Made by a program: the position numbers and the translations under genes
Source: Cupriavidus necator
GTDB taxonomy: Bacteria > Pseudomonadota > Gammaproteobacteria > Burkholderiales > Burkholderiaceae
Assembly (NCBI RefSeq): GCF_016127575.1
Contig: NZ_CP066019.1
Span: forward strand, 2,040,001-2,072,000
Length of the DNA stretch: 32,000 bases
Direction: 5' to 3'
Shown: one piece after another, positions 1 to 32,000 of the stretch
Layout of the letters: each line of letters begins with the position of its first letter
Numbering within the stretch: the first letter of the stretch is position 1
Notes under the pieces: generated by a model
Told to the model about the DNA's origin: nothing
The model's input: the letters and a program-made list of their open reading frames with translations, nothing else
The model's database searches: none

Positions 1-412
1 CGACCAGCGCGTGCGGCTGGTGGCGGTGGACGGGATGGCATCGTTGCCGTTCGAGGATCCCCGCTTCCTGACCGTGCTGGTCACGCCTGACGGGCAACCG
101 CCGGCGCAGGTGCCGCGCTTCCGTGCCGGCTGCGCCGCGGTCTCCTCGCATGCCTGGCAGGCCGTGGCGGCAATCGCCGGGCAATCGCCTTCGCGCCTGG
201 CCGGCACCCAGCTGCTGGCCGACCGCGGCGGCTGGCTGCGCGCCCGCGGCACGCCGGGGCGGCAATGGTCCGACGCAGACCTGGTCTGCGTCTCGGGACC
301 GGACGCCGGCGCACAGCGCGCGCCTTCGCCCGCGACTGACGGGCTGACTGCGCTGCTCCTGCGCATGGACGCCGAGCCGGTGCGCTTCGTCAAGGGCGGC
401 TTCATTCACTGA
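1..412 (+). CDS. 3' end of a CDS open to the left window edge; hypothetical protein, no family recognised
   Basis: The frame is open from base 2. The listed ORF 11..412 begins at an internal GTG. G/C third-position bias is strong. Stop TGA at 410-412. Confidence 0.45.
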   Translation, partial: DQRVRLVAVDGMASLPFEDPRFLTVLVTPDGQPPAQVPRFRAGCAAVSSHAWQAVAAIAGQSPSRLAGTQLLADRGGWLRARGTPGRQWSDADLVCVSGPDAGAQRAPSPATDGLTALLLRMDAEPVRFVKGGFIH

Positions 413-668
413 ACCGCCCCCAGGCCGGCACGCAGCCATCCGAGTGCCGCACGCCTGACCCTCCTCCCCCTTGTTTCCGCCACCGCAGGTGAGCCCTCGC
501 CCGCGGCGCACCTTCCGTCGCCGCTCTGGAACGGCCAACGGACCCCTATAAATGCCGTACGAGGCACTCAAAACCGCACCTTGTCTCAATTTTTCATCAA
601 TTTCATTCCGTAAATCAAAACTTCCTATTGACCAACCGAAGTCTTCCGCCTACATTTCCTCCAGCAAG

Positions 669-694
669 CAATTTTCCGGAACGTCCTGTTCCAC
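669..694. promoter_or_regulatory. Candidate operator box CAATTTTCCGGAAC-GTCCT-GTTCCAC (inverted half-sites GGAAC-N5-GTTCC at 678-692), 33-47 nt upstream of the xsc start
   Basis: Perfect 5+5 inverted repeat. 21 of 26 positions are identical to the box at 21167-21192 in the iclR upstream region. It lies in the only AT-richer stretch before xsc. Confidence 0.45.
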
Positions 695-724
695 TTTATA
701 AGACCCTCATCAGGAGACAACGCC

Positions 725-2581
725 ATGCGCGACCTCGATACCACCTCGAATCCCGCCGTTTCCGGTGGCTCGGCCGCCGCGAAGGAGAGCCAGGTCCCGG
801 CCGGCCCGCAGACCATGACCCCGTCGGAAGCCTTCGTTGAAACGCTGGCCGCCAATGGCGTGACCGACATGTTCGGCATCATGGGCTCGGCCTTCATGGA
901 TGCGATGGACATCTTCGCGCCGGCGGGCATCCGCCTGATCCCGGTGGTGCACGAACAAGGCGCCGGCCACATGGCCGACGGCTACGCCCGCGTGTCGGGC
1001 CGCCACGGTGTGGTGATCGGCCAGAACGGCCCCGGCATCTCCAACTGCGTGACCTCGATCGCCGCTGCCTACTGGGCCCACAGCCCGGTGGTGATCGTCA
1101 CGCCCGAGGCCGGCACCATGGGCATTGGCCTGGGCGGCTTCCAGGAAGCCAACCAGCTGCCCATGTTCCAGGAGTTCACCAAGTACCAGGGCCACGTCAC
1201 CAACCCGGCCCGCATGGCCGAGTTCACCGCCCGCTGCTTCGACCGCGCCACCGCGGAAATGGGCCCGACCCAGCTGAACATCCCGCGTGACCACTTCTAC
1301 GGCAAGGTCAACGTCGAGATCCCGCAGCCGCGCCGCCTCGACCGCGGCCCCGGCGGCGAGCAGAGCCTGAACGAAGCGGCCGAGCTGCTGGCCAACGCCA
1401 AATTCCCGGTGATCATCTCGGGCGGCGGCGTGGTGATGGCCGATGCGATCGAAGAGTGCAAGGCCCTGGCCGAGCGCCTGGGCGCGCCGGTGGTCAACAG
1501 CTACCTGCACAACGACTCGTTCCCGGCCAGCCACCCGCTGTGGTGCGGCCCGCTGGGCTACCAGGGTTCGAAGGCGGCGATGAAGCTGATCTCGCGCGCC
1601 GACGTGGTGATCGCGCTGGGCTCGCGCCTGGGGCCGTTCGGCACGCTGCCGCAGCACGGCATGGACTACTGGCCGAAGAACGCCAAGATCATCCAGATCG
1701 ACGCCGACCACAAGATGCTGGGCCTGGTGAAGAAGATCTCGGTGGGCATCTGCGGCGACGCCAAGGCCGCCGCGGTCGCGCTGAGCCAGCGCCTGGCCGG
1801 CCGCACGCTGGCCTGCGACGCCAGCCGCGAGGCCCGCGCCACCGAAATCGCCAACGAAAAGGCCGCGTGGGAGAAGGAGCTGGACGACTGGACCCATGAG
1901 CGCGACCCGTACAGCCTGGACATGATCGAAGAGCAGAAGCAGGAGCGCACGCCCACCGGCGGCCACTACCTGCATCCGCGCCAGGTGCTGCGCGAGCTGG
2001 AAAAGGCCATGCCGGAAGATGTGATGGTGTCCACCGACATCGGCAACATCAACTCGGTGGCCAACAGCTACCTGCGCTTCGAGAAGCCGCGCAGCTTCTT
2101 CGCGGCGATGAGCTGGGGCAACTGCGGTTACGCCTTCCCGACCATCATCGGCGCCAAGGTCGCGGCACCGCACCGCCCGGCCGTGTCGTACGCCGGTGAC
2201 GGCGCCTGGGGCATGAGCCTGATGGAAACCATGACCTGCGTGCGCCACAACATCCCGGTGACCGCGGTGGTGTTCCACAACCGCCAGTGGGGCGCGGAGA
2301 AGAAGAACCAGGTGGACTTCTACAACCGCCGCTTTGTGGCGGGCGAGCTGGACAACCAGAGCTTTGCCGGCATCGCCAAGGCGATGGGTGCGGAAGGCAT
2401 CGTGGTGGATCGGCTGGAAGATGTCGGCCCGGCCCTGAAGCGCGCCATCGACCTGCAGATGAATCATGGCAAGACCACGATCATCGAGATCATGTGCACG
2501 CGTGAACTGGGCGACCCGTTCCGCCGCGATGCGCTGGCCAAGCCGGTGCGTTACCTGGACAAGTACAAGGACTACGTCTGA
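725..2581 (+). CDS. xsc: Sulfoacetaldehyde acetyltransferase (ThDP-dependent, Xsc)
   Basis: 618-aa ORF. The N-terminal region (TPSEAFVETLAANGVTDMFGIMGSAFMDAMD...HEQGAGHMADGYARVSGRHGV) and the ThDP-binding region (YAGDGAWGMS) are typical of Xsc. AGGAGA RBS at 712-717. pta and tauE follow directly downstream. Alternative start ATG 815. Confidence 0.9.
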   Translation: MRDLDTTSNPAVSGGSAAAKESQVPAGPQTMTPSEAFVETLAANGVTDMFGIMGSAFMDAMDIFAPAGIRLIPVVHEQGAGHMADGYARVSGRHGVVIGQNGPGISNCVTSIAAAYWAHSPVVIVTPEAGTMGIGLGGFQEANQLPMFQEFTKYQGHVTNPARMAEFTARCFDRATAEMGPTQLNIPRDHFYGKVNVEIPQPRRLDRGPGGEQSLNEAAELLANAKFPVIISGGGVVMADAIEECKALAERLGAPVVNSYLHNDSFPASHPLWCGPLGYQGSKAAMKLISRADVVIALGSRLGPFGTLPQHGMDYWPKNAKIIQIDADHKMLGLVKKISVGICGDAKAAAVALSQRLAGRTLACDASREARATEIANEKAAWEKELDDWTHERDPYSLDMIEEQKQERTPTGGHYLHPRQVLRELEKAMPEDVMVSTDIGNINSVANSYLRFEKPRSFFAAMSWGNCGYAFPTIIGAKVAAPHRPAVSYAGDGAWGMSLMETMTCVRHNIPVTAVVFHNRQWGAEKKNQVDFYNRRFVAGELDNQSFAGIAKAMGAEGIVVDRLEDVGPALKRAIDLQMNHGKTTIIEIMCTRELGDPFRRDALAKPVRYLDKYKDYV

Positions 2582-2614
2582 TCGAAGTACTGCACACCGC
2601 CAGCTGACGGCGTG

Positions 2615-2642
2615 CTCCCTCTCCCGCTTGCGGGAGAGGGGA
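2615..2642 (+). other. Perfect 12-bp stem / 4-nt loop hairpin (CTCCCTCTCCCG-CTTG-CGGGAGAGGGAG) between xsc and pta
   Basis: Read directly from the sequence; the arms are exact reverse complements. No T-run follows immediately. Confidence 0.7.
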
Positions 2643-2651
2643 GAACACCAA

Positions 2652-2681
2652 GGGCATAGCGCAGGTCGCTGGCCCTTTTTT
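2652..2681 (+). terminator. Possible intrinsic terminator or attenuator inside the xsc-pta operon
   Basis: Imperfect stem GGGCATAGCG/CGCTGGCCC followed by TTTTTT (2675-2681), located 23 nt before the pta start. Confidence 0.4.
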
Positions 2682-2703
2682 CAGTTTTACCGAGCCAACC
2701 ACC

Positions 2704-3738
2704 ATGAAAGCCATCCTCCGCATCATCGACCGCGCCCGCGCCGCGCCTCGCCGCATCGTGCTGTGCGAGGCCGAAGACCCGCGCATCCTGCAGGCCGCGC
2801 AGCGCGCGTCGCAGGAAGGCATCGCGCGCATCGTGCTGGTCGGCAACACGCGCCAGATCAACGCCGCCGCGGCCATCCACGGCATCGGGCTGGACGGCAT
2901 GACGCTGGTCGACCCATCGACCTCGGCGCTCACGCCCTCGTTCGCGCAGCAACTCTTTGCGCTGCGCCAGAAGAAGGGCATGACGCTCGATGAAGCCAAG
3001 CGCGCCGTGCTCGATCCGCTGTGCTTCGCCAACCTGATGGTGCGCCTTGGCCACGCCGACGGTTCGGTGGCGGGCGCCGACCACACCACCGCCGACGTGG
3101 TGCGCAACGCGATCCAGCTGATCGGGCTGGCACCCGGCTTCCGGCTGGTGTCGAGCTTCTTCCTGATGATGCTGTGCGAGCCTTTCCACACGCTCAAGGG
3201 CGGGCTGATCTTCTCCGACTGCGGGCTGGTGGTGGATCCGGATGCCGATGCGCTTGCCGATATCGCCATGGCCGCGGCCGACAGCGCACGCACGCTGCTG
3301 ATGGAAGAGCCGCGCGTGGCCATGCTGTCGTTCTCGACCAGTGGCAGCGCCAGCCATGCGGCAGTGGACAAGGTGGTGGCCGCCACCGAGCGCGTGCGCG
3401 CGCAACGCCCGGACCTGGCCATCGATGGCGACGTGCAGCTCGATGCCGCCATCGTCGCCGAGATCGCCGCGCGCAAGGTCGCGCATTCGCAGGTGAACGG
3501 CCACGCCAACGTGCTGGTGTTTCCCAGCCTGGAAGCCGGCAATATCGGCTACAAGCTGGCCGAGCGGGTCGGTGGCGCCAAGGCCATCGGGCCGATGCTG
3601 CAGGGGCTGAACAAGCCCGCCAACGACCTCTCGCGCGGCTGCAGCGCGGACGATGTGTTCCATGTCATCGCCGTCACCGTGGTCCAGGCGCAAGCCACCG
3701 CGGAACAGGCCAGCAAGGGCGAGCAGGCGGCGGCATGA
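2704..3738 (+). CDS. pta: Phosphate acetyltransferase (short, PTA_PTB-only form)
   Basis: 344 aa. N-terminus IVLCEAEDPRILQAAQ, C-terminus NDLSRGCSADDVFHVIAVTVVQAQ. Position after xsc fits acetyl phosphate to acetyl-CoA conversion. Confidence 0.9.
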   Translation: MKAILRIIDRARAAPRRIVLCEAEDPRILQAAQRASQEGIARIVLVGNTRQINAAAAIHGIGLDGMTLVDPSTSALTPSFAQQLFALRQKKGMTLDEAKRAVLDPLCFANLMVRLGHADGSVAGADHTTADVVRNAIQLIGLAPGFRLVSSFFLMMLCEPFHTLKGGLIFSDCGLVVDPDADALADIAMAAADSARTLLMEEPRVAMLSFSTSGSASHAAVDKVVAATERVRAQRPDLAIDGDVQLDAAIVAEIAARKVAHSQVNGHANVLVFPSLEAGNIGYKLAERVGGAKAIGPMLQGLNKPANDLSRGCSADDVFHVIAVTVVQAQATAEQASKGEQAAA

Positions 3739-4505
3739 AGGCAGAACTGTTGTTGCCGCTGCTGGGCCTGCAGGCCCTGCTCGGTGCCGGCACCTATTTC
3801 CAGACGGTGACCGGCTTTGGCCTTGGCATGATCGTGATGGGCGTCACCAGCGGACTGGGGCTGGCGCCCGTGGCCACCGTGGCCGCGGTGGTGAGCCTGG
3901 TCACGCTGGCCAACAGCGCCTGCGCGCTGCCAGGCAAGCTGCAGCATATCGACTGGCGCGCCGTCGCCGCGGCAGCCATCGGCATCCTGCCGTCGGTAGT
4001 GGTCGGCGTGCTGGTGCTGGAGTACCTGAGTTCCAGCGCAGCCACCCTGCTGCAACTGCTGCTGGGCGCCGTGATCCTGTATGGCGGCCTCAGCGCCGCA
4101 CTCAAGCCCGCGCCGCTGGCGCAACGCTCCGGCGATGGCACCTTCTTCGTCAGCGGGGTATTCGGCGGACTGCTGAGCGGCATGTTCGGCGTCTCCGGCC
4201 CGCCGCTGATTTTCCAGTTCTACCGCCAGCCGATGAAGCCGGTTGAAATCCGTTGCGCGCTGATCCTGGTCTTTACCGTGACCTCCACCGTGCGCACGCT
4301 GTTCTCGGCCTGGCAGGGGCAGCTCGATGCCGCCGTGTGCGTGCAGGCCGCCATTGCCGTGCCGGTGGTGGTGATCGCCACGTTGCTGGGGCGGCGTTTT
4401 CCGCCGCCGTTCTCGCCGGCCACGACGCGCAGGGTGGCGTTCGGGGTGTTGATCGGGATCGGGGCCAGCCTGATGCTGCCGGCGATTTCGGCGTGGGTGC
4501 TCTAA
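3735..4505 (+). CDS. tauE: TauE/SafE (DUF81) family sulfite exporter
   Basis: 256-aa polytopic membrane protein starting MKAELLLPLLG. Its ATG overlaps the pta stop (ATGA at 3735-3738). The xsc-pta-tauE order matches the described Cupriavidus necator arrangement. The listed ORF 3021..4505 is an artefactual 5' extension. Confidence 0.85.
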   Translation: MKAELLLPLLGLQALLGAGTYFQTVTGFGLGMIVMGVTSGLGLAPVATVAAVVSLVTLANSACALPGKLQHIDWRAVAAAAIGILPSVVVGVLVLEYLSSSAATLLQLLLGAVILYGGLSAALKPAPLAQRSGDGTFFVSGVFGGLLSGMFGVSGPPLIFQFYRQPMKPVEIRCALILVFTVTSTVRTLFSAWQGQLDAAVCVQAAIAVPVVVIATLLGRRFPPPFSPATTRRVAFGVLIGIGASLMLPAISAWVL

Positions 4506-4523
4506 GGGCGCGCGCGCCCTTAG
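4502..4523. terminator. 22-bp perfect palindrome CTAAGGGCGCG/CGCGCCCTTAG between convergent tauE and the MFS gene; candidate bidirectional terminator
   Basis: Exact self-complementarity read from the sequence. It overlaps the tauE stop codon. No flanking T/A runs. Confidence 0.45.
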
Positions 4524-4537
4524 AACCGGGACGGGCC

Positions 4538-5842
4538 TCAGGCGATTGAGCCTGCGGGCTGCGCCAGCGGCGCGGTCTCTTCCTTCTCCCCGCCGCCGCC
4601 CGCCTGCCCCAGGTCCATACCGGTAGTCTCGGGCAGCAGCACCGCGGCGACCACTACCATCGCGTAGCCGACTCCCGCCACGATGGCGATCGCGATCGGC
4701 AGCGAGGTGTGCCCCGTACTCAGCCACCCCACCGACAGCGGGAACAGCGAACCGATCACCCGGCCGGCGTTATACGAAACGCCATACCCCGTTGCCCGGA
4801 TATCGTTGGGATAAGACTCGGAGATGGTCGCGCCGATGCCCGCGAACACGCCCTGCATCAGGATGCCGAGCGGGAAGCCAAGGAACAGCATCGACGTATT
4901 CGACACCGGGATCACCATATAGACCAGCGCGGCCACGAACGCCCCGACCGCAAAGGCGATGTAGGTCAGCCGCCGGCCCCAGCGGTCGGTGGCGTAGGCG
5001 CCCGCCACGTAGCCGATCAGTGAGCCGATAATGGTGACCGCCAGGTAAGAACTGGTGCCGAACACCGACAGGCCGCGCTCGGTCTTGAGGAAGGTCGGCA
5101 ACCACGTGGCGATGGCGTAGTACGCGCCCAGCATCCCGCCCGACAGCAGGCTGCACAACAAGGTCTTGGACAGCAGCGGCCCACGGAACAGCCGGCCCAG
5201 GCCTGCCAGCGCCGCCCCCTGCCGGCCGGCCGCCCGGCTCTTCAGGAAGATTTCCGGCTCTTCCAGGTTGCGGCGCAGGTAGACCACCACCAGCGCCGGC
5301 AGGATGCCGAGGAAGAAGCAGACCCGCCACGCCGTCTCCGCCGGCAGCACGCTGAATGCGATCGCGTACACGATGGCCGCCGCGCCCCAGCCGAAGGAAT
5401 AGCTGCTGGCGGTAAAGCCCGAGTATTTGCCGCGATGGACCGGATTGCGGATCATCTCCGTCACCAGCACCATGCACAGCGACGACTCCCCGCCAAACCC
5501 CAGGCCCTGGATCATGCGGAACAGCATCAGCTGCTCCGGCGACTGCGCCAGCCCGCACAGGAAGCAGGCCCCCGCGAACACCACGATGGTCCAGCGCAGC
5601 ACCCGCACGCGCCCGTAGCGGTCGGCCAGGATGCCGGCCCCGATCGCACCAACCAGCGACGACACCAGCGTCCAGGTGACGATGGCGCCCGCTGTCGACT
5701 TGCTCATGCCCCACTGCCCCAGCAGCGTGGAGATAAGGAACGAATAGATCATGAAGTCGAAGACATCGACCGCATGCCCAAGGAACGCGCCATAGAAGCC
5801 CTTGCGCTCCATGCACGACAAATCACGGAACCAGTCGAACAT
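4538..5842 (-). CDS. MFS transporter (metabolite:H+ symporter type), substrate unknown
   Basis: 434 aa, about 12 hydrophobic segments, MFS loop motif ADRYGRVRVL, GGGAGGG RBS. Lies 33 nt downstream of the amidase gene. Confidence 0.85.
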   Translation of the reverse strand: MFDWFRDLSCMERKGFYGAFLGHAVDVFDFMIYSFLISTLLGQWGMSKSTAGAIVTWTLVSSLVGAIGAGILADRYGRVRVLRWTIVVFAGACFLCGLAQSPEQLMLFRMIQGLGFGGESSLCMVLVTEMIRNPVHRGKYSGFTASSYSFGWGAAAIVYAIAFSVLPAETAWRVCFFLGILPALVVVYLRRNLEEPEIFLKSRAAGRQGAALAGLGRLFRGPLLSKTLLCSLLSGGMLGAYYAIATWLPTFLKTERGLSVFGTSSYLAVTIIGSLIGYVAGAYATDRWGRRLTYIAFAVGAFVAALVYMVIPVSNTSMLFLGFPLGILMQGVFAGIGATISESYPNDIRATGYGVSYNAGRVIGSLFPLSVGWLSTGHTSLPIAIAIVAGVGYAMVVVAAVLLPETTGMDLGQAGGGGEKEETAPLAQPAGSIA

Positions 5843-5875
5843 GATCCCTCCCTGTGGTGTGTGTGGTGTTGTGGC

Positions 5876-7372
5876 TTAGTTGTTGTGATCCGCCGGCAGG
5901 ACAGACGGCCGCGGCGGGGGCCGGAACGCGTAGCCCGCGCCTTCCAGCAGGCTGGCAAAGCGCAGCGCGGTGAGATCCCGGTAGCGGCCGGCGACGATCT
6001 GCACGCCGACCGGCAGGCTACTGGTGCCCGGCCCGATCGGCGCCACCGCTGAAGGCAGCCCGCACAGCCCGGAATGGCCGGCCCAGAACAATTGCGTGGT
6101 CATCGGCTGCGCGCGGCCGTTGACGGTGAGGCTGCGCTGCCAGGGCTGGCCGGCCTCGTCCAGCGCGAAGGCCGTGGTGGCTGCGGCCGGGCACAGCAGC
6201 ACGTCATAGGTGGAGAAGAAGCGCCGCCACGCGGTGGCAAAGCGTTCGCGGGCCACCTGCAGGCGCAGCCAGTCGCGATGCCTCAGGGTCGCGCCGGTGT
6301 ACTGGAGGGTGGCGTAGGCATGGTCGTCCGCGGCGGCTGTGGCGGTGCGGTTCAACGCGTCGGCATAGGCCGCATCGTCCATGTGCACCGCGGTGGTTGC
6401 GCGCAGCAGCGTCACGTAGACGTGCCACAGTTCGGCCGCATCGAAATCCGGCCGCACATGCCAGTCCACGCGCGCGCCCTGCCCGGCCAGCCAGTAGCCC
6501 AGTTTTTCGATCTGCGCGGCAACCTCGCCGTCGGATTCAGCCTGCGCATGGGTGGGCAACACCGCGACGCGGAAGTCGGCCAGCCGTCGGTGCGGACACT
6601 CTGGCAGATCAAGGCGGTAGGGCAGCGCCTCGTCGCCGTGCGGGCCGGCAATGGCGCGCAACACCGGTTCCAGGTCGCGCGCGCTGCGGGCCAAGGGGCC
6701 GGCGACATTGATGTCCTGTTCGCCGAAGCGCGCCGGACCCACCCCGTGGCCTGCCAGCGGCACCAGGCCATGGCTGGGCTTGAGCGAGAAGATGCCGCAG
6801 TAGTGGGCCGGATTGCGCAGCGAGGAGCCGATATCGGAGCCCACATCGAAATATGACAGGCCGGCGCACACCGCCGCCGCGCTGCCGCCGGACGAGCCGC
6901 CCGGCGTGCGCGACGGATCGTGCGGATTGCGGGTGGTGCCGTAGATGGCGTTGTAGCTTTGCCAGTCACGCAGGCCGAGCGGAACGTTGGTCTTGCCGAG
7001 CAGGACGGCGCCGGCATCGCGCAGGCGCTGCACTACCGCGGCGTCGTGCTGGGCCGCACGGCCCTGCATGGCCGGATTGCCGCAAGTGGTCGGCCAGCCG
7101 GCGACGTCGAACGACTCCTTGACCGAGAACGGCACGCCGTCGAGTACCCCGCGCGCTTGCCCTGCCCGGCGCCTTCGGTCGCTTTCCAGCGCCGCGGCGC
7201 GGGCGGCATCGAAATCTGACAGCACCAGCGCATTGATGATGCCGTGCCAGTCGTGCCACGCGGCTTCGCAGCCATCCACCAGTTCTACCGCGGAGACTTC
7301 GCCGGCGGCGAGCCGCTGTGCCACCTCCCACAACGGCGGAAAACCGCCGGGAGCCCGGTCGGACAGGTTCAC
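5876..7372 (-). CDS. Amidase-signature family amidase
   Basis: 498 aa. GGSSGGSAAAV signature and upstream FSVKESFDVAG (catalytic Lys region). GTG start preceded by AAGGAG. Confidence 0.9.
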   Translation of the reverse strand: MNLSDRAPGGFPPLWEVAQRLAAGEVSAVELVDGCEAAWHDWHGIINALVLSDFDAARAAALESDRRRRAGQARGVLDGVPFSVKESFDVAGWPTTCGNPAMQGRAAQHDAAVVQRLRDAGAVLLGKTNVPLGLRDWQSYNAIYGTTRNPHDPSRTPGGSSGGSAAAVCAGLSYFDVGSDIGSSLRNPAHYCGIFSLKPSHGLVPLAGHGVGPARFGEQDINVAGPLARSARDLEPVLRAIAGPHGDEALPYRLDLPECPHRRLADFRVAVLPTHAQAESDGEVAAQIEKLGYWLAGQGARVDWHVRPDFDAAELWHVYVTLLRATTAVHMDDAAYADALNRTATAAADDHAYATLQYTGATLRHRDWLRLQVARERFATAWRRFFSTYDVLLCPAAATTAFALDEAGQPWQRSLTVNGRAQPMTTQLFWAGHSGLCGLPSAVAPIGPGTSSLPVGVQIVAGRYRDLTALRFASLLEGAGYAFRPPPRPSVLPADHNN

Positions 7373-7452
7373 ATCGACTCCTTGTCATTATCCGAGCCGG
7401 CAGCGGCGCGGTGGGGGCGTATAGGACAAGCTTCGGGAAGTGCTGCGAATGC

Positions 7453-7471
7453 GTTGGTATACTATATTCCG
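7453..7471. promoter_or_regulatory. Operator/promoter element GTTGGTATACTATATTCCG upstream of the amidase-MFS unit
   Basis: Exact reverse complement of 14661-14679. Contains the 11-mer GTATACTATAT (7457-7467) also present at 12524-12534. That 11-mer lies 85-95 nt upstream of the GTG start. Confidence 0.55.
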
Positions 7472-7622
7472 TATTGAACGGAGCGCAAGCGAAAGTGTCA
7501 CGCGCGAGCGCGCTGAAGCACGCCAGCAGTGGAAAGCGTAGAAGGTGAATGGTCGGCAGGCAGAACGCCTGCCAGGAGGCAGCGGCGGCGTGCTGACGCC
7601 GCCGGCTCTCAGTCAGGCTGGA

Positions 7623-7799
7623 TCAGCAATGGCCACGGCGTGGGGCGCGGCCGCCCAGCGCCAGGAAGAAGCGGCCGATATCGCGCAGGCGCAGCGGCAG
7701 CAGCGGCGTGGCATGGCGGACGGCATTGCGCGCGGCAAAGTGGTGCAACAGTTGCTGGCCGACGGGTTGCGAAAGATAGCGTTGCTCAGGCGACTGCAT
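7623..7799 (-). CDS. Possible small ORF (58 aa, MQSPEQRYLSQPVGQQLLHHFAARN...), unknown function; below the ORF-track cutoff
   Basis: ATG at 7799, TGA at 7623-7625, high GC3, weak AGGGA RBS, and a GTATAC site at 7831-7836 upstream. The overlapping plus-strand ORF 7545..8051 has similar composition, so coding status is unresolved. Confidence 0.25.
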   Translation of the reverse strand: MQSPEQRYLSQPVGQQLLHHFAARNAVRHATPLLPLRLRDIGRFFLALGGRAPRRGHC

Positions 7800-7938
7800 G
7801 GTAAATCCCTATTGATCTGGAATGCCTACAGTATACCTAAATTGGTGCAATGCGCCATGGCGGCGCATGCAATGCCCAGTTGCCGGGCATGCAACGAAAT
7901 GCTGGAAACGGGAGAGGAAAAACCGGGGCCCAACGCCC

Positions 7939-8646
7939 TCAGGCCGCCTCTGCCCTGCCCTGCCCGTCCACCGGCAAGTCTGCCGCCTTGGCGGCACTGT
8001 AGACATGGCGCGCGGCCAGCAAGGCGGCAAGGTCGGCATCCCCGGCGATGACTGCCTGCAGGATCTGGGCGTGTTCATCCCAGTTCTGACGGGCGCGAAC
8101 CACGTTGGCCGGGCCGAACAGCACCGCGGTGCGCTCGCGCAGCGAACGCATCATTTCCTGCAGCACGCTGTTGGCGGCTATGGTGCCGAGCACCTCATGG
8201 AAGCGGGTATTGAGGGCGAGCAACTCATCCGCGCGGCCCTGGGCGGCGGCATCCATGCCCTGGCGCAGCACGCTCTCCAGCTCAGCAACCAGCGCCGGGT
8301 CGCGGCGCTGCGCGGCGAGCTTGGCGTTGAGCCCTTCCAGCGTCGCGCGCACCTCCACCATCTCGCGCGCGATCACTGGCGACAGGCTGGCAACGGTTGC
8401 GCCGCGGCGCGGCTCGATCACCACCAGGCCCTCGCTGGCCAGCGCGCGCAGCGCCTCGCGCACCGGGATGCGCGACACGCCCAGTTCGGCCGACAGCTTG
8501 TTTTCCACCAGCCGTTCACCTGGCGCGTACTTCCCGTTCAGGATGCCTTCACGCAGCTTGTCGGTGACAAGGGCGAACAGCGGCGAGTGGCTGGCACCGA
8601 GGCTCAGCGGCTCGGCGGGCGCGGCAGGAGATGGAGTGAGAGACAT
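7939..8646 (-). CDS. GntR-family transcriptional regulator, FadR/FCD subfamily
   Basis: 235 aa. wHTH KLSAELGVSRIPVREALRALASEGLVV followed by an all-helical C-terminal domain. Confidence 0.9.
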   Translation of the reverse strand: MSLTPSPAAPAEPLSLGASHSPLFALVTDKLREGILNGKYAPGERLVENKLSAELGVSRIPVREALRALASEGLVVIEPRRGATVASLSPVIAREMVEVRATLEGLNAKLAAQRRDPALVAELESVLRQGMDAAAQGRADELLALNTRFHEVLGTIAANSVLQEMMRSLRERTAVLFGPANVVRARQNWDEHAQILQAVIAGDADLAALLAARHVYSAAKAADLPVDGQGRAEAA

Positions 8647-8683
8647 GGGTCAGCAAAGGCGTAAGCGGAAAGGCTGGCATCAT

Positions 8684-8709
8684 TGTATACCAGCCGTTCC
8701 CTGTATACC
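8684..8709. promoter_or_regulatory. Two direct TGTATACC half-sites (8684-8691, 8702-8709) just upstream of the GntR start
   Basis: Both carry the GTATAC core seen in the other operator candidates. They sit in the 71-nt gap between the reductase stop and the GntR start. Confidence 0.4.
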
Positions 8710-8717
8710 GCCATGTC

Positions 8718-9716
8718 TTAACAATGCTGGAAGGTGAAGCTGTCCGCATAAATGTGATCCGTACTGGCGCCGCTCGCCAGGAAAGCGGTGCGCGCGTCTC
8801 GGATCATATTGGGAGAACCGCACAAATAGATGGCGTGCTCGCTCAGGTCACCCAGGTCAGCCAGCGCCGCATCGTGCACGTAACCGCGCCGTCCTTGCCA
8901 TCCTGCGCCGGCACGGGACAGCACCGGTACGTACTGGAAGTCATACAGCCGCTCGCCCCAGGCGGGGATATCGGAGTGCAGGTACAGGTCTTCCGGCTTC
9001 CGCATGCCCCAGTAGAGCGACACCGGTGGGCAGTCGGGATCGTCCATCAGCGATTCGAGGATGGCCTTGATCGGCGCCAGCCCGGTGCCGGTGGCCACCA
9101 TCAGCAGTGGCCGGTAATCCATGGCGCGGTAGAAGAAGCTACCGAGCGGCAGTTCGACGTCAACGGCGTCGCCCGCTTTCATCTGCGGCAGGATGCCGTC
9201 GGTGAAGGCGCCGCCCGGGATGCGCCGCACATGCAGGTCGACCCGTCCGTCGCGCGGCACCGATGCCATCGAGAAGCTGCGCGCGCGCCCATCCTCGCTC
9301 AATAGCTTCAGGTACTGGCCGGGACGATAGTCGAGCGCACCAGCGTCCGGCACTTCCAGTTCGATATGCAAAACGTCAGCCGACAACGCGCGCACGGCCT
9401 GCACCAGCGCCCGATAACGCGCCGGCTCGGCGCAGGCCTCGTCCTCGCGCGCCGTGCTGATGACCAGGTCGCCCAGCGGCTGCGCCTGGCAGGCCAGCGC
9501 GTAGCCGGCGGCGGCCTCGTCCGGGGCCAGACCGAACGGTTCCTCGTCATACCGCACCTGCCCGGCCAGCAGCCGGATACGGCAGGTGCCGCAGCCGCCC
9601 AGCTGGCAGTCGCGCGGCAAGGCGATACTGGCGCGCCCGGCGGCCTGCAGCAGGGTCTCGCCGCGTTCGACAAAAAAGACCTGCTGCGTTTCGGCGATCT
9701 GGATGCGGTACGACAT
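8718..9716 (-). CDS. [2Fe-2S] ferredoxin-FAD/NAD(P)H oxidoreductase (N-terminal plant-type ferredoxin fused to an FNR module; MmoC/DmpP/BenC/AscD-type architecture)
   Basis: 332 aa from MSYRIQ (GGAGG RBS). CQLGGCGTCRIRL...LACQ cluster motif, RSFSMAS FAD motif, MVATGTGLAPI NAD motif. The listed ORF 8718..10031 is a 5' over-extension across the GlcG gene. Confidence 0.85.
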   Translation of the reverse strand: MSYRIQIAETQQVFFVERGETLLQAAGRASIALPRDCQLGGCGTCRIRLLAGQVRYDEEPFGLAPDEAAAGYALACQAQPLGDLVISTAREDEACAEPARYRALVQAVRALSADVLHIELEVPDAGALDYRPGQYLKLLSEDGRARSFSMASVPRDGRVDLHVRRIPGGAFTDGILPQMKAGDAVDVELPLGSFFYRAMDYRPLLMVATGTGLAPIKAILESLMDDPDCPPVSLYWGMRKPEDLYLHSDIPAWGERLYDFQYVPVLSRAGAGWQGRRGYVHDAALADLGDLSEHAIYLCGSPNMIRDARTAFLASGASTDHIYADSFTFQHC

Positions 9717-9724
9717 GGCGCCTC

Positions 9725-10204
9725 CTACTTCTTGATATCGGCCTGCACCAACACCTTGAGGTCCTGCGGCGCCAGCAGCTCGGCCAGCGCCAGCAGCGCG
9801 GCCAGCCCGGCCTGCGTGTCCTGCTCGCCATTGCCGCCGGACAGGCCGATGCCGCCGATCACCTCGTCGTTGACGACAATCGGGAAGCCGCCCACGAACG
9901 CGGCGAACTTGCCCTCGAAGCTCCACTGGATGCCGAATGCCTCGTTGCCTGGCAGTGCCGGCCCGTTGGGCGGCGTGGTGAACAGGTGCGTGGAGCGCTT
10001 GTGGCCCGCGGCCGTGAAGGCCTTGTTCCATGCGATCTGCGGCCCGGTGATGCGGGCGCCGTCCATGCGCTCGAGCGCGAGCGGATAGCCGCCCTCGTCG
10101 ACCACGCAGATCGACTCCAGCACGCCGATTTCCTCCGAGCGCCGGATCGCGGCTGCAACCATATGGCGCGCCTCGCGCAGTTCCAGCTTGATGGCTTTTT
10201 TCAT
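9725..10204 (-). CDS. GlcG/HbpS-like (DUF336) heme-binding family protein
   Basis: 159 aa from MKKAIKLELREARHMV. GGxPIVVNDEVIGGIGLSGG motif. AGGAG RBS. The listed ORF 9725..11233 is an over-extension into the ALDH gene. Confidence 0.85.
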   Translation of the reverse strand: MKKAIKLELREARHMVAAAIRRSEEIGVLESICVVDEGGYPLALERMDGARITGPQIAWNKAFTAAGHKRSTHLFTTPPNGPALPGNEAFGIQWSFEGKFAAFVGGFPIVVNDEVIGGIGLSGGNGEQDTQAGLAALLALAELLAPQDLKVLVQADIKK

Positions 10205-10233
10205 GTCTCTATGACTCCTTGTGACGGCCGGGC

Positions 10234-11679
10234 TCAGGCGCCGCGGTAGACCGTCTTGACCTGCGTATAGAACTCCAGGCCGGTGCGGCCCGACTCGCGG
10301 AAGGTCGAGGTGCTCGACCGCTTTACCCCGCCAAAGGGCGCGTTGACCAGGTTGCCGGTGGTGGTGCGGTTGACCTTGACCGTGCCCGCCTCGATGTCCG
10401 TGGCGAAGTGGTGGATGTAGCGCGGGTTGCTGGTGACGATGGCCGCCGCCAGGCCGTACTCGGTGTCGTTCGCCTTGGCGATGGCGTCGGCGTAGTCGGT
10501 GAAGCCCAGGATGGCGATCACCGGCCCGAAGACCTCCTCGCGCGCGATCCGCATCTGCTGGGTCACGTCGGTAAACACGGTCGGCGCCACGTAGTAGCCC
10601 TTGTCGAAGTCGCCGCCGGCAAGGCGCGCGCCGCCGCACAGCAACGTCGCCTCGGACTTGCCGATATCGATGTAACGCAGCACCGTTTCCAGCTGCTTGT
10701 GCGACGCCAGCGGCCCGAGGTCCATCCCGGCCGTCATGCCGCTGCCGACCTTGAGGGTGGCGACCTTCGCCAGCAACCGCTCTGTGTATGCCGCCTTGAC
10801 GGACTCGGCCACCAGCACGCGGCTGGTCCCGGTGCACGCCTGCCCCGACAGCGAGAAGCCGCCCTTGATGGTCAGGTCGACGGCGCGGTCGAGGTCGGCG
10901 TCTTCCATCACGATCAGCGGGTTCTTGCCGCCCAGCTCCATCTGCGTGCGCGTGGTCAGCGGCACGGCGCGGTGGATCTGCTCGCCGGCGCGCGACGAGC
11001 CGGTGAACGAGATCGCCCGCACGGCCGGCGCCTCGGTGATGGCAGCGCCGATTTCCGCCGCGCTGCCGGTGATGAAATTCAGCACGCCCTTGGGCAGGCC
11101 GGCCTTGACCAGCGCCTCGGCCAGCCGGTAGCCCGACAGCGGCGCCTCGGACGACGGCTTGAACACTACTGTGTTGCCGGTCACCAGCGCCGGGGCGATC
11201 TTGCGGGCCGGGATCGATACCGGGAAGTTCCACGGCGCGATCACGGTCACCACGCCCAGCGGCTCGCGCTGGCTGTAGACGAGTTGGTCGGGGTCGTCGT
11301 TCGGGAACACCTCGCCGGTGAAGGTCTGCCCTTCCACTGCATAGAAGCGCAGCGTCTGGGCCGAGCGCAGCACCTCGTCGCGGGCCAGCGCCAGCGCCTT
11401 GCCTTCCTCGCGGGTCAGCTCGGCGGCGATGCTATCGGCGTTGGCCTCGAGATGGTCAGCGGCACGGTTGAGGATGGCGGCGCGCTTGCCGACCGGGGTC
11501 TTTTTCCAGCCGGCGAACGCTGCCGCGGCGGCGGCGACGGCCGCCTGCGCGTCCACCGCGGCAGACGCCTGGAAGCGGCCCACAATATCGGCGGTATCAG
11601 CCGGGTTGACGTTATCGAAGGTGCGGCCCGACTGGCAGGCCGTCCATTCGCCGTCGATATGGTTGAGGAATACAGTCAT
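10234..11679 (-). CDS. NAD(P)+-dependent aldehyde dehydrogenase (2,5-dioxovalerate/KGSADH-like subgroup)
   Basis: 481 aa. VIAPWNFP, FTGSSRAG, ELGGKNP and catalytic-Cys region GQACTGTSR. Confidence 0.9.
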   Translation of the reverse strand: MTVFLNHIDGEWTACQSGRTFDNVNPADTADIVGRFQASAAVDAQAAVAAAAAAFAGWKKTPVGKRAAILNRAADHLEANADSIAAELTREEGKALALARDEVLRSAQTLRFYAVEGQTFTGEVFPNDDPDQLVYSQREPLGVVTVIAPWNFPVSIPARKIAPALVTGNTVVFKPSSEAPLSGYRLAEALVKAGLPKGVLNFITGSAAEIGAAITEAPAVRAISFTGSSRAGEQIHRAVPLTTRTQMELGGKNPLIVMEDADLDRAVDLTIKGGFSLSGQACTGTSRVLVAESVKAAYTERLLAKVATLKVGSGMTAGMDLGPLASHKQLETVLRYIDIGKSEATLLCGGARLAGGDFDKGYYVAPTVFTDVTQQMRIAREEVFGPVIAILGFTDYADAIAKANDTEYGLAAAIVTSNPRYIHHFATDIEAGTVKVNRTTTGNLVNAPFGGVKRSSTSTFRESGRTGLEFYTQVKTVYRGA

Positions 11680-11704
11680 CGTCGATCCGGTTGCGCTGCG
11701 GCGC

Positions 11705-12436
11705 TCAGGCCGCCATGTCGAGTTCGGGCAGCGGCAGCTCTTTCTCGACGTAGTCGTGATAGAGCGCCGTCGTGTACAGCAGCCGCATCTGCGCGCCGAT
11801 CTCGCAGATCTTCAGGCAGCGCTGCTGCAGCTCCGGCGTGTTGGCGTGCTCCAGCACGATCTGGTAGCCGCGCTCGCCGTGGATCTCGTCCGAGACGATA
11901 TGCAGGTCGAAGAATTCGACTTCCTCGTCAGTGAACTGGTACTTGTCGCGCAGCGTCGGGGTCTGCTTGCGGTAGATCGACGGCACCTGCGACTCCAGCC
12001 CGACCACCAGCCCGGCTACCGCGACGATGGGGTCTTCACGCATGGCCACGGCGTAGCACCAGCTCTGCAGGCCACGGGTGGTGGGCGACATATTGTCCGG
12101 GTCGATCACGCGCTCGCGGGTGGTGCCGCAGGCTTCGGCGAAGCGGATCAGCAGGTCGGTATGGCGGTCGCCGCCGATCTCTTCCTCATACATATTGGCG
12201 AGCAGGAAATCCTTGGCTTCGGTATAGCGGTCCGGGGTGCGGGCGTAGATGTAGCCCAGGTAATCCGCGAACGGGCCTACGTAGTGATAGTGGTTCTCGG
12301 CCCAGCGTGCGAGATGGGCGCGGGTCAGCTTGCCGCTGGCCCAGGCCACGCTGAACGGCGCCTTGTTGGCGCTCTTGCCTTTGATGGCTTCTTCGAGGGC
12401 GGCACGGAATGCTTCGCGGTTCATCAGTTCGGCCAT
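11705..12436 (-). CDS. TenA/PqqC-family, heme-oxygenase-like fold protein with a complete candidate diiron ligand set (putative HDO-type oxidase)
   Basis: 243 aa. PqqC-like WAENHYHYV. E85-x6-H92, E148, H179-x3-D183-x2-H186. AGGAG RBS. Confidence 0.85.
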   Translation of the reverse strand: MAELMNREAFRAALEEAIKGKSANKAPFSVAWASGKLTRAHLARWAENHYHYVGPFADYLGYIYARTPDRYTEAKDFLLANMYEEEIGGDRHTDLLIRFAEACGTTRERVIDPDNMSPTTRGLQSWCYAVAMREDPIVAVAGLVVGLESQVPSIYRKQTPTLRDKYQFTDEEVEFFDLHIVSDEIHGERGYQIVLEHANTPELQQRCLKICEIGAQMRLLYTTALYHDYVEKELPLPELDMAA

Positions 12437-12514
12437 GGCGGAGGCTCCTGGTTGGCGAGGTGGGGCGATTAAGTGGGTTGGATGCCGGGGTCGCTTCGCA
12501 AATCGATCAGCCCT

Positions 12515-12545
12515 TGCATGGTTGTATACTATATACAGCCATGCA
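12515..12545. promoter_or_regulatory. 31-bp near-perfect palindrome TGCATGGTTGTATACTATATACAGCCATGCA; operator candidate upstream of the oxidase-ALDH-GlcG-reductase unit
   Basis: 13 of 15 arm positions pair. It contains GTATACTATAT (12524-12534), 88-98 nt upstream of the start at 12436. Confidence 0.55.
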
Positions 12546-12612
12546 GCGACGACAAGGGCTTCGTTGACTAATCATGTAAGTGTTTACCCGTCGGTGTCGC
12601 GGGCAATGGCGC

Positions 12613-13545
12613 TCAGGCCGCGCGACGCTCCGCCGCGCCGGCGATGCGGGACCAGGCGAAGCCCGCCAGCGCCACGTCCTCCAGCCCTACGCCGACTGAC
12701 TTGTAGATCACGATGTCGTCGTCCCGCTGGCGCGGCGACACCTTGCCAAGGACCACCTCGCCCAGCTCGACAATCTTCTCGCGCGGAAGAGCCTGCGAAT
12801 CGGCCAGCACGATGTCGCCCGCCTCGCGCACGGACTGCGGGCGCCACTCGACCACCACGGCGGCGGCGCGGCGCAGCGCGGTGTCGTCCAGTTCACGCGT
12901 ATGCGGCAGGCTGGAGCCGATGGCGGCAACGAAAGCGCCAGGCCGGAGCGACGCGCCCGCGAACAGCGGCGTGGTCGCGCGCGACGCCGTGACGACGATA
13001 TCGGCCTCGGCCACGGCAGCATCGGGCTCCGCCAGCGTGACCGGGATGCCGCACAGCGCCGACAGCCGCACCGCCATGCCGGCATCGGCGTGCGGATCGG
13101 ACACCAGGATGCGCGCCAGCCCGAGCGTCTCGCTGAGCTGGCGCGCGTGCTGCACGCCCTGCGTGCCGGCGCCGAACAGCGCCAGCGTGCGCGAGCCGGA
13201 CCGGGCCAGCCGCTGCGCCGCGAGCGTGGTGCAGGCAGCCGTGCGCAGGCGCGTGATGGCGCCAGCGTCGAACGAAGCGAGCGGACGGCCGTCGTCGGTC
13301 GAGAAGATCAGGATGACAAAGGAGAACTGGCCGTTGATGGTGGTGTAGACCTTGGCGCCCGCCACGCCCTGCTGCGGGATCACCGCACCCAGCGTGGACA
13401 GCTTGACGCCGCCCGCCTCGGTGCGAATGCGCTCCTGCATCGCGGCGTCGCCGCGACCGAAGCTGGAAAAAGCGGCTTCCATGACTTGCCGGGCATCGTC
13501 CGGGCTGACGTGGGCATCGATCATCGCGTCTGTAATGTGCTGCAT
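12613..13545 (-). CDS. Ornithine cyclodeaminase / mu-crystallin family NAD(P)-dependent enzyme (cyclodeaminase or ketimine/imine reductase)
   Basis: 310 aa from MQHITDAMID (GGAG RBS). ITRLRTAA and LFGAGTQG Rossmann motif, YKSVGVGLEDV near the C-terminus. The listed ORF 12613..14124 is an over-extension. Confidence 0.85.
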   Translation of the reverse strand: MQHITDAMIDAHVSPDDARQVMEAAFSSFGRGDAAMQERIRTEAGGVKLSTLGAVIPQQGVAGAKVYTTINGQFSFVILIFSTDDGRPLASFDAGAITRLRTAACTTLAAQRLARSGSRTLALFGAGTQGVQHARQLSETLGLARILVSDPHADAGMAVRLSALCGIPVTLAEPDAAVAEADIVVTASRATTPLFAGASLRPGAFVAAIGSSLPHTRELDDTALRRAAAVVVEWRPQSVREAGDIVLADSQALPREKIVELGEVVLGKVSPRQRDDDIVIYKSVGVGLEDVALAGFAWSRIAGAAERRAA

Positions 13546-13604
13546 GGGAACTCCGCTGGTTGGGATGGAGACAGGAAAGACAGTGATCTCTGCGGGCCAG
13601 AGCG

Positions 13605-14405
13605 TCACGAAAAGGCAGTGCGGCCGAGCACACCGAGCGCCCCGGCAGCGCAAAGACCCAGCAGCAGCCGGCGCACCGCCCCGGGCGAGACGTGCCCGCG
13701 CAACCGGTTCGAGAGCGCGAAACCCGCAAACAGGAATGGCGCAAGGGCCGCCGCCAGCACCAGCTGCGGCAAACCGAAGCGCCCCGCCAGCGCCAGCATG
13801 GAGAGCGACAGCACCGCGCCGCCGGCCAGGATGCAACCCATCGTCGCGCGCATCGGCGCCGGCGCCATGTGCTGCATGACCAGCGCGAACGGCGGCGCAC
13901 CGGCCGAGGTGATCGTTCCCATGAAGCCCGACACGGTGCCGGCGATGACCACATTGGGCGAGGTCGGCAGCAGGCGCCAGCCCAGCAGGCTCAGCGCCAC
14001 GGCGGCGAGTATCGACACTGAGAACAGCACCCCCAGCGGCCCCGGCGCCAGCCACGCCATGGTCAGCACCGCTGCCGCCCCGCCAAGCGCGCGCCCGATC
14101 AGGGCGAAGCCTGCGATGCGCCACGCGATCGCCTCCCGCTCACGCAGCGCGCCCATCAAAGAGAGACAGCAGCCCATCGCCAGCAGCGGTCCCGGCACGA
14201 GGTCCGGGAAGAAGATTGCGCCCAGCGGCGCCGAAAGCATCGCGAAGCCGATCCCGCCCACGCCTTGCAGGCAAGCGCCCACCAGGATGAGCGCACCCAT
14301 CCATAGATAAGTGGAGACGGAGAGGCCTGTGGGGAGCAGGGAGTACAACGTGGCGGGCAAGGCAGAGGTCATGGCAGCAAGTCGGGACAGCAGCTTGGAG
14401 GGCAT
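13605..14405 (-). CDS. Second TauE/SafE (DUF81) family anion permease
   Basis: 266 aa, polytopic and glycine-rich, with two-fold repeat organisation like the tauE product at 3735. Start uncertain (alternative ATG 14372); no clear SD for either. Confidence 0.7.
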   Translation of the reverse strand: MPSKLLSRLAAMTSALPATLYSLLPTGLSVSTYLWMGALILVGACLQGVGGIGFAMLSAPLGAIFFPDLVPGPLLAMGCCLSLMGALREREAIAWRIAGFALIGRALGGAAAVLTMAWLAPGPLGVLFSVSILAAVALSLLGWRLLPTSPNVVIAGTVSGFMGTITSAGAPPFALVMQHMAPAPMRATMGCILAGGAVLSLSMLALAGRFGLPQLVLAAALAPFLFAGFALSNRLRGHVSPGAVRRLLLGLCAAGALGVLGRTAFS

Positions 14406-14485
14406 ACGAAGCGGGTTGGAGGGACGGCCTTATGCGGGCATGCCTCCTGCTCATATCGCACTTCGCGAGGAAGCTGCGCTTAACG

Positions 14486-14491
14486 GTATAC
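14486..14491. promoter_or_regulatory. Additional GTATAC core (CGGTATACAG), 81-86 nt upstream of the TauE-like gene start
   Basis: Same hexamer core and similar distance to the start as the other sites. On its own it is weak. Confidence 0.3.
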
Positions 14492-14660
14492 AGTCTACAT
14501 GTCGCGGCGGCGACCTTGCAAATCACTCACCTGTCCGCGCACCACTTGGAGGACGCCACATACCGCCGCAGGCCCAATAAATGTGCGACGTTCGGGCAAC
14601 TTGCACCAGTCTGGGCTAGGCGTAATTCCGGATGAAAAACCTGTTGTCGCGAGATTGCAT

Positions 14661-14679
14661 CGGAATATAGTATACCAAC
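14661..14679. promoter_or_regulatory. Operator/promoter element CGGAATATAGTATACCAAC in the divergent region between the TauE-like gene and the large permease gene
   Basis: Exact reverse complement of 7453-7471. The 11-mer ATATAGTATAC (14665-14675) lies 68-78 nt upstream of the ATG at 14743, in the same orientation relative to the downstream gene as the two other copies. Confidence 0.55.
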
Positions 14680-14742
14680 ACCGGATTCCGAAGCTGAGAG
14701 GGAATCCGGGCCCCACAACCCCTCCGCCCCAAGGGAGTCTTC

Positions 14743-16281
14743 ATGTCACAACAAGTCGTGATCGGTGCCGCGCACTGGATCTATCTGTCAGGGGTAGCAG
14801 TCATCGTGCTGACGATGATCCTGCGCGCCAATGTTGTCGTGCCGTCGATCGTTGGCACCGCCCTGGTCGTGTTTGCGCTTACCGGCAGCCCGGTTTCGGC
14901 GCTGGGCGGGGTGTTTTCCGCGAGCCTGGTTGCCGCCAAGGAGCTGTTCAATATCTTCCTTGTGATCGCGTTCATGACGGCGCTGCTCAATGCGCTCAAA
15001 ACGCTGCGCTCCGACATCCGCATGGTCGAGCCCTTCCGCGTGGTGATGAAGAACGGGCATTCGGCGTTCTTTATCCTGGCGGGCATCACTTACGTCATCT
15101 CGCTGTTCTTCTGGCCAACCCCGGCCGTGCCGCTGGTCTCCGCGATCCTGCTGCCGGCCGCTATCGCGGCGGGGCTGCCGCCGCTGGCGGGCGCGATGGC
15201 CATCGCCATCGCCGGCCAGGGCATGGCGCTGTCATCGGACTATGTGATCGGCGTCGCGCCCGGCATCAGCGCCAAGGCGGCCGGCGCGGCGGTGAGCGCC
15301 GCGGTGGTGGCCGATCGCGCGCTGGCGCTGTCGATCATCACCGGCACGATTGCGCTGTGCCTGGCCTATCTGTCGATGCGCAAGCATATCGTCCCCGCCT
15401 GCGGCACCCTGCTCGACCGCTGGCAGGCGCGCGCCAGCGGCAGCGCCGAGGCGCTGGAAGGCGGCGGTACCTTCGACAAGGCCGAGATCGCCAGGGGCAC
15501 CGCCCACGCCGAGCCGCTGGCCAGCGACAGCAATATCGAGGCAAGCCTGGCGATGGTGGCCCGGCGCCGGGTGAAGTGGTCGAAATGCTTCGCGATCGTA
15601 ACGCCGATTGCTTTCCTCGCAGTGGTCGCCGTCATGGTGCTGCCCAAGCTGGGTACCGGCGTGCAGGACCTCAAGGGCGGCGATGCGGCTGCGCTGGTCG
15701 GCGGCGTCGCGGCGGTGCTGATGATGCTGGCGACGCTGGCCGCGGAAGGCCCGCGCCGCATGCTCGACGTGTGCCCGGAGCACATCACCGACGGCTTTGT
15801 CTTTGCCTTCAAGGCGATGGGCTCGGTGTTGCCGATCGCGGGCTTTTTCTTCGTCGGCGCCGGCGAAACCGCCGCGCAGATCCTGGGCCTGCCGCCGGGC
15901 AAGGCGCCGAGCCTGCTGTTCGAGCTGATCCAGGCCTACCAGCACATGATCCCGGACAACCACGTGCTGGTCGCCTTCGGGGTGCTGCTGGTCGGCATGA
16001 TCACCGGCATCGACGGCTCCGGTTTCGCAGGGCTGCCGCTGACCGGCACGCTGGCCGGCGCGCTCGGCCCGGTGGTCGGCTTCGACCCCGCGACGCTGGC
16101 CGCGGTGGGCCAGATGGGCGCGGTCTGGACCGGCGGCGGCACGCTGGTGGCGTGGTCGTCGCTGATCGCGGTGGCCGGCTTCGCCCGCGTGCCGGTGCTG
16201 GACGCGGTGCGCGCGCTGCTGATCCCGGTGCTGATCGGGCTGGCATGCTCCACCGTCGCCGCGATGGTGTTGTGGTCGTAG
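14743..16281 (+). CDS. Large polytopic permease, probably ion-transporter (IT) superfamily-like (GntP/DcuC/NhaC-type architecture), substrate unknown
   Basis: 512 aa: two hydrophobic halves of about 200 aa separated by a hydrophilic loop of about 80 aa. Related AGLPxL(A/T)G segments occur in both halves. GGGAG RBS. Confidence 0.8.
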   Translation: MSQQVVIGAAHWIYLSGVAVIVLTMILRANVVVPSIVGTALVVFALTGSPVSALGGVFSASLVAAKELFNIFLVIAFMTALLNALKTLRSDIRMVEPFRVVMKNGHSAFFILAGITYVISLFFWPTPAVPLVSAILLPAAIAAGLPPLAGAMAIAIAGQGMALSSDYVIGVAPGISAKAAGAAVSAAVVADRALALSIITGTIALCLAYLSMRKHIVPACGTLLDRWQARASGSAEALEGGGTFDKAEIARGTAHAEPLASDSNIEASLAMVARRRVKWSKCFAIVTPIAFLAVVAVMVLPKLGTGVQDLKGGDAAALVGGVAAVLMMLATLAAEGPRRMLDVCPEHITDGFVFAFKAMGSVLPIAGFFFVGAGETAAQILGLPPGKAPSLLFELIQAYQHMIPDNHVLVAFGVLLVGMITGIDGSGFAGLPLTGTLAGALGPVVGFDPATLAAVGQMGAVWTGGGTLVAWSSLIAVAGFARVPVLDAVRALLIPVLIGLACSTVAAMVLWS

Positions 16282-16363
16282 GCGGCCGCAAGCAACAGCC
16301 AGGCCCCTCCGATTTTTTCGACAATTCATGAGGCCGGGCGGCCAGCCCGGCAGGAACCGCGCC

Positions 16364-16705
16364 ATGCCGACAGTCACTTTCCACAAGCAGGGCCAGACCT
16401 TCGTCGACGAGGTCAAACCCCAGACCAACCTGGTCGTCCGCGCCGGGATCCGCCAGTTCCCCTACCCCAACCTGCGCTACGAGTGCGGCATGGGCAAGTG
16501 CTCCAAATGCGCCTGCCGCGTGATCGCCGGCGCCGAACACCTGCCGCCGCCCAACTGGAAAGAGAAAAAGCAACTCGGCGAGCGGCTCGAACAGGGCTAC
16601 CGGCTGGCCTGCCAGCTCTGGATCGAGCATGACATCGAACTGGCCCAGGACGACCTGCCCGCCCAGGCGCCTGCCATCGTGGCCACGGCCGGCGCGGATG
16701 TCTGA
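16364..16705 (+). CDS. [2Fe-2S] ferredoxin (small, about 113 aa)
   Basis: MPTVTF start with AGGA 8 nt upstream. CGMGKCSKCAC ... RLACQ. KEKK motif shared with the second ferredoxin. The listed ORF starts earlier, at 16328. Confidence 0.8.
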   Translation: MPTVTFHKQGQTFVDEVKPQTNLVVRAGIRQFPYPNLRYECGMGKCSKCACRVIAGAEHLPPPNWKEKKQLGERLEQGYRLACQLWIEHDIELAQDDLPAQAPAIVATAGADV

Positions 16706-16706
16706 C

Positions 16707-17030
16707 ATGTTCGTCCTTCTCACCAGCCGCCCCGGTCAGTTCCGCACCGAGCCCACCGCGGGCATGACCGCGGTCGAGGCATACGACTACGTCTTCTATG
16801 GCAAGCGCACGGCGCGCTTTGTCATCGCGGAACTGGCCGCCGACACCAAGGTGCGGGTGATGGAAGAAACGCCGCCCGGCATCGTCAACCTGGTGTCGAC
16901 CAAGTTCCTCGACAAGTACGCCACGCTGGAAGCCGCCCGCGTCGCGCTGCGCGAGCTGGCCAGCTTCGGCAGCATGGACATCGCCCTGGTGCCCGCCCCG
17001 GTCGCCATGGCAGGCGCTCCTGACTACTAA
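16707..17030 (+). CDS. Small hypothetical protein (about 107 aa), no family recognised, wedged between two ferredoxin genes
   Basis: High GC3. ATG sits 1 nt after the ferredoxin stop. An alternative ATG at 16698 overlaps that stop by 8 nt. Confidence 0.6.
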   Translation: MFVLLTSRPGQFRTEPTAGMTAVEAYDYVFYGKRTARFVIAELAADTKVRVMEETPPGIVNLVSTKFLDKYATLEAARVALRELASFGSMDIALVPAPVAMAGAPDY

Positions 17031-17056
17031 CGCCTGACCTTCAGTCAATCTTCGCC

Positions 17057-17359
17057 ATGATCCAGATCACCTTCCTCACCAACCACGGCAAGACGGTCAG
17101 CGCGCCCGTCAACAGCAATCTGCTGCGCGTGTCGCTGCGCGAGCAGGGCGGCATCCCTTTCAAGTGCGGGGGCGGCCTGTGCGGCACCTGCAAATGCCGC
17201 ATCGAAAAGGGCCACGAGCATACAGACGCGGTCAAGCCGAAGGAAAAGAAACTGCTGACCGAGGAGGAGCTGGCGACGGGGTTCCGGCTGGCCTGCCAGA
17301 CTTTTATCGATGGGGATATCGCGGTGTCATGGCAGCCCAGGGAGACGATGCGCGGGTGA
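17057..17359 (+). CDS. [2Fe-2S] ferredoxin (100 aa), paralog of 16364..16705
   Basis: CGGGLCGTCKC ... RLACQ and KEKK motif, with the same C-x4-C-x2-C-x-C ... C spacing as the first copy. Confidence 0.85.
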   Translation: MIQITFLTNHGKTVSAPVNSNLLRVSLREQGGIPFKCGGGLCGTCKCRIEKGHEHTDAVKPKEKKLLTEEELATGFRLACQTFIDGDIAVSWQPRETMRG

Positions 17360-17445
17360 GCGGGCGCTGAGGAGCGGCTGAAAGAATACCGCGCGGGGCA
17401 GGCGGGTGCGCCTTCGCGCAGCGTTTCCGAACGCTAGTCTTGCCG

Positions 17446-19167
17446 CTACCGCCGCCTCGCCCCCACCAGACCCGCCACCTCATCCAGCATCGCCATGTCC
17501 ACCGGCTGCGACAGGTCCAGCGCCAGCGTGTGCCGGTAGTAGGGGCTCAAGTCCAGCCCTACCCCCAGCCCCAGCACTTCCACATCCCGCAGCGCCTCAT
17601 GCCGCGCCACCACGGCCTTCAGGTGGTTGTCGAGGTAGCAGGCGTCGTTGGCCTGCCCGGTCGCGGTATCCATGGGACTGCCGTCGGACACCACCACCAG
17701 GATGCGGCGCGCCTTGCCGCTGGCGTGCAGCCGCGCGCAGGCCCACTCCACCGCCTCGCCGTCCACGCCTTCGCGGAACAGGTCGGCCTTGAGCAGTGCG
17801 GCGATGTCGGTGCGCGCGCGCCGCCAGCTTCGCTGCGCGTCCTTGAACACCATATGGCAGGTCTCGTTGAGCCGGCCAGGGTGCTGCGGGCGGCCGCGCG
17901 CGAGCCAGTCGGCGCGGGCGCGGCCGCCGTTCCAGGCGTTGGTGGTGAAGCCGAGCACCTCGGTGGCCACGCCGGCCTGGTCGAGTGCGCGCGTGAGCAT
18001 GTCGATCAGCAGCGTGAGCGGCTCGGCCTGCGCCTTCATCGAGCCGGAGCAGTCGATCAGGAAGCCGACCACGCAGTCGGCATGAGCCTTGTGCGCTTCC
18101 AGGCGGAAGAGCCGGCGCTCGGAGGGGGAGCAGACCAGCTGCGCCAGGCGGCGGCCGTCGATACGGCCGCTTTCCTCGCCGAAGGACCAGCCGTCCACGC
18201 GCGGCTGCGACAGCGCGGCGCGCAGCCGGCGCGCCAGCCGGGCGATGTTCACGCCCGCGCGCGCGATGCGTGCGTCAAGCCGCGTGCGGTACTCGTCCAG
18301 CAAGGCGCGGCGCACCAGCGTGGCGGCGCGCACTTCGCGGTCGTAGCGGGTGGTGAAGACGCGGTAGCCGTCGGTGGCGTCGGCCAGCACGCGGCTGTGG
18401 CCGCTGTCGGCCAGTGCAAAGTCTTCCGCAGGCGGTTCGTCGAAATCCAGCCACAGCGCAAACCCGGCGCGCGCAGCCGAGGCTGCGTTGTCGTCGTCTT
18501 CGCCGGCAAGCGGGGCTTCGGTACGGATCATCTGCGCCACCGCGCGCGCCAGCGCCAGTGCGTACGCGGCGTAGGCGGCCTGGTCGTGGCGTTGCGCGCG
18601 CAGGCCGGCCAGCGCGGTGCCGAGCACCGGCACGATGGCGGCGCGCGTGGCTTCGATCAGGTCTTCGGTCTCTTCCAGCACCGGCTCACCCGTCAGGCGC
18701 GACCACGACACCTGCGCCACGGTATAGAGCAGGATGCCGAGATGCCCCTCGGTCAGCCCGGAGCGATGGAAGGCCCGCGACCACGCCATGAAGCGGTGGC
18801 GCAGGTTGGCCGCCACGCCGGCCATGCCGCGCGGCAGGCGGGTCTCGCAACGCAGCTGCTCAAGCAGTTCGAAGACCAGGCGCTCGACCGCATCTGCCGG
18901 GCACAGCTGCCGATGCAGCGCGGCGTCGGAATGCGCCTGGCGCAGGGCGGCACCATCGGCCGCGCCGCGCAGGCAGGTGGCCGTGTCAGTTTCCAGGTCC
19001 GTGCGCAAGTGCGGCGCATGCTGCGGCACCGGGCGCATCGCGCGCCAGAGCTGGCCGTCGCGGAAATGCAGCGCCGCATCGCCAGTGATCGCGCGCACCG
19101 CGGCACCGGACAGCTCATCCTGCCGCTGGCGCCGGCGCAACTGCTGCGCGACCGTGGCCGCACTCAT
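17446..19167 (-). CDS. cobT: CobT-like vWA-domain protein (aerobic cobaltochelatase CobT family)
   Basis: 573 aa from MSAATVAQQL. Its ATG overlaps the cobS stop (ATGA at 19164-19167). MIDAS motif DCSGSM, and VVSDGSPMD...YLDNHLKAVV typical of CobT. The listed ORF extends to 19272. Confidence 0.8.
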   Translation of the reverse strand: MSAATVAQQLRRRQRQDELSGAAVRAITGDAALHFRDGQLWRAMRPVPQHAPHLRTDLETDTATCLRGAADGAALRQAHSDAALHRQLCPADAVERLVFELLEQLRCETRLPRGMAGVAANLRHRFMAWSRAFHRSGLTEGHLGILLYTVAQVSWSRLTGEPVLEETEDLIEATRAAIVPVLGTALAGLRAQRHDQAAYAAYALALARAVAQMIRTEAPLAGEDDDNAASAARAGFALWLDFDEPPAEDFALADSGHSRVLADATDGYRVFTTRYDREVRAATLVRRALLDEYRTRLDARIARAGVNIARLARRLRAALSQPRVDGWSFGEESGRIDGRRLAQLVCSPSERRLFRLEAHKAHADCVVGFLIDCSGSMKAQAEPLTLLIDMLTRALDQAGVATEVLGFTTNAWNGGRARADWLARGRPQHPGRLNETCHMVFKDAQRSWRRARTDIAALLKADLFREGVDGEAVEWACARLHASGKARRILVVVSDGSPMDTATGQANDACYLDNHLKAVVARHEALRDVEVLGLGVGLDLSPYYRHTLALDLSQPVDMAMLDEVAGLVGARRR

Positions 19168-20180
19168 CGCGCGGGCTCCGACTCGGAGCTGACGCCGGCG
19201 GCTTCGCCCGGCAGGTGGCCAAAGCAACGCTGGTAGTACTCGGCCACCACCGGCCGCTCGGCTTCGTCGCACTTGTTCAGGAAGGTCAGCCGGAAGGCGA
19301 GCGCGGGGTCGCGGAAGATCTGGCAGTTCTCGGCCCAGCTGATCACCGTGCGCGGCGACATCAGCGCCGACACATCGCCGGCGGCAAACCCGCGGCGCGT
19401 GAGCCCGGCCAGCGCCACCATCGCATCGGCCAGCGCGCGCCCGGCGTCGTGGTCCAGCTCCGGCACGCGCGCCAGCACGATGCCGGCCTCCTCTTCATGC
19501 GGCAGGTAGTCCAGCGTGGCGACCACGTTCCAGCGGTCGATCTGCGCGTGGTTGAGCAGCTGGGTGCCGTGGTAGAGGCCGTTGACGTTGCCCAGGCCGA
19601 CGGTATTGGAGGTCGCAAACAAACGGAAAGACGGATGCGGGCGGATCACGCGGTTCTGGTCCAGCAGCGTGAACTTGCCGTCGCGCTCCAGGATGCGCTG
19701 GATCACGAACATCACATCAGGCCGGCCTGCGTCGTATTCGTCGAAGATCAGCGCCACCGGGCGCTGCAGCGCCCACGGCACGATGCCTTCCTGGAATTCG
19801 GTGACCTGGCGCCCGTCGCGGATAACGATGGCGTCCTTGCCGACCAGGTCCAGCCGGCTGATATGCCCGTCCAGGTTGACGCGCACGCAAGGCCAGTTCA
19901 GCCGCGCGGCGACTTGCTCGATATGGGTCGACTTGCCGCTGCCGTGCAGGCCCTGCACCATCACGCGCCGGTCGCGCATGAAGCCGGACAGGATTGCCAG
20001 CGTCACCTCGGGCTGGAAGCGGTAGGCCGGATCGATCTCCGGCACGTGGTCGTCGCGCTGGCTGAAGGCCGGCACCATCAGGCCGGAATCGATGCCGAAC
20101 GCGCTGCGCACCGGAATCATCCGGTCCGGCTTGCCAAACTGGTCTTGCGTCACCTCATGCTCCTTGTTGCTTGCTGCCAT
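19164..20180 (-). CDS. cobS: CobS-like AAA+ ATPase (aerobic cobaltochelatase CobS / MoxR-related)
   Basis: 338 aa. VMVQGLHGSGKSTHIEQVAARLNWPCVRVNLDGHISRLDLVGKD closely matches the conserved CobS core. Walker B LIFDEYD. Confidence 0.88.
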   Translation of the reverse strand: MAASNKEHEVTQDQFGKPDRMIPVRSAFGIDSGLMVPAFSQRDDHVPEIDPAYRFQPEVTLAILSGFMRDRRVMVQGLHGSGKSTHIEQVAARLNWPCVRVNLDGHISRLDLVGKDAIVIRDGRQVTEFQEGIVPWALQRPVALIFDEYDAGRPDVMFVIQRILERDGKFTLLDQNRVIRPHPSFRLFATSNTVGLGNVNGLYHGTQLLNHAQIDRWNVVATLDYLPHEEEAGIVLARVPELDHDAGRALADAMVALAGLTRRGFAAGDVSALMSPRTVISWAENCQIFRDPALAFRLTFLNKCDEAERPVVAEYYQRCFGHLPGEAAGVSSESEPAR

Positions 20181-20228
20181 GCCATCGGCACTGCGGCAAG
20201 CGGAGCAATCCGCGTGACGCCGTGCGCG

Positions 20229-21074
20229 CTATTCGTCCTCTTCCGCGCCGCCCTGCCAGCTGCCGGCGCTGTCGGCCTCGATCGCCGCCAGCGCGCCCGC
20301 CGCACGCTGCAGCGCGGGCAGCAATTGCAGCACCTTGTCGCGCGTCACGCGCATCACCGGGGCCTGCAGCGCCAGCCCAAGGTTGGACTTGCCGCCGTCC
20401 ACGGCCGGCACCAGCACGCCGATGCAGACCAGCCCCGGCAGGAACTCTTCATCGTCCATCGCGTAGCCGTCGCGCTTCACGCGCTCCAGTTCGGCTTCCA
20501 GCTGCGCGTGGTCGGTCAGCGTGTTCTGCGTGTAGCGTTCCAGCTCAACGTTGGCCAGCAGCCGCTGGCGCTGCGCCGGCGCCAGCTGCGCCAGGAACAG
20601 CTTGCCCGTGGCTGAGCAGTGCGCGGGCACGCGCGAGCCCGGATGCAGGTAGAAGCGCAGCGGCGCCGCCGTTTCCACGCGGTCCAGGTACAGCACCTCG
20701 CCGCCGGAGAACGCGGTCAGGTTGCAGCTCTCGCCCACCTCTTCCACCAGCCGGCGCAGCACCATGTGGCGCGCACCGTGCGAGGTGCTGTTGAGCAACA
20801 GGTTCTCCGCCAGCCGGCGCAGCCGCAGGCCGGTGCCGTATTGCCGCCCGTCGCCGTTGCGCTGGATCAGGCCCGCCGCCTCCAGCTGCTGCAGCATGCG
20901 GTGCAGCGTGGGCTTGGGCAGTCCGGTTTCTTCCACCAGCGCCTGCAGGTTGAAGGACTGGTCCTTCTCCGCGATGACTTCGAGCAGGCCGAACAAACGC
21001 AGTGCCGGCGTGTCTCCATCCGGCTTGGCGTCACTTTTGGCGAGGCGCATATCGTTCATGCCTGGCTCCATCAT
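20229..21074 (-). CDS. IclR-family transcriptional regulator
   Basis: wHTH LRLFGLLEVIAEKDQSFNLQALVEETGLPKPTLHRMLQQLEAAGLI plus a C-terminal effector domain. ATG 21059 has a better SD (GGAG-N6) than the first ATG at 21074. Confidence 0.85.
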   Translation of the reverse strand: MMEPGMNDMRLAKSDAKPDGDTPALRLFGLLEVIAEKDQSFNLQALVEETGLPKPTLHRMLQQLEAAGLIQRNGDGRQYGTGLRLRRLAENLLLNSTSHGARHMVLRRLVEEVGESCNLTAFSGGEVLYLDRVETAAPLRFYLHPGSRVPAHCSATGKLFLAQLAPAQRQRLLANVELERYTQNTLTDHAQLEAELERVKRDGYAMDDEEFLPGLVCIGVLVPAVDGGKSNLGLALQAPVMRVTRDKVLQLLPALQRAAGALAAIEADSAGSWQGGAEEDE

Positions 21075-21106
21075 AGGTAAGTTTCATTTTCAGAGTCAAA
21101 TCATAT

Positions 21107-21130
21107 CAATTATCGAAACTTCTGGTTGAC
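21107..21130. promoter_or_regulatory. Box 2a CAATTATCGAAACTTCTGGTTGAC, 33-56 nt upstream of iclR
   Basis: Shares the exact 11-mer AACTTCTGGTT (21117-21127) with box 2b (21178-21188) and the CAATT...CG(G/A)AAC left flank. Confidence 0.4.
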
Positions 21131-21166
21131 CTTCCCCTGCGAACGGCCTACATTCCAGTGAAAGAA

Positions 21167-21192
21167 CAATTTTTCGGAACTTCTGGTTCCAG
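21167..21192. promoter_or_regulatory. Box 2b CAATTTTTCGGAAC-TTCTG-GTTCCAG (GGAAC-N5-GTTCC at 21176-21190)
   Basis: Perfect 5+5 inverted repeat. 21 of 26 positions are identical to the box at 669-694 upstream of xsc. Confidence 0.45.
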
Positions 21193-21393
21193 TTTTTAAG
21201 CGATCACCGGAGACAAGTCGACATGTACGGATAGGCCATCCCTCCCCGGGATTGCAAATACTGAACGACCACGGCCCCAGGCTGGCAATTACTGCCCTGC
21301 CATCTATACCGAAGAGAAGCCGTGGCGCCTGCCTTAAACGCTGTACTGGCTGCAACGCAGTACCGACAGCTAGCGCAGCACAGGAGACACAAC

Positions 21394-22830
21394 ATGATCC
21401 AACAACCAGAGTCCGGCAACGGGCTATCCCACGGCCTGAAGCAACGCCACATGACCATGATCGCGCTGGGTGGCGTGATCGGCGCAGGCCTCTTTGTCGG
21501 CAGCGGCGTCGTCATCAAGTCCGCCGGCCCGGCCGCGGTCCTTTCCTTCCTGATCACCGGCCTGCTGGTGGTGCTGGTGATGCGCATGCTGGGCGAGATG
21601 GCCTGCGCCATGCCCGGCACCGGCGGTTTCTATGAGTATGCGCGCGAAGCCTGGCGCGACCGCCCGGCGGTGGGCAACCTGGCCGGCTTCCTGACCGGCT
21701 GGATGTACTGGTACTTCTGGGTCATCGTGGTGGCGCTGGAAGCCGTGGCCGGTGCCGACCTGGTGCGCTACTGGCTGCCCGACGTGCCCAACTGGATCAT
21801 CAGCCTGGTGCTGCTGGTGATGCTGACGCTGACCAACCTGGTGTCGGTCAAGTCCTTCGGCGAGTTCGAGTTCTGGTTCGCGTCGATCAAGGTGGCCGCG
21901 ATCATCGTGTTCCTGTTCGTCGCCGGCGTCTATGTGCTGGGCCTGGCGCCCGGTGCCCATGGCATGCAGGTGGCCAACCTGACCGCCAACGGCGGCTTCA
22001 TGCCGCACGGCATCGTACCGGTGCTGACCGGAGCGGTAGCCGCCACGGGCTTCTACTTCGGGGCCGAGATCGTCACCATCGCCGCCGCCGAGACCGCCGA
22101 GCCGCAGAAGGCAGTGGCCAAGGCCACCAGCTCGGTGATCACGCGCGTGCTGGTTTTCTATGTGGGTTCGATCCTGCTGGTGGTCTGCCTGGTACCGTGG
22201 AACTCCAACAGCATCGCCACGCCGTACGTCAGCGCGCTGAACGTGATGGGCGTGCCGGCGGCCGCGCAGATCATGAACGCGATCGTGCTGACCGCGGTGC
22301 TGTCGGCGCTTAACTCGGGCCTCTATGCCTCGTCGCGCATGCTGTTCGCGCTGACCCGCCGTGGCGACGCCCCCAAGTCGCTGGCCCGCGTGAGCCGCAA
22401 CGGCGTGCCGGTGCGCGCCATCCTGGTGGCGACCCTGTTCGGCTACGGTGCGGTGGTGATGTCCTATGTCTCGCCTGATACGGTGTTTGCCTTCCTGGTG
22501 AACTCGTACGGCACGGTGGCGATCTTCGTCTACATCCTGATCGCGATCTCGCAGCTGCGCCTGCGTTCCCGCCTGGAGCGCGAAGCGCCGGGCCAGCTGC
22601 GCGTGCGCATGTGGTGCTACCCGTACCTCACCTACCTGGCGATCGTCGGCATGATCGGCATCGTGGTGGCGATGGCCTTCATCCCCGACCAGCGCACGCC
22701 GCTTGCGCTGGGTGTGGTGAGCCTGGGCATCCTGCTGGTGGCCTACGCCGCGCGGCACCTGTTTCGCGGTAGCGTGGATCCGGTAGTGCCGCTGGCGGAG
22801 ATGCCGCGCCCGGACCTGCATGAGTATTGA
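21394..22830 (+). CDS. APC-superfamily amino acid permease, GabP-like
   Basis: 478 aa from MIQQPESG (AGGAGA RBS at 21382-21387). LKQRHMTMIALGGVIGAGLFVGSG and VLVMRMLGEMA motifs. The listed ORF starts at 21322. Confidence 0.9.
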   Translation: MIQQPESGNGLSHGLKQRHMTMIALGGVIGAGLFVGSGVVIKSAGPAAVLSFLITGLLVVLVMRMLGEMACAMPGTGGFYEYAREAWRDRPAVGNLAGFLTGWMYWYFWVIVVALEAVAGADLVRYWLPDVPNWIISLVLLVMLTLTNLVSVKSFGEFEFWFASIKVAAIIVFLFVAGVYVLGLAPGAHGMQVANLTANGGFMPHGIVPVLTGAVAATGFYFGAEIVTIAAAETAEPQKAVAKATSSVITRVLVFYVGSILLVVCLVPWNSNSIATPYVSALNVMGVPAAAQIMNAIVLTAVLSALNSGLYASSRMLFALTRRGDAPKSLARVSRNGVPVRAILVATLFGYGAVVMSYVSPDTVFAFLVNSYGTVAIFVYILIAISQLRLRSRLEREAPGQLRVRMWCYPYLTYLAIVGMIGIVVAMAFIPDQRTPLALGVVSLGILLVAYAARHLFRGSVDPVVPLAEMPRPDLHEY

Positions 22831-22906
22831 TGACTGACCATGACTGACGTGGCGCGCCGGTGCGGTATGCTGGCGCGCTTCGCCGTCTAGGCAACGCCCC
22901 TGCCCC

Positions 22907-24469
22907 ATGAGCCTGAAGTCTCCCACCACCCTCTGGTCCCAGCTGTTCCAGCAGCATGCCCACTCGGGCCTGAGCCTGCAGGGCAAGATCCGCCAGATGC
23001 TGGTCTCGGCCATCCTTGACGAGCAGCTGCCGCAGGGCGAGCCGCTGCCCAGCAGCCGCGAGCTGTCGGCGCAACTGCGCGTGGCGCGCAACACGGTGGT
23101 ACTGGCCTACCAGCAGCTGGTCGATGAAGGCTACCTGGTGGCGCGCGAGCGCAGCGGCTACTTCGTCAACCCGGAGATCCTGGGCACGCGCGTGAGCGGC
23201 GTGGCCTCGCTGCGCGGCGAGGCGGTGCCCGCCCGCTCAGGCGAGCCGGACTGGGAGCGGCGCTTTGTGTTCCGCCCCACGCAGCAGCGCAATATCGTCA
23301 AGCGCGCCAACTGGCGCGACTACCCCTATCCCTTCATCTACGGCCAGTACGACCCGGTGCTGTTCCCCACGGCGGACTGGCGAGAATGCTGCCTGAAGGC
23401 GCTCAGCGTGCTCGACATCCACGACTGGGCCCAGGACATGATCCTGCGCGACGACGAATCGCTGGTGCAGCAGATCCGCACCCGCGTGCTGCCGCGCCGC
23501 GGCGTGTGGGCCGGCGCCGACGAGATCGTGGTGACCGTGGGCGCGCAGCAGGCGCTGTACCTGCTGGCCGACCTGCTGGTCAGCCCCGACACGCCGGTGG
23601 GGATCGAGGACCCCGGCTATCCGGACGCACGCAATATCTTTGGCTCGCACACCTCCCACCTGGTGCCGCTGCCGGTCGACGGCGACGGCCTGACCCTGTC
23701 TGACGCGCAACGCGCCTGCGACTACGTCTACGTGACCCCGGGCCACCAGTGCCCCACCACCGTCACCATGCCGCTGGCGCGCCGCCAGGCCCTGCTGCGC
23801 CAGGCCGAGGAAGCTGACTTCGTGCTGATCGAGGACGACTACGAAAGCGAAAGCCGCTTCGAAGGCGACCCCACCCCCACGCTCAAGAGCCTGGACCGCA
23901 GCAACCGCGTGATCTATGTCGGCAGCCTGTCCAAGAGCCTGGCGCCGGGGCTGCGCATCGGCTATATCGTCGGGCCGGCGGCACTGATCGCCGAGCTGCG
24001 CGGCGCGCGGCGGCTGATGCTTCGGCATCCGTCGGCGTATATCCAGCGCGCGTTCTCGCTGTTCCTGTCGCTGGGCCACTATGACGCGCACCTGCGCCGG
24101 CTGGCGGCCGCGCACCGCGAGCGCGCCGAAGCCGTGCTGGCGGCACTGGCCACGCATATGCCTGACTTCCGCGCGGTGCCGATCGCCGGCGGCGCCTCAT
24201 GCTGGATCGAGGGGCCGTCCTGGCTCGATGCCGATGCGCTGGCGCGGCTGGCCGAGTTGCAGGGCGTGCTGATAGAGCCCGGCAGCGTCTTCTTCATGGC
24301 CGAGCCCGCGCCGCGCAATGGCTTCCGGCTCGGATACTCGTCGATCTCGCTGGACCGCATCGAGCCCGGCATCCGCGTGCTGGCGGGCGTGGCGCGTGAG
24401 CTGCAGGCCACCGCCAGCGGCGCCACAACCATCGCCGCCGTCACTTCCCGGGTCCGTCCCGCGGCCTGA
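22907..24469 (+). CDS. MocR/GabR-type regulator (GntR wHTH fused to a fold-type I aminotransferase-like domain)
   Basis: 520 aa. PSSRELSAQLRVARNTVVLAYQQLVDEGYL at the N-terminus, and YVGSLSKSLAPGLRIGY (PLP-lysine region) in the C-terminal domain. Confidence 0.9.
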   Translation: MSLKSPTTLWSQLFQQHAHSGLSLQGKIRQMLVSAILDEQLPQGEPLPSSRELSAQLRVARNTVVLAYQQLVDEGYLVARERSGYFVNPEILGTRVSGVASLRGEAVPARSGEPDWERRFVFRPTQQRNIVKRANWRDYPYPFIYGQYDPVLFPTADWRECCLKALSVLDIHDWAQDMILRDDESLVQQIRTRVLPRRGVWAGADEIVVTVGAQQALYLLADLLVSPDTPVGIEDPGYPDARNIFGSHTSHLVPLPVDGDGLTLSDAQRACDYVYVTPGHQCPTTVTMPLARRQALLRQAEEADFVLIEDDYESESRFEGDPTPTLKSLDRSNRVIYVGSLSKSLAPGLRIGYIVGPAALIAELRGARRLMLRHPSAYIQRAFSLFLSLGHYDAHLRRLAAAHRERAEAVLAALATHMPDFRAVPIAGGASCWIEGPSWLDADALARLAELQGVLIEPGSVFFMAEPAPRNGFRLGYSSISLDRIEPGIRVLAGVARELQATASGATTIAAVTSRVRPAA

Positions 24470-24609
24470 GCCGGCCCGCGGCGGTGTCTGCCGCCGCTGG
24501 CCCAAGCGATTGTCCCGAACTGGCGCTACAGCGCCGCGCGCGGCTTCCCTATCCTCGAGTCATGGCCGGTTCCCCACGGACCGGCAGACAACACTCAGGA
24601 GACCAACCC

Positions 24610-25014
24610 ATGTCCAAGGACAACACCGCCGCCGGCATCGAACTGCTGCAGGCCTTCAACGACGCCTGGAACCGCCACGACATCGAGGCCCTGATGGGCT
24701 TCATGGCCGATGACTGCGCCTTCCACGGCGTGGCCGGGCCCGAGCTGCTGGGCCGCAGCTTTATCGGCCGCGACGCGGTGCGCGAAGGCTTCCAGCTGGC
24801 CTGGCAGACTTTCCCCGACGCGCAGTGGGTCGATGGCGACCACTTTGTCGTGGGCGACCGCGGCGTGAGCGAATCCACCTTCCGCGGCACCCGTGCCGAC
24901 GGCGCCCGCATCGAGGCGCGCATGGTGGACGTCTTCACCTTCCGCGACGGCAAGATCGCGGTCAAGAACGCGTACCGCAAGGATCGCCCGCCCGTCGTAG
25001 CGCCCGCAGCCTGA
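24610..25014 (+). CDS. SnoaL/NTF2-like fold protein
   Basis: 134 aa from MSKDNTAAGIELLQAFNDAWNRHDIEAL (AGGAGA RBS). The listed ORF starts at 24484. Confidence 0.7.
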   Translation: MSKDNTAAGIELLQAFNDAWNRHDIEALMGFMADDCAFHGVAGPELLGRSFIGRDAVREGFQLAWQTFPDAQWVDGDHFVVGDRGVSESTFRGTRADGARIEARMVDVFTFRDGKIAVKNAYRKDRPPVVAPAA

Positions 25015-25029
25015 CCGAGGAGACGCGCC

Positions 25030-26475
25030 ATGCAAGCCGTAGCCCCCCGCAGCAGCCTCCTTGCCGGCGAGCAGTCCACCGCGCCCACCCGGCCGTACGA
25101 CCCCGCCTACGATCCCCTGCACACACCCACCCCCGGTCACGGCCGCGAATACGCGCCCACCTACTGGATCGGCACCGCGGGCGAACCGCCCGCCGACGAC
25201 GGCCCGATCACGCATGACATCGACGTGGATGTGGCGATCATCGGCTCGGGCTTCACCGGCCTGACCTGCGCCATCTTCCTGGCACAGGAATACGGCATCA
25301 AGGCCACCGTGCTCGAAGCCAACCGCGTCAGCTGGGGTTGCAGCACGCGCAACGGCGGCCAGGCGCAATGCGCGTCCGGGCGGCTCAAGCGCTCGCAGTG
25401 GATCCAGCGCTACGGCCTGGACACCGCGCTGCGCCTGCATGAAGAAATCTGCGACGGCATGGAGACCTTCAAGGGCCTGATCCAGGACATCAACTGCGAT
25501 CCGCAGCCTGGCGGCCACCTGTATATCGCGCACCGCGCCAAGGTGATGCCGGCGCTGGAGAAGGAAGCCAAGCTCCTGCGCGAAGTCTTCAAGTACGACG
25601 CACGGATCATGGACGCCGACACCGTGCGGCGCGACTATGTCGACGACAAGGAAGCCGCGGGCGCCATGCATGAGCCCGAAGGCATCGGCATCCACGCCGG
25701 CAAGCTCGCCTTCGGCTACCTGCGCCGCGCGCGCGAGCTGGGCGCCAAGGTGCATCCGTCCAGCCCGGTGACCGGCTGGGAAACGCGCAACGGCGTGCAC
25801 TACCTGCGCACCCCCGGCGGCATCGTGCGCGCCCGCGCCGTGGGCGTGGCCACCGGCGGCTATACCTCGCAGACGCTGCACCGCGAGCTCAAGAACCGGC
25901 TGTTCCCGATCCTGTCGAACTCCATCGTCACGCGCCCGCTCACGGCCAGCGAACTGGCCGCGTGCAACTTCCGCACCACGCAGGTCATCACCGACACCCG
26001 CATCCTGCGCCACTACTACCGCCTGATGCCAGATGGCCGCCTGCAGATCGGCAGCCGCAGCGCCATCACCGGCAACGATGCGCCGCAGGAGCAGTACAAG
26101 CAGAAGCTGATCGACGACATGCACCGCAAGTTCCCCGCGCTGCAGGGGATCCAGGTCGATTACTCGTGGTGGGGCTGGGTCGATGTCAGCCACGACATGA
26201 TGCCGCGCATCACCCAGCCGGATCCGGCCCAGTCGATCTACTACGCCATGGGCTACGGCGGCAACGGCGTGATGTACTCCGCGCAGGCCGGCAAGCGCCT
26301 GGCGGCGCTGATCGCCGGCAAGGCCGCCGCGCTGCCGGAACTGCCAATCTTCCGCTCGCCGCTGCCGTTCCCGAACGTGCGCGAGATGGTGGAATCGCAG
26401 ATGTTTGCGCCGTTCCGAAGGATGGGGCAGCGGGTGCTGTACCACTGGTATCACCTGAAGGACGACGTGCTGTAA
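25030..26475 (+). CDS. FAD-dependent oxidoreductase, DAO family (gamma-glutamylputrescine oxidase PuuB/OrdL-like)
   Basis: 481 aa. Dinucleotide motif DVAIIGSGFTGLTCA, then WGCSTRNGGQ, with GYGGNGV near the C-terminus. Confidence 0.85.
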   Translation: MQAVAPRSSLLAGEQSTAPTRPYDPAYDPLHTPTPGHGREYAPTYWIGTAGEPPADDGPITHDIDVDVAIIGSGFTGLTCAIFLAQEYGIKATVLEANRVSWGCSTRNGGQAQCASGRLKRSQWIQRYGLDTALRLHEEICDGMETFKGLIQDINCDPQPGGHLYIAHRAKVMPALEKEAKLLREVFKYDARIMDADTVRRDYVDDKEAAGAMHEPEGIGIHAGKLAFGYLRRARELGAKVHPSSPVTGWETRNGVHYLRTPGGIVRARAVGVATGGYTSQTLHRELKNRLFPILSNSIVTRPLTASELAACNFRTTQVITDTRILRHYYRLMPDGRLQIGSRSAITGNDAPQEQYKQKLIDDMHRKFPALQGIQVDYSWWGWVDVSHDMMPRITQPDPAQSIYYAMGYGGNGVMYSAQAGKRLAALIAGKAAALPELPIFRSPLPFPNVREMVESQMFAPFRRMGQRVLYHWYHLKDDVL

Positions 26476-26480
26476 CTGGC

Positions 26481-26512
26481 GCGTGGGCGTGCCGCCCCTG
26501 GCGCGCCCACGC
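26481..26512. terminator. Hairpin (9-bp GC-rich stem GCGTGGGCG/CGCCCACGC, 14-nt loop) between convergent oxidase and SDR genes
   Basis: Read from the sequence. No U-tract on either side. Confidence 0.3.
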
Positions 26513-26524
26513 TTCAGGCCTCGC

Positions 26525-27298
26525 TCAGAACAGCGTGTAGCCCCCGTCGATCACAAAGGTATCGCCCGTGTGGTAGGCCGACGCCGGACTCATCAGATAG
26601 ACCGCAATCCCGGCGAAGTCGCTGCCCTCGCCCCAGCGGCGCATCGGCACGCGCTTGTGCACCATCTCCTGGAAGGCATCGTTGCCCTGGGCCACGCTGG
26701 TCATCTCGGTCTTGATCCAGCCCGGCAGGATCGAGTGCGCGCGGATGCCCTTGCGCGCGTACTCCACCGCCAGCCCCCGCATCATCGAGATCACGCCGCC
26801 CTTGGTGGCGGCATAGTGCTCGGAGCGCGGCGCGCCTTCTATGGCCGCGACCGAGGCCGTGCTGCACAGCACGCCACCCTCGCCCTGCACCAGCATCTGC
26901 CGCACCGCGGCGCGCAGCGTGAAGAAGGCACCGTCCAGGTTGACGCGCATGGTCCTGCGCCAGGCCTCGGTGGCCATCTGGTCGAACGGCCCCTTGTTGC
27001 CGCTGCCCACGCCGGCATTGGCAAAGCAGCCGTCAATACGCCCCAGCGCCGCCACCGTGCGCTGCATGGCAGCATCGACCGCCTGCTCGTCGCCGACGTC
27101 GCAAAGCTCGGTATGCACCTTGCGCCCATGCTGGGCCAGGTGGTCGGCGGCGGCGGCGTTCTTGGCGGCATTCGTGCCCCAGATCGCGATATCGGCGCCG
27201 GCCGCGGCCAGCCCTTCGGCAATGCCCAGGCCGATGCCGCCGTTGCCGCCGGTCACCAGTGCCACTTTGCCGCTCAGGTCGAATGGATGCTTTGTCAT
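26525..27298 (-). CDS. Short-chain dehydrogenase/reductase (SDR)
   Basis: 257 aa from MTKHPFDLSGKVALVTGGNGGIGLG (GAGGAGA RBS). NAG motif and YAATKGG catalytic motif. The listed ORF extends to 27412. Confidence 0.9.
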   Translation of the reverse strand: MTKHPFDLSGKVALVTGGNGGIGLGIAEGLAAAGADIAIWGTNAAKNAAAADHLAQHGRKVHTELCDVGDEQAVDAAMQRTVAALGRIDGCFANAGVGSGNKGPFDQMATEAWRRTMRVNLDGAFFTLRAAVRQMLVQGEGGVLCSTASVAAIEGAPRSEHYAATKGGVISMMRGLAVEYARKGIRAHSILPGWIKTEMTSVAQGNDAFQEMVHKRVPMRRWGEGSDFAGIAVYLMSPASAYHTGDTFVIDGGYTLF

Positions 27299-27429
27299 GT
27301 GATTGTCTCCTCGGGGGGTGGGACATTGTTCACATGGCGAAGGGTTCAAGGCGTCGTCGGAATGGATGAAATCGCCGAGGCAGGTGACGGGCGCCGGACC
27401 GGCCATGGCCACCGCCGCCCCATGACAGC

Positions 27430-28404
27430 CTAAAGAGCGGCTCCCTGACTGGCATCCTTATGCCCGGCAAATTCACCCGGCGTACATCCGAAATGCCGCT
27501 TGAACCGCCGTCCAAAGTGAGACTGGTCGGCGAAACCGACAAGCGTGGCAACCAATGCCAACGGATAGTCTCCCGAGCGGATCATCTCGCGCGCGCGCAG
27601 CAAGCGAACGCGCTCGACATACGCCATCGGCGTTTCGCCGATGCTGCGCTTGAACATGCGCGCAAAATGAAAGCGGCTGACATTGGCCATATCCGCCAGC
27701 GCCTGCAGCTTCACCGCCTCCGGTGTACCGTGGATATAGTCCAGGACCCTGCTGAGGGCCTGCGGATGGAGCCCGCCGGGAAGTGACGAGGCGCCCGGGT
27801 CACTGACATTGAAGCGATGCACTAGATGCGCCGACAGCGCGCAGGAAAGGGACTCGGCGATCAGCATTTGCGCCGGATGCGCGACCGCCTGGATCTCTCG
27901 CGCCAGCGTAAAGGTAATAGTCTCGGCGAAGCCGTCGCGCTGCCCGAAGCAATTGCGGAGCCTGTGCGCGGCGCGTGGCTGGCGGATCGTGGCATCAGCG
28001 GCTTCGGCCAGCAGGCTTTGCGGAATCCTCGCAATGACGATGGAACCGGGCCTGTCCCAACTCCAGCTGGATTCGACCAGCCGCGGGTGCAGGCTGATAT
28101 TGCCGGGAACGACGATGCCGCGATGCACCTGGCCCAGTCGCCGCTGCTCAAGCCTGGCGTGTCCCGCGAGTCGCATCGCAAGCATGTCGTGGTCCAGCTC
28201 CGGAGAGGACACCGATCCGGCCGAGCGCCAGTGATGGATCTGCACGGTGATGCCAGCCCACGGGCGTCCGCTGCTGCTGACATCGGGACGAACCGGCAAC
28301 TCCGCATCGATCACGCCATGTCTCGTCGGCGATCGCATAGGCACATACCCCGCAAGGGCCCACAACGGTAGCGTCGGGGCAAGGGTCAGGTCCCCGCTGC
28401 GCAT
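27430..28404 (-). CDS. AraC-family transcriptional regulator
   Basis: C-terminal double HTH (ANVSRFHFARMFKRSIGETPMAYV...GFADQSHFGRRFKRHFGCTPGEF). Start uncertain among ATG 28473, 28404 and 28338. Codons between 28473 and 28405 are AT-rich and atypical for this DNA. Confidence 0.8.
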   Translation of the reverse strand: MRSGDLTLAPTLPLWALAGYVPMRSPTRHGVIDAELPVRPDVSSSGRPWAGITVQIHHWRSAGSVSSPELDHDMLAMRLAGHARLEQRRLGQVHRGIVVPGNISLHPRLVESSWSWDRPGSIVIARIPQSLLAEAADATIRQPRAAHRLRNCFGQRDGFAETITFTLAREIQAVAHPAQMLIAESLSCALSAHLVHRFNVSDPGASSLPGGLHPQALSRVLDYIHGTPEAVKLQALADMANVSRFHFARMFKRSIGETPMAYVERVRLLRAREMIRSGDYPLALVATLVGFADQSHFGRRFKRHFGCTPGEFAGHKDASQGAAL

Positions 28405-28783
28405 GAAAGCATATGAATTTATCCGGTTGAAGTAAAGCGGCCCGCACAATCCGCGGGACCTGACGCAAGCCATGCCGGCTGGTCCTCCTTTTCATACCTA
28501 TCATCCAACGAGTCAGCGCAAGAATCGTCCAGCGCAGCGCAACCACGTTCTATTGCGATGACCGCCGGTGCCTGTAGCGTTTCAACGACTGTCCCACCAG
28601 TCCGAGGCAGCCACACACCTTCCGGTCCCGAGGCAGGCCAGTGTCAGGCCAAACCTGCAGAGACTTGCAGAATGCGCCCCCAGTCGTTCCGGCAGTTCGC
28701 TGCCGAAGCTGGCGCAGGCCCGGGCGAAGTCCCTGTCCCCAACCGCCCGAATCATCCGGGCTATGCAAAGAGGAATGTCGACT

Positions 28784-29317
28784 ATGTCCAGTTCTGTTCG
28801 TTCCGACGCAAGCCAACCACAGCCTGGCGATAGCTACGGCTCAACCCGCATGCCGCTGTGCCTGACGGTCAACGGCACGCTGCATCGCCTCGATATCGAT
28901 CCGCGCGAATCCCTGCTTGACGTACTGCGCGAGCGCCTGGACCTCACGGGCACGAAGAAGGGCTGCAACCAGGGCGCGTGCGGGGCCTGCACGGTGCTGG
29001 TGGACGGGCGCCGGATCAACGCCTGCCTGGCTTTGGCCGCCATGTACAACGACGCCCACGTGAGCACGATCGAAGGCCTGTCGTCGGCCGACGGCGAGCT
29101 GCATCCGCTACAGGCCGCATTTATCGCGCACGATGGCTTCCAATGCGGATTCTGTACGGCAGGCCAGATCATGTCCGGCGTCGCCTGCATCAATGAGGGT
29201 CATGCCACCTCCGCCGACGATGTGCGCTTCTGGATGAGCGGCAATATCTGCCGTTGCGGGGCTTACCCGGGGGTCGTCGCGGCGATCGCCGAGGTCGGCG
29301 GGAGGATGCTGCCATGA
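28784..29317 (+). CDS. Xanthine-dehydrogenase-family [2Fe-2S] small subunit (PaoA/YagT-like)
   Basis: GCNQGACGACTV and CGFCTAGQIM...CRCGAY motifs. AGAGGA 9 nt before ATG 28784; alternatives at 28763 and 28775. Confidence 0.85.
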   Translation: MSSSVRSDASQPQPGDSYGSTRMPLCLTVNGTLHRLDIDPRESLLDVLRERLDLTGTKKGCNQGACGACTVLVDGRRINACLALAAMYNDAHVSTIEGLSSADGELHPLQAAFIAHDGFQCGFCTAGQIMSGVACINEGHATSADDVRFWMSGNICRCGAYPGVVAAIAEVGGRMLP

Positions 29318-30291
29318 TCCCGTTCACACTGCAGAAAGCCGGCTCGGAAGCTGAAGCGCTGGCGGCGGCCGCGGCCGGGGCCCGCTTCATCGCCGGCGGC
29401 ACCACGCTGGCGGACCTGATGCGCGAGCACGTGGAACAGCCCACGCAACTGGTAGACATCAACGCGCTGCCGCTGAACCATATCCGCATGGAGGGCGACG
29501 AGCTGGTCATCGGCGCGCTGGCCCGCATGTCCGATGTCGCCGCGCATCCCGACGTTTGCCGGCTCCACCCGGTGATCGCCGAGTCGCTGGTCGAGGGCGC
29601 CTCTCCCCAGTTGCGAAACATGGCCAGCATCGGCGGCAACCTGCTCCAGCGCGTGCGCTGTCCTTACTTCCGCATGCTCGATGCCGCCTGCAACAAGCGC
29701 ACCCCGGACAGCGGCTGCGCGGCCATCGACGGGTTGCACGCGGGCAATGCCATCCTGGGCGCCAGCGACCATTGCTCCGCAACGCATCCGTCCGACCTTG
29801 CGGTTGCCCTGGTCGCGCTGGACGCGGTGGTCCACGTACGGGGTCCGCACGGCGCGCGCCATTTCCGCGTGGAAGACCTTTACCGCCTGCCCGGAACCAC
29901 GCCGCATCTCGAACACACCTTGCAGGCCGGCGAACTCATTGCCGAGGTGCGAGTTCCACCGCTCGCCTATGCACGGACTGCGCGCTATCTGAAAGTGCGG
30001 GACCGGGCCTCGTATGAGTTTGCCCTGGTATCTGCCGCGGCAGCCTTCGAGGTCAGGGATGGCGTGATCCAGGCCGCTCGCCTCGCATGCGGTGGCGTGG
30101 GCACCCGGCCATGGCGCATGCGCGCGGCCGAACTCGCGCTGCAAGGCAGGCCGCCCACGCGCGCGAGCTTCGAGGCGGCAGCGCTTACCACGATTGCAGG
30201 CGCCACCCCGCTGCCAGGTAACCACTACAAGGTCGCGCTGCTGCAACGAACGGTGGTACGGGCCCTCGAACTCGCAGGAGAAGGCAGATGA
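29314..30291 (+). CDS. Xanthine-dehydrogenase-family FAD-binding subunit (PaoB/YagS/CoxM-like)
   Basis: 325 aa from MIPFTL. FIAGGTTLADLM motif. Its ATG overlaps the upstream stop (ATGA at 29314-29317). Confidence 0.85.
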   Translation: MIPFTLQKAGSEAEALAAAAAGARFIAGGTTLADLMREHVEQPTQLVDINALPLNHIRMEGDELVIGALARMSDVAAHPDVCRLHPVIAESLVEGASPQLRNMASIGGNLLQRVRCPYFRMLDAACNKRTPDSGCAAIDGLHAGNAILGASDHCSATHPSDLAVALVALDAVVHVRGPHGARHFRVEDLYRLPGTTPHLEHTLQAGELIAEVRVPPLAYARTARYLKVRDRASYEFALVSAAAAFEVRDGVIQAARLACGGVGTRPWRMRAAELALQGRPPTRASFEAAALTTIAGATPLPGNHYKVALLQRTVVRALELAGEGR

Positions 30292-32000
30292 ACGCAAACC
30301 ATATCGGCCAGCCGCATGCCCGCGTCGACGGGCGCGCCAAGGTGACCGGCAGCGCGCGGTATGCCGCCGACTTCAACCAGCCAGGACAGGCCTACGCGGT
30401 GATCGTGGGCGCTTCGATCGGACTCGGTCGCGTGATCGCACTCGACGCCGAAGCCGCGCGCCGACTGCCAGGGGTACTGGCGGTACTGACGCACGAAAAC
30501 GCGCCGAAACTGGCGTACGCCCCACACAAGGGCTTTATCGATCCGGAACACGGCGAACGTCTGCATGTCCTGCAGGACGATCACGTCCGCTTCTATGGCC
30601 AGCCGGTTGCCGTGGTCGTGGCGCAGACGCTGGACCAGGCCGAGCATGCGGCCTGCCTGCTGCTGATTCGCTATGCCGAGGAATCACCGGTCTCCGACCC
30701 GCTCGACCAGCGCGCCGAAGCCGTGGTGCCGGAGGCGGGACGCGAACCAGGCCCCCATTCGGCGGACCGGGTCCGCGGCGACCCCGAGGCCGCGCTGGCG
30801 GCGGCTGCCGTCAGCATCGACGCCACCTACGATGCCGCGCGAGAAAATCACTTCCCGATCGAACCGAACGCCACCGTTGCCGCCTGGCAAGGCGACCAGC
30901 TGACGCTCTGGAGCAAGAGCCAGTTCGTGATCAACGAGCAGGCCGAGATCGCGGCGATCCTCGGCATCCCGACTGAGAACGTCCACGTCATCTGCCCGTT
31001 TATCGGCGGCGCCTTCGGCACCAGCCTGCGCACCTGGCCGCATGTCACGCTGGCGGCAGTCGCCGCGCGCGAAGTGGGCAAGCCCGTCAAGCTGGTGCTG
31101 TCGCGGCGACAGATGTTCCATCAGACGGGGCACCGGCCGCGCACCGTGCAGCGCATTGCGCTGTCGGCAACGCCCGACGGCAGGCTGACCGGCATCGTGC
31201 ACGAAGGCACCGGCGAAACCAGCCGCCATGAGCAGTTCACCGAGGCACTCACTGCGGTGACGCCGTTCCTCTATCGCTGTCCCAATGTGCGCACTCGCTA
31301 CCGGCTGGTGCCGCTGGACATCGGCACGCCGACCTTTATGCGGGGTCCGGGCGAGGCCACCGGCGTCTTTGCGCTGGAATGCGCGATGGACGAGCTGGCC
31401 TACGCCCTCGAGATGGATCCGCTGGAACTGCGGCGGCGCAATGAACCCGGGCTCGACGAGGGCATGCAACTGCCGTTCTCCAGTCGCTCCATGCTTGCCT
31501 GCTACGAACGCGGCGCCGACGCGTTCGGCTGGTCCCGCCGCACGCTCTCGCCCGGCTCGATGCGGGACGGCCGCCTGCATATCGGCTGGGGGATGGCCTG
31601 TGCCAGCTACCCGGTCTTCCACGGCCAGGCCAGCGCCCGCGTGCGCCTGCTTGCCGACGGAACGGCCGAAGTCGAAGCCGCCGCCAGCGACATGGGGCCC
31701 GGCACCTACACCTCGATCACGCAGATTGCCGCCGAGACGCTGGGCCTGCCGATGGACAGCGTGCGCTTCAGCCTTGGCCGTTCGGATTTCCCACCTACCC
31801 CGCCGCACGGGGGCTCGATGACCCTCGCGTCCGTCGGCTCGGCCGTGCGCGCGGCCTGCATTGCCGCGCTGGACCAGCGCCAGGCGCGCGCGGATCGCAC
31901 GGACGGCGCCATCGAAGCGAGCGCCACGGCAGGCCCGGATGGCGAGGTGCGCAGCCGGTTTTCCATGCATGCCTTCGGTGCCGTGTTCGTCGAAGTCGCC
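30288..32000 (+). CDS. Xanthine-dehydrogenase-family molybdopterin-binding large subunit (PaoC/YagR-like), 5' part, truncated by the window edge
   Basis: Frame translated by hand: MNANHIGQPHARVDGRAKVTGSARYAAD..., ENHFPIEPNATVA, FIGGAFGT, MRGPGEATGVFALECAMDELA. Open to base 32000. Its ATG overlaps the upstream stop (ATGA at 30288-30291). Not in the ORF track because no stop is reached. Confidence 0.85.
   Translation, partial: MNANHIGQPHARVDGRAKVTGSARYAADFNQPGQAYAVIVGASIGLGRVIALDAEAARRLPGVLAVLTHENAPKLAYAPHKGFIDPEHGERLHVLQDDHVRFYGQPVAVVVAQTLDQAEHAACLLLIRYAEESPVSDPLDQRAEAVVPEAGREPGPHSADRVRGDPEAALAAAAVSIDATYDAARENHFPIEPNATVAAWQGDQLTLWSKSQFVINEQAEIAAILGIPTENVHVICPFIGGAFGTSLRTWPHVTLAAVAAREVGKPVKLVLSRRQMFHQTGHRPRTVQRIALSATPDGRLTGIVHEGTGETSRHEQFTEALTAVTPFLYRCPNVRTRYRLVPLDIGTPTFMRGPGEATGVFALECAMDELAYALEMDPLELRRRNEPGLDEGMQLPFSSRSMLACYERGADAFGWSRRTLSPGSMRDGRLHIGWGMACASYPVFHGQASARVRLLADGTAEVEAAASDMGPGTYTSITQIAAETLGLPMDSVRFSLGRSDFPPTPPHGGSMTLASVGSAVRAACIAALDQRQARADRTDGAIEASATAGPDGEVRSRFSMHAFGAVFVEVA

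Follow-up and report, generated by a model that had tools for sequence, protein, structure and literature searches.

In the stretch of Cupriavidus necator DNA analysed here (32,000 nucleotides, the window), a block of genes spanning positions 4538-17359 lies against the plus-strand xsc-pta-tauE genes, with a convergent MFS transporter gene lying 32 bp past their end (Table 1). The gene map is consistent with GC content by codon position. All the genes listed for the block by the original prediction are present, and its adjacency to xsc-pta-tauE, its division into four units and its outer limits were also upheld, the limits coinciding with the stretch over which a GntR-type operator recurs, one absent from the rest of the window. 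That inventory was nevertheless incomplete. It omitted the gene of a GntR/FCD regulator, presumed to be the repressor of the block, and overlooked a 58-aa open reading frame (ORF) in a gap supposed to be empty. The small ORF that it did report exists, its true extent being 16707-17030; its start codon stands 1 nt beyond the ferredoxin A stop. In the related loci compared below, the 58-aa ORF is found in 13 of 22 from Cupriavidus and 18 of 21 from Achromobacter, and synonymous third-position changes are seen along its conserved peptide.

Table 1. Genes and promoter features of the block and its xsc-pta-tauE flank (window positions).
Feature	Positions	Strand	Match or signature	Remark
xsc	725-2581	+	TIGR03457, 1086 bits	
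pta	2704-3738	+		
tauE	3735-4505	+		
MFS transporter	4538-5842	-	PF07690, 148 bits	Accessory; last gene in amidase unit
Amidase (amidase-signature)	5876-7372	-	PF01425, 288 bits; NF004816 'amidase', 732 bits (cut-off 503)	Accessory
Operator	7455-7464		TGGTATACTA	83 nt upstream of amidase
Conserved 58-aa small ORF	7623-7799	-	GQQLL.H[FY]A.R[DN]AVRHATPL	
GTATAC box	7831-7836			32 nt upstream of 58-aa ORF
GntR/FCD transcription regulator	7939-8646	-	PF00392 + PF07729	Presumed repressor
Two GTATAC boxes	8683-8692 and 8703-8708			Upstream of GntR gene
NAD(P)H:ferredoxin reductase (Fdx-FNR, BenC/AntC/MmoC type)	8718-9716	-	Fer2 + FAD_binding_6 + NAD_binding_1	
GlcG/HbpS-like (DUF336) protein	9725-10204	-	PF03928, 109 bits	Core
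NAD(P)+ aldehyde dehydrogenase (ALDH)	10234-11679	-	PF00171, 557 bits	
Heme-oxygenase-like diiron protein (HDO; PqqC/CADD-like)	11705-12436	-	PF14518, 127 bits	Signature gene of module
Promoter-like TTGTCG-16-TATAGT with overlapping operator	12522-12555	-	TAGTATACAA	86 nt upstream of HDO
OCD/mu-crystallin family enzyme	12613-13545	-	PF02423, 146 bits	Accessory; imine reductase or cyclodeaminase type
DUF81/TauE-SafE family permease	13605-14405	-	PF01925, 57.6 bits (cut-off 32.6)	Accessory; presumed anion exporter
GTATAC box	14486-14491			81 nt upstream of DUF81 permease gene
Promoter-like TTGTCG-16-TATAGT with overlapping operator	14644-14677	+	TAGTATACCA	66 nt upstream of 512-aa permease
512-aa IT superfamily permease	14743-16281	+	Structure-model matches	
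Plant-type [2Fe-2S] ferredoxin A	16364-16705	+	PF00111; C-x4-C-x2-C...C	
Cys-free ~105-aa beta-rich protein (adaptor)	16707-17030	+	Start MFVLL	
Plant-type [2Fe-2S] ferredoxin B	17057-17359	+	PF00111, 55.5 bits	

The closest solved relatives of the HDO are CADD and PqqC. When it is aligned with CADD, all six metal ligands are kept (E85, H92, E148, H179, D183 and H186 for E81, H88, E142, H174, D178 and H181), and the diiron ligand set is intact. Source annotations name the protein 'pyrroloquinoline-quinone synthase' or 'TenA family' and, together with its nearest structures, would make it an enzyme of cofactor biosynthesis or salvage (PqqC, a CADD-type pABA synthase or TenA) among unrelated neighbours. 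Such a role is very improbable. The HDO scores far under the profile cut-offs of both PqqC (TIGR02111, 53.6 bits for 240) and CADD (TIGR04305, 95 bits for 200); the sacrificial Tyr27 of CADD is replaced by Ser29 and its Lys152 by Gln. Furthermore, pqq genes were not found nearby, true pqqC genes being about 26% identical and adjoining pqqB, and the HDO gene belongs to a regulon of the substrate type, with permease, ALDH and repressor. At a 50% identity threshold, all full-length orthologues of the HDO group together in a single cluster; the closest full-length relatives beyond it stand at 49% and 39%.

Several neighbours are of a kind that could serve an oxygenase. The reductase, with its N-terminal plant-type [2Fe-2S] domain, matches the BenC model at 197 bits, under the cut-off, and its domains follow the Fer2-FAD-NAD layout of reductases that serve oxygenases. 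The putative adaptor had no match in Pfam, NCBIfam or PDB sequences, and its AlphaFold model (pLDDT 87) gave a best Foldseek E-value of 0.15 against the PDB; in Pandoraea and Ramlibacter it forms one fusion protein with ferredoxin B, which shows a physical partnership. The PF14518 match, the six conserved ligands, the reductase architecture and this fusion together argue for an oxygenase. Among the solved relatives of the GlcG-like protein are PduO-C, the formaldehyde sensor EfgA and NahX. The nearest NCBIfam models of the ALDH are alpha-ketoglutaric semialdehyde and 2,5-dioxovalerate dehydrogenases (560 and 547 bits, under cut-offs of 770 and 750); among solved structures, betaine aldehyde dehydrogenases come closest. 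The 512-aa permease, of an undescribed family and 'hypothetical' in every source, had no match in Pfam or NCBIfam. Its AlphaFold model (pLDDT 70) resembles an MleN model, VcINDY, the TRAP transporters IseQM and SiaQM, AbgT/YdaH, NaS1 and ArsB, which bears out the earlier label of an IT-like permease; the modelled fold is that of an elevator-type anion transporter. These matches carry dicarboxylates, sulfate, isethionate, sialate or aminobenzoyl-glutamate, which speaks for an anionic substrate.

The GTATAC hexamer occurs seven times in the window, for 0.9 expected, always between genes of the block, and at least one copy precedes each of its transcription units; the extended form T.GTATAC.A is found four times, for 0.06 expected. 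A scan of the window found no such operator near xsc or in its promoter region. An 18-nt stretch at the amidase promoter, CGGAATATAGTATACCAAC, which contains the operator at 7455-7464, is identical in the promoter of the 512-aa permease (14661-14678), and in the two identical promoter-like elements the operator overlaps the -10 hexamer. When 88 sequences (87 related loci and the window) were counted, they contained 90 strict operator sites, where by our estimate base composition would give about 3.6, and 86 of the 90 were intergenic. The genes downstream are those of the HDO (42 sites), GntR (24), permease (19), amidase (8), DUF81 (6), ferredoxin (6) and OCD (4), and of the 414 GTATAC hexamers across loci, 328 lie beside genes of the module. 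With hexamers confined to intergenic positions ahead of each unit and none near xsc, we hold with high confidence that 4538-17359 is a single regulon.

The 87 loci belong to some 18 genus-level groups of Alpha-, Beta- and Gammaproteobacteria and were compared with 10-kb flanks. A core recurs there with the same operator, comprising the HDO (87 loci), the two ferredoxins (81), the GlcG-like protein (78), ALDH (73), GntR (70) and the adaptor (67, plus fusions); the BenC-type reductase (64) and the anion-type permease (61) are usual rather than constant members. The set recurs as a group in many genera. Skermanella, Ramlibacter and Acetobacteraceae have the module as a single operon. Outside Cupriavidus, median identity is 89% for the HDO, 82% for GlcG, 73% for ALDH, 71% for ferredoxin B, 58% for the reductase, 57% for GntR and 51% for the adaptor; across classes the HDO, which is unusually conserved, keeps 86-94%, against 50-82% for its neighbours. 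One might still see in the block several unrelated operons brought together by chance, as its units occupy both strands and its accessory content differs between genera. This is extremely improbable and contradicted by the data: the operator is common to the units and confined to the block, the 18-nt stretch is shared by two promoters, and the core membership is constant across three proteobacterial classes although gene order is rearranged. Conserved synteny and a common operator put the grouping beyond chance. As first supposed, no described pathway matched in the libraries and literature searched, and most of the literature searches for the module or its locus tags returned no description of it.

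Outside the core stand accessories that are specific to particular lineages: the amidase with its MFS partner, the OCD enzyme, and the second DUF81 permease. Amidase and MFS genes occur together in 29 loci (four genera), the OCD gene in 31 and the DUF81 gene in 37 (five genera each), within the operon in a Ramlibacter locus (L024). The closest solved relatives of the amidase are ClbL and the UMG-SP urethanases; among NCBIfam models, the MFS protein comes nearest to two symporter subfamilies (aromatic-acid/H+ and sialate), each under cut-off. For the OCD enzyme every NCBIfam model is under cut-off, and its close relative PDB 3hdj (396 bits, E = 9.5e-118) is of unknown function. The DUF81 permease exists as predicted; with 22% identity over 100 residues to TauE of the window, it is not a recent paralogue of that protein.

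The original prediction tentatively proposed that an organosulfonate or amine with an amide or imine linkage is converted to sulfoacetaldehyde, then passed to the adjacent Xsc-Pta-TauE. Sulfoacetaldehyde, the substrate of Xsc, is an aldehyde. The adjacency in C. necator, the second DUF81 protein and the presence of an amidase and an oxygenase in one regulon fit this scheme, which is nevertheless unlikely. As xsc lies beyond the 10-kb flank, adjacency was scored through pta and tauE: one or both stand beside the module in seven of the loci L001-L009, only in the C. necator clade. They are absent from that place in C. gilardii, C. basilensis, C. metallidurans, Paraburkholderia, Pandoraea, Achromobacter, Bordetella, Bradyrhizobium, Methylocella, Azospirillum, Skermanella, Billgrantia and Acetobacteraceae. 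Proximity to xsc sets one Cupriavidus lineage apart. The xsc promoter region has no operator, the ALDH would consume the aldehyde, yielding an acid, instead of supplying Xsc, and the Xsc operon has its own TauE. The genes from which an amide or imine linkage was deduced (amidase, OCD, DUF81) are accessories, the amidase being present in 27 of the 87 loci.

Sulfite, hence a sulfonate substrate, is the leading single candidate for a leaving group, if a tentative one. The hints are the DUF81 orthologue in five genera, pta-tauE in the C. necator clade, and the sulfite dehydrogenase SorAB, whose SorA (690 bits, cut-off 600) and SorB lie by the module in 10 Achromobacter loci, nine of them with an intact SorA gene call. 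Against sulfite, DUF81 is missing from 50 of the 87 loci and 13 of the some 18 genus groups, and its place next to OCD is taken, in both Paraburkholderia and Caballeronia, by the gene of a DHA2-type MFS protein. SorAB is patchy, being absent in several Achromobacter species; where it does occur, a gene of opposite orientation lies between it and the module. Moreover, xsc is outside the regulon.

Simple desulfonation also fits poorly with the imine-handling enzymes and the many amide hydrolases, which point to nitrogen chemistry. Hydrolases of six families recur beside or inside the module (amidase; alpha/beta hydrolase f15, 16 loci; M20, 8; GGT, 7; further, alpha/beta hydrolase f44, 4, Amidohydro_3 and a creatininase-family enzyme), and the operator precedes amidase, GGT and creatininase-family genes. 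Equivalent places are held by three non-homologous imine or amino-acid dehydrogenases: OCD, aspartate dehydrogenase (379 bits, cut-off 253) and Ldh_2 with RidA. The same module may act on a sulfur-free nitrogen substrate, such as a secondary or N-methyl amine, an amino acid derivative or an N-heterocyclic carboxylate. The HDO would then carry out oxidative N-dealkylation, deamination or ring cleavage, with ALDH oxidizing the aldehyde; amidase or formamidase-type hydrolases would strip an acyl or formyl group, OCD, aspartate dehydrogenase or RidA would handle an imine, and DUF81 or MFS would move another anion. Amines and amino acids are the usual substrates of known HDOs (SznF, BesC, HrmI/BelK, RohS), the closest solved relatives of the ALDH use amino- and betaine aldehydes, and a formaldehyde-binding protein is among the GlcG relatives. 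We consider a nitrogen substrate possible but doubtful: it leaves unexplained the recurrent DUF81 orthologue and two separate neighbourhoods of sulfite genes, all the nitrogen-handling genes are accessory and missing from many loci, and the permease fold indicates an anion, saying nothing of nitrogen.

Our best reading is a catabolic regulon under GntR/FCD control, with a new pathway in which a multicomponent HDO monooxygenase takes a small anionic substrate to an aldehyde, then to an acid. The IT-type permease would import the substrate, and electrons would reach the HDO through the BenC-type reductase, the two ferredoxins and the adaptor. To our knowledge, no HDO has been shown with a dedicated reductase and ferredoxins, so that we infer this chain and its direction from gene linkage. 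The reduced diiron centre would activate O2 and hydroxylate a carbon adjacent to a heteroatom; the product would collapse to an aldehyde and a leaving group, and ALDH would make the acid. Hydroxylation is just one option, as many HDOs catalyse N-oxygenation or cleave C-C bonds. The GlcG-like protein may be an oxygenase partner or an aldehyde-handling factor. Add-on amide hydrolases (amidase with MFS here; alpha/beta hydrolase, GGT, M20 or creatininase-family enzymes elsewhere) might free the substrate from conjugates, accompanied by an imine reductase or amino-acid dehydrogenase (OCD here, aspartate dehydrogenase or Ldh_2 elsewhere) and an exporter (DUF81 here, MFS elsewhere). Against this reading, the Acetobacteraceae operon has neither ALDH, reductase nor permease, and Bradyrhizobium-type loci have no module-specific reductase within 10 kb. 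On balance, we slightly favour a multicomponent HDO monooxygenase yielding an aldehyde, and give even chances to this enzyme and the single regulon taken together. The module itself is real and self-contained, with its own presumed repressor, and it is widespread in soil and clinical proteobacteria.

The block that adjoins xsc-pta-tauE is one repressor regulon. Genes were called by codon-position GC, the window being rich in GC (approximately 68%), and assigned to families with Pfam and NCBIfam, as collected in the table below. All the genes of the original prediction were recovered within the block, which also codes for a GntR/FCD regulator missing from the list drawn up at that time. An Rfam search of the window gave no match. 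The block is convergent with tauE, from which it is separated by 32 bp, and the genes that follow its last ferredoxin, beginning with a CobT/CobS-like pair and an IclR regulator, are unrelated to it.

Features of the window, with their positions
Feature	Position	Strand	Remark
xsc	725-2581	+	TIGR03457, 1086 bits
pta	2704-3738	+	
tauE	3735-4505	+	
MFS transporter	4538-5842	-	
Amidase	5876-7372	-	
Conserved 58-aa ORF	7623-7799	-	between the GntR and amidase genes
GntR/FCD regulator	7939-8646	-	
Fer2-FAD-NAD reductase (FNR)	8718-9716	-	
GlcG/HbpS-like protein	9725-10204	-	
Aldehyde dehydrogenase (ALDH)	10234-11679	-	
Heme-oxygenase-like iron protein (HDO)	11705-12436	-	
OCD/mu-crystallin enzyme	12613-13545	-	
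DUF81 permease	13605-14405	-	
512-aa permease	14743-16281	+	divergent from the minus-strand genes
Ferredoxin A	16364-16705	+	
Cys-free small protein	16707-17030	+	
Ferredoxin B	17057-17359	+	
CobT-like (vWA) and CobS-like (AAA/MoxR) pair	17446-20180	-	overlap of 4 nt (19164-19167)
IclR regulator	20229-21074		
APC transporter, MocR/GabR-type regulator and associated genes	21394-26475		
AraC-type regulator and molybdoenzyme	27430-32000		
Molybdoenzyme, 2Fe-2S subunit	28850-29317		
Molybdoenzyme, FAD subunit	29314-30291		
Molybdoenzyme, molybdopterin subunit	from 30288		runs past the window end

As in GntR/FCD regulons, a palindromic GT...AC operator is enriched upstream of the member operons and of the regulator gene. 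Where 0.06 copies would be expected, the window has four of the strict form, T.GTATAC.A, which precede the amidase gene by 83 nt, the GntR gene by 37 nt, the HDO gene by 86 nt and the 512-aa permease gene by 66 nt. GTATAC hexamers number seven in the 32 kb (0.9 expected), and every one falls in an intergenic region of the block, the three non-strict boxes being a second one upstream of the GntR gene, one 81 nt upstream of the DUF81 gene and one 32 nt upstream of the 58-aa ORF. The HDO promoter region (12437-12612) and that of the permease (14406-14742) contain the same promoter-like element, TTGTCG-16-TATAGT, and in each an operator site overlaps its -10 hexamer; the promoters of the amidase and permease genes have an identical 18-nt stretch in common, CGGAATATAGTATACCAAC. 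Across the whole 32 kb, no GTATAC box is found near xsc or near the genes past 17359. Since the operator is limited to the block, the bounds of the regulon are approximately those originally drawn, and the match is nearly exact: the amidase-MFS unit lies inside, xsc-pta-tauE outside. The 58-aa ORF (MQSPEQRYLSQPVGQQLLHHFAARNAVRHATPLLP...) occupies an apparently empty gap; its motif recurs in Cupriavidus (13 of 22 loci) and in Achromobacter (18 of 21 loci, where the ORF is divergent and upstream of HDO), and synonymous substitutions along the motif suggest that it is translated.

It had been proposed that the block might convert an amide- or imine-linked organosulfonate or amine to sulfoacetaldehyde for the adjoining Xsc-Pta-TauE. 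Proximity in the window speaks for this view. Yet the region 413-724 contains no GTATAC operator, so that shared regulation with the xsc pathway finds no support, and control by TauR was rejected, the motif CTGGACYTAA not being enriched in the window (20 matches against 15.4 expected). Nor is the linkage conserved: pta and/or tauE accompany the block only in the Cupriavidus necator clade (seven of the loci L001-L009) and in none of the other approximately 78 loci compared. Within 10 kb of the block neither gene occurs in C. gilardii, C. basilensis and C. metallidurans or in any other genus. By its Pfam score the DUF81 protein of the block belongs to the TauE/SafE family (PF01925, 57.6 bits; cut-off 32.6), yet it shares no more than 22% identity with the TauE of the window. 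We regard it as highly improbable that the block feeds Xsc.

Other neighbours deserve brief mention. Only in the C. necator clade does the CobT/CobS-like pair accompany the block, and no other cobalamin gene is present in the window. Farther on, a GABA-permease-like APC transporter stands beside a divergent MocR/GabR-type PLP regulator, together with a SnoaL-like small protein and a DAO-family FAD oxidoreductase, an arrangement that recalls the TauR-GabP-TauXY type of regulon (PMC5320631). An AraC-type regulator then precedes a three-subunit molybdoenzyme of the xanthine dehydrogenase family.

The neighbourhood itself proved to be conserved well outside Cupriavidus. Among 1388 homologues of HDO, the best 120 are all 85-91% identical to it and belong to Paraburkholderia, Achromobacter, Bordetella, a halomonad and Acetobacteraceae. 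We compared 87 loci (80 from a scan of a genome collection, others from contig and plasmid look-ups), submitting all of them to the gene-calling method used for the window and clustering their proteins. A core set co-occurs in these loci, which represent approximately 18 genus-level groups, accompanied by a variable set of accessory genes.

Core and accessory genes of the module in the compared loci, with the median identity to the window protein outside Cupriavidus
Gene	Set	Loci	Genera	Median identity
HDO	core	87/87		89%
Ferredoxins	core	81/87		A, 75%; B, 71%
GlcG	core	78/87		82%
ALDH	core	73/87		73%
GntR	core	70/87		57%
Small protein	core	67/87, plus fusions to ferredoxin B in Pandoraea and Ramlibacter		51%
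Reductase	core	64/87		58%
512-aa permease	core	61/87		72%
DUF81 permease	accessory	37	5	
OCD enzyme	accessory	31	5	
MFS transporter	accessory	29	4	
Amidase	accessory	27	5	
Alpha/beta hydrolase	accessory	16	4	
TctC binding protein	accessory	12	4	
M20 amidohydrolase	accessory	8	2	
Gamma-glutamyltranspeptidase (GGT)	accessory	7	4	
Aspartate dehydrogenase	accessory	3	3	

Between genera gene order is rearranged while membership stays constant. Skermanella has a single operon, permease-HDO-Fdx-small-Fdx-ALDH-GlcG-FNR, with a divergent GntR-OCD-TauE unit; the order in Ramlibacter is FNR-GGT-OCD-Fdx-(small-Fdx)-DUF81-HDO-ALDH-GlcG; an Acetobacteraceae lineage makes do with a minimal GntR-HDO-Fdx-small-Fdx-GlcG set. 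The operator moves together with the module. Over 1.6 Mb of compared sequence there are 90 strict sites where base composition leads to an estimate of approximately 3.6; 86 of them are intergenic, nearly all upstream of module genes, and 328 of the 414 GTATAC hexamers lie beside such genes. Strict sites precede the DUF81 gene in six loci, which places this permease under the control that governs HDO and its partners.

Some loci depart from the common scheme. In C. basilensis KF708 (L022) and Cupriavidus sp. 30B13 (L029), two copies of HDO and two of the 512-aa permease are placed back to back, one HDO with ALDH-GlcG-FNR, the other with Fdx-small-Fdx, and an operator is found at each HDO. On the second replicon of C. 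metallidurans CH34 (L088, 160263-178955) the module is devoid of DUF81, amidase and MFS genes, and its HDO matches residues 1-231 only of the window protein, so that its C-terminus may be divergent or truncated. In two Bradyrhizobium loci (L068 and L075, at approximately 650-3700), genes for a VanA-like Rieske oxygenase and a VanB-like reductase, preceded by the same GTATAC boxes, flank a paralogue of the GntR of the module. This family of regulators may thus use one type of operator for several oxygenase operons. The Bradyrhizobium reductase, a candidate for the FNR of the module, was discarded as it belongs to this VanA/VanB-like cluster.

The signature gene of the module is also its most conserved member. 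HDO matches the Haem_oxygenas_2 and TENA/PqqC fold families (PF14518, 127 bits against a cut-off of 28.9; PF03070, 49 bits). Its nearest solved structures by sequence are 4-aminobenzoate synthases of the CADD type (CADD/CT610, E = 8e-18 to 1e-15), which belong to the same seven-helix fold family, followed by PqqC. The three-histidine, three-carboxylate set E85, H92, E148, H179, D183 and H186 aligns with CADD residues E81, H88, E142, H174, D178 and H181, so that the site is predicted to be diiron-competent. Yet HDO reaches only 95 bits with the CADD-type model TIGR04305 (cut-off 200), and the sacrificial Tyr27 of CADD, retained in both solved pABA synthases, is replaced by Ser29, as Lys152 is by Gln158. 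Many databases name the protein 'PqqC', with which it does share a fold superfamily, but PqqC is metal-free and encoded within pqqABCDE. HDO obtains 53.6 bits with TIGR02111 (cut-off 240), products of genuine pqqC genes are only approximately 26% identical to it, and no pqq gene is present in the window or in the compared loci. With all six ligands aligned and both models far below their cut-offs, HDO is a member of the superfamily that is neither CADD nor PqqC.

When the library was clustered at 50% identity, full-length HDO orthologues formed one cluster; the next full-length relatives, at 49% and at most 39% identity, are unannotated, and a check for fusions in distant relatives revealed a TPR domain only. 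Across three proteobacterial classes HDO remains 86-94% identical, far above its operon partners. Recent transfer of the whole cluster does not account for this, because the partners have diverged normally. We infer that exceptional constraint bears on HDO alone, which points to unusually tight mechanistic or protein-protein requirements.

The reductase has the BenC/AntC/MmoC architecture. The small protein of approximately 105 residues, named 'ferredoxin' at NCBI, has no cysteine to support that name; its predicted model (pLDDT 87) is beta-rich with one helix. No relative was found in the PDB, by sequence search or with Foldseek (best E-value 0.15, TM-score at most 0.35). Its fusion to ferredoxin B in two genera, Pandoraea and Ramlibacter, argues that it docks a ferredoxin. 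The 512-aa permease has no match in Pfam, in NCBIfam or among PDB sequences, and fold class alone can be assigned: its model resembles elevator-type anion transporters (an MleN model, VcINDY, the TRAP systems IseQM and SiaQM, AbgT, NaS1 and ArsB), as would befit an importer of anion type outside the described families. For ALDH the nearest relatives are models of alpha-ketoglutaric semialdehyde dehydrogenase, matched below their cut-off, and solved betaine aldehyde dehydrogenases. Relatives of GlcG include PduO-C, the formaldehyde sensor EfgA and NahX, and those nearest to the amidase are ClbL and metagenomic urethanases. The OCD enzyme is only remotely like ketimine reductase, pyrroline-2-carboxylate reductase and iminosuccinate reductase. 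It matches PDB entry 3hdj (396 bits, E = 9.5e-118), a 'probable ornithine cyclodeaminase' with no assigned function, far more strongly than any characterized enzyme of the family; the structure of a close relative, possibly an orthologue, therefore exists already.

These components recall bacterial multicomponent monooxygenases and Rieske oxygenases, where an NAD(P)H-dependent Fer2-FAD-NAD reductase (MmoC/BenC type), one or more [2Fe-2S] ferredoxins, a small accessory protein and a diiron terminal oxygenase are followed by an aldehyde dehydrogenase. Here a reductase (64 of 87 loci) and [2Fe-2S] ferredoxins (81 of 87) are likewise encoded with the oxygenase. The oxygenase of the module differs in having the HDO fold, neither ferritin-like nor Rieske, and the modelled small protein bears no structural likeness to MmoB/DmpM or to other PDB entries. 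By analogy, the module would work like a multicomponent monooxygenase while not belonging to the family. CADD, in contrast, acts alone, in folate synthesis, whereas the HDO of the window is accompanied, under repressor control, by ferredoxins, reductase, ALDH and permease. UndA, BesC, SznF, HrmI/BelK and RohS also carry out O2-dependent chemistry on small molecules at a diiron site in a heme-oxygenase-like scaffold, but none is close to HDO in sequence. To our knowledge all are biosynthetic, and none is encoded with dedicated ferredoxins or a reductase.

Electrons would flow from NAD(P)H to the reductase and on to the ferredoxins, which, with the small protein as adaptor, would reduce the diiron site for activation of O2. 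As ALDH is nearly universal, the simplest chemistry would be hydroxylation of a carbon adjoining a heteroatom; the product would break down into an aldehyde and a leaving group, and ALDH would oxidize the aldehyde to the acid. The varied amide hydrolases would fit release of the substrate from conjugates, or removal of acyl or formyl groups; among their genes, those for the amidase, GGT and the creatininase-family enzyme have the operator in front of them. That an imine or an amino acid is an intermediate in some lineages is suggested by three dehydrogenases for such compounds, which are unrelated to one another.

What, then, is the leaving group? A DUF81 permease, an oxygenase and an aldehyde dehydrogenase come together in oxygenolytic desulfonation (TauD/SsuD/Msm chemistry; the exporters TauE, SafE, CuyZ and SuyZ; the sulfoacetaldehyde dehydrogenase SafD) as they do here, though without homology to TauD, SsuD or MsmA, and the roles of TauE and Xsc have been summarized (PMC5320631). 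A sulfonate releasing sulfite is a tentative possibility. It would suit orthologous DUF81 genes, which five genera have within the module (Ramlibacter inside the operon itself), an importer predicted to be of anion type, the xsc operon next to the module in one Cupriavidus clade, and a bona fide SorA/SorB sulfite dehydrogenase beside it in 10 Achromobacter loci. There, sorA and sorB, NCBIfam equivalogs above cut-off, lie approximately 1 kb upstream of HDO with an MFS_3 transporter; the SorA gene call is intact in nine loci (L026, L041, L045, L048, L051, L057, L062, L064 and L070) and split in L039. An oppositely oriented gene separates SorAB from a small ORF and HDO, and inclusion of SorAB in the regulon found no support. 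Sulfite fares less well in that SorAB and xsc are both outside the regulon, several Achromobacter species have no SorAB, and most lineages do without DUF81, whose place beside OCD is taken in Paraburkholderia and Caballeronia by a DHA2-type MFS. The nitrogen-handling accessories are also left unexplained. A sulfur-free nitrogen compound is, for its part, about as probable as a sulfonate. On chemical logic we considered, without claiming any, taurine, homotaurine, isethionate, methanesulfonate, homocysteate, cysteate, N-methyl amino acids, canavanine, pABA-glutamate and N-heterocycles.

A literature search on the module and its locus tags found no description, nor did the libraries searched contain one, and databases give its distinctive members names that are either unspecific or mistaken ('PqqC', 'TenA regulator', 'aldehyde dehydrogenase', 'ferredoxin' for the Cys-free protein, 'hypothetical'). 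HDO enzymes are known to us almost only from natural-product and cofactor biosynthesis, with physiological electron donors mostly unknown. What appears new is the probable catabolic setting and a putative dedicated multicomponent electron chain: the HDO of the window is encoded together with a reductase, a pair of ferredoxins and a presumed adaptor whose fold has no PDB counterpart, within a repressor regulon of the type that responds to a substrate. In its boldest and rather doubtful form, this multicomponent monooxygenase would represent a hitherto undescribed class of oxygenase and would split the C-S bond of a small natural sulfonate, setting free sulfite and an aldehyde; if true, soil and opportunistic proteobacteria would widely cycle organosulfonate carbon and sulfur by a route independent of TauD, SsuD, Msm and Xsc. 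With the operator and promoters located, the question can be put to a direct test in C. necator, which is amenable to genetics. The regulon is shared by Cupriavidus, Paraburkholderia, Pandoraea, Achromobacter, Bordetella, Bradyrhizobium, Methylocella, Azospirillum and others. Identification of its substrate would define a new catabolic pathway and would give functions to the 512-aa permease, the protein of approximately 105 residues, a GlcG subgroup and the OCD subgroup of PDB 3hdj.

Follow-up and report, generated by a model that had tools for sequence, protein, structure and literature searches.

We analysed a 32-kb stretch of DNA, referred to below as the window, and put the probability at roughly 0.9 that the Cupriavidus version of the dip cluster occupies its block at about 4.5-17.4 kb, with GTATAC operators read by the DipR repressor encoded at 7939-8646. 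DipR was described by Jiang et al. (NAR 2024, PMC11472048) in Alcaligenes faecalis JQ135, where this GntR/FadR repressor controls the dipicolinic acid (dip) cluster. That cluster serves the breakdown of dipicolinic acid, a bacterial spore compound, and is off until the compound appears (PMC11472048). EMSA, DNase footprinting and mutagenesis showed that DipR binds 5'-GWATAC-3' at six promoters, replacement of the hexamer abolished binding in EMSA, and dipicolinate, but not its isomers, released the protein (PMC11472048). An initial annotation of the window had proposed GTATAC-cored operators for the 7939-8646 product; this was essentially right, but it is a rediscovery of a published regulon and not new. 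The features of the block are as follows.

4538-5842, minus strand: MFS transporter, 33 nt downstream of the amidase (Pfam MFS_1, 3.5e-43)
5876-7372, minus strand: amidase, amidase-signature family (Pfam Amidase, 1.4e-85; NCBIfam PRK06170, 2.2e-220)
7453-7471, minus strand: predicted DipR box (7457-7462) and flanks before the amidase-MFS unit; 19-mer identical to the dipB box region
7623-7799, minus strand: dipH orthologue, 58-aa protein, own transcription unit (conserved peptide)
7831-7836, unstranded: predicted DipR box before dipH, gene-oriented GTATACTGTAGG, with a degenerate second hexamer at +7
7927-7945, minus strand: terminator-like hairpin over the dipR stop codon
7939-8646, minus strand: dipR orthologue, GntR/FadR-family repressor, wHTH and FCD (Pfam GntR, 3.5e-20; FCD, 4.1e-25)
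8685-8690, unstranded: proximal box before dipR, gene-oriented GGTATACAAT; a predicted -10 TACAAT overlaps it
8703-8708, unstranded: second, distal box upstream of dipR, at 18 bp from the proximal box (pattern scan)
8718-9716, minus strand: dipG orthologue, Fer2-FAD-NAD reductase, BenC-like (domain matches)
9725-10198, minus strand: dipF orthologue, HbpS/GlcG-like (Pfam HbpS-like, 1.7e-31)
10234-11679, minus strand: dipE orthologue, aldehyde dehydrogenase, alpha-ketoglutaric semialdehyde dehydrogenase-like (Pfam Aldedh, 4.2e-167)
11705-12436, minus strand: dipD orthologue, haem-oxygenase-like iron enzyme of the CADD/PqqC fold (Pfam Haem_oxygenas_2, 9.3e-37)
12515-12545, minus strand: dipD operator region, predicted box 12524-12529 in a 31-bp palindrome (consensus, promoter scan)
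12613-13545, minus strand: ornithine cyclodeaminase/mu-crystallin family (OCD) gene, downstream of dipA (Pfam OCD_Mu_crystall, 8.5e-42)
13605-14405, minus strand: dipA orthologue, TauE/SafE-family membrane protein (Pfam TauE, 2e-15)
14486-14491, unstranded: predicted DipR box before dipA, gene-oriented TGTAGAC-TGTATACC; a predicted -10 TAGACT abuts it
14644-14679, plus strand: dipB operator/promoter, predicted box 14670-14675 (19-mer 14661-14679)
14743-16281, plus strand: dipB orthologue, predicted permease of 512 aa (identity with the Alcaligenes gene 66% over 511 aa)
16328-16705, plus strand: dipJ orthologue, 2Fe-2S ferredoxin-like (Pfam Fer2)
About 16698-17030 and 17057-17359 (2Fe-2S), plus strand: two small genes after dipJ (K, L), conserved in all loci

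An exhaustive pattern scan of the window returned exactly seven GTATAC hexamers, at 7457, 7831, 8685, 8703, 12524, 14486 and 14670, the same seven that had been read by eye. As had been claimed, every one is non-coding: the intergenic DNA that holds them lies between 7373 and 14742 and totals 1052 nt; the remaining 1912 nt of window intergenic DNA contain none. Dinucleotide-preserving shuffles of the window gave a mean of 0.91 copies and a maximum of 4 (0/100 with 7). The earlier expectation of about three copies holds as a mononucleotide estimate, but the dinucleotide-based figure is lower. Among 2000 shuffles of the 1052 nt of dip spacers, the average was 0.17 copies, the highest count was 3, and none reached 7. 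The longer repeats were also found as first described. Exact copies of the 11-mer GTATACTATAT lie at 7457(+), 12524(+) and 14665-14675(-), all in one orientation relative to the downstream gene and 85 nt (7457 to 7372), 88 nt (12524 to 12436) and 68 nt (14675 to 14743) from the start codons. The 19-mer GTTGGTATACTATATTCCG occurs exactly at 7453-7471(+) and 14661-14679(-), and a search allowing up to 3 mismatches found no third match. The near-perfect palindrome reported around the middle 11-mer has arms of 14 nt each (12515-12528 and 12532-12545) that are 93% complementary, with a 3-nt spacer. Most perfect boxes have a degenerate second box 7 bp away. The boxes precede six transcription units instead of the four first proposed (amidase-MFS, dipH, dipR, dipDEFG, dipA-OCD and dipB-JKL), and a GWATAC box stands upstream of every predicted unit, including dipR. 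The small gene at 7623-7799 had been overlooked.

We then compared 80 loci from Cupriavidus, Verticiella and Achromobacter. GTATAC is kept upstream of each unit in these loci, and the intergenic sequence around the boxes is not conserved among related loci. In Achromobacter the gene order is rearranged (dipE-G, dipD-JKL and dipA-dipR units), and the boxes are still kept. Boxes number 2.45 per kb in the non-coding DNA of dip clusters, whereas the coding DNA has 0.056 and the flanks have 0.083 per kb. Likewise, the 30 published cluster types, from 80 strains, vary in composition and all contain GTATAC (PMC11472048). Could the clustering reflect chance, or restriction-site avoidance that purged a palindrome from coding DNA and tolerated it in spacers? 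GTATAC is indeed a 6-bp palindrome and rare overall, at 0.06-0.08 per kb outside dip spacers. However, seven copies stand against 0.17 expected in the same spacers, the other spacers of the window have none, and box positions are orthologous across genera and rearrangements. Conservation, shuffles and density effectively refute this explanation, which we regard as scarcely credible.

The Alcaligenes locus was recovered by scanning with the published dipB footprint, which matched four Alcaligenes-like loci. One of these, L083, contains both published footprints (dipA and dipB), and their positions relative to the published transcription starts, as calculated here, reproduce the published ones exactly (dipB -35 to -12, dipA +1 to -22). 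Its GntR protein matches 10 of the 10 residue numbers given for DipR in PMC11472048. The product of 7939-8646 had been called a FadR-subfamily GntR protein; Pfam finds both domains, and domains, identity and synteny establish it as an orthologue of the characterised repressor DipR (ASR91163.1). It is 60% identical to the L083 protein over 225 aa, gapless, with an E value of 7e-96. In DipR, R63A and R67A lose DNA binding and H196A and H218A lose the effector response (PMC11472048). The window residues R59, R63, H192 and H214 align with R63, R67, H196 and H218, and all four are invariant across 15 orthologues. The proximal box before dipR lies 44 nt from the start codon and is conserved in the nearest Cupriavidus loci; where dipR has a promoter of its own, almost every locus has this box, at varying distances. 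The distal box was found in a subset of Cupriavidus loci only (for example L001, L006, L008 and L026).

Eight neighbours of dipR are orthologous to genes of the dipA to dipM set, namely dipA, B, D, E, F, G, H and J. Identity with the Alcaligenes genes is 50-53% for dipA, whose counterpart adjoins both published footprints, 68% for dipE, 51% for dipG, 51% for dipH and 85% over 101 aa for dipF (L083 9126-9428). For dipJ it is 75% over 61 aa with the start of the Alcaligenes dipJ region; L083 ends inside dipJ, where the comparison stops. The dipD orthologue is 83% identical to an Alcaligenes gene that has a GTATAC box upstream in L083. The initial label for its product, a PqqC-like oxidase, was correct as to the CADD/PqqC fold, but the identity is now corrected to DipD, the dipicolinate monooxygenase. 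By analogy with the role of DipD in PMC11472048, where DipD was also the second BLAST probe for finding dip clusters, the 11705-12436 product would be a component of dipicolinate 3-monooxygenase. The dipB product had no sequence match in Pfam, NCBIfam or PDB. The peptide PVGxQLLxHYAxRDAVRHATPL of dipH is common to Cupriavidus, paralogue loci and Alcaligenes. Work on dipD was reportedly published by Mu et al. (AEM 2022). The labels dipK and dipL are given in the window by position only. No separate box precedes dipJ or either of the two genes that follow it, so all three are probably expressed from the dipB promoter.

Box by box, the window resembles the A. faecalis dip system. Both have an orthologous repressor of the GntR/FadR type in which the four functional residues are kept, a GTATAC-type box at the dipA, dipB, dipD, dipH and dipR promoters, the same eight orthologous structural genes, and six transcription units with autoregulation, the latter predicted in the window. 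In A. faecalis, dipH is likewise a separate unit (PMC11472048); L083 has the orthologous box at 10860. In A. faecalis the orthologous counterpart of the dipB box is the footprinted site TTGAAGATAGTATACCGTTTCAGG (PMC11472048), and that of the dipA box is the GAATAC site footprinted at dipA. Between the two systems, flanks are similar at dipB (GAAgATAGTATACCg and GAATATAGTATACCa) and at dipA (TAGATTGAATACC and TAGACTGTATACC), for example. The dipD operator has the consensus tGTA.A.aGTATACAA over 60 unique sequences, and the amidase box consensus GaATATAGTATACC.Ac is kept in 26 sites upstream of the amidase in related loci. Unlike those of A. faecalis, the window boxes are all perfect GTATAC with none GAATAC, two boxes precede dipR, and dipJ and the next two genes follow dipB. 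The genome GC content is 68% for the window and 57% for A. faecalis. The GTATAC boxes are very probably DipR binding sites.

The gene content differs as well. The window cluster has no dipC (GGT family), but adds an amidase-MFS unit with a box and an OCD gene behind dipA. The amidase has no counterpart in the 13-gene Alcaligenes cluster, as far as that is mapped; with its box, it occurs in the C. necator and C. gilardii groups only. The MFS gene co-occurs with the amidase in related loci, and the two are predicted to form one unit. The OCD gene is found in Cupriavidus, Verticiella (L055) and one Achromobacter locus (L074), and has no match in L083. By inference, the pathway includes the products of the amidase-MFS unit and of the OCD gene; given these additions and the absence of dipC, its lower part may differ.

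This raises a different possibility, that the same regulator and boxes respond to another pyridine-carboxylate or a related N-heterocycle in another pathway, and share only the DipR-like mechanism. At 60% identity, the effector or the DNA specificity could have shifted, and the changes in gene content fit such a shift. Genomes of the C. basilensis group have two DipR paralogues each, which suggests diverged specificity in the family. We nevertheless consider another effector unlikely. DipD, which acts on dipicolinate, is 83% identical to its Alcaligenes counterpart, and the effector histidines are invariant in the 15 orthologues. Strains with the cluster include Cupriavidus necator N-1 and Verticiella sediminum DSM 27279, and C. 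campinensis 23K8 is an isolated dipicolinate degrader (PMC11472048); C. campinensis LMG 19282 (L041) carries the cluster. The C. campinensis strains are indirect evidence that the host may degrade dipicolinic acid.

Turning back to dipicolinate and DipR, binding, repression and the effector are taken from experiments on the Alcaligenes orthologue. Without dipicolinate, DipR would sit on the box at each of the six promoters, its DNA-binding domain contacting the box via the arginines equivalent to R63 and R67. Since the box overlaps or abuts the predicted -10, RNA polymerase would be excluded. Dipicolinate would be bound by the C-terminal FCD domain through the histidines equivalent to H196 and H218; effector-bound DipR would leave the DNA, and all units, including dipR, would be expressed. 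The proposed overlap of operator and promoter was recovered independently at two of the three TATAGT sites, where a promoter scan found TTGTCG-16-TATAGT at 12555-12528 (dipD) and 14644-14671 (dipB). The exact promoter positions in the window are putative. By our calculation the A. faecalis boxes spread from about -46 to -7 relative to RACE-mapped starts, so the overlap of box and -10 in the window is a prediction that may fail at some promoters.

The same overlap could mean that the boxes are mere promoter elements, TATA-rich -10 sequences read by RNA polymerase alone. The -10-like hexamers TATAGT, TAGACT and TACAAT overlap or abut boxes, and in a genome of 68% GC one expects promoters to contain AT-rich hexamers. 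Yet GTATAC itself does not vary, whereas its placement with respect to the putative -10 differs from promoter to promoter (5' overlap, 3' overlap or adjacent). Moreover, the other 1.9 kb of window intergenic DNA has 0 copies, and EMSA and footprinting showed DipR on the orthologous boxes, with binding lost on mutation (PMC11472048). This makes a pure promoter role very improbable, and operators of DipR remain our reading of the boxes.

We also considered to which class these operators belong. The classical FadR-type motif does not apply: the Rigali consensus TNGTNNNACNA has GT-N3-AC in an 11-bp palindrome, whereas all boxes here are GT-AT-AC, and the GT-N2-AC spacing makes them a misfit. The same point is made for DipR in PMC11472048. 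Atu1419 of Agrobacterium fabrum, a GntR/FCD repressor of hydroxycinnamate degradation (operator ATGTATACAT, PDB 6z74 series), shares the palindromic GTA-TAC core, and has Arg and His equivalent to those of DipR according to the alignment in PMC11472048. It has another effector and another regulon, the flanks of its 10-bp ATGTATACAT are not conserved in the window, and its match to the window regulator (6z74, E 2e-13) indicates distant homology only. The Bacillus subtilis GntR operator ATACTTGTATACAAGTAT has the core TTGTATACAA in common with the window dipD site. Like DipR, this FadR-subfamily protein uses a palindrome over a catabolic operon promoter and is released by substrate, but it is not orthologous, and DipR has six promoters rather than one. 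With its FCD domain, GTATAC core and match to 6z74, the window system belongs to the GTA-TAC-type GntR/FCD operator class of Atu1419, B. subtilis GntR and UxuR.

The initial annotation had reported seven intergenic GTATAC hexamers where about three would be expected, and had read them as operators of a GntR regulator. An exact count indeed gave seven boxes in the 32-kb window, at 7457, 7831, 8685, 8703, 12524, 14486 and 14670. The chance figure is nearer 1: in dinucleotide-preserving shuffles of the whole window (GC content ~68%), the mean was 0.91 and no shuffle held more than 4. We then separated coding from non-coding DNA with a gene map based on third-position GC content and Pfam. All seven boxes are non-coding, in spacers that total 1052 nt between 7373 and 14742; local shuffling of these spacers gave a mean of 0.17 GTATAC, and 0 of 2000 shuffles reached seven. 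Elsewhere in the window, a further 1912 nt are non-coding and contain no GTATAC. Exact count, gene map and shuffles thus bear out the claim of seven intergenic copies. Looser GWATAC variants (GAATAC/GTATTC) were considered as further sites and set aside: of the seven found, five are coding and the two non-coding ones (4158 and 17384) have no supporting context.

The longer repeats described around three of the boxes are also as reported. The 11-mer GTATACTATAT has exact copies at 7457(+), 12524(+) and 14665-14675(-), the 19-mer occurs without mismatch at 7453-7471(+) and 14661-14679(-), and the middle 11-mer copy sits inside an inverted repeat at 12515-12545 with arms of 14 and 14 nt and a 3-nt spacer. 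This 31-bp palindrome, in the dipD promoter, is centered 3.5 bp off the center of its GTATAC box; its inner TGTATATAGTATACA is kept in other Cupriavidus, but its outer arms, GCATGG/CCATGC, are not.

The genes around the boxes are the following, with identity to Alcaligenes proteins where a counterpart was compared.

Genes of the boxed block
4538-5842, minus strand, MFS transporter
5876-7372, minus strand, amidase
7623-7799, minus strand, dipH, 58-aa ORF (51% identical)
7939-8646, minus strand, dipR, GntR/FCD regulator
8718-9716, minus strand, dipG, Fer2-FAD-NAD reductase (51% identical)
9725-10198, minus strand, dipF, HbpS/GlcG-like protein (85% identical)
10234-11679, minus strand, dipE, aldehyde dehydrogenase (68% identical)
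11705-12436, minus strand, dipD, heme-oxygenase-like/CADD/PqqC-like iron enzyme (83% identical)
12613-13545, minus strand, ornithine-cyclodeaminase-family (OCD-family) protein
13605-14405, minus strand, dipA, TauE-family membrane protein (50% identical)
14743-16281, plus strand, dipB, 512-aa permease without family match (66% identical)
16328-16705, plus strand, dipJ, small gene, 2Fe-2S ferredoxin-like (75% identical)
about 16698-17030, plus strand, small gene, no family match
17057-17359, plus strand, small gene, 2Fe-2S ferredoxin-like

Six units in the window are each preceded by one or more boxes.

Boxes and the units they precede
7457, amidase-MFS
7831, dipH (58-aa gene)
8685 and 8703, dipR
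12524, dipDEFG (iron enzyme through reductase)
14486, dipA-OCD
14670, dipB-JKL (permease and three small genes)

Just past the cluster, at 17446-21074 on the minus strand, lie CobT-like and CobS-like (AAA/VWA) genes and an IclR-family regulator; the window scan found no GTATAC box with them.

The dip names come from the dipicolinic acid catabolism cluster characterized in Alcaligenes faecalis JQ135. Jiang et al. (Nucleic Acids Res 2024; PMC11472048) report that its repressor, DipR, has six binding sites with a common 5′-GWATAC-3′, two of them mapped as DNase footprints, that replacing the hexamer abolishes binding, and that dipicolinate is the specific inducer. In the same paper, R63 and R67 are required for DNA binding, and H196 and H218 for the effector response. 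As a direct test of membership in this system, we scanned metagenome contigs with the published dipB footprint, which returned four Alcaligenes-like loci. One of these, L083, ends inside dipJ and carries both published footprints. Combining start-site distances from PMC11472048 with L083 coordinates places them at -35 to -12 for dipB and +1 to -22 for dipA, exactly the values stated there, and the L083 GntR protein has 10/10 of the residues numbered in the paper. The window regulator aligns with this protein without gaps at 60% identity over 225 residues (E 7e-96); the functional residues of DipR correspond to its R59, R63, H192 and H214, all four of them unchanged among 15 orthologues. The box contexts are alike at dipB (GAAGATAGTATACCG in Alcaligenes versus GAATATAGTATACCA in the window) and at dipA (TAGATTGAATACC versus TAGACTGTATACC). 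Since the regulator matches in identity and residues, its neighbors are orthologous and the box contexts agree, sequence comparison shows that the window carries a dip cluster and that the boxes are very probably its DipR operator set. The proposal of a GntR regulator acting on these boxes is thereby supported: the regulator is orthologous to DipR, and motif and synteny match. The classical FadR motif TNGTNNNACNA does not fit, the boxes being GT-N2-AC.

The system is already known. The survey in PMC11472048 lists dip clusters with GTATAC boxes in 80 strains, in 30 organizational types, and covers the genus Cupriavidus; carriers include Cupriavidus necator N-1, Bordetella, and Verticiella sediminum DSM 27279, which is our locus L055. 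With regulator, motif, effector and spread in Betaproteobacteria, Cupriavidus included, published in 2024, the finding has little weight as a discovery. It has some value as a check, in that a reader without tools recovered an experimentally validated regulon from raw sequence. What novelty remains is limited to the idea of a composite box and to differences in cluster composition.

Independent support for the published motif comes from comparing 80 loci and the Alcaligenes reference. The nearest relatives of the window regulator are Cupriavidus proteins, 97-100% identical, and orthologues at ~60-76% identity occur in Verticiella, Bordetella, Achromobacter and Variovorax. We fetched 80 loci around regulator orthologues and mapped the window proteins onto them. 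Cupriavidus loci retain the gene order of the window. Achromobacter loci are rearranged: the genes from dehydrogenase to reductase make up a separate unit, the iron enzyme is grouped with the three small genes, and TauE is followed by the regulator. Despite this rearrangement, GTATAC still stands just upstream of each unit; the spacers have otherwise diverged, and conservation is limited to the hexamer with a few bases on either side. Across 61 loci, dip non-coding DNA holds 2.45 GTATAC per kb, dip coding DNA 0.056 per kb and the flanks 0.083 per kb; most of the flank copies belong to a local repeat of the C. metallidurans and C. pauculus group that is unrelated. By phylogenetic footprinting, this conserved pattern clearly marks a cis-regulatory site. 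Chance or restriction-site avoidance as the origin of the boxes was rejected on the local shuffles and on orthologous positions kept across rearranged loci.

The local repeat consists of CGTATACG-type arrays with 3-5 GTATAC copies within ~50 bp (L033, L038-L042, L046, L047, L049 and L051, about 18.8-20.5 kb; 18960-19003 in L038). They lie ~8 kb beyond dipR, between convergent ORFs in L038, and look unrelated to promoters.

Genomes of the C. basilensis group carry an extra stand-alone dipR′-dipH′ pair with GTATAC boxes before both genes (L029-L036, L044 and L052, about 9800-11100; compared with L054, L056-L061 and L063). A second locus in this group holds the dip structural genes, and its dipR copy has no upstream box. 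The arrangement points to two paralogues of DipR with a single operator type in common.

By analogy with the characterized orthologue, DipR on the boxes would block all six units, dipR included, and dipicolinate bound to the FCD domain would release it. A consensus promoter scan of 7300-14800 returned two sites only, both TTGTCG-16-TATAGT, at dipD and dipB, where the predicted -10 (TATAGT) overlaps the box. By eye, we assigned TTGCGC-16-TATAGT to the amidase; its -35 candidate is below the scan threshold, so that promoter overlap there depends on TATAGT. The predictions elsewhere are TTGCAA-18-TAGACT, abutting the box, for dipA, a -10 TACAAT inside GGTATACAAT for dipR, and TATACT within the box for dipH. 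A terminator-like hairpin at 7927-7945 overlaps the dipR stop codon, which fits a promoter of its own for dipH. The boxes thus coincide with predicted core promoters in the window. Since RACE-mapped starts in A. faecalis place the boxes at about -46 to -7 (calculated from L083), the exact geometry varies from promoter to promoter and perhaps from genus to genus. The reading of the box as only a -10 element was rejected: its sequence stays constant while its register to the putative -10 shifts between promoters, and binding by the Alcaligenes orthologue is published (PMC11472048).

The window differs from the Alcaligenes dip cluster in several respects. Its boxes are 7/7 perfect GTATAC with no GAATAC, dipJ and the two genes after it follow dipB by 46 nt without a box of their own, and dipR has a second box (8703) that is present in some strains only. 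An OCD-family gene follows dipA in Cupriavidus, Verticiella (L055) and one Achromobacter locus (L074); it has no match in the L083 stretch. Alcaligenes dipC (L083 5192-6694) encodes a gamma-glutamyltranspeptidase-family (GGT-type) protein and has no counterpart in the window or in 79 of the 80 loci. An additional amidase-MFS unit, preceded by a box, is present in the C. necator and C. gilardii groups; in the window, 19 bp around this box match the dipB site exactly. These groups may have enlarged the regulon by placing amidase-MFS behind a copied dipB operator/promoter. The amidase might take over the job of the missing DipC hydrolase, and amidase plus MFS under a DipR box may be a case of non-orthologous replacement at an amide-hydrolysis step.

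We pooled 40 gene-oriented sites from different genera and promoters, and found G at -7 in 29/40, A at -5 in 28/40 and A at -3 in 32/40. We also scored every offset for similarity to GTATAC in the 80 loci, with the sites grouped into 8 classes. In 7 of the 8 classes, the top-scoring secondary match is offset from the perfect box by exactly 7 bp, with 2.9-5.0 of 6 positions matching where the background is 1.5. For dipB, dipA/OCD, dipD and amidase this match is at -7, the promoter-distal side; for dipH it is at +7, the gene side; for Achromobacter dipE the two sides score about equally; and offset scoring gave no secondary hexamer at 7 bp for dipR sites. Examples of the degenerate hexamer in the window are GAATAT at 14663-14668 and, on the dipA strand, GTAGAC at 14493-14498. 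From the pooled bases and this 7-bp offset, the DipR operator may be a 13-bp tandem composite, GWAKAY-N-GTATAC, beyond the 6-bp GWATAC. Part of the secondary signal could be the -10 hexamer, which does not explain the G at -7. The available text of PMC11472048 describes a 6-bp motif and 23-24-bp footprints only; a composite operator would fit footprints of that length and, if true, could determine in which orientation, how tightly or in what stoichiometry DipR binds. That this operator and the enlarged regulon of the C. necator and C. gilardii groups go beyond the published description is doubtful, and we would put it at roughly 0.3. The degenerate box at 7-bp offset, the boxed amidase-MFS without dipC and the conserved dipR-dipH pairing could guide work on recycling of spore dipicolinate.

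DipB, a predicted permease, is conserved in every dip locus and matches nothing among Pfam, NCBIfam or PDB sequences; it may represent an undescribed transporter family and presumably serves dipicolinate uptake. The nearest solved relatives of DipD are 4-aminobenzoate synthase (CADD) and PqqC, and DipD, at 83-100% identity from Alcaligenes to Cupriavidus, is conserved far more strongly than the neighboring genes, at 50-85%. The dipH product has 56-64 aa, no family match and the motif Y[LF]xxPVGxQLLxHYAxRDAVRHATPL[LI]P. Its gene adjoins dipR throughout Cupriavidus, but not in Alcaligenes (window 7623-7799, minus strand; L044, a C. basilensis-group locus, 10943-11119; L083 about 10636-10827, minus strand).

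Follow-up and report, generated by a model that had tools for sequence, protein, structure and literature searches.

What does a PqqC/TenA-like protein with a complete set of metal ligands do in an operon that also encodes a reductase? The question is raised by an open reading frame (ORF) in a 32,000-nucleotide stretch of Cupriavidus necator DNA (hereafter, the window). The sequences nearest to the window are from Cupriavidus, with C. necator among them at 98-99%. The first-pass annotation had proposed that its product is a heme-oxygenase-like diiron (HDO) protein with a dedicated electron-delivery chain in a catabolic context. We followed up this proposal with profile searches, alignments, an AF2 model, and a survey of 59 complete loci in which partner genes were sought within 10 kb. 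The features discussed are collected in Table 1.

Table 1. Features of the locus, with positions in the window, strand, and supporting evidence
Feature	Position	Strand	Evidence and occurrence
Accessory unit: amidase (5876-7372) and MFS transporter (4538-5842)	4538..7372	-	Pfam Amidase, MFS_1; DipR box
GntR/FadR-family repressor, DipR orthologue	7939..8646	-	Pfam GntR + FCD; 59/59 loci
NAD(P)H:ferredoxin-type reductase, DipG position	8718..9716	-	Pfam Fer2, FAD_binding_6, NAD_binding_1
HbpS-like (GlcG/PduO-C type) putative haem-binding protein; DipF position	9725..10204	-	Pfam PF03928, 109 bits
Aldehyde dehydrogenase (ALDH), alpha-ketoglutarate semialdehyde (KGSA) / 2,5-dioxovalerate dehydrogenase-like; DipE position	10234..11679	-	Pfam Aldedh, 557 bits
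HDO-fold oxygenase, inferred DipD orthologue (dipicolinate 3-monooxygenase catalytic component)	11705..12436	-	PF14518, CADD alignment, AF2, synteny
DipR operator core GTATAC within palindrome TGCATGGTTGTATA/TATACAGCCATGCA	12524..12529	.	88-93 nt upstream of HDO start
Ornithine cyclodeaminase (OCD) / mu-crystallin NAD(P) enzyme	12613..13545	-	Pfam OCD_Mu_crystall; ATG at 13545
TauE/SafE (TSUP) family membrane protein	13605..14405	-	Pfam TauE; 28/59 loci
512-aa polytopic membrane protein	14743..16281	+	Hydrophobic; GTATAC boxes upstream; 52/59 loci
Plant-type [2Fe-2S] ferredoxin 1, Fdx1 (C-x4-C-x2-C ... C)	16364..16705	+	Pfam Fer2; 59/59 loci
107-aa Cys-less conserved protein between ferredoxin genes	16707..17030	+	57/59 loci
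Plant-type [2Fe-2S] ferredoxin 2, Fdx2	17057..17359	+	Pfam Fer2, 55 bits; 59/59 loci

A heme-oxygenase-like protein with a predicted dinuclear metal site

The ORF encodes 243 amino acids from an ATG start with GGAG upstream. The motifs singled out in the first-pass annotation lie where it had placed them: WAENHYHYV at residues 45-53, YEEEIGGDRH at 83-92 (E85 and H92), GLESQ at 146-150 (E148), and LHIVSDEIH at 178-186 (H179, D183, and H186). Profile searches place the protein in the HDO family, as had been claimed, with a match of 127 bits to PF14518 (Haem_oxygenas_2; gathering cutoff, 28.9) that covers residues 44-217 and profile positions 2-175 of 177. TENA_THI-4 (PF03070) matches weakly (49 bits), beneath this stronger hit.

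The claim of a full 3-His/3-carboxylate ligand set likewise holds. In phmmer alignments with CADD (PDB 1rcw and 8va9), E85, H92, E148, H179, D183, and H186 pair with CADD E81, H88, E142, H174, D178, and H181, and the E-x6-H / E / H-x3-D-x2-H spacing, which had been cited for CADD, is identical in the two proteins. These six residues are among just ten invariant columns across 14 representatives with 26-49% identity. The AF2 model (pLDDT, 92.5; pTM, 0.88) is all-helical, with the ligands located in helices 72-87 / 92-102, 148-164, and 174-197. Foldseek identifies Chlamydia trachomatis CADD (CtCADD; 8va9 and 1rcw) as the best match, with TM scores of 0.82/0.92 and an rmsd of 1.7-1.9 Å, followed by PqqC, UndA, HrmI, FlcD, and BesC; the match probability is 1.00 for CtCADD and all five others. 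The superposition on CADD suggests that the ligand geometry of the two proteins matches. By alignment and model, then, the ORF product is an HDO-fold protein with a predicted dinuclear metal site formed by E85, H92, E148, H179, D183, and H186. The metal pair is probably Fe2, with Fe/Mn as the alternative. In the literature searched, we found neither metal analyses nor spectroscopic data nor in vitro assays for any member.

The gene is present in all 59 loci with a median identity of 91%. Identity runs at about 90% in Alpha- and Betaproteobacteria and at 65-79% within Bacillales.

Assignment to the dip cluster

The catabolic context proposed for this gene is that of the DipR-controlled dip cluster (PMC11472048). 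The locus is already known, as the published dip (dipicolinic acid) catabolic cluster, which the earlier reading had not noticed. The cluster was characterised in Alcaligenes faecalis JQ135, occurs in carriers that include Cupriavidus necator N-1, Bordetella, and Achromobacter, and has been counted in 30 gene arrangements (Jiang et al. 2024 NAR; PMC11472048). There, dipD is essential for the conversion of dipicolinic acid (DPA) to 3-hydroxydipicolinate (3HDPA), with the oxygen coming from 18O2, and the roles of the other dip genes are still unclear (PMC11472048).

DipR of A. faecalis (ASR91163.1), in which R63, R67, H196, and H218 have been described, binds GTATAC and has DPA as its effector (PMC11472048). 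The GntR-family protein of the window retains R63 and R67, and its H192 and H214 are spaced 22 residues apart, like H196 and H218 of DipR. GTATAC occurs seven times in the window against 0.91 expected, a count reached in 0 of 100 shuffles, and all seven boxes fall in intergenic DNA of the dip cluster. In addition to the box upstream of the HDO gene, they lie at 7457 (85 nt before the start of the amidase gene), 7831, 8685, 8703, 14486, and 14670. A common operator had been claimed for the cluster; indeed, TATAGTATAC has exactly three copies, which precede the amidase gene, the HDO gene, and the transporter/ferredoxin unit, and four instances of the pattern with up to one mismatch were found against 0.04 expected. 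In seven of seven other loci checked, a GTATAC box also precedes the HDO gene, at a distance of 28-125 nt between the first base of the box and the start codon.

The HDO, ALDH, HbpS-like, and reductase genes are consecutive on one strand, which fits dipDEFG with the oxygenase gene first. The genes for Fdx1, the 107-aa protein, and Fdx2, in some cases with the OCD gene, make up a separate unit; in Bordetella bronchiseptica all four are tightly arranged, which fits dipJKLM. Mu and coworkers reportedly described in 2022 a haem-binding protein encoded by dipF, a ferredoxin reductase encoded by dipG, and ferredoxins encoded by dipJ/K/L, all of which are said to be needed for the hydroxylation. We have assigned dip letters to protein families here through the abstract of that study. 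Among the Pfam matches in the window and across the 59 loci, no other conserved oxygenase-like gene was found in the cluster, and the HDO gene co-occurs with both ferredoxin genes and the HbpS-like gene in every locus. The best NCBIfam models for the ALDH are GucD (561 bits) and 2,5-dioxovalerate dehydrogenase (547 bits), both under cutoff; these KGSA/2,5-dioxovalerate dehydrogenase models fit the 2-oxoglutarate named in the title of a 1962 Achromobacter study.

As in A. faecalis JQ135, the Cupriavidus cluster has a GntR/FadR repressor with R63 and R67, GTATAC at several promoters, an oxygenase-led four-gene unit, and a separate ferredoxin unit, and the host range of Cupriavidus, Bordetella, and Achromobacter agrees with that published (PMC11472048). 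In contrast to JQ135, the gene order differs and an amidase-MFS unit with its own box is added. From gene order, elimination, and the 2022 abstract, we consider it highly probable that the HDO ORF encodes the Cupriavidus orthologue of A. faecalis DipD (ASR91160.1). The protein is likely to be the oxygen-activating component of a multicomponent dipicolinate (pyridine-2,6-dicarboxylate) 3-monooxygenase, with a heme-oxygenase (HO)-like fold and a dimetal site.

Constant and variable partners of the oxygenase

The reductase gene is the third downstream of the HDO gene, past the ALDH and HbpS-like genes, as the first-pass annotation had stated. Its product has the expected architecture of a plant-type [2Fe-2S] Fer2 domain (residues 9-80) followed by FAD_binding_6 (105-196) and NAD_binding_1 (206-309). 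Profile matches support the claim that a reductase of the BenC/AntC/MmoC class shares the HDO operon: the best NCBIfam models are BenC (195 bits), AntC (182 bits), and MmoC (163 bits), all under their cutoffs. We rejected a narrower assignment as an MmoC orthologue (NF045803; 163 bits versus a cutoff of 500) in favour of membership in the general class. The reductase gene is found in 44 of the 59 loci. Since it is missing within 10 kb in the other 15, it cannot be the sole electron source.

The two small ferredoxins are also real, with Fer2 matches and an operator in common with the HDO gene. In many genomes the ferredoxin genes come straight after the HDO gene on the same strand. A sister-clade HDO gene (48% identity) is followed by genes for a Rieske-type ferredoxin and an HbpS-like protein. 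The HbpS-like protein of the window is 79% identical by tblastn to a PF03928 protein of Billgrantia, and its PDB relatives include PduO-C, EfgA, and NahX; the gene is conserved in all 59 loci with a median identity of 84%, and it and the HDO gene show the strongest conservation of the cluster. The 107-aa protein is without a Pfam or NCBIfam match, its family has no conserved Cys among 36 homologues, and its AF2 model is beta-rich (pLDDT, 83). We considered and rejected an MmoB/DmpM-like effector for this protein, as the model has no PDB match at an E value below 0.1. It is presumed to be an accessory subunit. The constant partners of the HDO protein are both ferredoxins, the HbpS-like protein (each 59/59), and the Cys-less 107-aa protein (57/59).

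Other genes are less uniform. ALDH is encoded in 56 of 59 loci and OCD in 26; counting an aspartate-dehydrogenase (AspDH)-family gene, which takes the place of OCD in Methylocella, Billgrantia, and Bacillales loci, the number rises to 30. The OCD-family protein is probably an imine reductase. These genes had brought to mind aspartate-semialdehyde, ectoine, or opine pathways, which the dip assignment supersedes. Similarly, TauE and the ChrA pair found in Bacillales and Billgrantia clusters had raised organosulfonate desulfonation to aldehyde and sulfite, which we set aside because DipR and GTATAC point to dipicolinate and TauE or ChrA is present in only 30 of 59 loci. The 512-aa membrane protein has no Pfam, NCBIfam, or PDB match and is a candidate dipicolinate transporter. 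The amidase gene occurs in 24 loci and the MFS transporter gene in 23. A CobS/CobT-like pair (17446-20180) adjoins the cluster in some Cupriavidus loci only and was dismissed as part of the system.

Proposed reaction, alternatives, and relation to known systems

In the scheme that we propose, dipicolinate released from spores would enter the cell, probably via the 512-aa membrane protein, and lift DipR repression at the GTATAC boxes. The oxidised metal pair would receive electrons from NAD(P)H by way of the Fer2-FAD-NAD reductase, the two [2Fe-2S] ferredoxins, or both. The reduced pair would then bind O2 and place one of its atoms on C3 of the pyridine ring, yielding 3-hydroxydipicolinate and water; the HbpS-like and Cys-less 107-aa proteins are constant partners of the system. 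The OCD/AspDH-type reductase, an amidase or creatininase-type hydrolase, and the KGSA-dehydrogenase-like ALDH may carry the product on to 2-oxoglutarate. A point against this scheme is that the two carboxylates leave the pyridine ring poor in electrons, and the reaction types listed in a 2026 HDO review include no hydroxylation of a ring of this kind (PMC13108848).

Names and nearest structures invite two other functions. Databases (JGI and NCBI) name homologues after PqqC and TenA, TENA_THI-4 matches at 49 bits, and PqqC structures fit the fold well, all of which would accord with a metal-free PqqC-type oxidase or a TenA-type thiaminase. This we regard as very improbable: the match to the PqqC model TIGR02111 (54 bits) is below its cutoff of 240, Methylobacterium extorquens PqqC has G, R, A, and D at the positions of H92, H179, D183, and H186 and lacks a glutamate at that of E85, the six metal ligands are invariant here, and neither pqq nor thiamine genes are nearby (no pqq gene lies in the window). 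CADD and NePabS are the nearest solved structures by sequence (E values of 1e-16 to 1e-18), CADD is also nearest by fold, and TIGR04305 is the best NCBIfam match, as would suit a CADD/PabS-type self-sacrificing 4-aminobenzoate synthase for folate; but TIGR04305 reaches 95 bits against a cutoff of 200, and the operon is catabolic, under repressor control, and also encodes a transporter and an ALDH. Furthermore, in the 1rcw alignment Tyr27 and Lys152 of CADD, the sacrificial residue and the amino donor, respectively, are replaced by Ser29 and Gln158, and we give this function hardly any credence. Profile scores, alignment, and fold together agree with the earlier contention that the protein is a member of the HDO family; it is neither a PqqC nor a CADD orthologue.

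Two further alternatives accept the metal site and differ over its use. The enzyme could go beyond the first hydroxylation or catalyse a different step, for example, by also opening 3-hydroxydipicolinate oxidatively. The cluster has no second conserved oxygenase, yet formation of 2-oxoglutarate needs the ring opened; multistep rearrangements and C-C cleavage are among HDO reactions (PMC13108848), and the unclear roles of the other dip genes (PMC11472048) leave room for such a step. Nevertheless, dipD is assigned only the step from DPA to 3HDPA (PMC11472048), and an OCD/AspDH-type reductase with an amidase or creatininase could open the ring without a second oxygenase, so that we find this reading unlikely. 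Alternatively, the reductase and ferredoxins may repair a labile metal site in the manner of YfaE/XylT, or serve another enzyme, while the HDO protein draws on general reductants. Consistent with repair are the lability described for HDO metal clusters (PMC13108848), the 15 of 59 loci in which no reductase gene lies within 10 kb, the weak matches of Fdx2 and the reductase to a YfaE model, and the number of carriers, as two ferredoxins and a reductase-borne ferredoxin domain exceed the needs of a simple chain. Against it, the ferredoxins are present in 59 of 59 loci, often directly after the HDO gene on the same strand, and share the DipR operator with it, and the sister-clade HDO gene (48% identity) also precedes an HbpS-like gene and one for a Rieske-type ferredoxin. 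Mutants in dipG and dipJ/K/L are also said to affect the hydroxylation step (Mu and coworkers, 2022), and we judge this alternative improbable.

We therefore return to hydroxylation of the pyridine ring with electrons from the encoded carriers. The first-pass annotation had called a dedicated electron chain for an HDO enzyme in catabolism unusual, and the 2026 review concurs: about a dozen HDOs have been validated, the family is framed by the biosynthesis of natural products and cofactors, and a redox partner is named for one example alone, MboA/MboB (PMC13108848). That review mentions neither dipicolinate nor ferredoxin (PMC13108848). The literature that we searched contained no link of DipD to the HDO superfamily and nothing specific on an HDO with ferredoxin and catabolism; the HDO field and the dip literature appear to be unconnected so far. 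On balance, we lean towards DipD being the first recognised HDO to serve as a multicomponent, NAD(P)H-coupled aromatic (pyridine) ring hydroxylase in catabolism, an HO-fold counterpart of the ferritin-like monooxygenases. Its constant partners would be the two [2Fe-2S] ferredoxins, the HbpS-like haem protein, and the Cys-less 107-aa protein.

Compared with known systems, C. trachomatis CADD (CT610) and Nitrosomonas PabS are the best sequence and fold matches, whereas identity to them is about 25% and the context here is catabolic, with redox partners. UndA, BesC, HrmI, SznF, FlcD/E, and AetD share the seven-helix heme-oxygenase-like fold with a 3-His/3-carboxylate site on three core helices, and the substrates of these validated HDOs are fatty acids or amino acids, mostly in the biosynthesis of natural products or cofactors (PMC13108848). 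In contrast, DipD would hydroxylate a pyridine ring catabolically, and its gene is accompanied by those for a reductase, two ferredoxins, and an HbpS-like protein. PqqC adopts this fold too and has an N-terminal helix motif (WA.N.Y.Y) like that of the HDO protein, but it is metal-free and lacks the ligands. Soluble methane monooxygenase (sMMO) and the phenol/toluene monooxygenases resemble the dip system in layout: a dimetal hydroxylase with carboxylate/His bridging acts on an aromatic ring and is joined by an NAD(P)H Fer2-FNR reductase (MmoC/DmpP-type in those systems) and by small accessory proteins; they differ in that their hydroxylase is ferritin-like, whereas that of the dip system is HO-like, and the 107-aa protein has no fold likeness to any solved structure, MmoB/DmpM included.

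Dipicolinic acid accounts for 5-15% of the dry weight of spores and represents a large pool of carbon in the environment (PMC11472048). The first enzyme of its degradation is therefore of importance to carbon cycling and to spore counts based on DPA. The DipR-controlled module is also found in Bacillales that form spores themselves; such organisms would then be recycling dipicolinate of their own making. With DipD as a member, the HDO superfamily would gain a catabolic member, ring hydroxylation, and a genetically defined electron-transfer chain, all absent from the review (PMC13108848). As a stable, highly conserved model, DipD could help to explain how an HDO metal site is reduced and stays assembled. 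Thousands of homologues could also receive new names; at present they are called "pyrroloquinoline-quinone synthase" by JGI, in some cases "TenA family transcriptional regulator" by NCBI, and even "aldehyde dehydrogenase."

Predicted fold and metal site of the 243-aa protein

The open reading frame at 11705-12436 has the codon-position GC pattern of a genuine gene (window 68% GC), and every motif that the first-pass annotation quoted from its product sits at the residue number assigned to it. That annotation placed the product among the heme-oxygenase-like diiron/dimetal oxidases (HDOs). Indeed, Pfam searches match it to PF14518 (Haem_oxygenas_2, "iron-containing redox enzyme") with 127 bits and to the TENA/THI-4/PQQC family with 49 bits; NCBIfam gives only subthreshold matches, including the CADD subfamily at 95 bits (cutoff 200) and PqqC at 54 bits (cutoff 240). 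The nearest PDB sequences found by phmmer are 4-aminobenzoate synthases (9pj4 and CADD, 1rcw and 8va9; E values of 1e-16 to 1e-18). In the printed coordinates of the phmmer alignment, E85, H92, E148, H179, D183, and H186 correspond to CADD E81, H88, E142, H174, D178, and H181. In the same output, Methylobacterium extorquens PqqC has G, R, A, and D at the positions of H92, H179, D183, and H186. Only ten columns are invariant among 14 representatives (26 to 49% identity) and all six ligands are among them, bearing out the proposal that a full CADD-type ligand set is retained. Across a 35-sequence alignment (45 to 91% identity), five of the six ligands are invariant, and H179 is kept in at least 90% of rows.

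An AlphaFold2 model built on the 35-sequence alignment is all-helical (pLDDT 92.5, pTM 0.88), with the ligands carried by helices 72-87/92-102, 148-164, and 174-197. A Foldseek search of the PDB ranks CtCADD first (TM 0.82/0.92, rmsd 1.7-1.9 Å, about 220 columns), followed by PqqC, UndA, HrmI, FlcD, and BesC. At the level of a predicted structure, the 243-aa protein is confirmed as an HDO with a heme-oxygenase-like fold and a complete, invariant 3-His/3-carboxylate site. Orthology to CADD was rejected: the sacrificial Tyr27 of CADD and its Lys152 pair with Ser29 and Gln158. Public names within the family are inconsistent and mostly wrong (homologues P0049, P0095, and P0360 and many JGI entries). 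They include "pyrroloquinoline-quinone synthase," "TenA family transcriptional regulator," and "aldehyde dehydrogenase," the last apparently carried over from the adjoining gene.

Composition and conservation of the cluster

The reductase was correctly described as lying three genes downstream of the HDO gene (after the aldehyde dehydrogenase [ALDH] and the putative heme-binding HbpS-like protein), and the two further small ferredoxins (Fdx1 and Fdx2) are present exactly as reported. The reductase had also been called MmoC type. Its scores against the NCBIfam BenC, AntC, and MmoC models (195, 182, and 163 bits, each under cutoff) support this architectural class; orthology to MmoC, at a subcutoff 163 bits, does not stand. 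The amidase-signature enzyme is NCBIfam PRK06170 (732 bits).

Genes of the cluster and its flanks (window coordinates)
Feature	Position	Strand	Remarks
Amidase + MFS transporter	4538-7372	-	beyond regulator gene
GntR/FCD regulator	7939-8646	-	downstream of reductase
Fer2-FAD-NAD reductase	8718-9716	-	downstream of HbpS-like gene
HbpS-like (PF03928)	9725-10204	-	between ALDH and reductase; masked by longer overlapping ORFs
ALDH	10234-11679	-	downstream of HDO; best models alpha-ketoglutarate semialdehyde (KGSA) and 2,5-dioxovalerate dehydrogenases
HDO	11705-12436	-	243 aa; ATG start, GGAG upstream
OCD-family gene, TauE-family gene		-	upstream of HDO; family matches
Polytopic membrane protein, 512 aa	14743-16281	+	divergent from HDO strand; family-less
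Ferredoxin 1 (Fdx1)	16364-16705	+	divergent unit
Cys-less protein, 107 aa	16707-17030	+	between Fdx1 and Fdx2 genes
Ferredoxin 2 (Fdx2)	17057-17359	+	divergent unit
CobT-like VWA protein (608 aa) + CobS-like AAA+ ATPase (338 aa)	17446-20180	-	adjoin cluster
Amino-acid permease, MocR-type GntR-aminotransferase regulator, SnoaL-like protein, DAO-family FAD oxidoreductase	within 21322-30291		cluster-unrelated
SDR, AraC regulator, molybdenum hydroxylase [2Fe-2S] + FAD subunits	within 21322-30291		cluster-unrelated

A scan with one genome per species found 583 relatives. The best 80 share 88 to 100% identity and belong to Cupriavidus (the genus from which the window derives), Paraburkholderia, Pandoraea, Achromobacter, Bordetella, Bradyrhizobium, Methylocella, and others, with 100% identity in Cupriavidus sp. 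NPDC089707 and 98 to 99% in C. necator. An exhaustive representative search shows a single tight orthologous group followed by a fall to 49% and lower; a profile search extends this group to Bacillales at 65 to 79% identity.

All 59 loci with complete 10-kb flanks encode the HDO, the HbpS-like protein, the GntR regulator, and both ferredoxins. The Cys-less protein is present in 57, the ALDH in 56, the membrane protein in 52, and the reductase in 44, and the OCD, TauE, amidase, and MFS genes each occur in about 40 to 47%. By median identity the HDO is the most conserved (91%) and the HbpS-like protein the second (84%), with the regulator and reductase at about 60%. The ferredoxin-small protein-ferredoxin trio lies directly 3' of the HDO gene in Achromobacter, Bradyrhizobium, and Methylocella. 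The 10-kb flanks of the HDO gene yielded no BenC/MmoC-type reductase in 15 of the 59 complete loci (L033, L034, L036, L040, L046, L052, L066, L068, L069, L072, L074-L076, L081, and L082), from Bradyrhizobium, Methylocella, Bacillales, and some other taxa, which always keep both small ferredoxins. The amidase-MFS unit, with a GTATAC box at 7457-7462, 85 nt upstream, occurs in only 24 of the 59 loci. In other taxa, a Creatininase-family or GGT-family gene replaces it.

Correspondence to the dip cluster

A role in dipicolinate metabolism was suggested by the likeness of the ALDH to KGSA dehydrogenases and by the Achromobacter host range, which evoked work from 1962 in which dipicolinate was reportedly oxidized to 2-oxoglutarate. 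Clusters for dipicolinic acid (DPA) catabolism, termed dip, are listed in Cupriavidus necator N-1, Bordetella, and Achromobacter; dipicolinate is hydroxylated at C3 with O2-derived oxygen, dipD is required, and the roles of other dip genes are called unclear (Jiang et al. 2024, PMC11472048). Their regulator, the GntR/FadR repressor DipR, binds at six sites that share the core 5'-GWATAC-3'; it requires R63, R67, H196, and H218, and dipicolinate releases it (PMC11472048).

Both the DipR-like regulator residues and the GTATAC boxes are common to the dip cluster and the window. R63 and R67 are present in the window's regulator, and its His192 and His214 are spaced 22 residues apart, as are H196 and H218 of DipR. 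GTATAC occurs seven times in the window versus 0.91 expected (0 of 100 shuffles attain 7), and all seven boxes fall in intergenic DNA of the cluster: one upstream of the amidase gene, one in the amidase-regulator gap, two upstream of the regulator gene, one upstream of the HDO gene within a 14-nt palindrome, and two in the divergent TauE/transporter gap. The 10-mer TATAGTATAC is found in exactly three copies. All seven other loci examined, Bacillales included, carry GTATAC upstream of the HDO gene, with 28 to 125 nt between the first base of the box and the start codon.

HDO-ALDH-HbpS-reductase forms a four-gene unit fitting dipDEFG. In Bordetella bronchiseptica, which belongs to the same family as Alcaligenes, the genes for Fdx1, the small protein, Fdx2, and OCD are tightly packed as a unit of four, in keeping with dipJKLM. 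Work by Mu and colleagues in 2022 is said to have assigned a heme-binding protein to dipF, a ferredoxin reductase to dipG, and ferredoxins to dipJ/K/L, all in hydroxylation, and DipD reportedly lacked significant similarity to known oxygenases. We take these roles of dipF, dipG, and dipJ/K/L to match exactly the gene order found here. Beyond the HDO, O2 activation is ascribable to no other conserved gene of the cluster. Gene order, the gene roles reported in 2022, and elimination together make it very probable that the HDO is DipD. Since the dip cluster has already been described, the window contributes just an orthologue; the reasoning of the first-pass annotation was sound, and the function is published.

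The HDO is constantly linked with two [2Fe-2S] ferredoxins and an HbpS-like protein and usually with a Fer2-FNR reductase, all of them under a single dipicolinate-responsive repressor. Electrons from NAD(P)H would pass to the FAD and [2Fe-2S] center of the reductase and on to the HDO dimetal site, directly or via the small ferredoxins; the reduced site would then bind O2 and hydroxylate the ring. In the loci lacking the reductase, another cellular reductase would have to feed the ferredoxins. The KGSA dehydrogenase-like ALDH fits 2-oxoglutarate as an end product, and OCD/AspDH-type enzymes with amidase/creatininase-type hydrolases hint that, once the ring has been opened, an imine is reduced and an amide hydrolyzed.

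In the literature searched, DipD is nowhere connected with the HDO superfamily; PMC11472048 does not mention ferredoxin, reductase, PqqC, or pyrroloquinoline, and a 2026 HDO review mentions neither dipicolinate nor ferredoxin (PMC13108848). About a dozen HDOs are counted as validated; they are described as acting on fatty acids or amino acids in the biosynthesis of natural products and cofactors, and MboA is the only one described with a redox partner (PMC13108848). If DipD is a dimetal HDO, ring hydroxylation would be added to the known chemistry of the family, and catabolism served by a dedicated electron chain to its known physiology.

Partner proteins, flanking genes, and distant relatives

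Although NCBI names its homologues "ferredoxin," the 107-aa protein has no cysteines here and none conserved across 36 homologues, which rules out an Fe-S cluster. Pfam and NCBIfam searches gave no match, nor did a PDB fold search with its beta-rich AF2 model (pLDDT 83). Pfam, NCBIfam, and PDB-sequence searches with the 512-aa membrane protein likewise returned nothing. It has GTATAC boxes upstream at 14486 and 14670, is 52% identical in a Bacillaceae locus, and is a candidate dipicolinate transporter from an undescribed family. PDB relatives of the HbpS-like protein include PduO-C, EfgA, and NahX, and its presence in every complete locus, with the second-highest conservation, points to a close functional or physical association between it and the HDO.

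The CobT/CobS-like pair, followed by an IclR regulator, accompanies the cluster in no more than a subset of Cupriavidus genomes, and no cobalamin genes lie nearby; the CobS-like ATPase scores 529 bits against TIGR01650, slightly below cutoff.

Spore-forming Bacillales carry dip-like clusters (L081 6400-16600, Bacillaceae; L082 6800-20700, Aneurinibacillus type). Their genes encode the HDO (68 to 79% identical), ALDH, HbpS-like protein, GntR/FCD regulator, two Fer2 proteins, AspDH-family and Creatininase-family proteins, a ChrA pair, and the family-less candidate transporter, and the promoter gaps contain GTATAC boxes. DPA degradation by spore formers is described as unreported (PMC11472048). 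An HDO sister clade (about 48% identical, 227-228 aa) is plentiful in metagenomes. In one such locus (L083 8927-11446), the order is FMN_dh, sister-clade HDO, Rieske ferredoxin, and HbpS-like protein, from which the module of HDO, ferredoxin, and HbpS seems to predate dipicolinate specificity.
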